NCBI GenBank assembly: GCA_965240325.2
Contig: OZ251225.1
Coordinates: forward strand, 1,798,001 to 1,862,000
Direction: 5' to 3'
DNA: 64,000 bases
Origin: Rebecca billardiae RCC1528
Lineage: Eukaryota > Protista > Haptophyta
Shown in pieces: positions 1 to 64,000 of this stretch (positions are counted from its first letter, which is position 1; every line of letters starts with the position of its first letter). The position numbers were made by a program, and so were the translations under genes. The notes under the pieces are model-generated. The model searched no databases, was not told where the DNA came from, and saw nothing but the letters and a program-made list of their open reading frames with translations.

Positions 1-668
1 GGTGTCTGGGGCAGGAGCTGGCAGGTGGGGACCGTAACGGCCGGTCGCGAGCCGTAACGGCCGGTGTAACCTTGTAACCTGTGTAACCAGGTAACTGGTT
101 ACATCGGAGGCCAGGGACTCTGGAGGCAGGAGCAATGGCATGTAGTGGGGACCGTAACGGCTGGTCGCGAGCTGTAACGGCCGGTGTAACCTTGTAACCT
201 GTGTAACCAGGTAACTGGTTACATCGGAGGCCAGGGACTCTGGAGGCAGGGGCAATGGCAGGTAGTGGGGACCGTAACGGCTGGTCGCGAGCTGTAACGG
301 CCGGTGTAACCTTGTAACCTGTGTAACCAGGTAACTGGTTACATCGGAGGCCAGGGACTCTGGAGGCAGGAGCTGGCAGGTGGGGACCGTAACGGCCGGT
401 CGCGAGCTGTAACGGCCGGTGTAACCTTGTAACCTGTGTAACCTGTGTAACCTGTGTAACCAGGTAACTGGTTACATCGGAGGCCAGGGTGTCTGGGGCA
501 GGAGCTGGCAGATGGGGACCGTAACGGCCGGTCGCGAGCTGTAACGGCCGGTGTAACCCTGTAACCTGTGTAACCTGTGTAACCAGGTAACTGGTTACAT
601 CGGAGGCCAGGGACTCCGGAGGCAGGTGCTGGCAGGTGGGGACAGTAACGGCCGGTTGCAAGCTGTAA
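1..668. repeat. Tandem satellite A, ~115-132 bp unit rich in GTAAC/TGTAACC sub-repeats; runs off the left edge
   Basis: GGGGAC(C/A)GTAACGG recurs at about 27, 147, 267, 382, 514 and 638. Unit length varies with the number of internal TGTAACC copies. Confidence 0.95.
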
Positions 669-739
669 CGATGATGATTCAGAGAGCTCAGAATACCTTG
701 CCGATATTCTGTGCGCCAACCCGTGCAGCGATTCATAAT

Positions 740-2056
740 CTTCCGCCGAAATTCTGGTCGCCAGTACATACAGCGGCTCGGAATCCCTCGCCAAAATTCT
801 GGGCATCAGTACATACAACTCTCACAGAGTCTCATGCCGAAATTCCGGTCGCCAGTACATACAGCTGCTCGATTTTTTTGCAAAAATTCTGGGCTCAACC
901 TATGCAGCAGCTCAGAATCTCGCGCCGAAATTCTGGGCGCCAGCCCATGCAGTCGCCCAGAATCTCCCGCCGAAATTCTGGGCAACCCATGCAGTCGCTC
1001 AGAATCTCCAGCCGAAATTCTAGGCGCCAGTACATACAGCCGCTCGGAACCTTCTGCCAAAATTCTGGGCGCAACCCATACCGCCGCTCAGAATCTCCAG
1101 TCGAAATTCTGGGCGCCAGTACATACAGCCGCTCAGAACCTTCAGCCAAAATTCTAGGGGCTCAACCTATGCAGCAGCTCAGAATCTCGCGCCGAAATTC
1201 TGGGCGCCAGCCCATGCAGTCGCCCAGAATCTCCCGCCGAAATTCTGGGCGCAACCCATACCGCCGCTCAGAATCTCCAGCCGAAATTCTGGGCGCCAGT
1301 ACATACAGCCGCTCAGAGCCTTCTGCCAAAATTCTGGGCGTGAACCCATACCGCCGCTCAGAATCTCCAGCCGAAATTCAGGCGCCAGTACATACAACCG
1401 CTCAGAACCTTCTGCCAAAATTCTGGGCGTCAACCCATACCGCCGCTCAGATTCTCCAGCCGAAATTCTGGGCACCAGTACATACAGCCGCTCAGAACCT
1501 TCAGCCAAAATTCTAGGGGCTCAGCCTATGCAGCAGCTCAGAATCTCGCGCCGAAATTCTGGGCGCCAACCCATGCAGTCGCCCAGAATCTCCCGCCGAA
1601 ATTCTGGGCGCAACCCATACCGCCGCTCAGAATCTCCAGCCGAAATTCTGGGCGCCAGTACATACAGCCGCTCAGAGCCTTCTGCCAAAATTCTGGGCGT
1701 GAACCCATACCGCCGCTTAGAATCTCCAGCCGAAATTCAGGCGCCAGTACATACAACCGCTCAGAACCTTCTGCCAAAATTCTGGGCGTCAACCCATACC
1801 GCCGCTCAGATTCTCCAGCCGAAATTCTGGGCGCCAGTACATACAGCCGCTCAGAACCTTCTGCCAAAATTCTGGGCGTGAAACAATGCAGCCGGTCAGA
1901 ATCCTCCCGCCAAAATTCTGGGCGTGAACATATGCAGCCGGTCAGAATCTCCCGCCAAAATCTTGGGCGTCAACCCATGCAGCCGTTCAGAATATCCTGC
2001 CGAAATTCTGGGCGCCTGTACACGAAGCAGCTCAGAATCTCTCGCCAAATTTCAGC
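740..2056. repeat. Tandem satellite B, 44-46 bp monomer with a 359-bp (8-monomer) higher-order repeat
   Basis: ATTC(T/A) anchor at 1151, 1197, 1242, 1286, 1331, 1376, 1420, 1465 and 1510. Block 1151-1509 is repeated nearly identically from 1510. Confidence 0.95.
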
Positions 2057-2099
2057 GAGATAAGGCGATGTAACCTGTAACCACCGCCATTCGACTTAC

Positions 2100-2720
2100 C
2101 CTGGCCAAAAAAGCGCAACACCTCCATGCTGGGTAACCACTCGAATAATAACAACTAGCAACGAATATACCAGCACCAAGACAATAAAACCTGACCACGG
2201 CGAGACGACTATAATTCGACTACCGGAGCAGTCTTAAAACATATATTTCAACTACACCGCGATATTACAATTAAATAAAGACCCGAGTAGTCTTAAAACA
2301 TCGATCAATTTTATTACGCAGCATTATTAAAATATGTGCGTATCAGTGTATAATGATATATATTATTCAGTAGCCTTATTAAAATACGTTCGAATTATAC
2401 ACTGATATTTTATTATAAAATATCGGAGTAGTCTTAAATTGTAAGTACTAGAGCAGTCTTAAAATGTACTTGAAAACAATTAAATATTTTGAATGGCATA
2501 TTTTGAATGGCATAAAAATATGCGGTCGTTAAAATTAAAATCCGTTCATGCACCATTGTAAAAAAATTAAATAATGTATTATATACGTGTATTATCACTC
2601 ATATCGATATTGGATTATTGATGTATCATACTACACGTACAGGCACATAGGTGTGCATCCATATTTAATCGCATGTACCCGTGTGCTACATGTTCCAGGA
2701 TTTAGTTATCGTAATTCAGG
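2100..2720. other. AT-rich non-coding island with four GAG(C/T)AGTCTTAAA copies
   Basis: Sharp GC drop relative to the window. Motif at about 2226, 2285, 2426 and 2452; ATTCGACTTACC at about 2089 and 2213. Confidence 0.8.
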
Positions 2721-2792
2721 AGATCATAGTAACCTGTGTGACCCACATAGGGAGATCGTTTTCCCCCTCAAGCCCGCCTTCGGAAGGGGCCT

Positions 2793-2813
2793 GGGGGGGG
2801 GGGGGGGGGGGGG
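2793..2813. repeat. G21 homopolymer
   Basis: Directly visible. Confidence 0.95.
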
Positions 2814-3103
2814 CATAAACTAATAATCGATCTAGCTACTTGCCTCACCGGATTCGTCATCACTGATGAATATATGCAATACGTTCGGTGAACTCCGACT
2901 CGCTGCTCGCTCTCTCTCTCTCATCATCAGCGACTCTAACTCTCGTCTAGTTAGATCTATGACGACGCGAGCTCTCTCTCTCAGACTCTCATCGCCATCG
3001 GCTCTCGTCACCTTGATCTCCGCCGTCTCTCTCTTAATTATACTTAAAAGTCTGATGGGCGCTCGCTAGTCGCTGCGCTACTGTATAAATCTCCACATCG
3101 ATC

Positions 3104-3105
<2 letters not shown>

Positions 3106-3193
<88 letters not shown>
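3106..3193. repeat. (TC)44 microsatellite
   Basis: Directly visible; abuts the stop codon of the GT77-type gene. Confidence 0.97.
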
Positions 3194-3197
<4 letters not shown>

Positions 3198-4385
3198 TGT
3201 TGATGACAGTAGTGATGATGATGAATAATGATGTTCCCTGGGGTGCAACATGGGCATTGGGCCGCGTCGTTGCAGCCTGAGCCGCAACCCACTGCTGATG
3301 TCGCGGCTCGCAGCCGCGTGCAAATCGGCCACTGCCGGCGAAACGGCTGTCCACGGGACATTGTTGCACGAGCGGCACGTCGGGGATGGGTCGGCAACGT
3401 CGGCGGCCTGCAGGAGCCCACATCTCTCCGAGCCTGTTTTGTTGCTGACCACGGCATGCTCCGCCACGCCGGGCAGAGCGTGGCGAAAGCCCGCTTTCAC
3501 CCGGGCGGCCTGCCAACTCTTCTCGGGCGTGAACGACGCGAAGCCAAGGCTGTACACCTGGCAGCAGGAGACCATGCGGAGCGCCTCCAGGGACAGCAGG
3601 GCAGCGTTGAAAGCGCCTTGGTCCCAGATGCCCCGCAGCGTGCCCTCGAGCGCCAGCCGCGTGAGCTCAAGGGTGCCCGGCGTGGCGCGGACGATCATGC
3701 GGCCGAAGTTGAGCGTCGTACATCGCATGACAGAGCCAAGCGACTGGCCCTGGCACGACTTTTGCTTCTTCGGCTTGAAGTCCCGCTCGGCCATCACGTC
3801 CGCGCGTGCGAACTTGCCCGCCTTGGCGAGTGCGGGGAGCGTCAGCACAAAGTCGAGGTCGATCAGCATCACACTGCAGCCGCACCGGATGAGCTTGTGC
3901 AGCAGGTACGCCTTGGGCACCTGCACCGATCGCCAGCCGTGACAGTTGTGCGTCTTCGTGACCCACCCCTCGATGAGGGACCACTTGCGCGCATCCCAGA
4001 GCATGACATTCTGGCGGGCGCCCACGTCCCACCGCTCGCCCGCGCTGCACGCCACGTCGTCCACGCACGCGTAGATCTTCGAGGTGGACTCGACGAACTC
4101 GGCGGTGGCGCTGGCCATCACGTGCAATGCCGTCTGGTTCGCAAACCACGAGTTGTATACCGTCAGCGTCACGATGCTCTCTTCACGCACGGCTGGTCTG
4201 GCCGTCGCCGATGCGGGACCTGCGCTGGCAGCGGCCGCAAGGGCGTCGTGCCAGGCGACCTCAGCGACAGCCGGATCACATTGCGCTGGGCAGAATGGTT
4301 GCATCAGACGCGGCCCATTGCCACTGCCGAAGGCGCTGGCGACCAGCATCAACAACGCGTGGGCCGTGAACGCGAACGGCGCCAT
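3192..4385 (-). CDS. Nucleotide-diphospho-sugar transferase (Nucleotid_trans / GT77-like glycosyltransferase)
   Basis: Hydrophobic N-terminus MAPFAFTAHALLMLVASAFG. DxD motif (VMLIDLDFVL), LNFGRMIVRAT and WDQGAFN match the family N.G / DQ..FN signatures. Start placed at ATG 4385; C-terminal tail uncertain. Confidence 0.75.
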
Positions 4386-4414
4386 CGGGCATCGGCTCCG
4401 ACGCGAACGGCCTG

Positions 4415-4475
4415 TACAGTTTATGTGCACGTTAAATCATAGTAAACTGTACTATGTTTTTACGTGCACACTTGG
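4415..4475. mobile_element. Tc1/mariner-like terminal relic, family A (CAGTTTACTATGATTTAACGTGCACACTTGG ends)
   Basis: TA|CAGTTTA...TAAACTG|TA (4417-4449), overlapped by a TGTGCACGT..CATAGTA / TACTATG..ACGTGCACA inverted pair. The same motif occurs twice at 31972-32033. Confidence 0.55.
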
Positions 4476-4516
4476 CCGTAACAGTGGCGACGACGATGAT
4501 GCAAGCTTGGGCCGTA

Positions 4517-5123
4517 TGGAGCGCTTCTGTTGGAACTTGAGCGGGGGTGGAACTTGACACCGCATTTCCCAGCGAAGTGCCCCATCTCGGCGGGGCTGGC
4601 ACGGTCGGCACACGCTCCTGAGCGCTCGCTTCGCGGTGCGGCAGGCCTTGGGCAGCCCAGACAGACATGCCGCGACCGAATTACCGGGCCATGCGCGTAC
4701 CACACCCGCGCTACATGGCCTGCGCGCTGGACGACTGAGAGGCAACGCCGAACCACTGCATTCCACTGCCCCGCATGCACCCCGAGTCACCTTCAGAGGG
4801 CGTCGACGAGCGCAGAGCGGGTGCGTGGGAGTTCGACCAACTCGCGTACCTTCTTGCAAGGACCAGCGGCGAGGTCGCAAGCCGAACCTTGACCAGCCGT
4901 GGAACTTGAGCTGGTCGGCAGCAAAACCACCGTTTAACCCGGATCAAGTTAGCAGCGTGCGAGGAGGAGGCGCGGTGCGCGTCCGCGGCTGGCGAGAGGC
5001 GTCCGGACCGTGCCGTTCTCGGCCGCGCCCGCGCGCTTCCCGCCGCCGCAGGCCCCGTGTACGCCCGTCGTCGCCCTCGCCGCGCGGGCGCCAAACCGGC
5101 GTCAAGTTCCAACGAGCGCTCGA
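4517..5123 (+). mobile_element. MITE-A copy 1 (607 bp, ~22-bp TIRs, TA duplication)
   Basis: TA|TGGAGCGCTTCTGTTGGAACTTGA ... TCAAGTTCCAACGAGCGCTCGA|TA. Near-identical inverted copy at 36978-37582. Internal GGAACTTGA repeats. Confidence 0.9.
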
Positions 5124-5573
5124 TAGATGATGCTACCATGAAGGATGGCCGCTTTTGAACCTGCGATGGAGGCCCTGCCGCACGCGCCCGTGCGCGGCGA
5201 GGGGTGGAGTGCGGGGCTGGCGGGCGTAGGGGTCTCCTCGAGAGGGTCGATGAGTCCCCCGCCCAAGCGAGGGCCACCGCCTCAGTCGGCCTCTCCGCGT
5301 CGCGCGCGTCGTCGGCGCGCGGGTGCTTTCGAGCCCTTGCGAAGGCACGCCGAGGTACGAGCAGTCGGCCACAGTGCGCTGATGCGGCGCCGCGCCCACT
5401 GGCGGAGCAGACGCGAGCTCTCGCCCTTTTCTCAGTTCTTCAAGAACGGATTTGTTCTGCTCAAGTTTAGTGGTACACGACTGGTCGTACAGTCTGGGCT
5501 TGCCTTCACCATCGGTTGATCGGGATTCGGGTACCAGACGTGGCGCGACGGCGGTCATCCTTTATAGCGGGCG

Positions 5574-6554
5574 TCACTGCAGCCGGAACATGCGGGCTGA
5601 GTTTGCGTACGCTGCGTGCGCCACCTCCAATATGGGCGCTCCGCGCGCGCCTGCGAGGACCTCGAGCACCTGGCGCAGGTGGCAGGGCTCGTTGCGTGCC
5701 TTGACGCACAGCTCGGCCGACCACTTCTCCTTCTTGGCCTCATCGTAGTGCGTCTGCACGTGGACGAAGCCAGCGTGCGTGCGCTTGATCTGGCACCACG
5801 GCGCGTCGGTCTCGATCATGAGCCGATCCAGCGGTACACTCGCCGCCACCGCCAGGTTCTCCTCCGTCCGCATCGAGCAGCCGTTTATGCCGACGCAGAG
5901 GCCGTCGAGGGCCAGGAGCTCAGACAGCTCTGCCGCGTCGCCGTCAAACGAGTGCACCACGCCGCCACGCGGGTAGCACTCGCGCGGGGCGGCGCGCAAG
6001 GTCGCAGCGAAGTCGCCGGTGGTGTTCCGGTTGTGCAGGAAGAGTGGCAGACCCGTCTCGCGCCCCAGCTGGAGCTGCGCCTCGAACCACCGTCGCTGCA
6101 CGTCCTTTGCGCAGAAGTGCAGCCGGTCGTAGTCCAGCCCGATCTCGCCGATGGCAACGACCGTGCCGTCGGACATGCCATCGCGAGCCACCTCGAGGAG
6201 CTGCGCGACTGTCGTGGGCCCAGATCCACCCTCTCCCGGGCGCTCAAACTCGTTGCACCTGGTCGGGTGCACGCCCACGGTGCACCCCAGCCTGATTGAT
6301 GTTGAGCCGCGCAGGCTGCGGACGAGCTGGACGGCATTCCGGCTCTCGGCGAGGCTACCGGCCGTGATCATCACGTCCTCGACGCCGGCGGCCGCAGCTC
6401 GAGCAAGGACGTGGTGCAAGTCCGCGTCATGCGCCTTCTTCCCATGGTACACGCCCTCATACATGGAGTCGAGCAGATTGGCGCCAATGTCGAACAGCCG
6501 GAGCTCTGCGGCAGGTCGTGCGTTCGTCTCGGCCGCGTCGGGGGCGGTGGCCAT
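5574..6554 (-). CDS. TATDN1: TatD-family deoxyribonuclease (TATDN1-like)
   Basis: FDIGANL, TVGVHP, AIGEIGLDYDR, LPLFLHNR, GGVVHSFDG, GINGCS, LMIETDAPW and RNEP motifs. Start uncertain (ATG 6554, or in-frame ATG 6686 with a possible targeting peptide). Confidence 0.93.
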   Translation of the reverse strand: MATAPDAAETNARPAAELRLFDIGANLLDSMYEGVYHGKKAHDADLHHVLARAAAAGVEDVMITAGSLAESRNAVQLVRSLRGSTSIRLGCTVGVHPTRCNEFERPGEGGSGPTTVAQLLEVARDGMSDGTVVAIGEIGLDYDRLHFCAKDVQRRWFEAQLQLGRETGLPLFLHNRNTTGDFAATLRAAPRECYPRGGVVHSFDGDAAELSELLALDGLCVGINGCSMRTEENLAVAASVPLDRLMIETDAPWCQIKRTHAGFVHVQTHYDEAKKEKWSAELCVKARNEPCHLRQVLEVLAGARGAPILEVAHAAYANSARMFRLQ

Positions 6555-7468
6555 CTGCACGGCCTGGCGTTCCGGGCCCGGGCCCGACGCGGCATGCGTG
6601 AGTGCACGGCTCGCGGCGGCCGTGTGGTGCGAGACGCGGCCTTGGGACACGGCCAAGATGAGCGCGTCGAGAAGCGCCGTCGCCATTGTCTTTCGCTCCG
6701 GCACTAAAGACGCCGGACGCTCGATGGTGGGATCCGGACCACTCTTCTGAACTCCGTTGCCAACGGCGCTTCGCCACAGCACCGAGCACGGCGGGTGCGG
6801 TCCGTCGCCGCCGCTGACGCGCTGTTGGGGCTGCAGGACATGCGCCGACGGCGCTTGGAGATCTGCACGAGCTTGGAGATGCGTAAGCATGCGCTGCAGC
6901 TGGCTCGGGAGGATCCGTGGTCGGGCGGTGGAGGGGCCAGCCTCGCGGAGCAGCCCAGCAACGGCGGCTGACACTCCCGTGCGGCCGGCCGACTACCCCC
7001 GTCCCGCGGCCCAGGCCGCGGCAGGGCGGTCCCAGGCGCCAGCCGAGCCGCCGAGCGCTTGCGATGCGTCGCGGTCGTCGTCGCGTTGTCAGCCAACGCA
7101 CCCTTGGGCCGTGAGTGAGCAGCAAGGATGCTTACTTAAACGTTGTTGACTGACATTTTTGTCAAATTTGTCATTTGTGCAGTGCCGGTGCCGGACAGCC
7201 GCGCCTGTCGGAGTCGGACGGTCTATAGTAAATAGTCTGTAGTCTCTCTGACACGTGACAAGTAGACAATCACTATGCTATGCTGACATCATCACACTGT
7301 GCAACATGATGGCGACGCCGATACGGTGCGGCACGCCCTCCCGCATCCGCCAGGCCACGCGCCTTCGCTCAAGCGTGATGGCGGCATCAGCGGCAGGCAG
7401 TGGGTGGGCTTGAATGTGCGAGGCTGACTTGGGGAGCGTGATCTTGAGTGGCTTGGCGCCCGCTCTCG

Positions 7469-10400
7469 TCACTGCTCGGTGCCAAGATACCCAGCGATCA
7501 AGTGCGACATGCTTGCCGAGAAGGCGATCACAAATGGCTCGAGGAGAACGAACGTCTCGGCCGTGGAGATCTGCGGGCGCGGGATGGGCGGGTGGATGGC
7601 CGCGCGTGAGTGCGGGGCGAAGCAGCACGGGGGCGCACAGGCGCACGCGGCGTGCGTTCGAGGGCAGCGTACGGGCCGCCGCGCGCGCTCACCCCCCACG
7701 CGGCGAGAGCAAGCGACGTCACTTCGGGCGAGAAGCCGATGCCGAGCACAAGGCTCACCGCCGCGAGCGCGGCAAACAGGCCAACGACAAGCACCCATCC
7801 GAGTGCAAGCTGTGGGCGTGGGAGTGGGGCGGGCGTGGGAGCGGAGGGGCGGGAATGTGAGTGGCGGGCGGGTAGCAGAGCGCACGGCGGGGCGCAAGGG
7901 CCCACCCGCGCGTGCCACACGGCGCAGCGCCGCACCGATGCCTTGTCAGCCGTGGTCTCCTTCTTGGCGGGCGCGCCCTCGTCGTCGATGGCATACTTGC
8001 CGGCCGCGTCCTTGGGCAGGGGCCCTGCCGCCTCCTGCAGCTTGTCGAGGTTGAAGATGCCCGTGGTGGGCTGCGAGGCCAGAATAGACGGCGGCGCTGG
8101 CCTCACGGGCCTCTGCCCGCCCGCGTCGTCTCCCGGCGTCGGGTAGATCTCCGCGGCCTGCTCGGACGTGGACGCCTCGCCCTCCGGACCGGGACCGGGC
8201 GGGCTCGGCGGCGCGCTCAGCCGCGGGCTGCGCGGAGGGCTAGGCGGCGGGCTCGGTCCGGGCGGCGATGAGGGCGCTGAGGGCGGTGCCGACGAGCCAG
8301 CCGCGGCATCACCCTCCGCAGGTGTCGTCGACGGACCCGTCGGCGGCGTGCTCGACGGCGCAGGCCGCGAGCGTAGCAGACCCCCGCCCTCGTCGCCAGT
8401 GCCCATCGTGAGCGGCGCGCGCGCCGCGCCGCCCAGTCCAGCCGGCCGCGGCCCGCTGGATGTGGGCGTCACCCTGAGGACGGGAGCGGGGGACGGCGCA
8501 GGAGCAAGGGGCGCGTGGGTGGAGGAGACTAGGTCAGTGCACGGGCCAGGGCGGAGATGGAGCGTGCGCACGGGGCGGCGCATCCGCCGCTGCACTGCGT
8601 CGCACGCACCGTGTGCCCGGTGGGGCTCCGCGACTCGCGCCACCAAGCGGCGCGCGGCGCGGCGGGGGCGCGGCCGCCGGCGCGCCGCGCGGCGCAGCGG
8701 CGGCTGGGGCGCCTGCTGGGCGTGCGGGGAGCCGCGAGCACGAGGTCGGCGGAGGCATCGACGCACGCGTGCCCACAGGCTGCGCACGCGGCGGCGGCGG
8801 CACCCCCCGCGCGTCCGCCGTCGATGTCGGCGGTGTGGTGCTTGGCTGCGAGCCGCCCGCCTGCGGCCGCTGCGAGCCTGCCGAGCTGTTCTGGCTCAGC
8901 CGCTTGGTGAGCTCCCATGGCGGCGGCACGCGCTCGCGCTTCATGGCAGCAGCGGCCGGCGCGCCCGCCGCCGGCCCCGCCTGCGGCGCGTCGTACGACA
9001 GCGCGATCCGCGAGCGGCACGCGCTGCCTGAAGGCTGGCCGACCGGAGGCTGGCGCAGCCGCATGGAGGCGGTCGAGCCAGCGGCGCTGGTCGGGCCTCC
9101 GACCTCGCTGTTGGCGCGCGTGCCGGGAAGGCTGCCTGCGCTGATCGAGGGCACGTTGATGCGCTCGCGCATGCCTGCCGGCGGAGGCACGCGCGTGCTT
9201 GTCGGCCGAGGCACCGGCCGCAGCGTGGGCGGCTGCGCCGGGGCGAGCCCCGCGCGCACGGGCATCACGCGGCCCGAGCCGGCCGGCGCGCCCGCCGCCG
9301 TGGCCTCCGGGCCACGGCACTCGCCCTCCTCAGGGATCGCCGGCTCTGCAACCCTCGTCCGCATGATGCCGGCGCCTTCGGCCGAGCCGGGCTCAGCGGC
9401 CGAGTCCTCGGCGGCCGCCCGCATGCCTTCCGTTCCGACAGGCGTCGTCTGCGACGATGTCGGGCGCGAGCGCGAGGCGGTCGTTGAGGCCGTTCCGGGC
9501 CGCGAGCCGCGGCGGTCCCAGCGCCGACGCCGGCCGCCGAAGCACATGGAGGCGGTGACGATCATCGCCTGCACGAGGCGCACGGGCGAGGACGCCCACG
9601 AGAGCCGCGACGCGGCGATGAAGACGAGGCGCGTGATGTACAGCGCCGGGAGCGCGACGATCGCCACAAGCGTCGCGTGCAGGAAGAGCGCGCCGGCGCC
9701 GGTCGTCGCGTCCGCGCCGCTCGAGAACCAGGGGAGGCCGCCTGCAAAGAAGGCGGCCTGCAAGCAGAGGATGAGCATCATCTGCGTGAAGACCGTCTGC
9801 AGCAGCGCGGGGCGGCGCAGCCCCGGGTCGGCCTCGCCGATCGAGAGCGCGAGCAAGGAGAAGTTGTCCTCCAGCGCGAACTTGATCCGCTTCGGCAGCG
9901 GGATGCGCGCCTCCGAAGGCTTCTTGGCCTTCTGCCGGAACTGCGCCGCGGCGGCCGAGCGCGCGGCGAGGCGCTTCAGCCGGTCGGTGTTGCGCGTGCG
10001 CAGGCTCACGCGCGAGTCTTGGAGGGACGCGGCGCCGACGAGCAGGATGTTGAGGAACGTGATCACCGCGACCGCGGCGATCAGCCCGACCGAGGTGAAG
10101 AGCGTCTCGGCGATGCCGGACACCTGCGACGTGGACGAGCTGCTGCTGTCGCCAGCGCCACCGCCGCCGCCACTGGCGGTGTCGGGCGACGGGCCGGGCG
10201 GCGGCGGCGGCGACATCACACCGGCAAAGTCCGTCAGGTGCGAGGTCGTGCAGACCAGGGTGCCGTTGAGCTGGTCGAGGTTGTTCTGGTTCGGGTTGAA
10301 GGCGGTGGCCACGCCGCTGAACTGCCACGCACGCGAGTCCTCGTCCCAGAAGGCGCAGCGCGCAAACTCGTTGCACGCCAGGCCCATCCAGCCATTGTCA

Positions 10401-13400
10401 CACACGCAGCCGCCTTCGACGCACTGGCCGTTGCCCGAGCAGCCCTCGCGCTCGGGCTCGGTGCAGTTGCCCGCGCCGGCGACCACCGTCTGCGGGTGCA
10501 GCGGGATCTCGATGGTGATCTTGCCGTTCACATTCCGCACGGCATACTCGGCGCCGCTCGCGTCGGCCAGCCAGAACGAAATCGGCGTCGTCACGAGCGT
10601 GGGCTCAGCCGTGTCGAAGCCCGAGTACACGTTGCGCTTCCACTCGACAAAGTTGACGGCGACGGAGGTGTCGCCGCCGACGGCGAGCGCGTTGAGGAGG
10701 GAGACGCCATCCGGCAAAGTCACCTTCGCCGCGCCCTCCGGCGCGTCGAGCGACGCGCCCGACAGCCCCGACGCGAGCACACGCGCCGTCGAGACCGCGA
10801 GCGACGGGTAGGACAGCACGGTCACTGGCTCGTCAGCGATCGAGTTGCCGAGCAGCACCGGCATGAAGGAGTTGAGCACAAAGTCGACGAGCCCGGCGCT
10901 CGTCAGGCGCCAGCCCTCGTTCAAGTCGGAGGCGTTGAACGGCTGCACGCCCGGGTCGGTGTAGTTGACAATCGCCGCGTTCGCCGCCTGCTGCGCGGCG
11001 AGCGCGGCGTCCATGGCGGTGAAGAGATGGTCGACAGCAGTGAGCATCAGCACGCGAGCGTCATCCTCGAGCACGTCCGATGCCGAGTCGGCAGAGAGCT
11101 TGAGGACGGCGATCGCAATCAGCTGCGAGGGCACGAGCACGGCGGAAGGATCCAGCTCGAGCACGGCGGAGAGCGACTGCATCACCATTGCCACGCTCGA
11201 GTCTGTCTGCAGCACGTTCAGCTGCGAGCTGCGCACGAGCTCGATCAGGCGGGTCGCGCGCACCTCGGCGAATGTCCCGTTGGTGCCGTTCACGCTGTCC
11301 GCCGCGTCCACCTGCAGCTGGCGCGTGCGCCTGCGGTCTTGCGACGAGGCGGCGAGGGCAGAGATGAGCGATAGCGCCTCGTCGGAGCGGCCCTCTGCCA
11401 CGGTGTTGCCGATCAGCTCGAGCACGGTGTTTGTCTTGGCCTCGTCGATCACGACCGCGTTGGCGGTCACGACCACTTCGGCCGATGCCCGGCCCTGGTA
11501 GTAGTCGTAAACGTGTACCGTGATGGCGTGCGTGCCCTCCTCAAGGTACACGCTGGTGAACTTGCCCAGCTTCTGCTCGGTGAGCACGCTCGCCCCGTTG
11601 CTGAAGCGGTACGTGAGGGGCAGGTCGTCCGGGTCGTCGTCTGTCCACCCGTTGGCCTCGAGCTCAAAGCGCGTCGTGAGCGCATCGCCAGTCTCGGGCA
11701 CGGACTCGAGCGCGCCGCCAAAGGGCGCGCGGTTCACCACGATGCTGATATCCGCAACGGACGACGCCCCGTTGGTGGTGTCAGTGGCCTGCAGCATGAA
11801 GGCGTACGTGGCTCCGGCGATGAGCTGGTTGCTGCGCACGACGAGGTTGGCCGCGGTCGCGCCGGTCGTCGTGACGAGGCTGCTGAAGAGGTCGAGGGCG
11901 GGGCCATCCGCTGTCCACAGGTAGGTGAACGCACCGGCGTTGCCGTCCACTTCTGTTGCAGAGCCGAAGAGCTGCAGCCGGTCGTTCGAGTTGATCTTGT
12001 GTTTGTCGCCCAGCGAGGAGATGATGTCCACCACGGGCACTGGGTCGGATACTACGGTGAGTATCACGTCGGTCGACGCCGAGCGCGCGCCCTTGCTCGC
12101 AGTGACCGTGAGGACATACGAGGTGTCGGCGGCAAACGCGCCCCCAGGGAACGAGATGACGCGCCCGTCCGTGCTGTAGTACGACTCGAGGATGGCGATC
12201 TCAGGCACCGAAGTGAGGACAAATGTCAACGGCGCCGTCGCGTCGTCGGGGTCGTTCGGATCGTAGGACGCAGACGCGTCGATCACGAGGGGCGACTCGG
12301 CCGAGAGGGTGCGCGCAGTGATCGACGTGCGCACGACAAGCGTCTCGTCGATCACCTGCAAGGTCACCTCCTCAGAAGAGTAGGCAGTCGGCTCGCTGGT
12401 CATGGACGCGTTGAGGCGCATGGTGTACGTGCAGCCCGGCTTGAGCATGAGGCCCGGGATGAGCAGCTGGTTGGTGGTGGCAGCGTCGAGCACCGTCATG
12501 AGCTCGGTGGGCACCTGGTCAAGTGCGTCGACGCCTGTGTCGGTGAAGAACGAGTCGGCGAGGCTCCAGCTGAACAGGATGCCGTTGACGCCACTGAAGC
12601 ACGACGCCGTTGTAGCCGTGCCGGTGATCACGCGGTCAGCGGACGGCTTGATGCTCAGCACGGCAGGCGCCTCCATCCGGAGGGAGGGCGAGGGTGTGGG
12701 CTGCCGCACAACCTTCCAGCGCGCGAGCTGTGACTCGCGCCCGAGGAACGACTTGACCTTCACCTGAAACGTCCATTTGTCCCCGCGGATATCCGAGAGC
12801 TCGAGGACCTTGCTCGCCGCGCCGTCGAGCGTGCGAAGCTGCACGTTGAGCTCGGCGGCAAAGTCGGAGACGGACGGGTCGACGCGCCACTGGTACGTGA
12901 GCGGCTTGATGCCGCCGTTTGACGCCTGCGTGCCGTCGATCTGAAGCACGTCGTTGGGGCAGGCTGACACCTGCGTCATGCCAGAGAGCGAGAGCGTGGG
13001 CTGGAGGCAGTCCACGTCCGTGCCGCACGGGAAGTCGGCATCGATCGTGTAGGACGAGTCAGCATACTTGGGCGTGTCTCCGGCGGGCGTGGCCAGCGGC
13101 GCGATGACGCCTGCGCGGGTGCGCACGGCCATGCCCGGGGCAGCCGACGTCTTGATGGTGAGGTAGGCCACCAGCCGGATGTCGCTCGTCCAGTAGCACT
13201 GCGGCGCCGTCGTCGCTGTACCTCGGATGGTCGCGACTGTTGCGTCGTCCAGCACCGTCGCGCAGCTCCCGACGCTCGTCATCCCGCCGCGGTTGGTTGG
13301 CTGCAAGTCGAAGAGCACGACGATCGTGTTGCCGTTGGGCGCGAATGTGGCGCTCTCAATCACCGGCGCGTGCAGCCCGACGTATTCGATCGAGACGCCC

Positions 13401-16400
13401 TCCGGCTGCGTCCACTGCTGCCCGTTGAGCGAGACAGTGATGCTGCTCGCGCCCTCGCTCCCGTACGGCGTCGTGACGCTGACGGATGCGTCGTCAAAGG
13501 ACGTCGGCGCGCTCGCCACGACCGTACCGAAGCGCACGCGCAGGTAGCTGGCGAAGGCAGCGTCGACGCTGCTCAGCCCGACAAAGCCAGTGCCACTCAG
13601 CGTGATGTCCTCGCCGCCGTCGGCGGACGCCGTCGGCTGCGAGACAGCCGTGAGGGACGGGTTGGCGTAGTAGACAAACTGCGCGCCCGACGAGGTGATG
13701 GAGCCGTCCGCGCCCGCGTTGAGCGTCACCTCGACGGTCACGTTGCTCGCGCCGCTCGCCGCCGGCAGTGCATCGCACAGGACGCGGGTCGGGTTGCTGA
13801 GCAGCGTGGCGGCGACGGGTGCAGATGGGATGCCGTCATCGCCGATCAGCACGCAGCCGAGCTGATCGTCGCCGTCGGTGCCGTAGTCGGCAAAGCCGGT
13901 GCCAGACAGCGTGATGCGCGTGCCGCCGTCGACAGGGCCGCCCGGCGGCTGGACAGACGTCACACTGACGGCGTCGATGTCGTAGAGCTCAAACTGGACG
14001 GGGTCGAACGAGAACGGGTCCACGTGGAAGCCGCCGTTGAGCGAGAGCGAGACTGTGTACACGCCGCTTGTCGTGTCCGTCGGCGCGCTGCACACGACCG
14101 CGTCCGAGGCGGCGACGCGCGCGCCGACGCTCACCGAGCGCCCGCTGCGCGTGTAGATGCACACGGCAACATCCTCGCCGGCGCGCAGGTCGACGAAGCC
14201 GAGGCCGCTCAGCGTGAGCGCGCTGGTCGACCCCAGCGCGCCACCTGCCGGCGAGCCAGACTCGACGAGCGCGTTGTACATGATGAAGGTGGGCGCGTCC
14301 GAGGAGAAGGTGAAGCCATCCAGGGAGACGTCGACGGCGAGCGTGAGCTGGGTGTTGACGCCGACTGGTGAGATGTACGGCAGCGTCGTGCGCAGGTCGG
14401 AGAGACCGCGGTCCGGCAGCGAGCCAGCGACATCGCTCGTCGCGCCTGACGGCAGCGTTACGCGCGCGGTCAGGCGCAGGAGGTCCTTGTAGTCGTTCAG
14501 CACCGCATCGCCCGTCTCCCAGCCGGAGATGGTCACCTGGTTGAGGTCGAGGCCCTGCGGCGTGCCGGCGGGCGTGATGCGCAGCGCGCGGATGTCGACA
14601 ATGTCGTACACCGTGAACAGCTTGCTCACCGACACCGGGTCGCACACGCCGTCGGCCGCCTCCGCCTCGTCACATCCGTCGGCAACAATGTCGAGCGTCA
14701 GCCTGTCGGTCTTCCGGGTAGCGGACGGCGCGCGGCACACGATCGTGGTCGACGTGATCGCGCTCACCGGCGTCGTGAGCACCTGCCCCGCCGACGTGCC
14801 GGCGAAGCCGCTGAAGCGGCAGAGGAGTGACGACGTTGACGACGATGCGCTGATGCGCACCGGGTTGGCAAACCACTCGGCGATACGCTCGACGCCCTGC
14901 GCCACGTCCGCCGCGTCGGAAGTAAAGCCGCCGCTCCCCGTGATCGTGATGGGCGTGCCCACGGCAAAGGCCGAGCCAGTCGGCGCAAGCTGCTCGATGG
15001 ACAGCAGCGCGAGCGGGTTGGCCGAGAACGCGACCGAGATGGCCGACGTCTCGAACGATGTCCACGGCAGACCGCTGAACTGGTAGCACAGCGTCGCGCC
15101 GGAGAGCAGCGTGAAGAAGGTGAAGCCGGCGGTTCCGTCTGCGCCGACCGTCTGGACGGCTCCGACCGTGTCGTAGCCAGAGTCAGCCGCCACGTCGCAC
15201 GTCGTCTCGTCCGGGAGGATCCAGATCGCGCGGTCGCCCGCGCCGACGCCGACGCCGGTGAACTGCACCGTGCGGACGCGCGTCGCGATCGCGTCGGAGA
15301 CGACTGCGATGGACGTCTCCGGGCCGGTGATCTCCTGAACGACGAGTGTCAGGTTGGCGTACAGCTTGAAGGGCTCGGCCGCGAACGAGTAGCAGAGGCG
15401 CATGCCCGTGCTGCCCGTGGCGGGGAGGAAGAGGAAGTCCGCGCTGCCCGTCGCGCCGACGGCCTGCCGGCCGCCCGTCTGCTCCTTGTGCGGCACGCAC
15501 CCGGCCTGGTCGCACGTGCAGCTCGTCGCGTCCGGAGCGACCCAGAACGCCTCGTCGCCGCTGGCAACGCCCACGCCCTCAAAGTAGACCGTCTGCGCAA
15601 CGCTGACCACGCCCGCGACGGAGGACTGCGCCGTGGCGAGCTGGCGGCCGCGCCGCACCGCGCTGGGCACGTCGTCGATGGCTGCGAGATCAAACGCGTC
15701 GAGCGTGATGCCCGGGTACTGCTTGTACGCGCGCCCGCGGAAGCTGTAGCACAGCGGCAGCGCGCTCCCCGTCCCCGCGGGCGTGAAGCCCACCGTGCCG
15801 CTCAGGCCGTCGGCCGAAGTCGAGCCCACGGCGAGATCGCCGGTGAGGGACAACCCCGCGCCCGTGCACTCGGTCGAGAAGTAGAGCGCGTCGGCATCGG
15901 TGATGGCGATGCCCGAGAGCGCGATCGACTCGGCCACGTCGACGACGGAGACGGTGCGCGTCGGCCCGGTGACGTCCGCGGCCGTCGCCTGAAACTGCGG
16001 GTAGAGACGCCACTGCTTGTAGCCCGAGCCAAACGCCGACTTGAAGCGGTAGCACAGCTGCAGCAGGCTGCTCCCGGAGAAGAAGTCAAAGTCGGTCAGG
16101 CCAGCCGCGCCGACCGTCTGGTACTGCCCCGTGAACGTTGCGGTGCCTGGCAGCGTGCCGCCGTGCCCCTGGGGGCTCTCATCGCACGTGGTCGCAGAGG
16201 CGTTGATCCACTTCACGCGGTCGCCGGCCTTCACGCCGACGCCGGTGAAGGTGACGGGCTCGGTCACATCGACGACGGCGAACGACGCCGCGGGGCCGAG
16301 CACCTCGTACACGACGACCGTCGCGTCCGCAAAGTGCGTGAACGGCTCCCCGACGAACTGGTAGCACAGCTGCAGCGAGTCAACGCCTGCGGCGACCGTC

Positions 16401-19400
16401 AGCAGCGCGCGGCCGTCTGTCACGTTCACCACGCCGCCGAGCAATGGATCGCCGGCTGAGAGCGCGGCGCAGTCGATCACGTCGGGCGCTGTCGGCGGGT
16501 ACACAAGGAAGAGCCGATCCCCGTCCTGCACGCCGTACCCGCCCACGGCCAACGCCTCTGGCTCGCCGGCCACGAGCTCGAGCGCCTGCGCGTCGAGCGC
16601 ATATGACTCGAGTCGCACGTCCGCGAAGAGCGTATAGTCCTCGCCTTCGAACTTGTAGCACAGCACCGCCGCGCCGGTGGTGGCCGTGTCCTGCGAGAGG
16701 GTGAACGTGGCGCCGCCGTCCGCGCCGACCAGCTGCTCGCCGCCCAGGCTGGCGAGGGCAGCGCCGTCGCACGCGCCGACGGCAGGCTCGACCCACTTGG
16801 CCATGTCGCCTGCGCGGATGCCGACGCCGCCGAACACGAGGGCCTTGGCCGTCGTGACGACGCTGACGGTCAGCGGCGGCGAGCTGATCGCGAGCACGTC
16901 GACAGTGAAGGCGGGGTACCCGACGAAGCCGCCATCGTTGTAGCCGACGAAGCCGTAGCACAGCTCGAGCCCGAGCAGCGCGCTCGAGAAGCTGAACGTG
17001 GCGGAGCGGGCGCCGTCGAGCGTCTGCACACCGCCGTACACATCGGCATAGTCGAGATCGTAGGTGGCCTGCGTGGTGCACGGCTCGCCCGGCGGCACGA
17101 AGTAGATGCGGTCTCCGGCGCCCACGCCGGCGCCGCCGAAGACGAGCGTCAGCGGCGCGTTCACCACCGTCCTGGTGTTGTTTGCCGTCGGGTCAGCCAC
17201 CGACTCGAGCACAGACTCGAGCGAGATCACATCCATCTCCAGGCCGCCGTAGAGGGCCCACGGGCGCGAGCTGCGGTCGCCAAAGCGGAAGCAGAGCTCG
17301 AAGCCCCCGGGCTGCTCGAAGGTGAACGAGCCCGCACTGCCCGCGCCGATCGCCGAGACGGGCGCACCCGGCGCGGCCGCCGCGTGCGCGCACTGCGTGT
17401 TGACGCACGCCATATAGCTCGCGCCGCTGCCCACCGGGCCGCACGCCGCAGCGACCGAGCCGTTCACGACCCACACTGCGCTGTCGGCCACAACCGACAC
17501 GTCCGCGCCGATGCCGATACCGCTGAACGTGACATCCAGCGGCTCGCCGACCACGGCCCGCGCGGCGCTTGCAGCGCTCACGGCGTACGCGTCGAGCTCC
17601 GCGTTGCTCAGCGTGAGCGTGGACGAGCTCCCTGCCGGCTTGTGGCACACCCGAAGCCCGCGCTCGGCGGTGGGCACCGTCACGTTGAGGCTGGCCGAGG
17701 TGACGACGAAGGCCCCACCGTACGCGGCCACCGGCTCGGAGGCGTTGCAGTCGGCGGCGCGCGGCGTGAAGAAGACCACGTCGCCAACGGCAGGAAGGGC
17801 GTCGGTGCCTGCGGCGAGGCCCAGGTCAATCTCCTCCGGCATACCCGCGACGACAACGTAGAACTGCAGCGTGCGCGGTGGCGGGCTTGGCGGTGGCGGA
17901 GGAGCCGGCGAGGGCGGTGGTGGGCGCGGGCTTGGCGGCGGCGAGCTTGGCGGCGGCGGCGAGCTTGGCGGCGGTGGTGACGGCGGCGGCGGGCTCGGCG
18001 GCGGTGGACTGGGCGGCGGCGGCGGACTCGGCGGACTCGGCGGCGGCGGCGAGCTCGGCGGCGGCGGCGATGGGAAGGGCGGCGGGAAGGGCGAGGGCGG
18101 GGGTGGCTGGCTCGGTGGTGGCGGAGGGCTCGGCGGAGGGCTCGGCGGAGGGCTCGGCGGCGGGCCCGGCGGCGGGCTCGGTGGTGGCGATGGCGGCGGA
18201 CTCGGCGGCGGCAAGGGCGGCGGCGGCGGCGGGAGCGGGCTGATGCGCGGCGGCGGAGGTGGTTGAGACGGAGGGCTCGGTGGCGGGCTCGGAGGGGGCG
18301 ATGGCGGCGGAGCCGGCGGGGGCGAAGGGGGCGGGCTCGGCGGCGGTGTCGGAGGTGGCGATGGCGGGGGGCTCGGTGGCGGCAACGGCGGCGGCGATGG
18401 CGGAGGGCTCGGAGGTGGAAGCGGAGGCGGCGAAGGGGGAGGGCTAGGAGGGGGTGGGCTGGGCGGTGGGGACGGCGGGGGCGACGGCGGCGGCGACGGC
18501 GGCGGCGACGGCGGCGGGCTCGGTGGAGGCGAAGGCGGCGGACTGGGCGGCGGCGATGGTGGGGGGCTGGGCGGTGGACTCGGCGGTGGGCTTGGCGGTG
18601 GGCTCGGTGGTGGCGACGGTGGCGGGCTCGGTGGTGGCGACGGAGGCGGGCTGGGTGGCGGGCTTGGCGGCGGTGACGGTGGAGGGCTCGGCGGTGGCGA
18701 CGGCGGTGGGCTCGGCGGCGGGCTCGGCGGTGGGCTCGGCGGTGGCGACGGTGGCGGGCTCGGCGGCGGGCTCGGCGGCGGGGATGGCGGAGGACTCGGA
18801 GGTGGCGACGGTGGAGGCGATGGTGGCGGGCTTGGTGGAGGGCTGGGGGGCGGAGAGGGCGGTGGACTCGGAGGTGGACTCGGCGGCGGGCTCGGCGGCG
18901 GGCTCGGCGGCGGGCTCGGCGGCGGGCTCGGCGGCGGGCTGGGTGGTGGGATCGGTGGGGGTGATGGCGGCGGGCTGGGTGGTGGACTTGGCGGTGGACT
19001 CGGTGGTGGGCTCGGCGGTGGGCTGGGCGGTGGGCTGGGCGGTGGACTGGGCGGCGGGCTCGGCGGCGGCGACGGAGGCGGGCTCGGCGGCGGGCTGGGC
19101 GGCGGCGACGGCGGTGGGCTGGGTGGCGGCGATGGAGGCGGCGATGGAGGCGGACTCGGCGGCGGGCTCGGCGGCGGGGACGGTGGAGGTGACGGTGGTG
19201 GGCTTGGCGGCGGGCTTGGCGGCGGGCTCGGCGGTGGGCTCGGCGGCGGGCTCGGCGGAGGCGAAGGTGGTGGGCTCGGTGGTGGTGACGGAGGCGGACT
19301 TGGCGGTGGGCTCGGCGGTGGCGATGGTGGTGGCGATGGCGGCGGGCTGGGTGGAGGGGACGGCGGCGGTGATGGCGGTGGGCTTGGCGGCGGGCTCGGT

Positions 19401-22400
19401 GGCGGTGAAGGTGGTGGGCTCGGTGGTGGTGACGGAGGCGGGCTCGGCGGCGGGCTCGGCGGTGGCGACGGTGGTGGCGATGGCGGTGGACTCGGCGGCG
19501 GCGATGGAGGCGGACTCGGCGGCGGGCTCGGCGGCGGGGACGGTGGAGGTGACGGTGGCGGGCTTGGCGGCGGGCTTGGCGGCGGGCTCGGCGGTGGGCT
19601 CGGCGGCGGGCTCGGCGGAGGCGAGGGTGGTGGGCTCGGTGGTGGTGACGGAGGCGGGCTTGGCGGTGGACTCGGCGGCGGCGACGGAGGAGGCGAAGGA
19701 GGCGGGCTTGGTGGCGGGCTCGGAGGCGGGCTCGGAGGCGGTGACGGCGGCGGGCTCGGCGGCGGGCTTGGTGGAGGGCTTGGCGGTGGTGACGGCGGCG
19801 GGCTTGGCGGAGGGCTTGGCGGCGGGCTCGGCGGCGGGCTCGGTGGCGGCGACGGCGGCGGACTGGGCGGAGGCGACGGCGGCGGGCTCGGTGGCGGACT
19901 CGGCGGTGGTGACGGTGGCGGGCTCGGCGGCGGGCTGGGCGGCGGGCTGGGCGGAGGCGACGGCGGCGGACTTGGCGGTGGGCTCGGCGGCGGTGACGGT
20001 GGTGGCGATGGTGGCGGGCTCGGTGGCGGGCTGGGCGGTGGCGATGGTGGTGGACTCGGCGGCGGACTTGGAGGCGGTGACGGCGGCGGGCTTGGCGGCG
20101 GGCTCGGCGGCGGGCTCGGTGGCGGGCTTGGCGGGGGGCTCGGCGGTGGCGAGGGAGGCGGGCTTGGCGGTGGGCTTGGAGGTGGGCTCGGTGGTGGTGA
20201 CGGCGGTGGGCTGGGAGGTGGACTCGGCGGCGGGCTCGGTGGCGGGCTCGGCGGTGGCGATGGTGGCGGGCTTGGCGGTGGCGATGGCGGTGGACTCGGT
20301 GGCGGGCTCGGTGGCGGGCTCGGCGGTGGCGACGGTGGTGGACTCGGCGGCGGGCTCGGCGGCGGGCTTGGCGGCGGCGAAGGGGGCGGTGATGGTGGCG
20401 GACTTGGCGGTGGGCTCGGCGGAGGCGATGGTGGCGGGCTAGGCGGTGGTGAGGGTGGTGGACTCGGCGGGGGACTTGGCGGCGGTGACGGCGGCGGGCT
20501 TGGCGGCGGGCTGGGGGGCGGACTTGGCGGGGGACTCGGCGGTGGCGAGGGGGGCGGGCTTGGCGGCGGGCTTGGAGGCGGGCTTGGTGGCGGGCTCGGC
20601 GGTGGCGATGGCGGTGGGCTTGGCGGCGGGCTCGGCGGCGGACTCGGTGGTGGCGACGGTGGCGGGCTGGGTGGTGGCGATGGCGGCGGGCTCGGCGGCG
20701 GGCTCGGCGGCGGCGAAGGTGGCGGTGATGGCGGCGGACTTGGTGGCGGGCTGGGTGGTGGTGATGGTGGCGGACTGGGTGGCGGTGAGGGTGGCGGCGA
20801 GGGTGGCGGCGACGGTGGGGGACTCGGAGGGGGTGAAGGTGGTGGACTCGGAGGCGGACTTGGAGGTGGTGACGGAGGCGGGCTAGGGGGTGGGCTCGGC
20901 GGCGGACTTGGTGGCGGACTTGGCGGCGGCGATGGCGGAGGGCTCGGCGGCGGCGAAGGCGGCGGGGACGGCGGCGGGCTCGGCGGCGGGCTCGGCGGTG
21001 GCGACGGTGGCGGGCTCGGCGGTGGGCTTGGCGGCGGGCTCGGCGGCGGGCTCGGTGGTGGCGACGGCGGCGGGCTCGGCGGCGGCGACGGCGGCGGGCT
21101 CGGTGGTGGGCTTGGCGGCGGGCTCGGCGGCGGGCTCGGCGGTGGCGACGGCGGCGGGCTCGGCGGCGGGCTCGGTGGCGGTGACGGCGGTGGACTCGGC
21201 GGCGGGCTCGGCGGTGGGCTCGGCGGCGGGCTCGGCGGTGGCGACGGCGGCGGGCTCGGCGGCGGGCTTGGTGGCGGCGACGGCGGTGGACTCGGCGGCG
21301 GGCTCGGCGGCGGGCTTGGCGGCGGCGAAGGCGGCGGCGACGGCGGCGGGCTCGGCGGCGGGCTCGGCGGCGGCGACGGCGGCGGGCTCGGCGGTGGCGA
21401 TGGCGGTGGTGACGGCGGCGGGCTCGGCGGCGGGCTCGGCGGCGGGCTCGGTGGTGGGCTTGGCGGCGGGCTTGGCGGCGGGCTCGGCGGTGGCGACGGC
21501 GGCGGGCTCGGCGGCGGGCTTGGTGGCGGTGACGGTGGTGGACTAGGTGGCGGTGACGGTGGCGGGCTTGGTGGTGGGCTCGGCGGCGGGCTCGGCGGCG
21601 GCGACGGCGGCGGGCTCGGCGGTGGCGATGGCGGTGGTGACGGCGGCGGGCTCGGCGGCGGGCTCGGCGGCGGGCTCGGTGGTGGGCTTGGCGGCGGGCT
21701 TGGCGGCGGGCTCGGCGGTGGCGACGGCGGCGGGCTCGGCGGCGGGCTTGGTGGCGGTGACGGTGGTGGACTAGGTGGCGGTGACGGTGGCGGGCTTGGT
21801 GGTGGGCTCGGCGGCGGGCTCGGCGGCGGCGACGGCGGCGGGCTCGGCGGTGGGCTGGGCGGCGGGCTCGGCGGCGGGCTCGGCGGTGGCGACGGCGGCG
21901 GGCTTGGCGGCGGGCTTGGTGGCGGTGACGGCGGTGGACTCGGCGGTGGGCTCGGCGGCGGGCTCGGCGGCGGGCTCGGCGGTGGCGACGGCGGCGGGCT
22001 CGGTGGCGGGCTTGGCGGCGGGCTCGGCGGCGGGCTCGGCGGCGGGCTCGGCGGTGGCGACGGCGGCGGGCTCGGCGGCGGGCTCGGCGGCGGGCTCGGT
22101 GGTGGGCTTGGCGGCGGGCTCGGCGGTGGCGACGGCGGCGGGCTCGGCGGCGGGCTTGGTGGCGGTGACGGTGGTGGACTAGGTGGCGGTGACGGTGGCG
22201 GGCTTGGTGGTGGGCTCGGCGGCGGCGACGGCGGCGGGCTCGGCGGCGGGCTCGGTGGCGGGCTTGGCGGCGGGCTCGGTGGCGGGCTCGGCGGTGGCGA
22301 TGGCGGTGGCGACGGCGGCGGGCTCGGCGGCGGGCTCGGTGGCGGGCTCGGTGGTGGCGATGGTGGTGGACTTGGCGGCGGTGACGGCGGCGGTGACGGC

Positions 22401-25400
22401 GGCGGCGACGGTGGTGGGCTCGGCGGTGGCGACGGTGGCGGGCTCGGCGGGGGGCTTGGTGGCGGCGATGGCGGTGGCGACGGCGGTGGGCTTGGCGGCG
22501 GTGATGGCGGCGGGCTCGGCGGTGGTGACGGCGGTGGGCTCGGCGGCGGGCTCGGCGGCGGTGATGGCGGTGGCGACGGCGGCGGGCTCGGCGGCGGTGA
22601 CGGCGGCGGGCTCGGTGGCGGCGACGGCGGTGGGCTCGGAGGTGGTGATGGTGGTGGGCTCGGCGGCGGGCTCGGTGGCGGGCTCGGCGGTGGCGACGGC
22701 GGTGGACTTGGCGGCGGGCTCGGTGGCGGGCTCGGTGGTGGTGATGGTGGTGGGCTCGGCGGCGGGCTGGGCGGTGGCGATGGCGGCGGGCTCGGTGGAG
22801 GGCTTGGCGGAGGACTGGGTGGTGGCGATGGCGGTGGACTTGGCGGCGGGCTCGGTGGCGGGCTCGGCGGCGGTGATGGCGGCGGGCTTGGCGGCGGGCT
22901 TGGCGGTGGGCTCGGCGGCGGGCTCGGCGGTGGTGATGGTGGCGGGCTGGGCGGCGGGCTGGGCGGCGGGCTTGGCGGCGGCGATGGCGGTGGCGATGGT
23001 GGAGGCGATGGCGGTGGGCTTGGCGGCGGTGACGGTGGCGGGCTCGGCGGCGGGCTCGGCGGCGGGCTCGGCGGCGGGCTCGGCGGTGGTGATGGTGGCG
23101 GGCTGGGCGGCGGGCTTGGTGGCGGGCTGGGTGGCGGCGATGGCGGCGGGCTCGGTGGTGGGCTTGGTGGCGGGCTTGGAGGTGGCGATGGCGGTGGGCT
23201 TGGAGGTGGTGACGGCGGCGGACTCGGTGGCGGGCTTGGCGGCGGCGACGGCGGCGGGCTCGGCGGCGGGCTTGGCGGGGGCGATGGTGGCGGGCTCGGC
23301 GGCGGGCTCGGCGGCGGGCTTGGCGGCGGCGATGGCGGTGGCGATGGTGGTGGGCTCGGCGGCGGGCTCGGCGGTGGGCTTGGGGGTGGCGATGGCGGTG
23401 GCGACGGCGGCGGGCTTGGTGGCGGCGAGGGCGGTGGGCTCGGCGGTGGGCTCGGTGGCGGCGACGGCGGTGGGCTCGGCGGTGGTGACGGTGGGGGGCT
23501 CGGCGGTGGTGACGGTGGGGGGCTTGGTGGGGGGCTTGGTGGCGGCGATGGCGGTGGCGACGGCGGTGGGCTTGGCGGCGGGCTTGGCGGTGGCGACGGC
23601 GGCGGGCTCGGTGGCGGGCTTGGCGGTGGCGATGGCGGCGGGCTCGGCGGCGGGCTCGGCGGCGGGCTCGGCGGTGGCGATGGTGGTGGCGACGGCGGCG
23701 GACTCGGTGGCGGCGACGGCGGCGGGCTCGGCGGCGGGCTTGGTGGCGGGCGTGGCGGCGGGCTCGGCGGCGGCGATGGTGGAGGGCTCGGCGGCGGGCT
23801 CGGCGGCGGGCTCGGTGGCGGGCTCGGTGGCGGGCTAGGCGGTGGGCTTGGCGGCGGGCTCGGCGGTGGGCTCGGTGGAGGGCTTGGGGGTGGCGATGGC
23901 GGAGGACTGGGCGGTGGGCTAGGTGGGGGTGGCGACGGCGGTGGGCTTGGCGGCGGGCTTGGCGGGGGCGACGGTGGCGGGCTTGGTGGCGGGGGCGATG
24001 GTGGTGGTGATGGCGGCGGCGATGGAGGAGGGCTCGGTGGCGGTGAGGGGGGCGGGCTCGGCGGTGGTGACGGTGGAGGACTTGGAGGAGGGCTTGGCGG
24101 TGGTGATGGGGGCGGACTTGGTGGTGGCGATGGCGGCGGGCTGGGAGGCGGAGGAGAAGGAGGCGGACTCGGCGGCGGGCTTGGCGGCGGAGAGGGTGGC
24201 GGTGATGGTGGTGGGCTCGGAGGTGGGCTCGGTGGCGGACTGGGCGGCGGTGATGGCGGCGGTGACGGTGGCGGTGACGGTGGCGGCGATGGTGGTGGGC
24301 TCGGTGGCGGTGATGGCGGCGGGCTCGGCGGCGGGCTCGGCGGCGGCGGGCTCGGAGGTGGCGATGGAGGCGGTGACGGTGGTGGGCTCGGCGGTGGGCT
24401 CGGAGGAGGCGACGGCGGCGGGCTTGGTGGCGGACTGGGTGGCGGTGACGGTGGTGGAGACGGTGGCGGAGACGGTGGCGGCGACGGTGGTGGGCTCGGT
24501 GGCGGTGATGGCGGCGGGCTCGGCGGCGGGCTCGGCGGCGGCGGGCTTGGAGGTGGCGATGGAGGCGGTGACGGTGGTGGGCTCGGCGGTGGGCTCGGAG
24601 GAGGCGACGGCGGCGGGCTTGGTGGCGGACTGGGTGGCGGTGACGGTGGCGGAGACGGTGGCGGAGACGGTGGCGGCGACGGTGGTGGGCTCGGTGGCGG
24701 TGATGGCGGCGGGCTCGGCGGCGGGCTCGGCGGCGGCGGGCTCGGAGGTGGCGATGGAGGCGGTGACGGTGGTGGGCTCGGCGGTGGGCTCGGAGGAGGC
24801 GACGGCGGCGGGCTTGGTGGCGGACTGGGTGGCGGTGACGGTGGCGGAGACGGTGGCGGTGACGGTGGCGGCGACGGTGGTGGGCTCGGTGGCGGTGATG
24901 GCGGCGGGCTCGGCGGCGGGCTCGGTGGCGGCGGGCTTGGAGGTGGCGATGGAGGCGGTGACGGTGGTGGGCTCGGCGGTGGGCTCGGAGGAGGCGACGG
25001 CGGCGGGCTTGGTGGCGGACTGGGTGGCGGTGACGGTGGCGGAGACGGTGGTGGAGACGGTGGTGGTGATGGTGGTGGGCTCGGTGGCGGTGATGGCGGC
25101 GGGCTCGGCGGCGGACTCGGAGGTGGCGGGCTCGGAGGTGGTGACGGAGGCGGTGACGGTGGTGGGCTCGGCGGTGGGCTCGGAGGAGGCGACGGCGGCG
25201 GGCTTGGTGGCGGACTGGGTGGCGGTGACGGTGGCGGAGACGGTGGCGGAGACGGTGGCGGCGACGGTGGTGGGCTCGGTGGCGGTGATGGCGGCGGGCT
25301 CGGCGGCGGGCTCGGCGGCGGCGGGCTCGGAGGTGGCGATGGAGGCGGTGACGGTGGTGGGCTCGGCGGTGGGCTCGGAGGAGGCGACGGCGGCGGGCTT

Positions 25401-28400
25401 GGTGGCGGACTGGGTGGCGGTGACGGTGGCGGAGACGGTGGCGGAGACGGTGGCGGCGACGGTGGTGGGCTCGGTGGCGGTGATGGCGGCGGGCTCGGCG
25501 GCGGGCTCGGCGGCGGCGGGCTCGGAGGTGGCGATGGAGGCGGTGACGGTGGTGGGCTCGGCGGTGGGCTCGGAGGAGGCGACGGCGGCGGGCTTGGTGG
25601 CGGACTGGGTGGCGGTGACGGTGGCGGAGACGGTGGCGGAGACGGTGGCGGCGACGGTGGTGGGCTCGGTGGCGGTGATGGCGGCGGGCTCGGCGGCGGG
25701 CTCGGTGGCGGCGGGCTTGGAGGTGGCGATGGAGGCGGTGACGGTGGTGGGCTCGGCGGTGGGCTCGGAGGAGGCGACGGCGGCGGGCTTGGTGGCGGAC
25801 TGGGTGGCGGTGACGGTGGCGGAGACGGTGGTGGAGACGGTGGTGGCGATGGTGGTGGGCTCGGTGGCGGTGATGGCGGCGGGCTCGGCGGCGGACTCGG
25901 AGGTGGCGGGCTCGGAGGTGGTGACGGAGGCGGTGACGGCGGTGGGCTCGGCGGTGGGCTCGGAGGAGGCGACGGCGGCGGGCTTGGTGGCGGGCTGGGT
26001 GGCGGTGACGGTGGCGGAGACGGTGGCGGCGACGGCGGTGGAGACGGTGGTGGGCTCGGCGGCGGCGACGGCGGAGGACTCGGCGGCGGACTCGGAGGCG
26101 GCGGGCTGGGCGGCGGGCTTGGCGGCGGACTCGGTGGTGGAGATGGCGGCGGTGACGGTGGCGGCGAGGGCGGTGGGCTCGGCGGCGGCGAGGGCGGTGG
26201 CGAGGGCGGGGGACTTGGTGGAGGACTCGGCGGCGGGCTAGGCGGTGGCGACGGTGGCGGGCTGGGAGGCGGCGACGGTGGTGGACTTGGGGGTGGCGGC
26301 GATGGCGGTGGGCTTGGCGGTGGGCTTGGTGGTGGAGATGGTGGCGGTGACGGCGGCGGCGACGGTGGCGGTGACGGTGGTGGCGACGGTGGCGGGGAAG
26401 GAGGCGGGCTGGGCGGCGGGCTCGGCGGTGGACTCGGCGGTGGGCTCGGTGGTGGGCTCGGCGGAGGTGACGGAGGCGGGCTTGGAGGTGGTGGGGATGG
26501 TGGCGGACTCGGCGGCGGGCTCGGCGGTGGGCTTGGTGGCGGCGATGGCGGCGGGCTCGGCGGCGGGCTCGGCGGTGGGCTCGGCGGTGGGCTCGGCGGC
26601 GGGCTCGGCGGCGGGCTCGGCGGCGGGCTCGGTGGCGGCGATGGCGGTGGGCTCGGGGGCGGGCTCGGTGGTGGGCTCGGCGGAGGAGGTGAAGGTGGTG
26701 GGCTCGGTGGGGGACTTGGCGGTGGGGATGGTGGCGGCGATGGCGGCGGGCTTGGTGGCGGGCTTGGCGGTGGGCTTGGTGGCGGCGATGGCGGCGGACT
26801 CGGCGGTGGGCTCGGCGGTGGGCTTGGGGGCGGCGAGGGCGGCGGGCTTGGCGGCGGGCTGGGAGGTGGACTTGGCGGTGGCGGCGACGGCGGCGGGCTT
26901 GGCGGCGGTGACGGCGGCGGTGACGGCGGCGGCGATGGCGGCGGACTGGGTGGTGGACTTGGCGGTGGGCTTGGCGGTGGCGATGGCGGTGGGCTCGGCG
27001 GTGGGCTCGGCGGCGGGCTCGGTGGCGGCGATGGCGGTGGGCTGGGTGGCGGGCTTGGAGGTGGGCTTGGCGGTGGCGGCGACGGCGGCGGGCTTGGTGG
27101 TGGGCTTGGCGGCGGTGACGGCGGTGGCGATGGCGGCGGCGACGGCGGCGGGCTGGGTGGTGGGCTGGGTGGTGGGCTGGGTGGTGGGCTTGGCGGTGGG
27201 CTCGGCGGCGGGCTCGGCGGCGGGTTCGGCGGCGGCGATGGCGGCGGGCTCGGTGGCGGGCTTGGCGGAGGCGGTGAAGGTGGCGGGCTCGGCGGTGGGC
27301 TCGGCGGCGGGCTGGGCGGCGGGCTGGGCGGCGGGCTCGGCGGCGGGCTCGGCGGCGGGCTCGGCGGCGGGCTCGGCGGCGGGCTCGGCGGCGGGCTCGG
27401 TGGCGGGCTCGGTGGCGGGCTTGGCGGTGGGCTCGGCGGTGGGCTCGGCGGCGGGCTCGGCGGAGGTGGCGACGGCGGTGGACTGGGCGGTGGGCTCGGT
27501 GGCGGCGAAGGTGGCGGCGATGGCGGCGGGCTCGGCGGCGGGCTCGGCGGCGGGCTCGGCGGCGGGCTCGGCGGTGGCGATGGCGGGGGGCTCGGCGGCG
27601 GGCTTGGCGGGGGCGGCGATGGCGGCGGGCTTGGTGGCGGGCTTGGCGGCGGCGACGGAGGCGGGCTCGGCGGCGGGCTTGGCGGCGGGCTCGGCGGTGG
27701 CGACGGCGGAGGGCTCGGCGGCGGGCTGGGCGGCGGACTCGGAGGTGGACTTGGCGGAGGTGGTGACGGCGGTGGACTGGGCGGCGGGCTGGGGGGCGGG
27801 CTGGGCGGCGGGCTGGGCGGCGGGCTGGGCGGCGGGCTCGGCGGCGGGCTTGGTGGCGGGCTCGGCGGCGGGCTCGGCGGTGGGGATGGCGGCGGGCTCG
27901 GCGGCGGGCTCGGCGGCGGGCTTGGCGGTGGGCTCGGCGGCGGACTTGGCGGGGGCGGTGATGGCGGAGGGCTTGGTGGCGGGCTTGGCGGCGGCGATGG
28001 CGGCGGGCTCGGCGGCGGGCTCGGCGGCGGACTCGGCGGAGGTGACGGCGGAGGGCTTGGTGGAGGGCTTGGCGGTGGGCTTGGCGGTGGGCTCGGCGGA
28101 GGTGGCGACGGCGGTGGACTGGGCGGTGGGCTCGGTGGCGGCGAAGGCGGTGGCGATGGCGGCGGGCTCGGCGGCGGGCTCGGTGGTGGGCTTGGTGGCG
28201 GGCTGGGCGGTGGCGATGGCGGGGGGCTCGGCGGCGGGCTGGGCGGGGGTGGCGATGGCGGCGGGCTTGGCGGCGGGCTTGGCGGTGGTGATGGCGGTGG
28301 GCTCGGCGGCGGGCTTGGTGGCGGGCTCGGCGGAGGCGACGGCGGAGGGCTCGGCGGCGGGCTCGGCGGTGGGCTTGGCGGTGGACTCGGCGGAGGTGGT

Positions 28401-31243
28401 GACGGCGGTGGACTGGGCGGCGGGCTCGGCGGCGGCGAAGGCGGCGGGCTCGGTGGCGGGCTCGGCGGCGGGCTCGGTGGTGGACTTGGCGGCGGGCTCG
28501 GCGGGGGCGATGGCGGGGGGCTCGGCGGCGGGCTTGGCGGCGGCGGCGAAGGTGGCGGGCTTGGCGGCGGGCTTGGCGGCGGCGATGGAGGCGGGCTCGG
28601 CGGCGGGCTTGGTGGCGGGCTCGGCGGGGGGCTTGGTGGCGGGCTCGGCGGTGGCGATGGCGGAGGGCTTGGCGGCGGACTCGGCGGTGGCGGTGACGGC
28701 GGTGGACTGGGCGGCGGGCTCGGCGGCGGCGAAGGTGGCGGCGACGGCGGCGGGCTCGGCGGCGGGCTCGGCGGCGGGCTCGGAGGTGGTGAGGGTGGTG
28801 GGCTTGGTGGCGGGCTCGGCGGTGGGCTCGGCGGTGGGCTTGGCGGTGGGCTCGGCGGCGGGCTGGGAGGAGGACTTGGTGGAGGAGGGGACGGCGGCGG
28901 GCTCGGTGGCGGGCTGGGCGGTGGCGAAGGCGGAGGAGAAGGCGGTGGGCTGGGCGGAGGAGATGGCGGCGGGCTCGGTGGCGGACTTGGCGGCGGTGGG
29001 CTCGGCGGCGGGCTCGGCGGCGGGCTTGGCGGGGGTGATGGCGGTGGAGAAGGGGGCGGAGAAGGCGGCGGCGAAGGCGGCGGGCTTGGGGGCGGAGAAG
29101 GCGGCGGCGGGCTCGGCGGCGGGCTCGGCGGCGGGCTGGGCGGAGGCGACGGAGGAGGGCTAGGCGGCGGGCTCGGCGGCGGGCTCGGCGGTGGTGAGGG
29201 CGGTGGGGAAGGCGGCGGAGAAGGCGGCGGAGAAGGCGGTGGGCTGGGCGGTGGTGAGGGCGGGGGAGGGCTCGGCGGCGGGCTGGGCGGCGGGCTAGGC
29301 GGTGGCGACGGAGGAGGGCTCGGCGGCGGGCTCGGCGGCGGGCTCGGCGGCGGGCTCGGCGGCGGGCTTGGTGGCGGCGGGCTCGGTGGCGGCGAAGGTG
29401 GCGGGCTTGGTGGCGGGCTTGGCGGCGGGCTTGGCGGTGGTGACGGCGGCGGACTCGGTGGTGGCGAAGGCGGTGGGCTGGGCGGCGGGCTGGGCGGCGG
29501 GCTGGGCGGCGGGCTGGGCGGCGGGCTGGGCGGTGGCGGGCTCGGCGGAGGAGATGGTGGCGGGCTCGGCGGTGGCGATGGTGGCGGGCTCGGCGGCGGG
29601 CTTGGCGGCGGGCTCGGTGGCGGAGACGGCGGTGGACTCGGCGGCGGTGGCGATGGCGGCGGACTCGGTGGCGGGCTGGGTGGCGGCGAGGGAGGCGGGC
29701 TCGGCGGTGGCGACGGCGGTGGGCTCGGCGGCGGCGACGGCGGCGGGCTGGGCGGCGGGCTGGGCGGCGGGCTGGGCGGCGGGCTGGGAGGAGGACTTGG
29801 CGGCGGCGGGCTGGGCGGCGGGCTGGGTGGCGGGCTTGGGGGCGGCGAAGGAGGCGGGCTCGGTGGTGGTGATGGCGGCGGGCTCGGCGGAGGCGACGGC
29901 GGCGGGCTGGGCGGCGGGCTCGGCGGCGGGCTCGGCGGCGGGCTCGGTGGCGGGCTCGGTGGCGGCGGGCTTGGTGGTGGGCTCGGCGGCGGGCTCGGTG
30001 GTGGTGAGGGAGGTGGGCTGGGCGGCGGGCTCGGGGGCGGGCTTGGTGGGGGCGAAGGCGGCGGGCTCGGCGGTGGAGACGGTGGAGGGCTCGGTGGTGG
30101 CGAAGGCGGCGGGCTCGGAGGCGGGGGGCTCGGCGGCGGGCTGGGTGGGGGCGACGGAGGCGGGCTCGGCGGTGGGCTCGGAGGCGGGCTCGGCGGTGGG
30201 CTTGGCGGTGGCGACGGCGGCGGGCTCGGCGGTGGCGAAGGTGGCGGGCTCGGTGGCGGGCTTGGCGGCGGCGACGGGGGCGGCGGGCTTGGCGGCGGGC
30301 TCGGCGGCGGGCTCGGTGGTGGTGAGGGAGGTGGGCTGGGCGGCGGGCTGGGCGGCGGGCTCGGCGGCGGGCTCGGCGGTGGGCTCGGCGGCGGCGAGGG
30401 CGGCGGGCTCGGCGGCGGGCTGGGCGGCGGGCTCGGAGGGGGTGGGCTGGGTGGTGGGCTGGGCGGCGGGCTCGGTGGCGGCGATGGCGGCGGGCTGGGT
30501 GGCGGGCTGGGCGGCGGGCTGGGCGGCGGGCTCGGTGGCGGGCTCGGTGGCGGCGGGCTGGGCGGCGGGCTCGGCGGCGGGCTCGGTGGCGGTGAGGGGG
30601 GTGGACTTGGCGGAGGAGACGGGGGTGGGCTTGGCGGGGGCGATGGCGGCGGGCTTGGCGGAGGCGATGGCGGCGGGCTCGGCGGCGGGCTCGGCGGCGG
30701 GCTCGGCGGCGGCGGGCTCGGCGGCGGGCTCGGCGGCGGGCTCGGCGGCGGGCTCGGCGGCGGGCTCGGCGGTGGCGACGGGGGCGGGCTCGGCGGCGGG
30801 CTCGGCGGCGGGCTCGGCGGTGGCGGGCTTGGCGGCGGGCTCGGCGGCGGGCTAGGCGGCGGGCTCGGCGGTGGCGACGGGGGCGGGCTCGGCGGTGGGC
30901 TCGGCGGCGGGCTCGGCGGTGGAGACGGGGGCGGGCTCGGCGGCGGGCTCGGCGGCGGGCTTGGAGGTGGCGGGCTCGGCGGCGGGCTCGGCGGCGGGCT
31001 CGGCGGTGGCGACGGGGGCGGGCTCGGTGGCGGGCTCGGCGGCGGGCTCGGTGGCGGGCTTGGTGGCGGGCTTGGCGGTGGTGTCGGCGGCGGCGGCGAC
31101 GGCGGCGGCGACGGCGGCGGCGACGGCGGCGGGGACGGCGGCGGCGACGGCGGTGGCGATGGTGCCTGGGCCCGAACCCCAGCCGCAGCTGCGAGCACGA
31201 GAAGAGTGCGAAGGAGTACCCGCCCGCCTACAGAGCGGGCCAT
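7469..31243 (-). CDS. Giant extensin-rod / IPT / REJ / GAIN-GPS / five-TM polycystin-1-like receptor, ~7796 aa; exons 31243-8610, 8473-7936, 7809-7693, 7570-7469
   Basis: Signal peptide MARSVGGRVLLRTLLVLAAAAGVRA. REJ motifs (LVIDASASYDPND; VNRAPFGG..TTRFELEANGWTD..LPLTYRF), EGF (CSGNGQCVEGGCVCDNGWMGLAC) and GPS (CAFWD..W..GV..CTTSHLTDFA). Three phase-compatible GT-AG introns join the ORF to TM4/TM5 (AWGISTAETFVLLEPF). Confidence 0.88.
15030..17870 (-). repeat. Nine tandem ~95-120 aa protein repeats (G.GV..GD...W/F....C...GG......F.F.....LCY.F) within the giant gene
   Basis: Repeat-ending motifs RVCHK, LCFRF, LCYGF, LCYKF, LCYQF, LCYRF, LCYSF, LCYSF and LCYQF at regular spacing. Confidence 0.85.
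17873..31165 (-). repeat. Coding (Ser-Pro3)n / Ser-Pro4 array, ~13.3 kb, ~4430 codons
   Basis: 12-bp periodic array with heavy synonymous variation and an open frame throughout. Confidence 0.97.
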
Positions 31244-31971
31244 CCTGTCGCTCTGCGACCTCAAGGCCTTCCGCGCTCGTGCGCGGGGCAGGTGGCGAGC
31301 GGCTGGTCTGTTATCTCCCGGCTCGGCGCACGGAGGCAACCTCGCGCGTGGCGCTCGCAGGCCCAAGAATAGCTGCGGCCCGCCGACGCGGCTGAAACCG
31401 CGGCGATGCCTACTTTACCGTACGAAAACAGGGGCAACTCATGGCACAAAGGGGCGACCTCAGCGCTGATTGGCCCGCAGGTCACCCACACCATGTCCGT
31501 GAGTTTGGTGGCCTGCAGGATTCTAACCGCGATCACGATACAATCTCCATGGCTTGACCCGCCGCCGCCACCCGGAACGATAACTGACCCGTCCCGGCCG
31601 CCTGCAGCCAATCGAATATGACGAAGGTGAAACAGGGGTGAAAGGTGCTTCCCTCGTCACCCCCAGGCCATACGCCGATAGCAATCACAGCTGTCAGCTT
31701 GTATCATTCTACCCCGCTGTGTACTTATTTATCGGCCTGTGGCAGTTCAAACCGTCGCTCCATTATTCACCTTCTCTCGATCCCGATCGGGGTACGTGCC
31801 TCCGAGCGCGGGGCGGCCGCTTGCTGCAATGGCCGCCTTGATGAGGTGCGGCCATTGGTGCGGCAACGCGCCCCTCACCTGCCTGCGCCGGTCTGTTTTC
31901 ACAGTTTTGTGGCGGATTCCTTTGGTGGCGGTGTCTTTGTGCAGTGTTGGATGGCGTCAATCACGCCTTAA

Positions 31972-32033
31972 CCAAGTGTGCACGTTAAAACGTAGTATTT
32001 AAACTGTAGCACGTTAAATCATAGTAAACTGTA
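31972..32033. mobile_element. Two tandem family-A terminal relics ending AAACTG|TA
   Basis: CCAAGTGTGCACGTTAAAACGTAGTATTTAAACTGTA followed by GCACGTTAAATCATAGTAAACTGTA; matches 4424-4475. Confidence 0.55.
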
Positions 32034-32051
32034 ATGGCCGCCGCTGGAGAG

Positions 32052-32080
32052 CAAGGGCCGTAGCTTGAGTACGGCCCTTG
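32052..32080. repeat. CAAGGGCCGTA inverted pair (11-bp arms, 7-bp spacer) between 9-bp near-direct repeats
   Basis: gctggagag CAAGGGCCGTA gcttgag TACGGCCCTTG gcttgagag. Confidence 0.7.
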
Positions 32081-32185
32081 GCTTGAGAGTGAGTGATTAC
32101 TTTATTACGCCGGCCGTGACGTGACGGACGGCCCTTGCGGTCACTTGGCAGTGGGGCCTGATAGTACCCCCATCCCGATACAATC

Positions 32186-32231
32186 CTCGCCTGCCTGAGC
32201 TGTGTGCGTCTCTTATTCTTAGTAAACTGTA
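32186..32231 (-). repeat. Dispersed motif family B copy 1
   Basis: Reverse complement TACAGTTTACTAAGAATAAGAGACGCACACAGCTCAGGCAGGCGAG; ends 8 bp before the MFS ATG. Confidence 0.9.
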
Positions 32232-32239
32232 CGATCAGG

Positions 32240-33943
32240 ATGGCTGACAAACCGCCCCGCCCGCGTTGCGGTCCGCACGTAGTGCTGCACGCGTGCGCAG
32301 CGGTCGATGCCGCGGACGCCGCAGTGCTTTACGCAGCTTTTCGCGCGCTCGAGGCGTCCTCGATCGGCGTGGGGCCATCCACAATGGGCACGCTTGCGCT
32401 CGCACAGTCGATGGCGATGGCGGCGGCTGCGCCCGTGTGGGGTGTGCTCGCAGACATGTGCCCGCGCCGCGCGGTCCTCACCGCAGGCATCGCCTCCTGG
32501 GCCGCCACCTCGTGGCTCACCGCGAGCTCGACGTCCCTTGCCATGCTCGTCACCTCGCGCGCCCTCAGCGGCGTCGGTCTTGCCATCATTGGTCCGTTCT
32601 CCTTTGCGATTCTGGCTGAGCTCCACGAGTCGGACGCGCGCGGCGGCGCGTACGGCTGGCTCGCGCTGAGCGCGACGGCCGGCTCGGCGTTCGGCTCGAC
32701 AGTCACCACGCTCATCGCCTCGCGCACGCTGCCCGGCGCCGTGGAGGGCTGGCGCGCCGCGTTTGCGCTGATGGGTCTTCTCGCGCTGCAGCTGGTGCCC
32801 GTGGCTGGCTTGCTGCTGCCGCAGCTCCCGCCGCCGCGGCACGTGGCGGAGCGCGCAGTGGCAGGCGGGGCGGCGGGCGGGTCGGCCGAGCGCCACGACT
32901 CCCGCACCACGCTCGCCGCGTGCTTGCCCCGCTGCGCGCTCCGCGTGGAGAGCGCGCGCGAGCTCGCAGCGCTGGTGACGACCAACCGCACGCTGATGCT
33001 GATCACGCTGCAGGGGCTTCTGGGTAAGATCCCTTGGCAGGTCTTTGGCTTCCTCACGCTGTGGCTGCAGTACTCCGGGCTGCCCGACGTGTACGCCGCG
33101 CTCGTGCCCAACGCGTTCCACCTCGGCGTCGCGCTCGGCAGCGCGCTCGGCGGCGTCGCATCCGACGTCGCCCACCGGCGCAGCGCAGCACACGGCCGTG
33201 TGTTTGTCGTCCAGTTTGCGGACCTCGTCAGGCTGCCACTCGCACTCGGGCTGTTCGCGCGCGGCGCGGGGACGGGCGTCGACGCGGGCGCGGGGCTGGC
33301 GCAGCTCTCCGCGCTGCTGCTCGCGCTCGGCCTCTTCGCCCCGTGGGTCGGCATCGCCAACAAGGCGATCCTCGCCGACACGTGCCCCGCCCGCGCGCGC
33401 GCCTCGACCATTGGCTTCAACGCAGCGCTCGAAGGCATCTTCAGCGCGCTCGTCGGCGGCCCGGCCGTTGGGCTGCTCGCCGAGCGGGTCTTCGGGTACG
33501 AGCAGCCAACGCACGGGCTGGCCATCGCGCAGATGGAGCCGGCGCTCCGGCAGCGCAACGCGCGTGCGCTCGGCCGCAGCCTGCTCGTGCTCACCATCGT
33601 GCCGTGGAGCGCGTGTCTCCTCATCTACACGTGCGTGCACTGGACGTTTGCCGCAGACGTTCAGCGCGCGCGCGCCGCGGAGCACCTGGGCGTCGCGCTC
33701 GGGGCGCCGAGCCTCGGCGGTGCGGAGCCGGGGTGCTTGGGGCCGGGCGATGAGGCCTGCGCCCACGCCGTTGAGCGCGTGCCGCTCCTGGCAGCCACGG
33801 CCTGCGGCGGGGAGGCCAGCCCACAGGGCCTGCGCCATCCGGCCGCAGCGGCGGCGGTCGTCTCAAGCCCGAGCTTGTCAACCGGCCGGCGGAGTGGCAG
33901 CGCGCGAGCCAGGTGCGCGGAATCGGCGGGCACTACTGCGTGA
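32240..33943 (+). CDS. Major facilitator superfamily transporter (spinster-like)
   Basis: About 12 hydrophobic helices; MFS motif A (WGVLADMCPRR; GGVASDVAHRR), RALSGVG and RGGAYG. ATG at 32240. Confidence 0.9.
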   Translation: MADKPPRPRCGPHVVLHACAAVDAADAAVLYAAFRALEASSIGVGPSTMGTLALAQSMAMAAAAPVWGVLADMCPRRAVLTAGIASWAATSWLTASSTSLAMLVTSRALSGVGLAIIGPFSFAILAELHESDARGGAYGWLALSATAGSAFGSTVTTLIASRTLPGAVEGWRAAFALMGLLALQLVPVAGLLLPQLPPPRHVAERAVAGGAAGGSAERHDSRTTLAACLPRCALRVESARELAALVTTNRTLMLITLQGLLGKIPWQVFGFLTLWLQYSGLPDVYAALVPNAFHLGVALGSALGGVASDVAHRRSAAHGRVFVVQFADLVRLPLALGLFARGAGTGVDAGAGLAQLSALLLALGLFAPWVGIANKAILADTCPARARASTIGFNAALEGIFSALVGGPAVGLLAERVFGYEQPTHGLAIAQMEPALRQRNARALGRSLLVLTIVPWSACLLIYTCVHWTFAADVQRARAAEHLGVALGAPSLGGAEPGCLGPGDEACAHAVERVPLLAATACGGEASPQGLRHPAAAAAVVSSPSLSTGRRSGSARARCAESAGTTA

Positions 33944-34261
33944 GGCAGAGCAGTGTATCAGGTCATCGTCGTCATACATGCGTCGCGCGGGCATGCGTGT
34001 ACAAGAGATCGACGGCGGCGGCACAGCCTGGGACTGCCCGTGGATGCACAGTGGCCGCCCCGTGACTGGCCTGCGCCATCTGAGCATCTCGTCATTGGTT
34101 ATCGTAGTCATATCGTTACTTTTTCGTCGTCATATGGTAGTCAGAGCGCCTGCTGCAAGGGTCGTCTCGTGACTCTCGTCGCCGCTCGTCGTTTCACGTG
34201 CTGCTCGCTTGCCGAACGGCGCGTGTTACTGTGGCGGGAGGATTAAAGGAAGGACGTCGTC

Positions 34262-35032
34262 ATGCTGGCGCCCGCGCCTCGCGGCTCGACTGTGCTGCCT
34301 GCCGGCGTCCGGCCGCAGGACCAGTACAAGCCGTTCCGCGACACATTGACCGGTCGCGCCCCGGGGCATCAAGCCGAGCCCAACTTCTACTCCGTCCGCG
34401 ATGACCGGCGATATTGGACGGGGACGGAGGGCACCGGCCGTGACGGGCGCACGCACACGTTCTCCCAATCGGGCCGCTTTGCGCACATGCTCGTCCCCGG
34501 CGGCGGGATCGCGGCCACGCACCGCCAATACACCACGCCTGACGTTTACGGGGGCGTTGGCTCCTCGCTTAGCCGCACCTGCTCTGCTGTCATGGTGCCG
34601 CGATCCACGTTTTTGCCTGAAGACCGCGACAGCGGCCCACGGCCCGCAACTGCGGAACATGTGGGCCCGGGGGCGTACTCACCTCACCAGCGCCCAATCA
34701 CGGCAGGCGCATGGCACACGTCGCGGCGCGGCGTGCCGCGCCGCTCCCACGCCTTCGCCTCAACACTGCCGCGCACAGACAACTTCCGCAGCGCATCGCG
34801 AGCGGGCGAAGCAGATCCGGATCCGCTCGATGTCTCCTACGTGTCCACGATCGCACCCCGAGGCGCCCTGACGCCGGGGGGCGGATACAGCTTCGGTCGG
34901 GATTCGCGCTTTTTCCGGCGCGAGGAGATCGTCCCGACACCCGGGCCGGGGGCGTACGACAAGGGCCCAGGTCCGTTCGCCCCAAACAAGCGTGCTCGTG
35001 ACGACCAACGTAAGCTGCGAGTACGTCGCTGA
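34262..35032 (+). CDS. STPG/SHIPPO (PGPGxY) repeat protein, probably flagellar microtubule-associated
   Basis: VGPGAYSP and TPGPGAYD motifs with the accompanying AFAS..PR and YSFGR..RF segments. Confidence 0.7.
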   Translation: MLAPAPRGSTVLPAGVRPQDQYKPFRDTLTGRAPGHQAEPNFYSVRDDRRYWTGTEGTGRDGRTHTFSQSGRFAHMLVPGGGIAATHRQYTTPDVYGGVGSSLSRTCSAVMVPRSTFLPEDRDSGPRPATAEHVGPGAYSPHQRPITAGAWHTSRRGVPRRSHAFASTLPRTDNFRSASRAGEADPDPLDVSYVSTIAPRGALTPGGGYSFGRDSRFFRREEIVPTPGPGAYDKGPGPFAPNKRARDDQRKLRVRR

Positions 35033-35329
35033 AGTGATTCGTCCAGGTGGCAGACAGTCTATGATCTCTACTACGCCGATCTTCGTCGGGTAGTGAATAA
35101 GGAAGTCGAGGGCGCACGGCCCTTTGTCATTCACGCGGCTCGTGAGCAAACTCGTCCACTGAAACTGCTCGGTACCGTCGTTATGTGAGTGCCCGTCAAG
35201 TCCGACTTACAGAATTAATACAGTGTGAACTCATGATACTGGCGGCGCACGCGCGGATTAATTAGAGCGTAGAATATTCGGACGACTATATATATACTGA
35301 TTCGATTCGCGGCGGGCCGCACTCGGACT

Positions 35330-35530
35330 CGCGGTGTATAAATTGCGGTGCCACGGGCCAGCGTGCCGACGCTGCTGCGAGAAATGAAGACGCCTGACGC
35401 CGAATATAATTCGTTCCGGTTTCGCGGTGTATAAATATCACTATAAATAAATTGCGGTGCCACGGGCCAGCGTGCCGACGCTGCTGCGAGAAATGAAGAC
35501 GCCTGACGCCGAATATAATTCGTTCCGGTT
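35330..35530. repeat. Local direct duplication of ~80-90 bp
   Basis: AATTGCGGTGCCACGG...TTCGTTCCGGTT occurs at about 35341-35420 and 35450-35530. Confidence 0.9.
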
Positions 35531-35824
35531 GGCGCAGTTCGGCGGCGCGCGGTACAGTAGCTAGGCACTTAAGTCGGGACTAGCTAAATCGGTCTGTATC
35601 ATTTAAACATAATATTTATAGAGAATATTTAATATATATGAGCCATTCTCACGACCGTCGTGCGCTGCTGACCGTACCCCCATATTCTAAAATTATTCCG
35701 TGCCAGATCACAGGCAGACAGGTCAGGAAGTCTATAATTGAAGTGAGTTGGGACGTGGGAAGTGGAACTCGTGCTCGGAGACTCAGTGACTACTGAGTAG
35801 TCCGAGTCGGCGAGTGACGGCGAC

Positions 35825-35876
35825 TACAGTTTATGACTAAGAATAAGAGACGCACACAGCTCAGGCAGGCGAGATT
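35825..35876 (+). repeat. Dispersed motif family B copy 2
   Basis: TACAGTTTATGACTAAGA followed by the invariant 31-mer. Confidence 0.9.
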
Positions 35877-36500
35877 ACAGTGAGTACAGCAGCGAATTCA
35901 GATACGGTAGTGATTGATGACTGATTCCGAGAGGCAGGCGGCGCGCAAGATGGTATTGATATTAGTTACAAGACCCGGACTGCCACTGCCGAGTGCAAGC
36001 ACTTCGGCCGCAGGGCGTCCGGCGCGAGACTCACTGAAGCCCCAGTGCGGCCGAAGTCCTCAGATTGAGATGGCCGCTTCGACGGCCAGCCCATCTGAGT
36101 CTGACCCACTCCGTGCGCCCACGGCAGAGTACCGGACCGTCGGGGCGTCACAGTCGCGGCCAGATTCATGTGCCAACTACTCGGGCGCCAGGTACGTGTG
36201 CTTGGTGCGCGTGTTGCCCCATTCGCTCGTGCGTGCCCACTCTACCGCCACCGGAGGGCTCCAATCGCAGTCTTGCAGTATAACCCCGTAGGTAATGAAT
36301 AAAGCAACGCCGCGCATTAAGCTCAAGCTGGGGCGCTCAAAGACGATATCTACTACGCCCTCCTGGTCTACACGTGCCTCGAACGCAGGCATGGGCACTG
36401 CACACTGCGAGCGCAGCAGGGCAAGGTGGCAGAGCGCTGACTGAGTGACCGTGGCTCACCTCGGCTGCCGCCATGTAGGGCTTGTCGATTGTCGAACACC

Positions 36501-36585
36501 GCCGGTGTTCGTTACACCGCCCTTGGTCGAACGTCGTCGGTTAAACCGACGACGTTCGACCAAGGGCGGTGTCACGAACTCCGGC
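36501..36585. repeat. 85-bp near-perfect palindrome (42-bp arms, 2 mismatches)
   Basis: GCCGGTGTTCGTTACACCGCCCTTGGTCGAACGTCGTCGGTT-A-AACCGACGACGTTCGACCAAGGGCGGTGTCACGAACTCCGGC. Confidence 0.95.
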
Positions 36586-36940
36586 TCGGTTTGGCGCGAA
36601 CGACGACGACAACTGACAATCGGCTACAGTTTACTAAGTATAAGAGACGCACACAGCTCAGGCAGGCGAGATTGACGCCCGCCAACTGTCACCGCCAACT
36701 GTCAGCCCCGGCGGGCTTCTCCCGGGCAGGCTGTGTCGGCGCGCCGGGTGCGCGCGAAGCGTCATTTTGCTGGTGTGGAGCTGCAGTCATGCCTGAGCCG
36801 CGCGTGCGGCGCTGGCACAGCCTGGCAGACTTGCGTAGGGGCGGGGCCTCAGGCACCGCAGGCGTCGGGGCTCTGGGCTGGTCAGGAGCGGGGGCGCCAG
36901 GCCAGAGAGACAGTACTACCTACCTACGACACCGCCCTTG
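36561..36940. mobile_element. Putative 380-bp CAAGGG-ended non-autonomous element
   Basis: Perfect 13-bp TIRs CAAGGGCGGTGTC / GACACCGCCCTTG; 7-bp flanks GTTCGAC / CTACGAC match at 5 of 7 positions. Confidence 0.5.
36625..36673 (+). repeat. Dispersed motif family B copy 3
   Basis: TACAGTTTACTAAGT followed by the invariant 31-mer. Confidence 0.9.
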
Positions 36941-36969
36941 CTACGACAGATGGGTACAAGCACCTGCAA

Positions 36970-38680
36970 CAAGGGTATGGAGCGCTCGTTGGAACTTGAC
37001 GCCGGTTTGGCGCCCGCGCGGCGAGGGCGACGACGGGCGTACACGGGGCCCGCGGCGGCGGGAAGCGCGCGGGCGCGGCCGAGAACGGCACGGTCCGGAC
37101 GCCTCTCGCCAGCCGCGGACGCGCACCGCGCCTCCTCCTCGCACGCTGCTAACTTGATCCGGGTTGAACGGTGGTTTTGCTGCCGACCAGCTCAAGTTCC
37201 ACGGCTGGTCAAGGTTCGGCTTGCGACTTCGCCGCTGGTGCTTGCAAGAAGGTACACGAGTTGGTCGAACTCCCACGCACCCGCTCTGCGCTCGTCGACG
37301 CCCTCTGAAGGTGACTCGGGGTGCATGCCGGGCAGTGGAATGCAGTGGTTCGGCGTTGCCTCTCAGTCGTCCAGCGCGTAGGCCATGTAACGCGGGTGTG
37401 GTGCGCGCATGGCCCGGTAATTCGGTCGCGGCATGTCTGTCTGGGCTGCCCAAGGCCTGCCGCACCGCAAAGCGAGCGCTCAGGAGCGTGTGCCGACCGT
37501 GCCAGCCCCGCCGAGATGGGGCACTTCGCTGGGAAATGCGGTGTCAAGTTCCACCCCCGCTCAAGTTCCAACGAGCGCTCCATAGTAAGGGTGAGCAACT
37601 CCGCTGGCGACAGCCGCGACGGTCGGGAGCCCTCTGTTTGCCGCGAGCGGAGCGGAGCGAGTGCTACAGCCGCGGAGGGCGCTGAGGCCGCGCACGGCGT
37701 GAGGCGCGGCGTCGGCCGAGTCGGTCCGCGGAAGATGCGCGGCGCTCGGCCCGCTGCGCAGCGGCAGTGCGCCTCACTTTGCCCCGAGCGCCGTCCTCCG
37801 CGTCGCCTCCTTCCCGCCTTGGAGCAGCACGCATGTGCGCGCCGCCACCTTGAAGGCGGCACGGGCTTGCTCAGACGACCGCGCGCGCGTGGCGCGCGAC
37901 TTGGACGGCTGCGCGCGCGCGCCGCCGCGGTGCAAGGTAGCGCCGCCGCATGCGCGCGCCGTGCCAGCGCGAGAGCGTGTGCGCGGACCTGAGTGCGACC
38001 TCACACACATGTCGAATGCTGCTTGGCATCCGACTTGCGGACTGACGGGAAGCTGGAAAAGACAGCGGCGTGAGTGTTGGTACCATCGATGCGGAGCCTT
38101 AGCGTCCACTTGCATTCGTGCTGAGAAGGAATAAACAAGACTAGTCCTTCGTCCTGGGTATCCAATGTCACTCAACACCTCGCTGATCGACCCGACGAGT
38201 GCCAGCGTGAGGCACAGCAAATCATTCGTGAGAGCAAGCAGACAAGCGAGCACTATGCTCATGAGATGGCCGTGAGCAAAGGCTCGCGCGGGCACGGCGC
38301 GTGCATGCGGCGGCGCTACCTTGCACCGCGGCGGCGCGCGCGCGCAGCCGACCAAGTCGCGCGCCACGCGCGTGCGGTCGTCTGAGCAAGCCTGTGCCGC
38401 CTTCAAGGTGGCGGCGCGCACATGCGTGCTGCTCCAAGGCGGGAAGGAGGCGACGCGGAGGACGGCGCTCGGGGCAAAGTGAGGCGCACTGCCGCTGCGC
38501 AGCGGGCCGAGCGCCGCGCATCTTCCGCGGACCGACTCGGCCGACGCCGCGCCTCACGCCGTGCGCGGCCTCAGCGCCCTCCGCCGCTGTAGCACTCGCT
38601 CCGCTCCGCTCGCGGCAAACAGAGGGCTCCCGACCGTCGCGGCTTGTCGCCAGCGGAGTTGCTCACCGTTACTACCCTTG
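36970..38680. mobile_element. Foldback element with ~400-bp TIRs, CAAGGG termini and 7-bp TSD (P/Galileo-like), interrupted by MITE-A
   Basis: Left arm 36970-36977 plus 37585-37973 is the reverse complement of 38283-38680. Flanks are CCTGCAA (36963-69) and CCTGTAA (38681-87). Confidence 0.85.
36978..37582 (-). mobile_element. MITE-A copy 2 (605 bp)
   Basis: Perfect TIRs TGGAGCGCTCGTTGGAACTTGA. TA duplication is supported by the uninterrupted right arm of the host foldback element. Confidence 0.92.
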
Positions 38681-38777
38681 CCTGTAAGCAGTTCTTGAAT
38701 GCGTACCCCCATATGATTATGATAACGCGCCCATCAGAGGCGTGCGAGCCAAGAACCAAGGTGGTCGGCCTATCCGT

Positions 38778-41163
38778 ATGGCGCTCCCGCGGGCGCTCGT
38801 CCGCACCTTACTCAGGCGAGTGGCCCGTGTTCGCGCGGCAGCAGACGAGAGCGCCCCGCACGAGGCGGATGGCGTGGCAGCGGACAGCCAAATGAGGCGC
38901 TCGTCCGACGCGGAGAGGGCGTTGATCACGGAGGAAATCTCCGTGGACGTGGCAGCCCCAAAGCTCACGCGCTTCTGCGCCTTTGCGGACTCGGACTTGG
39001 AGCAGGGCTACCGAGCTGTGCTTCGCCCGCACTTCGTGGGCGCGGTGCTGAAGCTCAGCATCGCCGTGTTCGCCCTGGCGACGCCGGCGCTCGTGTCCAA
39101 TGCCTTCACCCGCGCGTACTGCCCTGAGGTGAACCTGGTGCTCGCCGTGCTCCTCGCCACTCCTATTCTCGGCTTGCTCGTCATCAGCGTGCTCGCCTGG
39201 CGCGTGGAGCGAATCTCACTCCGGGTGGTCGAGTGGGTGTCGACGGCGTGCTTCAGCGTCATCGCCCTGCGCCTCATCATCTTCAATCCCGACCGCACGA
39301 TGGCCATGCTGTGCGATCCTGAGTGGGAACTGCCTGGCCGGCACGGCACGCTGTTCGTCCGCGGCTTTGCCGTGATGATCGCGACGGGGCTCTTCACGCC
39401 CATCAACCTCGTGCAGTACACTGTCATCCTTTGCAGCGTGATGGGGAGTTTCGTGCTCGGCGAGGTGCTGCTGCCCCTCGACGAGCCGATCGTTGCAGAG
39501 CTCGGTGATCTGGCGCCGAGCGCGATCATTGTGATGGTCGGCCTCTGGCTTGGCGTGAGGCACCGCATGCGCACAGACCGCGGCCAGTTTCACTTCCGCC
39601 TGCAGCTGATCGAGCGCGCCAGACTGTGGCGCGTGGCGAAGAAGGGCGAGCTCGAGGCGGAAGCGCGCGCGGCGCGCGCTGCGTCAAACGCTCGCGCGCG
39701 GCTGATCCGCGTCGTGATGCACGACCTGCGGAGCCCGCTACTCGCCGTGCGCAACCTGGCGGACACGCTCGCGGACATGAAGCCCGCGGCGTGGCCGCTG
39801 CGAGAGCGCGAGATCTACCGCACGCTCAACGCGCTGCAGACGTGCACCGCCCTCATGGAGGGCATCGTGTCGGACATGCTCGGTGCGCGCGCGCGACACA
39901 CGTGCGGCACGCGTGGGCGCGCGCCGCGCGCGCTCGCCAACTGACGCACTGCGACCATCCGCGCGCGTCCGCAATCTGCGCCGCCGCGCCGTAGACTTTG
40001 AGCGCATCGACTCGGGCCGCATGGTTCTCGTCGCACAGCCCTTCCTCCTCGCACACCTCCTGCGCGACGCCGAGCTCTCACAGTACCCCCTTGCGCAGCG
40101 CAAAGGGGTGCGACTGGTGGCCGAGCAGCTGCCGCCGGAGCTGGAGCAGGCGTGCTTCGTGGGCGACCGGCGCCGGCTGTTGCAGTGCCTGTGCAACGGG
40201 CTGAACAACGCGATCAAATTTTCGCACGCCGGGCAGACCGTCACGATGAGCGCACAGGCCATGCCGCTGTCGCCAGTGCGAGAGGCCACCCCGGACGAGG
40301 CCGGGCTGCTCACCGGGGTGGATGTGGTGGTGGCAGACGAGGGAGAGGGCATCTCCGCGGAGGAGCTCGCCGTGCTCGACAGTGGCGACGCCTTCTCGCA
40401 GGTGGGCCGCGGGCAGCTGCAGGGCAACGGCGGCACTGGCCTCGGGCTCAACATCGTGCGCCAGCTGCTCGAGATGCACAACGGCTCGCAGCTCCGGCTG
40501 CACTCAGCGGGCCACGGACAAGGCACATCCTTCACCATGGCGCTGCGGCTCCCGGTCGGCGTCTTGACAGCCCTGAACGGCGCGGCCACCAGCATCCGGC
40601 GCAGCTCGACAGACTTCACCCATGGCTCGAGAGTATCCGGCGGCGAGAGCGGTCAGTCGCCCTCTGTGCAACTGTCGACTGGGACGGAGCTGTCCACGCT
40701 CGGCTTCGACTCGGTACCAGCCGCGCCGGAGGCCGCTGAACTGGCAGTACCTCCGGTGCGCTGCTTGCACGCGGAGGACGATCTGATGCTGCAGATGACG
40801 CTCGGCGCGCGTCTCTTCACGAAGGAAGGCGTCGCATGCGACGTGGCGGAGAACGGGCAGGCCGCTGTCGAGCTCGTGCAGGCCGCGATCCAGAGGGGGC
40901 AGCCCTACGACCTGCTCGTCGTGGACAACCAGATGCCGCTGCTCACGGGCGCTGAGGCCACCAAGCAGATCAGAGAGCTCGGCTTTGGCGGCATCATCAT
41001 CGGCATGACGGGAGACCCGACTGGCTCACCCGACCGCGCGGACTTTGAATCCTCGGGGCTCGACGTGTGCGTGGACAAGACGATCGAAGGCATGGACGTG
41101 GTCTCTGCGCATATCGCTCAGCTGCTCGAACGACGAGATCGGAGACGTCGTCTCTCATCCTAG
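38778..41163 (+). CDS. Membrane hybrid histidine kinase (TM sensor-HisKA-HATPase-REC), copy 1; intron 39883-39994
   Basis: H box VMHDLRSPL, N box NGLNNAIKFS, G1 DEGEGI, F box AFSQV, G2 GTGLGL, receiver AEDD..DNQMP..GMTG..K. Splicing restores SDMLDFERI. Confidence 0.93.
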
Positions 41164-42131
41164 AGCACCGTGCCCTGACTGAGCGCGGCGCAGCCGCCAA
41201 CGGCCAGGCGCTGGGCCGCATCGTCGGGCCGCTTGGCGCTTTGCGGGTCAATTTGTCGCCTTTACCCGCTGCGCCAGGTAGCCCTTCAGCCTTCTGCCTA
41301 GCAGTGCTGTGACCTGTGTCCCTGGCACGGCGGCCTGTCCCGGTCGTGGGCTGTGGCAGCACACCGTCGGCGTCGGTGCGCGGCGCCTGGCCGCGGCCGT
41401 CTGCCCGGGACCGCTGCTATCTGCGTGACTGCGTCTAGCGGTCGTACCGCGATGTATCATGCATGGTGCGACGCCGGGGCACAGCCACAGTCGCGTCGCG
41501 GAACAAGTACGTTCAAGTATTAGTGCCTAGTGCGGTCGGAGTCTGGCGTCCGCGCCGACGATAACGATTAAAAGTCGTCAGCTGGAAATTCTGGAAACGG
41601 ACTAACTACGCTCAGGAAACCCATATATATCGTCAACTGCACCAAGCGGAGCGACTGCCGTCGCTGGGGACCAGCCCTTCGCAGCCCTTTATGGCCCGCG
41701 GTGCAGGGCGGATTGCGCGTAGCGTGTCAGACTCAGAGCCCCGCCGGGGGCCCTCACTACGTTGTCAAACAAAAAGATCTTTCGATCAAAGAAAAGGGGA
41801 CCGGCGACGATTAATTGAGGGCTGTTGGAGGGTGAGTTTTCGCTAATTTTCGAGGGGTACACCGTACATTGCTGTCTATTACCGCAAGACGCGATTGACG
41901 AAATAGGCGCGCCCAGACTCGTGAGTCAATAACTAACCGGTGGGCGTCACATTGTCAGTAAAGTTTACTGTTATTACATCATCGTCTACTCATCGACGTT
42001 GAAAACTTATTGGTCGCCGGTCATCCAAGCCCAAGGGCCGTATTGTTTTGACAAAGTGCATGTGCATGGGTCATATACTGATTACTGTTTCAAACTGCAT
42101 GTCGCGGCGTACCGAGCGCGCTGTTTGCTAG

Positions 42132-42179
42132 ATCTCGCCTGCCTGAGCTGTGTGCGTCTCTTATGCTTAGTTACCGGTA
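42132..42179 (-). repeat. Dispersed motif family B copy 4
   Basis: Invariant 31-mer with a diverged terminus TACCGGTAACTAAGC (reverse complement). Confidence 0.9.
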
Positions 42180-42236
42180 CAATAGCCCTGGACCGAGACC
42201 GCGTCGCGCTTTCGCACACGAGGATCGCTGGCCACT

Positions 42237-43685
42237 ATGCCGACGGGTGGATCATTGGTAACGTGCGGCGCCGAGGAGGAGTGCGCGCTCCGCGTACTGA
42301 GCGCTCTGCGCGCATCTGAGGTTGTCAAGACCCCGACAGCGAAGACGCTCAAGGCAGTCGCTGCAACCATCTCCGTCGTGCAGGGAAAGCATCACGCGCT
42401 CACGATGGCGGCCTTGGAAGCAGTACGGAGTCAATCTTGGGTCGATCTCCCGCCTCATCGAAGGGGTCCGCACTGCGCTGGAGGCGGTGGGCACGCTCGG
42501 CGGCGGTGGCGCGAAACGCCTGAACACGGACTTCACCACAAGCGCTGCCGCCAACCGCTTCGCGCCGCTCGCAGCGCTCGACGGTGATCAGACGCCCGAG
42601 CACCGCAGCCGCCCCGCGGTGCGGGCGGGGGCGCTGCAGGCGCAGGCGCGCCGCGCGCGGGCCAGCGCGATTCGGCGGCAGGCGCAGGCGTGCCGCGCAC
42701 GGGTGACCAGCGCAATTCGGCGGCAGGCGCAGGCGTGCCGCGCGCGGGCCAGCGCGATTCGGTCATTCGGAGCGGCCCTCCACTCCGATGCACTCGCTCG
42801 GCCTCCAAGCAGCCGAGCAGCGCGCCAGGCCGGCATGCTCAGCCTGCTGGGCACGCGCAACCTAGGCACCACGTGAGACTACCTCGGCGCGCTGCTGGCG
42901 GCGCTGCTCGCGTGCCCTTCCATCGTCTCGCTCGCCACATCCGCCGCGACGGAGCAGTCCAGCAGCAGCACCGTGTCCGGCATGCGCGCGCTGGCGCTCG
43001 CGCATGCCAACTGCGAGTGCGGAGGCGCTGGGCGCCGAGCTGGCGAAGCGCGGCGCCGAGCTCGACGCGCTGCGCGACGCGGCGACGGACGCGCTGGGTG
43101 CGCGTGGCGCCCTCGTCGCGATGCCCCGTGCAGCAGCTCGAGTGTGTCAGCCAGCTGTGGAGTAGACGGCCGACGAACCGATCGGCGCCGGGTGCCAGCG
43201 CGCACGGGCTCAGCCCGTGCCGCTGGCTCGGGCCGCCGCAGCCGTCTTCGAGGCCGACGCGGCGGAGGAGGCGGCGGGCGAGCACGGCGGCGCGGTGGAG
43301 CAGGCGCGCACGCGCGGCGGCAGGCGCGACGCGCCGCTCGCCTCGTTCCACCCCGAGCTCCGCTCGGTCAGTCGGTGCGCGGCTGCCTGGCAGCGCAGGC
43401 CGCGGGGCAGCACTGCGTGGCGCGCGCTCTCGCTCCGTCTGCCGGCACGAGGCGCGCCGGCTGAGAGAGCGACCAGCGGCCCGTCGTCGAGCGCATGGCG
43501 CCGCGCGAGCACCTTGGAGCAAGCAGGTGCGCCCGCACGCGTCGCACGCGCCCGAGCCCGCGCCGCGCGGCGCCTCTCGCCCTGCCTGCGCGCGCGCGCC
43601 GCCCCGCGGCGGCCGCTTCCCCGCGCGGCGGCCCGCCGGCGACGGTCCTCGGCCCGCCGGCCCGGTCGGGGTGGGCGGCAACTGA
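42237..43685 (+). pseudogene. Frame-broken coding-like GC-rich fragments, unidentified
   Basis: Protein-like stretches in shifting frames (ALRVLSALRASEVVKT; ISRLIEGVRTALEAVG..NRFAPL; AAAAVFEADAAEEA) without a continuous ORF. Confidence 0.3.
42636..42762. repeat. 42-bp minisatellite x3
   Basis: GCAGGCGCAGGCG(C/T)GCCGCGC..CCAGCGC(G/A)ATTCGG occurs three times. Confidence 0.85.
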
Positions 43686-43786
43686 GTTGTGGTGGCAGCT
43701 CAGGCGAACGAACTGTTACACATGTCCGACTAAGCAATCACGCCAACCAAGGACAAATAAGAGTCCAAATGACACGGCCGGGGCTC

Positions 43787-46169
43787 ATGGCGCTCCCGCG
43801 GGCGCTCGTCCGCACCTTACTCAGGCGAGTGGCCCGTGTTCGCGCGGCAGCAGACGAGAGCGCCCCGCACGAGGCGGATGGCGTGGCAGCGGACAGCCAA
43901 ATGAGGCGCTCGTCCGACGCGGAGAGGGCGTTGATCACGGAGGAAATCTCCGTGGACGTGGCAGCCCCAAAGCTCACGCGCTTCTGCGCCTTTGCGGACT
44001 CCGACTTGGAGCAGGGCTACCGAGCTGTGCTTCGCCCGCACTTCGTGGGCGCGGTGCTGAAGCTCAGCATCGTCATGTTTGCCGTAGTGACGCCGGCGTT
44101 CGTGTCCAATGCCTTCACCCACGGGTACTGCCCTGAGGTGAACCTGATGCTCGCCGTGCTCCTCGCCACTCCTGTTCTCGGCTTGCTCGTCATCAGCGTG
44201 CTCGCCTGGCGCGTGGAGCGAATCTCACTCCGGGTGGTCGAGTGGGTGACGACGGCGTGCTTCAGCGTCCTCGCCCTGCGCGTCATTATCTTCAATCCCG
44301 ACCGCACGATGGCCATGCTGTGCGATCCTGAGTGGGAACTGCCTGGCCTGCACGGCACGCTATTCATCCGCGGCTTTGCCGTGATGATCGCGACGGGGCT
44401 CTTCACGCCCATCAACCTGGTGCAGTACACCGTCGTCATTTGCAGCGTGATGGGGAGTTTCGTGCTCGGCGAGGTGCTGCTGCCCCTTGACGCGCCGATC
44501 GCTGCCGAGATTGGTGATCTGGCGCCGAGCGCGATCATGGTCACGGTCGGCCTCTGGCTTGGCGTGAGGCACCGCATGCGCACAGACCGCGGCCAGTTTC
44601 ACTTCCGCCTGCAGCTGATCGAGCGCGCCAGACTGTGGCGCGCGGCGAAGAAGGGCGAGCTCGAGGCGGAAGCGCGCGCGGCGCGCGCTGCGTCAAACGC
44701 TCGCGCGCGGCTGATCCGCGTCGTGATGCACGACCTGCGGAGCCCGCTACTCGCCGTGCGCAACCTGGCGGACACGCTCGCGGACATGGAGCCCGCGGCG
44801 TGGCCGCTGCGAGAGCGCGAGATCTACCGCACGCTCAACGCACTGCAGACGTGCACCGCCCTCATGGAGGGCATCGTGTCGGACATGCTCGGTGCGCGCG
44901 CGCGACACACGTGCGGCACGCGTGGGCGCGCGCCGCGCGCGCTCGCCAACTGACGCACTGCGACCATCCGCGCGCCGCCGTGCGGTAGACTTTGAGCGCA
45001 TCGACTCGGGCCGCATGGTTCTCGTCGCACAGCCCTTCCTCCTCGCAAACCTCCTGCGCGACGCCGAGCTCTCACAGTATCCCCTTGCGCAGCGCAAAGG
45101 GGTGCGACTGGTGGCCGAGCAGCTGCCGCCGGAGCTGGAGCAGGCGTGCTTCGTGGGCGACCGGCGCCGGCTGTTGCAGTGCCTGTGCAACGGGCTGAAC
45201 AACGCGATCAAATTTTCGCACGCCGGGCAGACCGTCACGATGAGCGCACAGGCCATGCCGCTGTCGCCAGTGCGAGAGGCCACCCCGGACGAGGCCGGGC
45301 TGCTCACCGGGGTGGATGTGGTGGTGGCAGACGAGGGAGAGGGCATCTCCGCGGAGGAGCTCGCCGTGCTCGACAGTGGCGACGCCTTCTCGCAGGTGGG
45401 CCGCGGGCAGCTGCAGGGCAACGGCGGCACTGGCCTCGGGCTCAACATCGTGCGCCAGCTGCTCGAGATGCACAACGGCTCGCAGCTCCGGCTGCACTCA
45501 GCGGGCCACGGACAAGGCACATCCTTCACCATGGCGCTGCGGCTCCCGGTCGGCGTCTTGACAGCCCTGAACGGCGCGGCCACCAGCATCCGGCGCAACC
45601 CGTCAGCCTCCGACGGCGAGACCGATCATTCGCGCTCCGAGCAACCGTCGACGGGGACGGAGCTGCCCACGCTCGGCTTCGACGCGGTACCAGCCGCGCC
45701 GGAGGCCGCTGAACTGGCAGTACCTCCAGTGCGCTGCTTGCACGCGGAGGACGATGTGATGCTGCAGATGACGCTCGGCGCGCGTCTCTTCACGAAGGAA
45801 GGCGTCGCATGCGACGTGGCGGAGAACGGGCAGGCCGCTGTCGAGCTCGTGCAGGCCGCGATCCAGAGGGGGCAGCCCTACGACCTGCTCGTCGTGGACA
45901 ACCAGATGCCGCTGCTCACGGGCGCTGAGGCCACCAAGCAGATCAGAGAGCTCGGCTTTGGCGGCATCATCATCGGCATGACGGGAGACCCGACTGGCTC
46001 ACCCGACCGCGCGGACTTTGAATCCTCGGGGCTCGACGTGTGCGTGGACAAGACGATCGAAGGCATGGACGTGGTCTCTGCGCATATCGCTCAGCTGCTC
46101 GAACGCCAACGAGATCGGAGGCTGCTACGACGTCTCTCGAGCCGTAGCCGCGGGGCTGACGCTAGCTGA
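43787..46169 (+). CDS. Membrane hybrid histidine kinase, copy 2; intron 44892-44988
   Basis: Direct paralogue of 38778-41163 (ATG offset 5009 bp) with all catalytic motifs intact. Alternative ATG at 43769. Confidence 0.93.
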
Positions 46170-46269
46170 CCGTTGGCATGGTTTAGACAGACAGCACCGC
46201 GTAGTACCGCGATGAGCTGACGAGACGTCGAAGCGTTCATAATTAGTGACGAAAATTATCGAGTGCGTA

Positions 46270-46785
46270 CAGGCAATCGCGGGCAATAAGGAGCTGTCAC
46301 GTTAAGAAACTGGGGCTTGCTATCTGCGGATCTGGCCTAGAAACTGAGGCTAGCGATTGGCTGGTTCGCTATACGCATAGTCACACTAAGAAACCGGGAC
46401 TACGTCGTCCCGCGGCTCAGGCTGACGAGTGGTCCGCCGAGGGGCGAGGCGCAGTCGGCCCGTCGGGGACGCGGCGCGCGGCCCGACTACGAGTACAGGC
46501 CAAGCCCCGACTTCTCGTCCTGATGACTGACTCCTGGCCAGTGCACCGCAGCATCCATGCAACATCATGCCAGATTTGCTCCAAAAAGGCCCAAAATTTT
46601 CGTCGGCCTCGCCGGCCGGGCCTAAAGACTCAGCGGGGGGCTCTGCCCCCCTGCGCCCCCCGCGCCTGCGCGGCGGGCGGACCTAGCTAAGAAACTGAGA
46701 CTCCGTAGGCGCTCGGGCTACCGAACTGCTAAGAAACCGAGGCTAGCCGTGAGATCTCTGACTTCTTATTGCCCGCGATTGCCTG
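46270..46785 (+). mobile_element. MITE-B, Tc1/mariner-type (516 bp, 21-bp TIRs, TA TSD)
   Basis: TA|CAGGCAATCGCGGGCAATAAG ... CTTATTGCCCGCGATTGCCTG|TA. Internal AGAAAC(T/C)G repeats. Partial second copy at 62663. Confidence 0.9.
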
Positions 46786-47278
46786 TAGTGGCACGGCATG
46801 CGTTCCGAGCACGGTACAGTTACTGACTATTAATATATTATTAATATATATTGATATATATAATATTGGACGAATTCCCGAATATTCGACTCTGACGCCA
46901 GACATTCAGTCAGGCTCGTCAGCCTCGGGCGCGGTACCCGAGTCGCCCGGGGTGGGACCCCGTGCGACTCAGCTGCTTCTGAGCAATGGCTGAGGGGCCC
47001 GGCGGCTGACTGTGGACCTGTCACTGTAGTGGTTGGTGCCTGCGCGGCCGGGCAGTACGGTCTGTCAGAAAGTGTCTTCAGTGGGACATCCATGCTTCAG
47101 GATGATGAGCCGGGGCCCAAACTCGAACTGGAAGCCAGCCCAATGCGCCGCGAAGGGAAACGCGCTAAGGTACGCTTTTCACGTTGCTCGTCCTGTGAGT
47201 TGCCGATGATGCCCGCTGGTCGGTGAACATATCCCCGTTGTCGTACTTGCCTGATGCGGGGGCGAACGAGGATGGACG

Positions 47279-47587
47279 TCATTCGTCTTTCTGTTTGGAT
47301 TCCGCGCTCTTTGTACGCAGTTTCTTCGGCGGCTCTGGAAGCAAATCGGCGTAGTGGAGCAATCGCGCGACGGTGTCTGACGGCTGCGCGCCGACTGAGA
47401 GCCAGTACTTGGCCCGCTCGAAGTTCAGAGTCAACTTCTTTCTGCCGGTGTGGTCGATGTGGGGGTCGTAGGTGCCGATCCGATCGATGAACTTGCCGTC
47501 ACGGGGCGCGTTCGCGTTGGCCACCACCACTCTGTAAAATGGGTTGTGCCGGTTCCCCCATCGCTGCAGGCGCAGTCGCACCACCAT
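47279..47587 (-). CDS. MRPS16: Organellar (probably mitochondrial) ribosomal protein bS16, 102 aa
   Basis: [47 protein letters not shown]. Confidence 0.93.
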
Positions 47588-47702
47588 CGTGGACAGCTGC
47601 GCGTCGCGACGTACGATGACGACGGATCCGGACTTCCGGAGCGCCGGACCGGTTGCGGCATCCGGGCTCCGGCGGCGGGGCGCGAGTGAGCGTCTTTGCG
47701 CA

Positions 47703-49904
47703 ATGGCGCCGGCTCGGCGCACGCACGTCACGGAAGACGACGAGCTGGAGGCGGGAGAGGAGGAGGGCGCATCGGCCCCGCCCCCGCTCGACGTACCAGC
47801 TGCGAGCGATGAAGTGGATCCGCTGGACGCCTTCATGGCGAACATGGCCAGTGAGCAGAAGCAGGCGGCGCACGGTCGCTCCAGCAGCGAGCACGAAGCG
47901 GGGGAGGAGATCGACCCTCTCGACGCGTTCATGGCGGGCGTGGCGCGCGAGCAGCAGCGCACCACCGAACCGCGTGAGGGTGCAGCCCCTCGCTCAAGCA
48001 GATGCCACCGGAGCTTCGACGACGACGACGCCGATGACGACCACGTCGCCAGCTTCATCGAGGCACGCGAGCGTCAGCGCTCGGCCGCCGCCGAGCTGGG
48101 CTCAGAGCAGGATGCCGAAGACCCGAGGGCTGTGCCGGTGCTCCGGCCCGTGGACCACGCCGCCATCGAGTATGAGCCGTTCCAAAGGCACTTCTGGGCG
48201 CCCGCGCCCCCCCTCGCGCTCCAAGACGAGCACACGACCGCCGCGCGCCGCCGCGAGCTCCTTCTGACGGTGCATGGATTCGACGTCCCGCCGCCGGTGC
48301 GCTCGTTCGCCGAGTGCGGCTGCTTCGACGAGGCGCTGCTGAGCGCGCTGCGCGGGCGTGGGTTCGCCGAGCCGACGGCGGTGCAAGCCCAGGTGATCCC
48401 TGTCGCCCTCGCCGGGCGCGACCTCATCGGCATCGCGCAGACGGGCTCGGGCAAGACGGCCGCTTTCCTGCTGCCGCTGTTGGTGCACGCGGAGGCGCGG
48501 CGCGCGCCGAGCGCCGAGGACGGGCCGGTGGCGCTCGTGCTCGCGCCGACGCGCGAGCTCGCCGAGCAGATTTTCGTCGAGGCACGCCGGCTGGCCAAGC
48601 CGCGCGGCGTGCACTGCGCCGCCCTCTTCGGCGGGGTGGGCAAGTACGAGCAGCTGCGCGACGCGCGCGCGGGCGCACACGTTCTCGTCGCGACGCCCGG
48701 CCGGCTGCTCGACGTTCTGAAGAAGCGCTCGATCGGCGTGCGCCGCGTGAGCATCGCGGTGATTGACGAGGCGGATCGGATGTTCCAGCTCGGCTTCGAG
48801 CCGCAGCTCCGCTCCGTCCTCGGCCAGCTCCGCCCGGACCGGCAGACGCTGCTCTTCTCAGCCACCTTCCGGCCGAGGCTGGAGCAGCTCGCGCGGAGCG
48901 CGCTCGGCGCGCAGCCGGTGCGGGTGGTGGTCGGCGCGGCGGGCGACGCGAGCGCCGACGTGTCGCAGGTGGTGGAGGTGCTCGCGTCGGACGAGGACAA
49001 GTGGGCGTGGCTCGCGCCGCGCCTCGCGCACTTCTGCGCCGCGGGCGCCGTGATCCTCTTCGCCTCGACGCGGGTCGCGTGTGAGCAGCTGTGCTCCGCT
49101 GTGAATTCCCTGCGGCTGACGCGGCCGGCGAAGCCGGGCCAGGGCGAGGGTGGCGCGTGCTCGACAGGCTCGACAGGCAGGCAGGGGCCGCACGTGCGCG
49201 CGGAGAGCCTTCACGGGGACAAGCCGCAGCCAGAGCGGCTCGCGCTCGTCCGCGCCTTCAAGCGCGCCGAGTTCGACGTCCTCGTCGCCACCGACGTCGC
49301 TGCGCGCGGTCTCGACATCGAAGGAGTGCGCACGGTCGTCAACTTCGACGCCGCTCGCGACATCTCTGCGCACACGCACCGCATCGGGCGCACGGGCCGC
49401 GCGGGCGTGGAGGGCGTGGCGTACACGCTCGTCACGCACGCCCAGCCGGACTTTGCACGCGACCTCGCCGCCAACCTGCGATCGGCGCAGCAGGTGCCCC
49501 CGCCTGAGCTGCTCGAGCTCGCCGCGCGCGCGCGGCAGCAGCAGCCTCAACCATGGCGCGGCTCGGCGCGCGGCCGCGGCCCTCGCGGCGGCGCTCGCGG
49601 CATGTCCGGTCAGGCCCGGCCTGGGCTCGGTGCGTGGGCTCCTGGCACCGACTGCCGCTCCACACCCGCCGGCGCCAGCGTGCTTGGCGGGGCTTTTTGT
49701 CGAAGCTCCACGGCGTACGGCACAGAGCAGACCGCCTCAGCCGTGCCACCGGCTGGCCGGGGCTCGCCTCAGCCTTCCTCGGGCGGCACGGGGACGGTGC
49801 CACCACTGCCACCCAGGCAGATGGCTGCTGAACACGTCACTTCTGGCGGTGATGCAAATTCGCCGCCGCCAGCGAAACGCTCGCGTTGGGGGCCGCAGCG
49901 ATAG
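47703..49904 (+). CDS. DDX42: DEAD-box RNA helicase, DDX42-like
   Basis: DPLDAFMA twice, [55 protein letters not shown] and C-terminal KRSRW. Confidence 0.85.
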
Positions 49905-50311
49905 GCGCACTGACGAGCCACGGAGCTCCATCGACTGCCATCGTCTATTCGTCATCGATGACTCTGACGATGGCGGGCATCATGTCGCTGGTCAGCAGTT
50001 GCTGCCACCGGAGCTCAATTCATCAGTCAATTCGGCAAGCTGAGTCGTACCGTTGATGCCGATGGCTTGGCGGAGCCGTAGCTGGCAATTCGTCAGCAAT
50101 ATGAAGTACTAGTATAGCGCAGGTGCTTATTAATGATTCTGCACTGTCGATCTGAATAATCGATCGTCTGTCTAATTCTGTCAATCGGCACTGGCCGGCG
50201 GCCTGCACTGGCAGTAGTGGCACTGCCCTAATTCCTGTACCGCGCGCCGCAGTCGCCCCGGCGAGTCGTCGGCAGTATAGACCATGAGGCGGACGAGCTT
50301 GCTAAGCAGCT

Positions 50312-51293
50312 GCTGCTATATTATTATTGCGCTGACGATGATGATGATGATTCTCGACGATCTAATTCTACAGTCCTCTCAACAGTTGATTACCCTATGG
50401 AGAGCACACCGTCACCTGCACATCACACCTTCTCCTGGCCGCCTAGGCTTGCATGACGGGCACCTGCGGCCCCAGCACTCTCCATTCGGTCGAGCTGCAC
50501 CCACCCATCATGACTTCAGCCGGGTGGGTGACAATTGGAGGACTCCTCTGGGCAGCACGTGAAGCCGGCCAGCTCGGACGTGACCGTGGCCGACAGGCTC
50601 CCACACCGCCCTTTCAGCCCAGCTTGTAGAACAGCGCGCCGCTGATTTTCGGCGGAGCCTCGTGTGCTGTGCTACAGGGCATACCCAATCAGCACGTGGG
50701 CCGCTGGCAGGCTAGGTGCATCTGGTGCACTGTGGTGGCCAATCCCCGACCACCACCCGCAGAGACGTGGCCTGCGCACTGAAACCGCACTGCTCACGCC
50801 AGGCTGTACTGCTAGGCTGGCTGCTAGGCAGTATCAAAGGCCATCCAGCTGCAGCGCCAGGGCCCACTATACAGCTGCTACACTCCCAGCCAGCCAGCCA
50901 GCCCACTGCTCAGGGGGTGATTTTCCATCTCTGCCTGCCCTCGTGGTGGTCCAGCACACCCGCGCAGCACCTGTCAGCCGGTAGCCCGGTTGTTCACCTG
51001 CACTCAATTTCTCTGACTGACTCAGCCCACACACCCGCCCAGCTCATACCCACCTGGTCTGTAAGGGCTATAGGTGTAGTAACAGATAGCAGGCAGCAGT
51101 GGGCCTCACACAGTGACTGAGCTGGTATAGACAGCCAAACACAAGGGTAACCAATTGTTGAGAGCACTGTACTACTGCTCATCCGTCATCGCGCGCGCGG
51201 TTCGTAGTCGTACTGGGACCGCGTGATGTGGCTCTCTCTCTCTCTCTCTATCAGAGTCTAGCGCGCAGTCTCTCGACGATCCGAAGCTCACTC
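50312..51293 (+). repeat. ~185-bp low-complexity dispersed repeat, copy 1, split by MITE-C
   Basis: The flanks of MITE-C rejoin to match the reverse complement of 53120-53307. Confidence 0.8.
50371..51169. mobile_element. MITE-C, Tc1/mariner-type (799 bp, ~26-bp imperfect TIRs, TA TSD)
   Basis: TA|CAGTCCTCTCAACAGTTGATTACCCT ... AGGGTAACCAATTGTTGAGAGCACTG|TA. Confidence 0.85.
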
Positions 51294-53119
51294 TAGATAG
51301 CTTATCTTAACAGTATAAGTAGCTGCGTCAAAGTATAGTCTATCCGTTATAGACTACTGTAGGATGACTACGACATTGTCATCGCTGAGGCGCCGGCAAT
51401 AACTGCGCGTTTATGGCGCACGGCCCCCCCGAAAGGTCTGAGCGTGAGCGAAAGCCGGGGGGGGCGGCGCACGTGCTCCGCAAAATCAAAAAAGAGGATG
51501 CGCGCAGGATTTGGGGGGATTTTTGTAGGTGGATTTAGTTAGGTGTGAAACCGAGCATTTGAGTCCATTTCGCTGCTCATGATTGCGTTTGTACTGCTCC
51601 TTAATCCTTGGATAGTAAGTAATAGACGAAGAAATCGGAAGCAAATAGGACGAAGTCATCTGTTATTGGCTTCTTGGCCCAATGCGGGTGGGATTCGAAA
51701 TCTTTATCTGCGAGGATTAAGAGCTCTCTGATGAAAGAAGTGTAGTGAGTGTGTCCTAGACAGCCTGAGCGGAAGGGCAATTATTGCGATTGTCATTCAA
51801 GATTCCTCACCCCTTATTGCAAACTGATTCCGAAGCCAATGCGGGTGTGATCGAAAATAAGACTACCAGCATAAGTCGCGTGACGATTCAGATCGCGAGG
51901 CGTCATGTTCCGTCGACGGTGCCGCCGTGCGCACGTGCCGCCCCGTGCGCGCGCGCGGCGGCGTGGCGCGCGGCCGAGCGCCGGGGAGCCTGGGCGGCGG
52001 CAGGCGCGCGGCGGGGCATGCGCTGCCCGAGAAGCTGGCGCACTCGCCCAGCGCCGCCGCGCACACCGCCGCCGACCTCGCGCGCACGCCCTCCGTCAAT
52101 CCTCGGCGTCCCGTCAGTCAGCGCAGGGGCGGAGCCGGAGGGCGCTAACCGGTCGGCGCACAGTGCCGCCGTCGCGGCGACGACGGCGACGACGGCGGCG
52201 CACGCGGGCGGCAGACGCTGTGCGAGCGCGCCACCGCCGACGCCGTCGCGCCGCCGCTGCCCTTGCCGCACCGTGCCGCCGTCGCAGACGGCAGACGGGC
52301 CGCGCCGCCGTTGGTCAACGCGCGCGCACGCGCTGCCACGGCCGCCGCACCGCCGCCGTCGAGATTCAAGATCGGCGCGGGCGTACGCTGCGGCTCGCGC
52401 AACGCGCCGCCGCCGCCGCCGCCGCTCCTCCCGCCCCCGTCCGCCCTCCCGCCCGTCCCGCGCCTCGACGGCGCGCGCCTCCAAAATGTGTCGGCACCAC
52501 CGTGCTCCGCGCCCTCGTGGCAGACGGCGGCGCACGCGGGGCTGCTGCCGTGTGGGCGACGGCGCGCGGCGCGCGACCCGACGTACGCGGCGGCGCTCGG
52601 CCGCACGCTCGAGGGGCCGCTGTGCGCGCTCGCCGCGCCGCCGCTGCCCGCCGCCGCCGCAAGCCGCAAGTCGCTCGCGCGCCGCGGCCGCGGCCGTGAG
52701 GCGGGCGGGAGGTGGCGGCTCGGCGCGCGCTGCGGAGGCGCCGCTGCTGCCGCTGCGCGCGGCGCAGCGGCTTCTCGCGTAGTGGTCGGGCGCGGCGCTG
52801 AGTGGCTGCTCTGCGCGCAGCGCGGCTGCGCACACAACGCGCGTGCGAGCTCGCGTGCACCCCCGGCGCCGCCCGGCCCGGCTGTCGGACTCGCCAGTGA
52901 CTCGGCTGCATTCGGCGCATGGCACCGTCCGACCGTCCGACCGTGTCGTCACAAGCCGGCTGCTGCTCACATTCACAAGCTGCGTGATTCGTGACGAATA
53001 AGACAGAACGCGACAACTAGCCACTATAGGGCCGTGCGCCGTCAACTTCGTTGTTCACTACCCGAAGTAATCGGCGTAGCCGATCATATATATATATAGG
53101 TAGTTAGTGCGGCGGCTGC

Positions 53120-53307
53120 GAGTGAGCTTCGGATCGAGAGACTGCGCGCTAGACTCATCTATGATAGAGAGAGAGAGCCACACGCGGTCCCAGTACGTGA
53201 CTACGAGTTAGTCGACGAGTACGAACCGCGCGCGCGATGACGGATGAGCAGCAGTCGTAGTAGATCGTCGAGAATCATCATCATCATCGGCAGCGCAATA
53301 ATGCAGC
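53120..53307 (-). repeat. ~185-bp dispersed repeat, copy 2 (uninterrupted)
   Basis: Inverted match to 50312-50370 plus 51170-51293. Confidence 0.8.
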
Positions 53308-53309
53308 CA

Positions 53310-55244
53310 TCACAGCATGGGCCCATTGGTGACAGTGCCATTGCCGCCGCCAGCGGGAGTGGGAGTGCTCGCGCCTTTCTTGGCTGGCGCGGCAGCACGA
53401 TTCGCCGACTTGGCTGTGCCAGCCTTCAAGGCTGCGTACTCGGCACCGGCCTTCGCCATCCGCGCCTTCAGCCTCGAGTTGACAGACCCAGTGGCGCCTT
53501 TGGCTGGGCGCTGGGCCGCTGCGGCGCCAGCCCGGCTCTGCTCGCCGCCGGCATGCTCGCTCTTCTGAGCGGGAGCGTGCTGATCTGCCGCCTGGGGCTG
53601 GCCCGCAGCGCCGCTGAATGAGCCGCCCCTCGCGCGGGAGCCCTTGCGGTTGGAGCACCCACCCGGACTGCCCGGCCGCGAGGCCCTGCGGCTGCCGGAG
53701 GCACCCGGACTGCCCGACCTCGAAGTGATGAGCACCCTCGGCCTCTCCGGCCCCTGTGCCGCCATCAGCATGCGATCCGAGTTCGGGTCTCGCCTGATCC
53801 ACCTCCCCCGCTCGTCGCGCTGCCACCCGCTGTGGGCCAGCCGCGGCAGGCCGTCCAGCACGAGGCGCTGAGGGGACGTCGGGGAGGCCAGCACGGGGGG
53901 CGAGGGGGGCGAGCAGGACGGGCGCTCGCCACCCTCCGCGGCGACGACGCTCGGGGGGAGCTCGAAGGCTGGCTGAGACTCCGATGAAGACGGGTGCTCG
54001 TCACGCTCCCACGTTGGCGGCTTTTTCGTGGAGGGCGTCGGCTCGGGGGTGCGCGGCTCGCGCGGCGTGAGCTCACCCGCCGGTCCGGACTCCGGCAGCT
54101 CGTCGTCACTGGATGAGAGCTGCCCTTCGTCACCGCCGGATCCAGTGACTGCGAGGGGTGGCGTGCCGGGCTCCATGGGCGTGTGGGACGGAGGCGGTTC
54201 AGAGCGCGCGTCCGAAAAGACGGGTGGCTCGTCGGGCAGCTCGTGCTGCTGCGGAGACGACGCACTGCCGGCCACCTCCGCCGGGGCACTCACGAGTGGC
54301 GGCGTGAGCGGGAGCTGATCTGCCAACGGCGCGGGTGCGCCATGCCCGGCCGCCGCCGTCTCGTGAGCTTGCATGCGCTGAGCCGGCGAAGGCGGTCGAG
54401 CCGAGCGCGGCCATGTCGCCGGCGGCTCGGCTGACGCCTGCGTGCCAACGGAAACGGTGGACTTGGCGCTCGGGGGCATCGTGAGCGGCCGGCGTGCCTC
54501 ACCGACTCTCCACGTGAACACCTGGCCGTCGTGCGTGAGCGCGACGCACGCGTCGTGCTGGCCGCCCAGCTGGACGACACGAGATGCGATGGGCACGCGC
54601 TGCGCATGGCTTGGTAGCGCGACGGGGGCAACGACGGCACGTTGGTGCGAGGGACCGCGATCTCCAGCCTGTCCGCAGCTGTCGCCACTCGCGCCCGCGC
54701 GCACCGGCCCGAAGCTGTGCTGCCGCGAGCCCTCGCCGCTCGCGGGCGTGCACACCAGTCCGAAGCTGTGCTGCCGCGACCCCTCGCCGCTCGTTGCCGT
54801 ACGCACCGGCCCGCAGCTGTTCTGCCGCGAGCGCTCTTGCACGACCTGTGGCGGCCGGGCGGCCTTCGGGCTCGGCAATCGGCGCGAGTGCGAGCCGAGG
54901 GATCGACTTGCGGCGATCATGACGCCGGCGAATGCCGCGACGAGAAGGCAGACGAGGGCCACCTGCCACCCCTGCATGCCGACAGGGGCACTCGTTGCGC
55001 CGCCAGCGTGGTGTGCGGGACCCGTGAGCAGCTCGGCCACCACGTTGACCCGCGTGCGATTCCGTGCATGGATCGCCGTCTCGCCGGCATGCACGTGGTT
55101 CGTTTCGCGGCTGACGGGATCGTTGTCGTCCGACGTGCCACTCAATTGCCTGTGGTCGTGGTTCCCGTGCAGGCGGGCCAACGCAAGCTCCTCGCCTTGC
55201 GGGCCGAGCAGGAAGAAACCAAGCGAGAGGACCATCGTGGCCAT
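53310..55244 (-). CDS. Hypothetical single-pass membrane protein with a disordered tail and one RCC1-like blade
   Basis: Signal-like MATMVLSLGFFLLG, TM WQVALVCLLVAAFAGVMIAA, three 17-aa SRQ(N/H)S repeats, and VALTHDGQVFTW. Confidence 0.6.
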   Translation of the reverse strand: MATMVLSLGFFLLGPQGEELALARLHGNHDHRQLSGTSDDNDPVSRETNHVHAGETAIHARNRTRVNVVAELLTGPAHHAGGATSAPVGMQGWQVALVCLLVAAFAGVMIAASRSLGSHSRRLPSPKAARPPQVVQERSRQNSCGPVRTATSGEGSRQHSFGLVCTPASGEGSRQHSFGPVRAGASGDSCGQAGDRGPSHQRAVVAPVALPSHAQRVPIASRVVQLGGQHDACVALTHDGQVFTWRVGEARRPLTMPPSAKSTVSVGTQASAEPPATWPRSARPPSPAQRMQAHETAAAGHGAPAPLADQLPLTPPLVSAPAEVAGSASSPQQHELPDEPPVFSDARSEPPPSHTPMEPGTPPLAVTGSGGDEGQLSSSDDELPESGPAGELTPREPRTPEPTPSTKKPPTWERDEHPSSSESQPAFELPPSVVAAEGGERPSCSPPSPPVLASPTSPQRLVLDGLPRLAHSGWQRDERGRWIRRDPNSDRMLMAAQGPERPRVLITSRSGSPGASGSRRASRPGSPGGCSNRKGSRARGGSFSGAAGQPQAADQHAPAQKSEHAGGEQSRAGAAAAQRPAKGATGSVNSRLKARMAKAGAEYAALKAGTAKSANRAAAPAKKGASTPTPAGGGNGTVTNGPML

Positions 55245-55618
55245 GGCCGCGAGCGCACAGGACGTGCGAACCCGACCGCTGCGCGCGCGTTCGCCCTCAT
55301 TCGGCATCTGTGGCGTCCCGCTCTCGAGCGCCGAGACGGTCCGGGCCGAACCACATCGACCTTCAGCGCGCACGGGGCGTGCTGCGTGAGCTGCGAGCAT
55401 GACGCGCGCCGGTCCAGGTCTCGATCCACCCCGCGCCCAGCGGGAACCTCCCACACCGGCGCACCCGTCCGGCCACGCAGCTACAGCATCCGGACGAGTT
55501 TCGCACGTCGCACGAGCTAGCTCAGAGCTGTGCATCCACCGGAAGATCCGCCGTGCTCACCACTGCCAACAGAAAAAACGCGCACGGTGGGCCGCCTACC
55601 ATTCATACAAGAGCGACG

Positions 55619-57073
55619 ATGGCGGCTCTTCTGCGAGGCCACGGCCTCTTGCTGATGGTGAGAGTGCTCCTGCCGCTGGTGCTCGCCGGCTACTCGGTGG
55701 CAGGCGGTCAGGGCCTCCCCACACCACGCTACTGTCCCCAGCTCGATGAGCCTGCGGATGCAGGCGTGCGGCTGCGCGAGCACCACGCAGCGCTCGCGCG
55801 CTGCTCGACTGTGCAGAGGTCATGGTGCTCGCCACGCTCGGGCCTGGTGCCACGTGATCTCGCCGTACCAACAGGGTGGACAGGCCGGCAGCTGCCAGCG
55901 CGCGAATCATGCGACTGGCCGCGCCCAAGCTCGTGCGCCTCTGTGCCCGACGATCCCAACGGCGACTTGAACGGTACCTCCACGCTCCTCGTGCGAGGAG
56001 GCTCAATGGCCCGCAGCGCACAACAAGGCGGAAGGCGCTTCCTCGCCGCACAAAGGCTCGGTCTTCTCCTGTACCCCGTGCTGAAAGGTGGCAGCATGGC
56101 GATGGGCGCTTGGTGGCGGAAATGCTTCAAACACGGCTGGACTCTCGGCAAGGCTCTGAAGATCAGCCCGCGCGGTGCCGGCGGAGAGGTGCAGCACATC
56201 GTCATGGCGCGCAACCCGGTCGTGCGCGTGCCCTCGGCACTCGCCGAGGCCCTGCACTGGTACACTGAGCCCGTCGAGCTACGCGATGGGCACGCGCACC
56301 TGCCCACGGCCAAATTCCTCCGCGGCATGCTCACGCCTGCGCAGCGTGGCGCCCTCACCAGCGCCGCTCGTGGCAACGAGTCCACTTGGCCACCGGCGGC
56401 GTACGAGCAGATGGTGGCAGCCATGGAGGCACAGTCGCTCGGATGGCTGCTGGCAGGGGTTACGCGCTCGAGGCCAGCGGCTGTCGCGTTCGTGGGCAGC
56501 CTGTGGCGCGCACACGCGGGCGCGCCGGGGGCGCGCGCCGAGCTGAGGGCGTACAGGTACGACGAGCGTTTACGTCTGGGCGCTTACTTGTCGGCTCTCG
56601 AGTGCTCCGACTTCTTCCCGTTCGGGAAGGAGGCGATGACGGCGACCGTCTTCGCACTCTCGAGCTTTAACCGGGCGGACGGCCAGCTGGACGAAAGCGA
56701 GCAGTACGTGGACCTCATACGTCACGTCGGCTATGCAACGCCGCGCGCTCAGCACCTCGTGCGCGCGGAGCGATTGAAGGAAGACTTTGCCAACGCGCTC
56801 CACGCAGCCAATCTGTCGCACGTCGTCCAGCGCTGTGGCAGCGGGCCGTCGTTCAGGAACAGTGCGGCAAAGACGGAAGAGGGCTCGGCCAAGCGTGAGC
56901 TGCACGCTGGTGGCGTGTATGCAGCCATGCTGAGCACGACGCCGGAGCTGATGCACGCTCTATGCCGTGCATATTTCCAAGACTTTGTGTGCTACGGCTA
57001 TGGTCTTCCGCCAGCGTGCAATGACACGTTGCACCCTGGATGGCACTGTCCGCAGGAACAGCCGGCGAGATGA
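55619..57073 (+). CDS. Carbohydrate sulfotransferase (Sulfotransfer_2 family)
   Basis: N-terminal anchor; PAPS-binding-like motifs YPVLKGGS and MARNPVVRVPSA; RAERLKEDF; C-terminal YFQDFVCYGY. Confidence 0.75.
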   Translation: MAALLRGHGLLLMVRVLLPLVLAGYSVAGGQGLPTPRYCPQLDEPADAGVRLREHHAALARCSTVQRSWCSPRSGLVPRDLAVPTGWTGRQLPARESCDWPRPSSCASVPDDPNGDLNGTSTLLVRGGSMARSAQQGGRRFLAAQRLGLLLYPVLKGGSMAMGAWWRKCFKHGWTLGKALKISPRGAGGEVQHIVMARNPVVRVPSALAEALHWYTEPVELRDGHAHLPTAKFLRGMLTPAQRGALTSAARGNESTWPPAAYEQMVAAMEAQSLGWLLAGVTRSRPAAVAFVGSLWRAHAGAPGARAELRAYRYDERLRLGAYLSALECSDFFPFGKEAMTATVFALSSFNRADGQLDESEQYVDLIRHVGYATPRAQHLVRAERLKEDFANALHAANLSHVVQRCGSGPSFRNSAAKTEEGSAKRELHAGGVYAAMLSTTPELMHALCRAYFQDFVCYGYGLPPACNDTLHPGWHCPQEQPAR

Positions 57074-57387
57074 CTGGGCGGCGGCTAGGGCTAGATTGTC
57101 GTAGTGATCAGCAGCGCGCTATTCCGTATTTCGCCCGTGCCGACGGCGTTACTCAGTCTGCTCATCAGTGACGGCACTCAGTACGTCAGCGAGTCAGCCT
57201 AGCTAGTTAGAACTAGTACTGAGCACAGAGACAGAGGCAGACTCTCAGGCTCAGAGCAGGCAGTTGTCGTCGCAGTTGATATATGTGATCGCGATCACTC
57301 ATAAACCGAGTGGCACGGCCGCCTCGGAGTATAGTCACATAGCTGCCGGCCACCGATATAAGCTATATAGCAGCCTAGCTAGACGTA

Positions 57388-59382
57388 CTAACCCTGCCTA
57401 CGCCTTTGAGTCGTCGTCGTCTTATTACGCAGCAGGCCGGGGTTGATGAGCACCTCTGATGGCTGGAGCTGATGATGGCGAGAATTCTGCGCCGCCGATG
57501 TCTGCGGCTGTGCTGCCGCCGCCCGCCGGACCATGTTTTGCAAATGCTTGGTGGCCGCACTGGCGCCTGTTGTCGACGTGTTGGTCGCGACGACGCCTGG
57601 GTTCTGCCTGGCAGCCGCAGCAGCTGAGGCGGCCTCGCCGGCCTCGGTGGAGCGCACGAAGGGCTTGTCTGGCTGGGGCGGCTGGCTCAGCGCCCCAGGA
57701 AAGCTGTCGAGCTGCAGCTCAGCGCCGCCGCGAGCCCCCGCGCCCGAGCCGGAGGCCTCCGCCGAGCTGGAATTCGGCTGGCAGCAGCTGCCCTGCGCTC
57801 CCGCGCCTGCTGGAAGCCCTGCGTAGGCAACAGCAGCAGCCGGCATTGAGGCAGCCCCTCCTGCCCCGGTGCCGAGCTGCAAGGGGACGTATGCGGCGGT
57901 TGCACCAAACGGGTCTGCGCACTGACCCATCAACGCGTTGACCACGCCGAGCGCAGCGCCAGGATGCGCGCCGTACGCCGCGCGCACCGGCGACCAGTAC
58001 GCTGCCGTGCCGCCGCCGCCACAGCCGGCCGCGCTCACCGCGGCAGTAGGCGCCAGTGCTGGCCCAGGCAAAGGCCCCTCCGGCAAGACGCCTGGAGGCG
58101 CCACTGGGCCAAGCTGCTCCGCAGGCGCGTGCCCCGAGAGCCCTCGCTGCGTGGGCTGCAGCAGCAGAGCGGCCGAGCGCTCGAGTGCGTGCTGCAGAGA
58201 GCGCGCGCCGTGCTCGAGGCTGGTCAAATGGCCCTCTCGCGCGTGCGCACTGCGCTCCAGGGAATAAAGCCGCTGCCGGAGGTCTGAGACCTCCGCGTGC
58301 TCGAGCGTGCGCAGCTGCGAGAGTGACGCAAGGCCCTGCTGCGCGCCGAGCAGCTCCGCACTCATGCGCTGCACGTGCTCGGCGATCGCGTGCGCGCGCG
58401 ACTCCTCGGCGGAGAGGGCGGTGGACAGCGCCAGCTGGGCATCGCGGGCTGCCGCCTCTGCAGCCGCGAGGCGTTTCCCGAGGACGGTGTTCACCTCGCC
58501 GAGCTGCTCGGCGTTGGCGATAGCACCGGCGCGTGCATCATGCGCGGCGTGCAGCTGCGAGGCAGCCGCTGCCTGCTCGGAGCGCGCGTGCTCGATCGCC
58601 GCCCGCAGCGCGTGCTCCAAGGCGCGCCCCTGCTGCCGCGCCGCATGCGAGTCCGCGCGGAGCGTGTCCACCTGCGCGCGGCTGTGCCGCTCGCTCTCCG
58701 TGAGCCGCGCGTGGGCCTGCGCGAGCCCTGCACGTTCAGTGCGCAGGCCCTGCGCCTCCTCCTTCGCCGCCGCCAGCTCGCGCTCGAGCTGGCCCGAGTG
58801 TTCGCGCAGAGCGGCAAGCTTGCGCTCGGCCGAGTCACGCTGCTGCCGGGCTGCGTCAGCCTCGTCGCGGGCGGCCGTGAGCTCGTCGAGGAGCGCAGAG
58901 GACTCGTCAAGCGCCACGCGAAGTTGCTCTTGAGTCGCCTCTAGCTCGTTACGGGTCTGTCTCAGGGCAGCCTGCGCTCGGCTCGTCTGCTCCGACAGGC
59001 GTGCAAGCTGCGTGCGCGACTCCTCAGTGACGCGCTGCGCATGCTCGGCGCTCAGCTCCTTTGTCGAGCCCATCTGCGCAGCCATGGCGTCGAGCTGGTG
59101 CTGATACGCCTTTGCATCTGAAACGCGAGCGTCAAGGCAGGCGCGCAGGTGCGCCACCTGCCCGTGCAGCGTTGCAATCTGCGCGTCGCGTTCTGCGAGC
59201 ACATCTGCAATTGTGCCGCCGTTCTGGGGCGCTGCGATACCCGGGGGTGCCGCTCCGATGCGCCTTTGTGAGCTTCCTAGCTTGTTCAGAGGCGATGGAG
59301 TCAGAGCCGCGCTATTGCCGGCGCGGGGCGGCGGTGCGTCTCGCGCTGGCGCGCCGCGCACAGCCGGCAAGCGATCCCCCAT
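57388..59382 (-). CDS. Hypothetical long coiled-coil protein
   Basis: 664-aa ORF with about 340 aa of A/E/Q/R/L heptad sequence. Confidence 0.7.
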   Translation of the reverse strand: MGDRLPAVRGAPARDAPPPRAGNSAALTPSPLNKLGSSQRRIGAAPPGIAAPQNGGTIADVLAERDAQIATLHGQVAHLRACLDARVSDAKAYQHQLDAMAAQMGSTKELSAEHAQRVTEESRTQLARLSEQTSRAQAALRQTRNELEATQEQLRVALDESSALLDELTAARDEADAARQQRDSAERKLAALREHSGQLERELAAAKEEAQGLRTERAGLAQAHARLTESERHSRAQVDTLRADSHAARQQGRALEHALRAAIEHARSEQAAAASQLHAAHDARAGAIANAEQLGEVNTVLGKRLAAAEAAARDAQLALSTALSAEESRAHAIAEHVQRMSAELLGAQQGLASLSQLRTLEHAEVSDLRQRLYSLERSAHAREGHLTSLEHGARSLQHALERSAALLLQPTQRGLSGHAPAEQLGPVAPPGVLPEGPLPGPALAPTAAVSAAGCGGGGTAAYWSPVRAAYGAHPGAALGVVNALMGQCADPFGATAAYVPLQLGTGAGGAASMPAAAVAYAGLPAGAGAQGSCCQPNSSSAEASGSGAGARGGAELQLDSFPGALSQPPQPDKPFVRSTEAGEAASAAAAARQNPGVVATNTSTTGASAATKHLQNMVRRAAAAQPQTSAAQNSRHHQLQPSEVLINPGLLRNKTTTTQRRRQG

Positions 59383-59591
59383 CGGTGGGAGCCGCCGGCC
59401 ACGCAGTCGCGCTGCATGACCTGATCAAAGGAATCCGAAAGGGGGGGCTTTGCGTAACAGTCTTCAAGTCGTGGCGCCCGGCCGCGCGGGGCGGCCCCGC
59501 GCCGGCCGATACGTACCATGGAAATTGTCAAATTGATGACCGTGCGGATTTTGTACGTAAATCGTCACCGGGGCAACTTCCGGGCATCAGC

Positions 59592-60239
59592 ATGTCCGCT
59601 CAGCAGACCGAGCTGGCACCCCTCGTCATCCAGTGCGAGAGGTGCCGCACTATCATTGGCGACTCGTGGTCGCTGGTGTGTGCACCCGAGCACCTCGATG
59701 CATGCGTGCTGAGCGCCGTGCAGCTCGTCGACCTCGAGCCGCCGAAGCAGCCTGGCGGCGCACAGTCTATTCTTTGCGCGCAGTGCAAAGCACCACTCGG
59801 CGAGGTGCCCTCGTCGCGCCCAGAGCCAGAACTGAATGGGCAATATGTGCTCAACCGCACGGCAATCAAGAGTTATATGCTAGGCTCCGCCGAGCAGATG
59901 GCCGCGACCTCGTTGGCAGCGGATACGAACGAGGTCACCGGCGCGGGCGCGGATGGCGGGAACTTGAGCACGGCTGCGGTCACGGGATCGGCCACAAACG
60001 GGGCACTCGATGTGCTCTCGTCTGAGGTGCAGCGCGCGCATGCGTACATCCTGAAGCTACAGCAAATGATTATCGTGCACAACCGCCAGCTACAGGAGCT
60101 GTCGCAGAAGCTCGAGGACATGCGCAGCAATGGCCTAGGTGCCGAAGCGCCGACCGGGGCTGGCGCCCAGGCCGCGACTGCGAGCCGAGCAGCAAATGCG
60201 CACGCGCTCCCCGCTAAGCGCGGGCGCCGGGGGACCTAG
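59592..60239 (+). CDS. MIS18: Mis18 (Yippee-like Zn-binding domain plus C-terminal helix)
   Basis: PLVIQCERCRTIIGDS, LCAQCKAPLG, IKSYMLGS, C-terminal amphipathic helix and basic NLS-like PAKRGRR. Confidence 0.8.
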   Translation: MSAQQTELAPLVIQCERCRTIIGDSWSLVCAPEHLDACVLSAVQLVDLEPPKQPGGAQSILCAQCKAPLGEVPSSRPEPELNGQYVLNRTAIKSYMLGSAEQMAATSLAADTNEVTGAGADGGNLSTAAVTGSATNGALDVLSSEVQRAHAYILKLQQMIIVHNRQLQELSQKLEDMRSNGLGAEAPTGAGAQAATASRAANAHALPAKRGRRGT

Positions 60240-60441
60240 GGCGCGGCGACGCAGTGGACGACTGCACACCACTCTGGGCTGTTGGCCCACCGCGAGTGTC
60301 ACCATGCATGAAACAATCGAGTATACCCGGAGCCACCACCTCCAGGCCGCCGTCGACCGGGGTCACACAAACATATCTGCGCCTCGTCGGCCGCGGCGCC
60401 GCGGCGGAGGCTCGCACAGCGTGTCCGCCGCCTTGCTTGTA

Positions 60442-60590
60442 CAGTTTGTAACTAAGATAAGAGACGCACGTAGGGCTGGAGGCTTCGGCCGCCAGCCTGA
60501 TCACCCGGAGCCCGTTATAAAGGGGAATTTAAAACAGCTCAGGCAGGCGAGATAGTAGGTTACTGTGTTACAAATCTCGCTAGTAAACTG
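60442..60590 (+). mobile_element. Family B copy 5 with both CAGTTT/AAACTG ends, TA flanks and a 64-bp insert at 60470-60533
   Basis: TA|CAGTTTGTAACTAAG-ATAAGAGACGCAC[64 bp]ACAGCTCAGGCAGGCGAG...TAGTAAACTG|TA. Confidence 0.7.
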
Positions 60591-60609
60591 TACCGAGGGC
60601 CCTTGACCG

Positions 60610-60639
60610 TACAGTACTGTACATACTGTATGTACTGTA
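60610..60639. other. Probable stacked Tc1/mariner excision footprints
   Basis: TA-CAG-TA-CTG-TA-CA-TA-CTG-TA-TG-TA-CTG-TA. Confidence 0.65.
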
Positions 60640-60734
60640 CGTTGTCGCCGCCACTCGACCAGTGGGACTGGGCTGGGCATCTGCCGCGCCAAGCTCGTCA
60701 ACGGCCAGGGGGTGCTCGTCGCGTGCTTGCCAGC

Positions 60735-61253
60735 ATGGCAGAGCTCAAGCAGCTGAAGGTGAAGGCCGGTGTGGTCAGAAGGTGTGTCATGGGCTGCCAC
60801 GTGTGCGCCCAGGGCTTCGCTCCCCTGAGCGTCCCGCACGATCCCCCCTCCTGCGATCCCGCGCGCCTGCGAGCAGGGTACTGAAGGACCTCGACTACAC
60901 GAAGAAGGAGACGGCTGCGCAGGCGGCCAAGGTGGAGAGTATGAAGGCCAATCAGGCGGATATTCACGATATCAGGAAGCAGGTGCGTGCCCTTTCGCGT
61001 CACCCGCATCGCTACAGCGACTGCGTCTGTGACCTGCCCCCCACCGACCGCGCGCGACCTGCAGGAAGAGGTGCTCGCGGAGTGCGCATCGCATCGGCCA
61101 CTGGACGAGGACAGGCTCGAAGCAGCCATCGAGGATCTCACCCGGCTAGTCAACCAATGCCGTGACAGTCCCGACTTCGATGACCTGAAGGAGACGGAGG
61201 AGTTCAAGGCGGCCGAACTCCTGCTTGAGGAGTCGCCTACAACCTCCACATGA
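60735..61253 (+). CDS. TBCA: Tubulin-specific chaperone A, 113 aa; exons 60735-60781, 60877-60982, 61065-61253
   Basis: Spliced product LKQLKVKAGVVRRVLKD..DIRKQEEVLAE..RLEAAIEDL..EEFKAA matches cofactor A. Both GT-AG introns are phase-consistent. Confidence 0.9.
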
Positions 61254-61327
61254 TTCGTGATCTGGAGTCGTAGGTGCTCTTCCCACGAATGGTACTACCT
61301 GATACTCCTGGTCTGGAAGCGGCTCAG

Positions 61328-62449
61328 GCAGCCGTCCAGCCCATGGGTATCGGTTGTCGACGGCGGCCACATTTCTACTCAATAGAAGCTCCAGCAGCGA
61401 TGATGAGGCGTACGACATGCCTGCAGGTGACTGCTGGCGGCGTCACTCAGCAGCTGGTGCGGCAGTGGCATCGTCGGAAGAGGTGTTCATGGCAGTGCTC
61501 TGAAACTGCAGCCTGATCTTCTTCGATTGGCACCTGGGCCGCCAGGCCGGCGGCGACGTCGCATGTCGCAGCTGAGGACGAGTCACGCGGTGCGCAGGCT
61601 GAGGCGCGGCCCGGGGCGCCGCGGGCGATACCTGCTCAGCAAGTCAGAACTGCTGGCTGGACCACTGGCTGGTTTCTGAATTCCGTAGTGTCGTCAAAGT
61701 GATGACAATAAAGTCGTCAAGCTCCGAGTGCACTCAGCACTGCGGGTCTGCGCGGCTCCGGTGAGTCGACCGTGTCCGTGCCCGTGGACGAGAGTGGTCG
61801 TGATGGACAGACTGATCTGATGGTCATAGATATAGCACGGATATATATATATATATCTAGATATAGATATATATAGACAGTCCAAGCGCAGCCGTCCAGC
61901 CCATGGGTATCGGTTGTCGACGGCGGCCACATTTCTACTCAATAGAAGCTCCAGCAGCGATGATGAGGCGTACGACATGCCTGCAGGTGACTGCTGGCGG
62001 CGTCACTCAGCAGCTGGTGCGGCAGTGGCATCGTCGGAAGAGGTGTTCATGGCAGTGCTCTGAAACTGCAGCCTGATCTTCTTCGATTGGCACCTGGGCC
62101 GCCAGGCCGGCGGCGACGTCGCATGTCGCAGCTGAGGACGAGTCACGCGGTGCGCAGGCTGAGGCGCGGCCCGGGGCGCCGCGGGCGATACCTGCTCAGC
62201 AAGTCAGAACTGCTGGCTGGACCACTGGCTGGTTTCTGAATTCCGTAGTGTCGTCAAAGTGATGACAATAAAGTCGTCAAGCTCCGAGTGCACTCAGCAC
62301 TGCGGGTCTGCGCGGCTCCGGTGAGTCGACCGTGTCCGTGCCCGTGGACGAGAGTGGTCGTGATGGACAGACTGATCTGATGGTCATAGATATAGCACGG
62401 ATATATATATATATATATCTAGATATAGATATATATAGACAGTCCAAGC
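61328..62449. repeat. Tandem duplication of a 560-bp non-coding unit
   Basis: 61328-61887 and 61888-62449 appear identical except for one extra AT unit. Confidence 0.95.
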
Positions 62450-62662
62450 CATCGTCTGTCGTCAAATAATATATATTATTATTATATATAGCGTAGTTAG
62501 ACGACTTATGATTCACTGGTAACTCCGAAGAAGATTCGTCGAAGAACTTAGCTGCGCGGGTGCAGTGCACTCTGACCGCGCGTGTGCGGTGTGGGCGATA
62601 GGTCCACCGGAAGCGACCACTGGTGCGGGGCTAAGGAGTTACTAAGGACCGCCCCAGAGGGC

Positions 62663-62958
62663 GGCAATCGCGGGCAATAAGGAGCTGTCACGTTAAGAAA
62701 CTGGGGATTGCTATCTGCGGATCTGGCCTAGAAACCGAGACTAGCGATTGGCTGGTTCGCTATACGCATAGTCACACTAAGAAACCGGGACTACGTCGTC
62801 CCGGCTGACGAGTGGTCCGCCGAGGGCGAGGCGCAGTCGGCCCGTCCGGGGGACGCGGCGCGCGGCCCGACTACGAGTACAGGCCAAGTCCCGACTTCTC
62901 CTGATGACTGACTCCTGGCCAGTGCGCCGCAGCATCCATGCAACATCATGCCAGATTT
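62663..62958 (+). mobile_element. MITE-B partial copy (left ~300 bp)
   Basis: Matches 46272-46577; lacks the terminal CA and has no right TIR in the window. Confidence 0.85.
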
Positions 62959-63147
62959 ACACCTCACAATGCTACGAACTTCCGAGTTTTTGAGAATTTC
63001 TCAAAGAAGCGCAGATCCAAGGTGATCACAACAGATCGTGCGAGATTGCGTGCAGCAGCCAATGAACAAACTCAGGCAGTGCTCGTAAGGACTAATGACA
63101 ACTTAATGCTCATTAAAAAACGCAGAATTCTCACAAGAAAAACTAAA

Positions 63148-63284
63148 GCTGTAATCCACACAGTCTTCGCGCCACCGCTTCTTCTTAATCACAATAAGCA
63201 ACATCTATGCACAACTTAGCTGTAATTCACACGATCTTCGCGCCATGGCTTCTTCCTATTCACAATATGCAACATGTATGCACA
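63148..63284. repeat. Diverged ~71-bp tandem pair in low-GC DNA
   Basis: AGCTGTAAT.CACAC..TCTTCGCGCCA..GCTTCTTC.TA.TCACAATA.GCAACAT.TATGCACA occurs twice. Confidence 0.8.
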
Positions 63285-64000
63285 TTCGAAACCAACACAT
63301 ATAATATCAATACGACTCAACAAACAGGGACGCTGGGGCTGCACAGATATTGTAACTGGTAGAGAGAGAATCTAAGCAATCAGCAGCCTTGTAACGCATG
63401 AAGCTAAACGGGTGTTATCATACAACGTCCGAACACTTAGCAGTTAACTACAATAATTCACCGCCATATCAGCAGTATCATACCTGGCGGAACAACACGC
63501 TCCTCGCGAATCTTCCGAAGGTCCACTCGTTAATGACAGATTCACGAATCACGTGAACCCTCTCGCCCTCATCAAACCATTCACCATACTGTAAACCGAT
63601 TCACAGCTACACTTCACAACTTTTTAAATTCCCCTTTGGCCAGCCCCCAACCAACCACCACCCTCACCCAACCTCAAACCACTGACCCATTCTATGATTT
63701 AACGACACAGGTAGGACGACGCGGGTCTCCTGATTCGTCGGCGGCAGTGCCCGATCGTTGACCGATACACCAACTAACGCTGAAGAACAGGTTCGGTAGG
63801 CCACGCACCCAGTCGCCCGATGCAGGCAAGGCCGGGTGGTCCAGACACGCCGCGGAGATAACCTGCGATCATGCACGAAGACGTGTGCATCACGGCGCCG
63901 AACGCCGGGCGAAGGGGAGCAGCACAACCGGCTCTCTCGATCGGCGCACCACGGGCGCAAGGCTCGTCAGAGCCAACGCCGCCACCGTCGACCCATCAAT

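What the first reader, a model, noticed from the sequence alone, without database searches (positions are those of the whole stretch)
7469..31243. A ~7800-aa polycystin-1/adhesion-type receptor tipped with a micron-scale extensin rod
Seen: signal peptide, ~4430 aa of Ser-Pro3, nine Cys-beta repeats, about five IPT/TIG domains, REJ, EGF, an intact GPS (H-L/T at 10240-10232) and five TM helices. Known: REJ + GAIN/GPS + these TM signatures define the polycystin-1 family; SPn arrays are hydroxyproline-glycosylated polyproline-II rods in plant and algal walls; PPII rises about 0.31 nm per residue. Inference: the rod would be about 1.3-1.4 micrometres if fully extended. It is distal, with no globular head beyond it, so it looks like a hair, antenna or lever rather than a stalk. 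It could couple shear or contact to a self-cleaved GPS receptor, or be a visible surface or flagellar fine hair encoded by one gene. I do not know of a described protein with this combination.
Basis: partly seen in the sequence, partly recalled or inferred. Interest (0 to 1): 0.92.

Follow-up and report, generated by a model that had tools for sequence, protein, structure and literature searches.

The report
Headless micron-long proline rod receptor
A pavlovophyte alga has a real gene for a protein of about 7,800 residues: a 4,430-residue Ser-Pro-Pro-Pro rod, about 1.4 micrometres if extended and with nothing at its tip, joined to a polycystin-1-like self-cleaving membrane base. It is probably a one-gene surface hair, and its nearest described counterpart is the Chlamydomonas flagellar-hair protein MST3.

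Summary
One minus-strand gene (31243 to 7469) encodes, in order:
- a signal peptide;
- a 4,430-aa (SPPP)n array;
- nine two-Cys beta repeats;
- 4 TIG domains plus 1 Anth_Ig-like domain;
- REJ (Pfam 7e-46);
- an EGF;
- a GAIN domain with H-L|T exactly at 10240-10232 (AF2 pLDDT 81; best fold matches suREJ1, PKD1L2/3 and BAI3);
- five TM helices, the last two in small exons behind three introns.

The array is not a recent or collapsed repeat. It uses 155 different 12-mers, third codon positions are random, and only 5 of 4,236 core residues are not Ser or Pro.

It is not a full polycystin-1. It has no PLAT domain and no channel half (TM6-11). Its TM4-5 hairpin does match PC1 TM4-5.

Diacronema lutheri keeps the same layout: signal peptide, about 1,870 aa of SPPP, then the REJ-GAIN-5TM base. 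The public gene model there omits the array.

The scan had already noted relatives with a globular head (FG-GAP, RCC1 or LRR) elsewhere in this genome. This copy is the headless one.

Chlamydomonas MST3 (Cell 2024) is a giant hydroxyproline rod with a free N-terminal PPII filament and a polycystin-type anchor.

No RNA evidence could be obtained. Function as a hair or sensor is inferred, not shown.

The parts
31163..31243 (-). Start codon and signal peptide (MARSVGG...AAAGVRA|QA)
   Evidence: Read directly from the translation. It shows a positive n-region, a hydrophobic core and a VRA-QA cleavage-type site, and the array starts immediately after it.
17876..31165 (-). 4,430-aa (SPPP)n array: 1,014 SPPP and 50 SPPPP units. 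The N-terminal half is punctuated by SPPPP every 37-65 residues, followed by 399 uninterrupted SPPP units (ORF residues 2543-4138).
   Evidence: There are 155 distinct 12-mers. Third-codon-position identity at lag 12 is 0.46, about that of random draws. The longest exact DNA repeat is 365 nt. A 195-nt higher-order unit is about 86% identical, but only within residues ~1400-2400.
15026..17875 (-). Nine tandem two-Cys beta repeats (97-119 aa each) with no Pfam family
   Evidence: repeat parsing on the ..GD..W...C......LCY.F.. pattern. One search gave no Pfam hit. Atlas features point to unnamed eukaryotic clusters and to TIG-like folds, which is a lead only.
13367..15025 (-). IPT/TIG (Ig-like) domain stack: 4 TIG stretches plus 1 Anth_Ig-like stretch
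   Evidence: TIG 4.1e-22 with 4 stretches; Anth_Ig 6.4e-5 at ORF residues 5712-5779.
11429..12481 (-). REJ domain (with PKD-like sub-repeats)
   Evidence: PF02010 REJ 7e-46, 157 bits, profile positions 38-421 of 452. Vertebrate polycystin-1 is hit through this region.
10220..11479 (-). GAIN domain: seven-helix subdomain A, beta-sandwich subdomain B with an inserted EGF (10373-10441), and a GPS with H-L|T at 10240-10232
   Evidence: AF2 model me359dc663871: pLDDT 80.8, pTM 0.76. Foldseek PDB: BAI3 GAIN 3e-10, then BAI2, latrophilin, CELSR1 and GPR126. AFDB Swiss-Prot: suREJ1 1.3e-14, PKD1L2 and PKD1L3 first. HL|T sits in the turn between the last two strands (E407-412 and E417-423).
9611..10114 (-). 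TM1 (10028-10114), a helical cytoplasmic segment carrying the conserved FALEDN..GE.EPGLRRP.LL motif, TM2 (9737-9805) and TM3 (9611-9688)
   Evidence: These elements are conserved in P0014, P0008, P0009, P0086, P0156 and P0157.
7936..9610 (-). Long low-complexity cytoplasmic loop between TM3 and TM4, with the conserved MKRERVPPPWEL motif (8909-8944). It is interrupted by intron 1 (donor 8609; acceptor 8474 or 8456).
   Evidence: tblastn of P0014 and splice enumeration. The intron 1 acceptor is not resolved without RNA.
7469..7809 (-). Exon 3 (7809-7693, TM4), intron 3 (7692-7571, GTGAGC..CAG), and exon 4 (7570-7469, TM5 with the ..TAETFVLLEPFVI.. motif and the stop at 7471-7469). Intron 2 lies just upstream (7935-7810).
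   Evidence: A profile of the TM4-5 hairpin matches vertebrate PC1 TM4-TM5 at 12-15 bits, against at most 6.8 bits in 2,000 block-shuffled controls.

Best explanation
This is a real, intact gene of a pavlovophyte haptophyte. It belongs to a lineage-specific family of giant surface proteins built on a REJ-GAIN-5TM base. That base is the polycystin-1 ectodomain core plus the equivalent of the PC1 N-terminal five-helix membrane domain, without PLAT and without the channel half.

This copy has no head. After signal-peptide cleavage, the mature N-terminus is a 4,430-residue SP3 array.

Inferred mechanism, by analogy with extensins and Chlamydomonas MST3: the prolines are hydroxylated and O-glycosylated, and the array forms a stiff polyproline-II rod. 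The rod projects up to about 1.4 micrometres from the cell or flagellar membrane as a fibrous hair. It stands on a stack of about 15 beta-sandwich domains.

The GAIN domain has its H-L|T site intact. If it self-cleaves, it forms a non-covalent, force-sensitive joint between the hair and the 5-TM base. Pulling or shear could then shed the hair or expose the tethered stalk and signal through the base and its ~430-residue cytoplasmic loop.

Shown: the gene, its domains and folds, conservation of the layout, and purifying selection on the array. Inferred: glycosylation, rod shape, GPS cleavage, location and signalling.
For: - Architecture: uninterrupted 7,610-codon ORF with an ordered domain series.
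- GAIN: fold and HL|T geometry confirmed.
- Membrane base: 5-TM base with canonical splice sites, conserved in homologues. The TM4-5 hairpin matches PC1 TM4-5 above all 2,000 shuffles.
- Selection on the array: about 0.1% non-Ser/Pro residues in the core while third codon positions are random, with 155 different 12-mers. This argues against both assembly collapse and recent expansion.
- Conservation of the layout: D. lutheri locus L003 has signal peptide, about 1,870 aa of SPPP, then the same base in one 5,921-codon ORF. L001 has at least 570 aa of Pro-rich tract upstream of the same base.
- Expression in the family: one member is transcribed in Pavlovales sp. CCMP2436 (MMETSP transcript).
- Precedent: in MST3, a free 429-residue Pro-rich N-terminus forms a measured 146-nm glycosylated PPII filament. 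That paper's rule is that uninterrupted high-density proline tracts form exposed rods (PMC11015965).
- Glycosylation capacity: unchecked scan notes report a P4H + GT77 + (SPPP)n gene cluster in this genome.
Against: - No transcript or read evidence for this gene. No RNA run was listed, and the single run laid gave only a few short fragments.
- Array length rests on one assembly. The short-read contig L002 breaks at the array edge.
- Hydroxylation, glycosylation, GPS cleavage and localisation are all untested.
- The Pfam GPS score is below threshold, and this copy has lost one of the two GPS disulfides.
- Some family members (P0008, P0009, P0086) lack HL|T, so cleavage is not essential to the family.
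- The 5-TM fold could not be modelled (pLDDT 43).
- No channel or G-protein-coupling module is present, so the signalling output is unknown.
- That pavlovophytes carry fine flagellar hairs is my own recollection of the older ultrastructure literature. It could not be verified in the paper library.
Confidence: 0.58

Rival explanations
1. Passive glycocalyx or matrix element. The rod acts as a spacer, brush or tether that sets the thickness of the cell coat, holds knob scales or mucilage, or keeps viruses, bacteria and grazers at a distance. It has no sensory role. The GAIN domain serves only as a shedding point or a folding module.
For: - No signalling output domain is present in this copy: no channel, PLAT, 7TM or EF-hand.
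- Some relatives lack HL|T.
- The array has no ligand-binding head.
- Free glycan-coated tetrapeptide-repeat fibrils occur in natural waters (TLP-4, PMC11725842). That fits rods that are shed.
Against: - The membrane base is elaborate and conserved. It carries strongly conserved cytoplasmic motifs (FALEDN..GE.EPGLRRP, MKRERVPPPWEL), and sister proteins have EF-hand pairs. That is more than a simple anchor needs.
- HL|T is retained here.
Confidence: 0.25
2. Adhesion or mating agglutinin. This would be a fibrous hydroxyproline-rich glycoprotein that mediates cell-cell or cell-substrate contact through its glycans, like the Chlamydomonas sexual agglutinins. The REJ module would play a gamete-recognition role, as in sea urchin sperm.
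For: - The best structural match of the GAIN region is the sea urchin sperm receptor for egg jelly.
- According to unchecked scan notes, headed paralogues in the same genome carry recognition-type heads such as FG-GAP, LRR, lectin and RCC1.
Against: - This copy has no head or lectin domain.
- Agglutinins (from my own knowledge) have globular heads and are not multipass membrane proteins.
- Nothing here ties the gene to a sexual stage.
Confidence: 0.1
3. Artefact or dead gene. Either the array length is inflated or mis-joined by assembly of a repeat, or the locus is a non-expressed relic whose long ORF survives because stop codons are rare in DNA of 67-82% GC.
For: - There is no independent spanning read or RNA evidence.
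- The short-read contig ends at the array.
- The antisense strand also carries ORFs of up to 972 codons in the array.
Against: - The DNA of the array is heterogeneous: 155 different 12-mers and a longest exact repeat of 365 nt. Long reads can place such sequence uniquely.
- The frame is kept over 22.8 kb, with near-perfect Ser/Pro purity against random third codon positions.
- All domains are intact, with conserved motifs and canonical splice sites.
- Independent assemblies of two other pavlovophytes show the same layout.
Confidence: 0.07

Closest known systems
Chlamydomonas reinhardtii MST3 (Cre06.g309951), axial protein of the flagellar mastigoneme (PMC11015965)
   Same: - Giant protein (8,572 aa) with a signal peptide.
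- An N-terminal, almost uninterrupted Pro-rich tract forms a free glycosylated PPII filament at the distal tip.
- The proline array acts as a length ruler on the micrometre scale.
- A C-terminal polycystin-family multipass membrane anchor is followed by a long cytoplasmic part.
   Different: - MST3's anchor is a PKD2-like channel domain lacking S1, completed by SIP. Here the anchor is REJ + GAIN/GPS + a 5-TM module resembling PC1 TM1-5, with no channel domain.
- Most of the MST3 rod (42 P13..P11(XXP)3 repeats) is sheathed by MST1, and only 429 aa are free. Here all 4,430 aa are plain SP3, with no partner-binding repeat pattern.
- The lineages differ (green alga versus haptophyte), and no sequence homology was shown.
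Polycystin-1 family (PKD1, PKD1L1-3, PKDREJ, sea urchin suREJ)
   Same: - REJ domain (7e-46).
- GAIN domain with HL|T, whose nearest fold matches are suREJ1, PKD1L2 and PKD1L3.
- TM4-TM5 hairpin motif (..G.GF..W.I[SA]..F...EP..I..) shared with vertebrate PC1.
   Different: - No PLAT domain in the first cytoplasmic loop.
- No TM6-11 channel-like half and no TOP/polycystin domain.
- No LRR, C-type lectin or PKD-repeat N-terminus. It has a proline rod, novel Cys repeats and TIG domains instead.
Adhesion GPCRs (latrophilin, BAI, CELSR)
   Same: GAIN domain fold with an autoproteolysis motif immediately before TM1, and a long adhesive or structural ectodomain.
   Different: No secretin-like 7TM (five helices, unrelated motifs), and no hormone-receptor domain.
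Plant and algal extensins / hydroxyproline-rich glycoproteins, including Chlamydomonas sexual agglutinins
   Same: Ser-Pro3-4 repeats, the canonical motif for Hyp-O-arabinosylation and Ser-O-galactosylation, which gives rod-like PPII structure.
   Different: - There is no Tyr in the array, so no cross-linking motifs.
- It is an integral multipass membrane protein rather than a secreted wall protein.
- The array is roughly ten times longer than typical extensins.
TLP-4 glycofibrils from pond water (CryoSeek II, PMC11725842)
   Same: A single linear chain of tetrapeptide repeats (S/T-P-x-x type) whose fibril shape is held by a thick glycan coat. The source proteins are unknown, and candidates occur in algae.
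   Different: TLP-4 carries 3,4-dihydroxyproline with two glycans per repeat, and its sequence is not known. No link to this gene was tested.

Membership tests
Polycystin-1 family | REJ domain | tested here: met
   PF02010 at 7e-46, 157 bits.
Polycystin-1 family | GAIN domain with a GPS H-L|T site just before TM1 | tested here: met
   AF2 pLDDT 80.8. Foldseek: GAIN of BAI3 at 3e-10; suREJ1 at 1.3e-14, PKD1L2 and PKD1L3 on top. HLT lies at 10240-10232 in the turn before the last strand. The Pfam GPS hit alone is below its cutoff (19.4 vs 22.5 bits). Cleavage itself was not tested.
Polycystin-1 family | PLAT domain between TM1 and TM2 | tested here: not met
   No PF01477 hit at E<=10. The TM1-TM2 segment is only about 75 aa and is predicted helical.
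Polycystin-1 family | Eleven TM helices, with a C-terminal six-TM PKD-channel-like half and a TOP domain | tested here: not met
   Five TM helices. No PF08016 or PF20519 hit. The gene ends 33 codons into exon 4, and the TatD gene follows.
Polycystin-1 family | N-terminal membrane domain (TM1-5) homologous to that of PC1 | tested here: inconclusive
   The family TM4-5 profile hits snake PC1 exactly at TM4-TM5 with 12.2 and 14.7 bits, against a maximum of 6.8 bits in 2,000 block-shuffled controls. hhalign on the whole module found only the GPS. The AF2 model of the base was too poor to compare.
Adhesion GPCR | Secretin-like 7TM after the GAIN domain | tested here: not met
   Five TM helices and no 7tm_2 hit.
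Extensin-type HRGP | Ser-Pro3-5 repeat array behind a signal peptide | tested here: met
   1,014 SPPP + 50 SPPPP units directly after the signal peptide.
Extensin-type HRGP | Prolines hydroxylated and O-arabinosylated, Ser O-galactosylated | not testable with these tools
   Needs biochemistry. The only lead is an unchecked scan note of a P4H + GT77 cluster in the genome.
Extensin-type HRGP | Tyr-containing cross-link motifs (YXY, VYK) | tested here: not met
   There is no Tyr among the 4,430 array residues.
MST3-like mastigoneme axial protein | Signal peptide followed by a dense, uninterrupted Pro tract (free PPII tip) | tested here: met
   Prolines are never separated by more than one residue over about 4,230 aa. 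The rule and the measurement are in PMC11015965.
MST3-like mastigoneme axial protein | P13..P11(XXP)3 repeats that bind MST1 | tested here: not met
   The array is plain SP3/SP4, with no long Pro runs (the longest token has 6 Pro) and no XXP triplets.
MST3-like mastigoneme axial protein | PKD2-like channel domain lacking S1 | tested here: not met
   No PKD_channel hit. The base is a REJ-GAIN-5TM module instead.

The most novel reading that the evidence does not exclude
One gene encodes a complete micron-scale sensory hair. A bare, glycosylated polyproline-II rod of about 1.4 micrometres would act as the lever of a GAIN-cleaved, polycystin-1-like mechanoreceptor that works without a channel half. 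If so, it would identify the molecular nature of the fine, non-tubular hairs of haptophyte cells or flagella. It would also show that the PC1 N-terminal five-helix module is an ancient, autonomous signalling unit. The rod length would be set genetically, and purifying selection would hold it at about 99.9% Ser/Pro purity.
Probability: 0.2. Interest if true: 0.85.

Novelty: new variant of a known kind. Interest (0 to 1): 0.62.

Why it matters
- Convergence: it would be a second, independent case, after Chlamydomonas MST3, of a polycystin-type membrane protein carrying a genetically encoded hydroxyproline rod of micrometre length. This one is in a distant lineage, has a different base (REJ-GAIN-5TM) and has no sheath protein. 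That suggests a polycystin base with an extracellular filament is an old or convergent design for surface hairs or sensors.
- PC1 evolution: the base is a natural 'PC1 minus PLAT minus channel' module. That bears on the open question of what the PC1 N-terminal membrane domain and GAIN cleavage do on their own.
- Physical limit: at 4,430 residues, the array would be by far the longest plain SP3 tract known to me. It would test how long a single glycosylated PPII helix can stay straight.
- Annotation: public gene models in D. lutheri omit the array, so this protein class is systematically under-annotated.

Tried and rejected
- RNA evidence: the look-up of sequencing runs listed no RNA run. The only run listed (X1) gave five short fragments and no splice joints. 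Transcription and the introns therefore remain unverified.
- 5-TM fold: the AF2 model of homologue P0014 with an 8-sequence alignment had pLDDT 43. It was not used for fold search.
- Whole-module hhalign against snake PC1 found only the GPS (probability 32%). Only the narrower TM4-5 profile with shuffle controls gave a signal.
- A PDB sequence search of the REJ-GAIN-TM part returned only EGF matches (reelin). No solved relative was found by sequence.
- A search for full-length relatives of 4,185-13,317 aa found only one FG-GAP/TIG protein, matching over 6% of the query. The reason is that public models and short-read contigs break at the arrays, not that relatives are absent.
- Intron 1 acceptor: many GT/GC-AG combinations keep the frame. 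I could narrow it only to 8474 or 8456.
- Pavlovophyte flagellar hairs: two paper searches found no usable open description. That link stays as my own recollection.
- Rejected: adhesion GPCR (no 7TM), full polycystin-1 (no PLAT or channel half), cross-linking extensin (no Tyr), and recent simple-repeat expansion (third codon positions random).
Full report
OBSERVATION

The minus strand carries one open reading frame of 7,610 codons (8534-31366). Translation shows a Met at 31243 followed by MARSVGGRVLLRTLLVLAAAAGVRA|QA. This is a textbook signal peptide, and it runs directly into Ser-Pro-Pro-Pro repeats. Upstream, only about 960 bp separate the start from a divergently oriented MFS transporter gene (32204-33943). 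There is no room for a head-encoding exon, so the protein is headless.

The array spans ORF residues 68-4497 (window 17876-31165). It has 4,430 residues: 3,330 Pro, 1,080 Ser and 20 others, arranged as 1,014 SPPP and 50 SPPPP units. The N-terminal half is punctuated by an SPPPP every 37-65 residues. Residues 2543-4138 are 399 perfect SPPP units in a row.

IS THE ARRAY REAL?

The DNA is far from a simple repeat. SPPP is encoded by 155 different 12-mers, and the longest exact repeat is 365 nt. Identity between neighbouring units is 0.85 at codon positions 1 and 2 but 0.46 at position 3. That third-position value is what random draws from the codon usage would give. Only one zone (about residues 1400-2400) shows a younger 195-nt higher-order unit, at about 86% identity.

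In the core (residues 68-4303), only 5 of 4,236 residues are not Ser or Pro. Synonymous sites are therefore saturated while the peptide is held almost perfectly. This points to strong purifying selection and argues against assembly collapse or a recent expansion. CCC codons are avoided: 5.6% of Pro codons in the array against 30% in the rest of the gene.

The array length has no independent check. A short-read contig of the same organism (L002) breaks at the array edge. No RNA run was listed. The one run I could lay gave only five small fragments.

THE REST OF THE ECTODOMAIN

- Nine repeats of 97-119 aa, each with two conserved Cys, occupy residues 4498-5447. They have no Pfam family. Atlas features suggest a TIG/Ig-like sandwich, which is a lead only.
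- Four TIG stretches (4e-22) and one Anth_Ig-like stretch follow.
- The REJ domain scores 7e-46.
- I modelled residues 6630-7125 with a 24-sequence alignment (A1). The model has pLDDT 80.8 and pTM 0.76. It shows seven helices, then a beta sandwich with an inserted EGF, then TM1.
- Foldseek against the PDB puts GAIN domains on top: BAI3 at 3e-10, then BAI2, latrophilin, CELSR1, GPR126, GPR110 and CD97.
- Against Swiss-Prot AlphaFold models, the first four hits are sea urchin suREJ1 (1.3e-14), mouse and human PKD1L2, and PKD1L3. Latrophilins come after these.
- H-L-T sits at 10240-10232, in the turn between the last two strands.
- The family consensus GPS is CxFWD..W..GC..LxCxCTHLTDFAG. This copy has lost the second disulfide pair.
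- Some relatives (P0008, P0009, P0086) have lost HL|T altogether.

THE MEMBRANE BASE

Three TM helices lie in the long ORF. The low-complexity stretch after them is coding, because the homologue P0014 shares MKRERVPPPWEL and other motifs. tblastn with P0014 finds the remaining exons in other frames.

Splice enumeration gives:
- intron 1 from 8609 to 8474 or 8456;
- intron 2 at 7935-7810 (GTGCGG..CAG);
- intron 3 at 7692-7571 (GTGAGC..CAG);
- the stop at 7471-7469.

There is no PLAT, PKD_channel or polycystin domain, either here or in relatives. AF2 on the base failed (pLDDT 43).

The TM4-TM5 hairpin (..G.GF.. short loop ..W.I[SA]...F...EP[LIV].I..) looks like vertebrate PC1 TM4-TM5. A profile of 16 protist sequences hits snake PC1 exactly there, at 12.2 and 14.7 bits. 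The maximum in 2,000 block-shuffled PC1 C-termini was 6.8 bits. The base is best read as the PC1 N-terminal membrane domain without PLAT and without the channel half.

RELATIVES

An exhaustive search found 1,559 proteins with E<=1e-3. The named close ones are from Pavlovales: D. lutheri KAG8459354.1, and Pavlovales sp. CCMP2436 KAJ1633484.1 and KAJ1620141.1. One of these is an MMETSP transcript. The neighbouring TatD gene is also closest to Pavlovales sp. CCMP2436, at 66% identity. The organism is therefore a pavlovophyte haptophyte.

In D. lutheri the public model (3,751 aa) is truncated. Locus L003 holds one ORF of 5,921 codons. It encodes a signal peptide, about 1,870 aa of SPPP, a small globular domain, a second Pro linker, the Cys repeats, REJ, GPS, the 5-TM base and an EF-hand pair.

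A third locus (L001) has at least 570 aa of Pro-rich tract running off the contig, upstream of the same base. The rod-on-REJ-GAIN-5TM layout is thus conserved, and rod length varies.

Earlier notes of this scan describe paralogues in the same genome with FG-GAP, RCC1, LRR or lectin heads on SPPP stalks. I did not test those notes. This gene is the headless form.

WHAT IS KNOWN

Chlamydomonas MST3 (PMC11015965) is one in kind:
- it has 8,572 aa and a signal peptide;
- its 429-residue Pro-dense N-terminus forms a free glycosylated PPII filament, measured at 146 nm;
- its 42 Pro repeats, sheathed by MST1, set the 800-nm length of the mastigoneme;
- it has a PKD2-like membrane domain, completed by SIP, that docks onto PKD2.

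The authors propose that uninterrupted high-density Pro tracts form exposed rods. Applied here, 4,430 residues give 1.37 micrometres at 0.31 nm per residue, or about 1.5 micrometres at MST3's measured 0.34 nm per residue.

The differences are substantial: the base (REJ-GAIN-5TM against a PKD2-like channel domain), the plain SP3 pattern with no sheath-binding repeats, the tenfold longer free rod, and the lineage.

CryoSeek II (PMC11725842) shows that glycan-coated tetrapeptide-repeat fibrils of unknown origin exist free in water.

A paper search combining REJ, GAIN, polycystin, haptophyte and hydroxyproline-rich found nothing on this layout.

MECHANISM

Most likely (0.58) this is a membrane-anchored fibrous hair. 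The signal peptide is removed, prolines are hydroxylated and glycosylated, and the SP3 array forms a stiff rod standing on about 15 beta-sandwich domains. The GAIN domain, if cleaved at HL|T, makes a non-covalent joint to the 5-TM base that force can break or activate.

Everything after 'signal peptide' in that account is inference.

Rivals:
- a passive glycocalyx spacer or scale tether (0.25);
- an adhesion or mating fibre (0.10);
- an artefact or dead gene (0.07).

VERDICT

It is a new variant of a known kind: polycystin-anchored hydroxyproline filaments. It is interesting mainly as a second, structurally different case, and as a natural PC1 'N-terminal module only' protein.

Noticed in passing
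L003:4051-21813 (Diacronema lutheri JAGTXO010000041.1): The public gene model KAG8459354.1 (3,751 aa) starts at locus position 10001. The ORF is open from 4051 and adds a signal peptide and about 1,870 aa of SPPP repeats, so the deposited annotation omits the whole rod.
   Followed up: partly
L001:2-2100 and P0003:1-100; L003 ORF residues ~1950-2090: In two homologues, a small globular domain of ~100-140 aa sits between the main Pro array and a second Pro linker. In P0003 it contains ..SSGSIVVIIRIF.., which resembles the G|SVVV autoproteolysis motif of SEA domains. The window gene lacks this domain. This was not tested.
   Followed up: no
window 17876-31165: Codon usage in the array avoids CCC (5.6% of Pro codons, against 30% in the rest of the gene) and enriches CCA. 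Ser uses both AGY (65%) and TCN (35%) codon families. This may be selection against homopolymer runs or against recombination between units.
   Followed up: partly
P0156, P0157, P0046 (relatives): A sister subfamily of the REJ-GAIN-5TM base carries an EF-hand pair in the long TM3-TM4 cytoplasmic loop. The window gene has no EF-hand, but it keeps a conserved MKRERVPPPWEL motif in the same loop.
   Followed up: partly
window 38742-39944 and 43217-44953 (+): Two ORFs about 4.5 kb apart each end in a HisKA-like stretch just under the Pfam threshold (about 25 bits against a cutoff of 26.9). They may be tandem histidine-kinase-type genes.
   Followed up: no
window 5577-6566 (-), 32204-33943 (+), 47544-49904 (+): The neighbouring genes are a TatD-type DNase (2e-47) immediately downstream, an MFS transporter divergently upstream, and a DEAD-box helicase. 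No glycosyltransferase or prolyl hydroxylase was seen among the large ORFs scanned in this window. The D. lutheri locus has a Glyco_transf_29 gene about 4 kb downstream of its homologue.
   Followed up: partly
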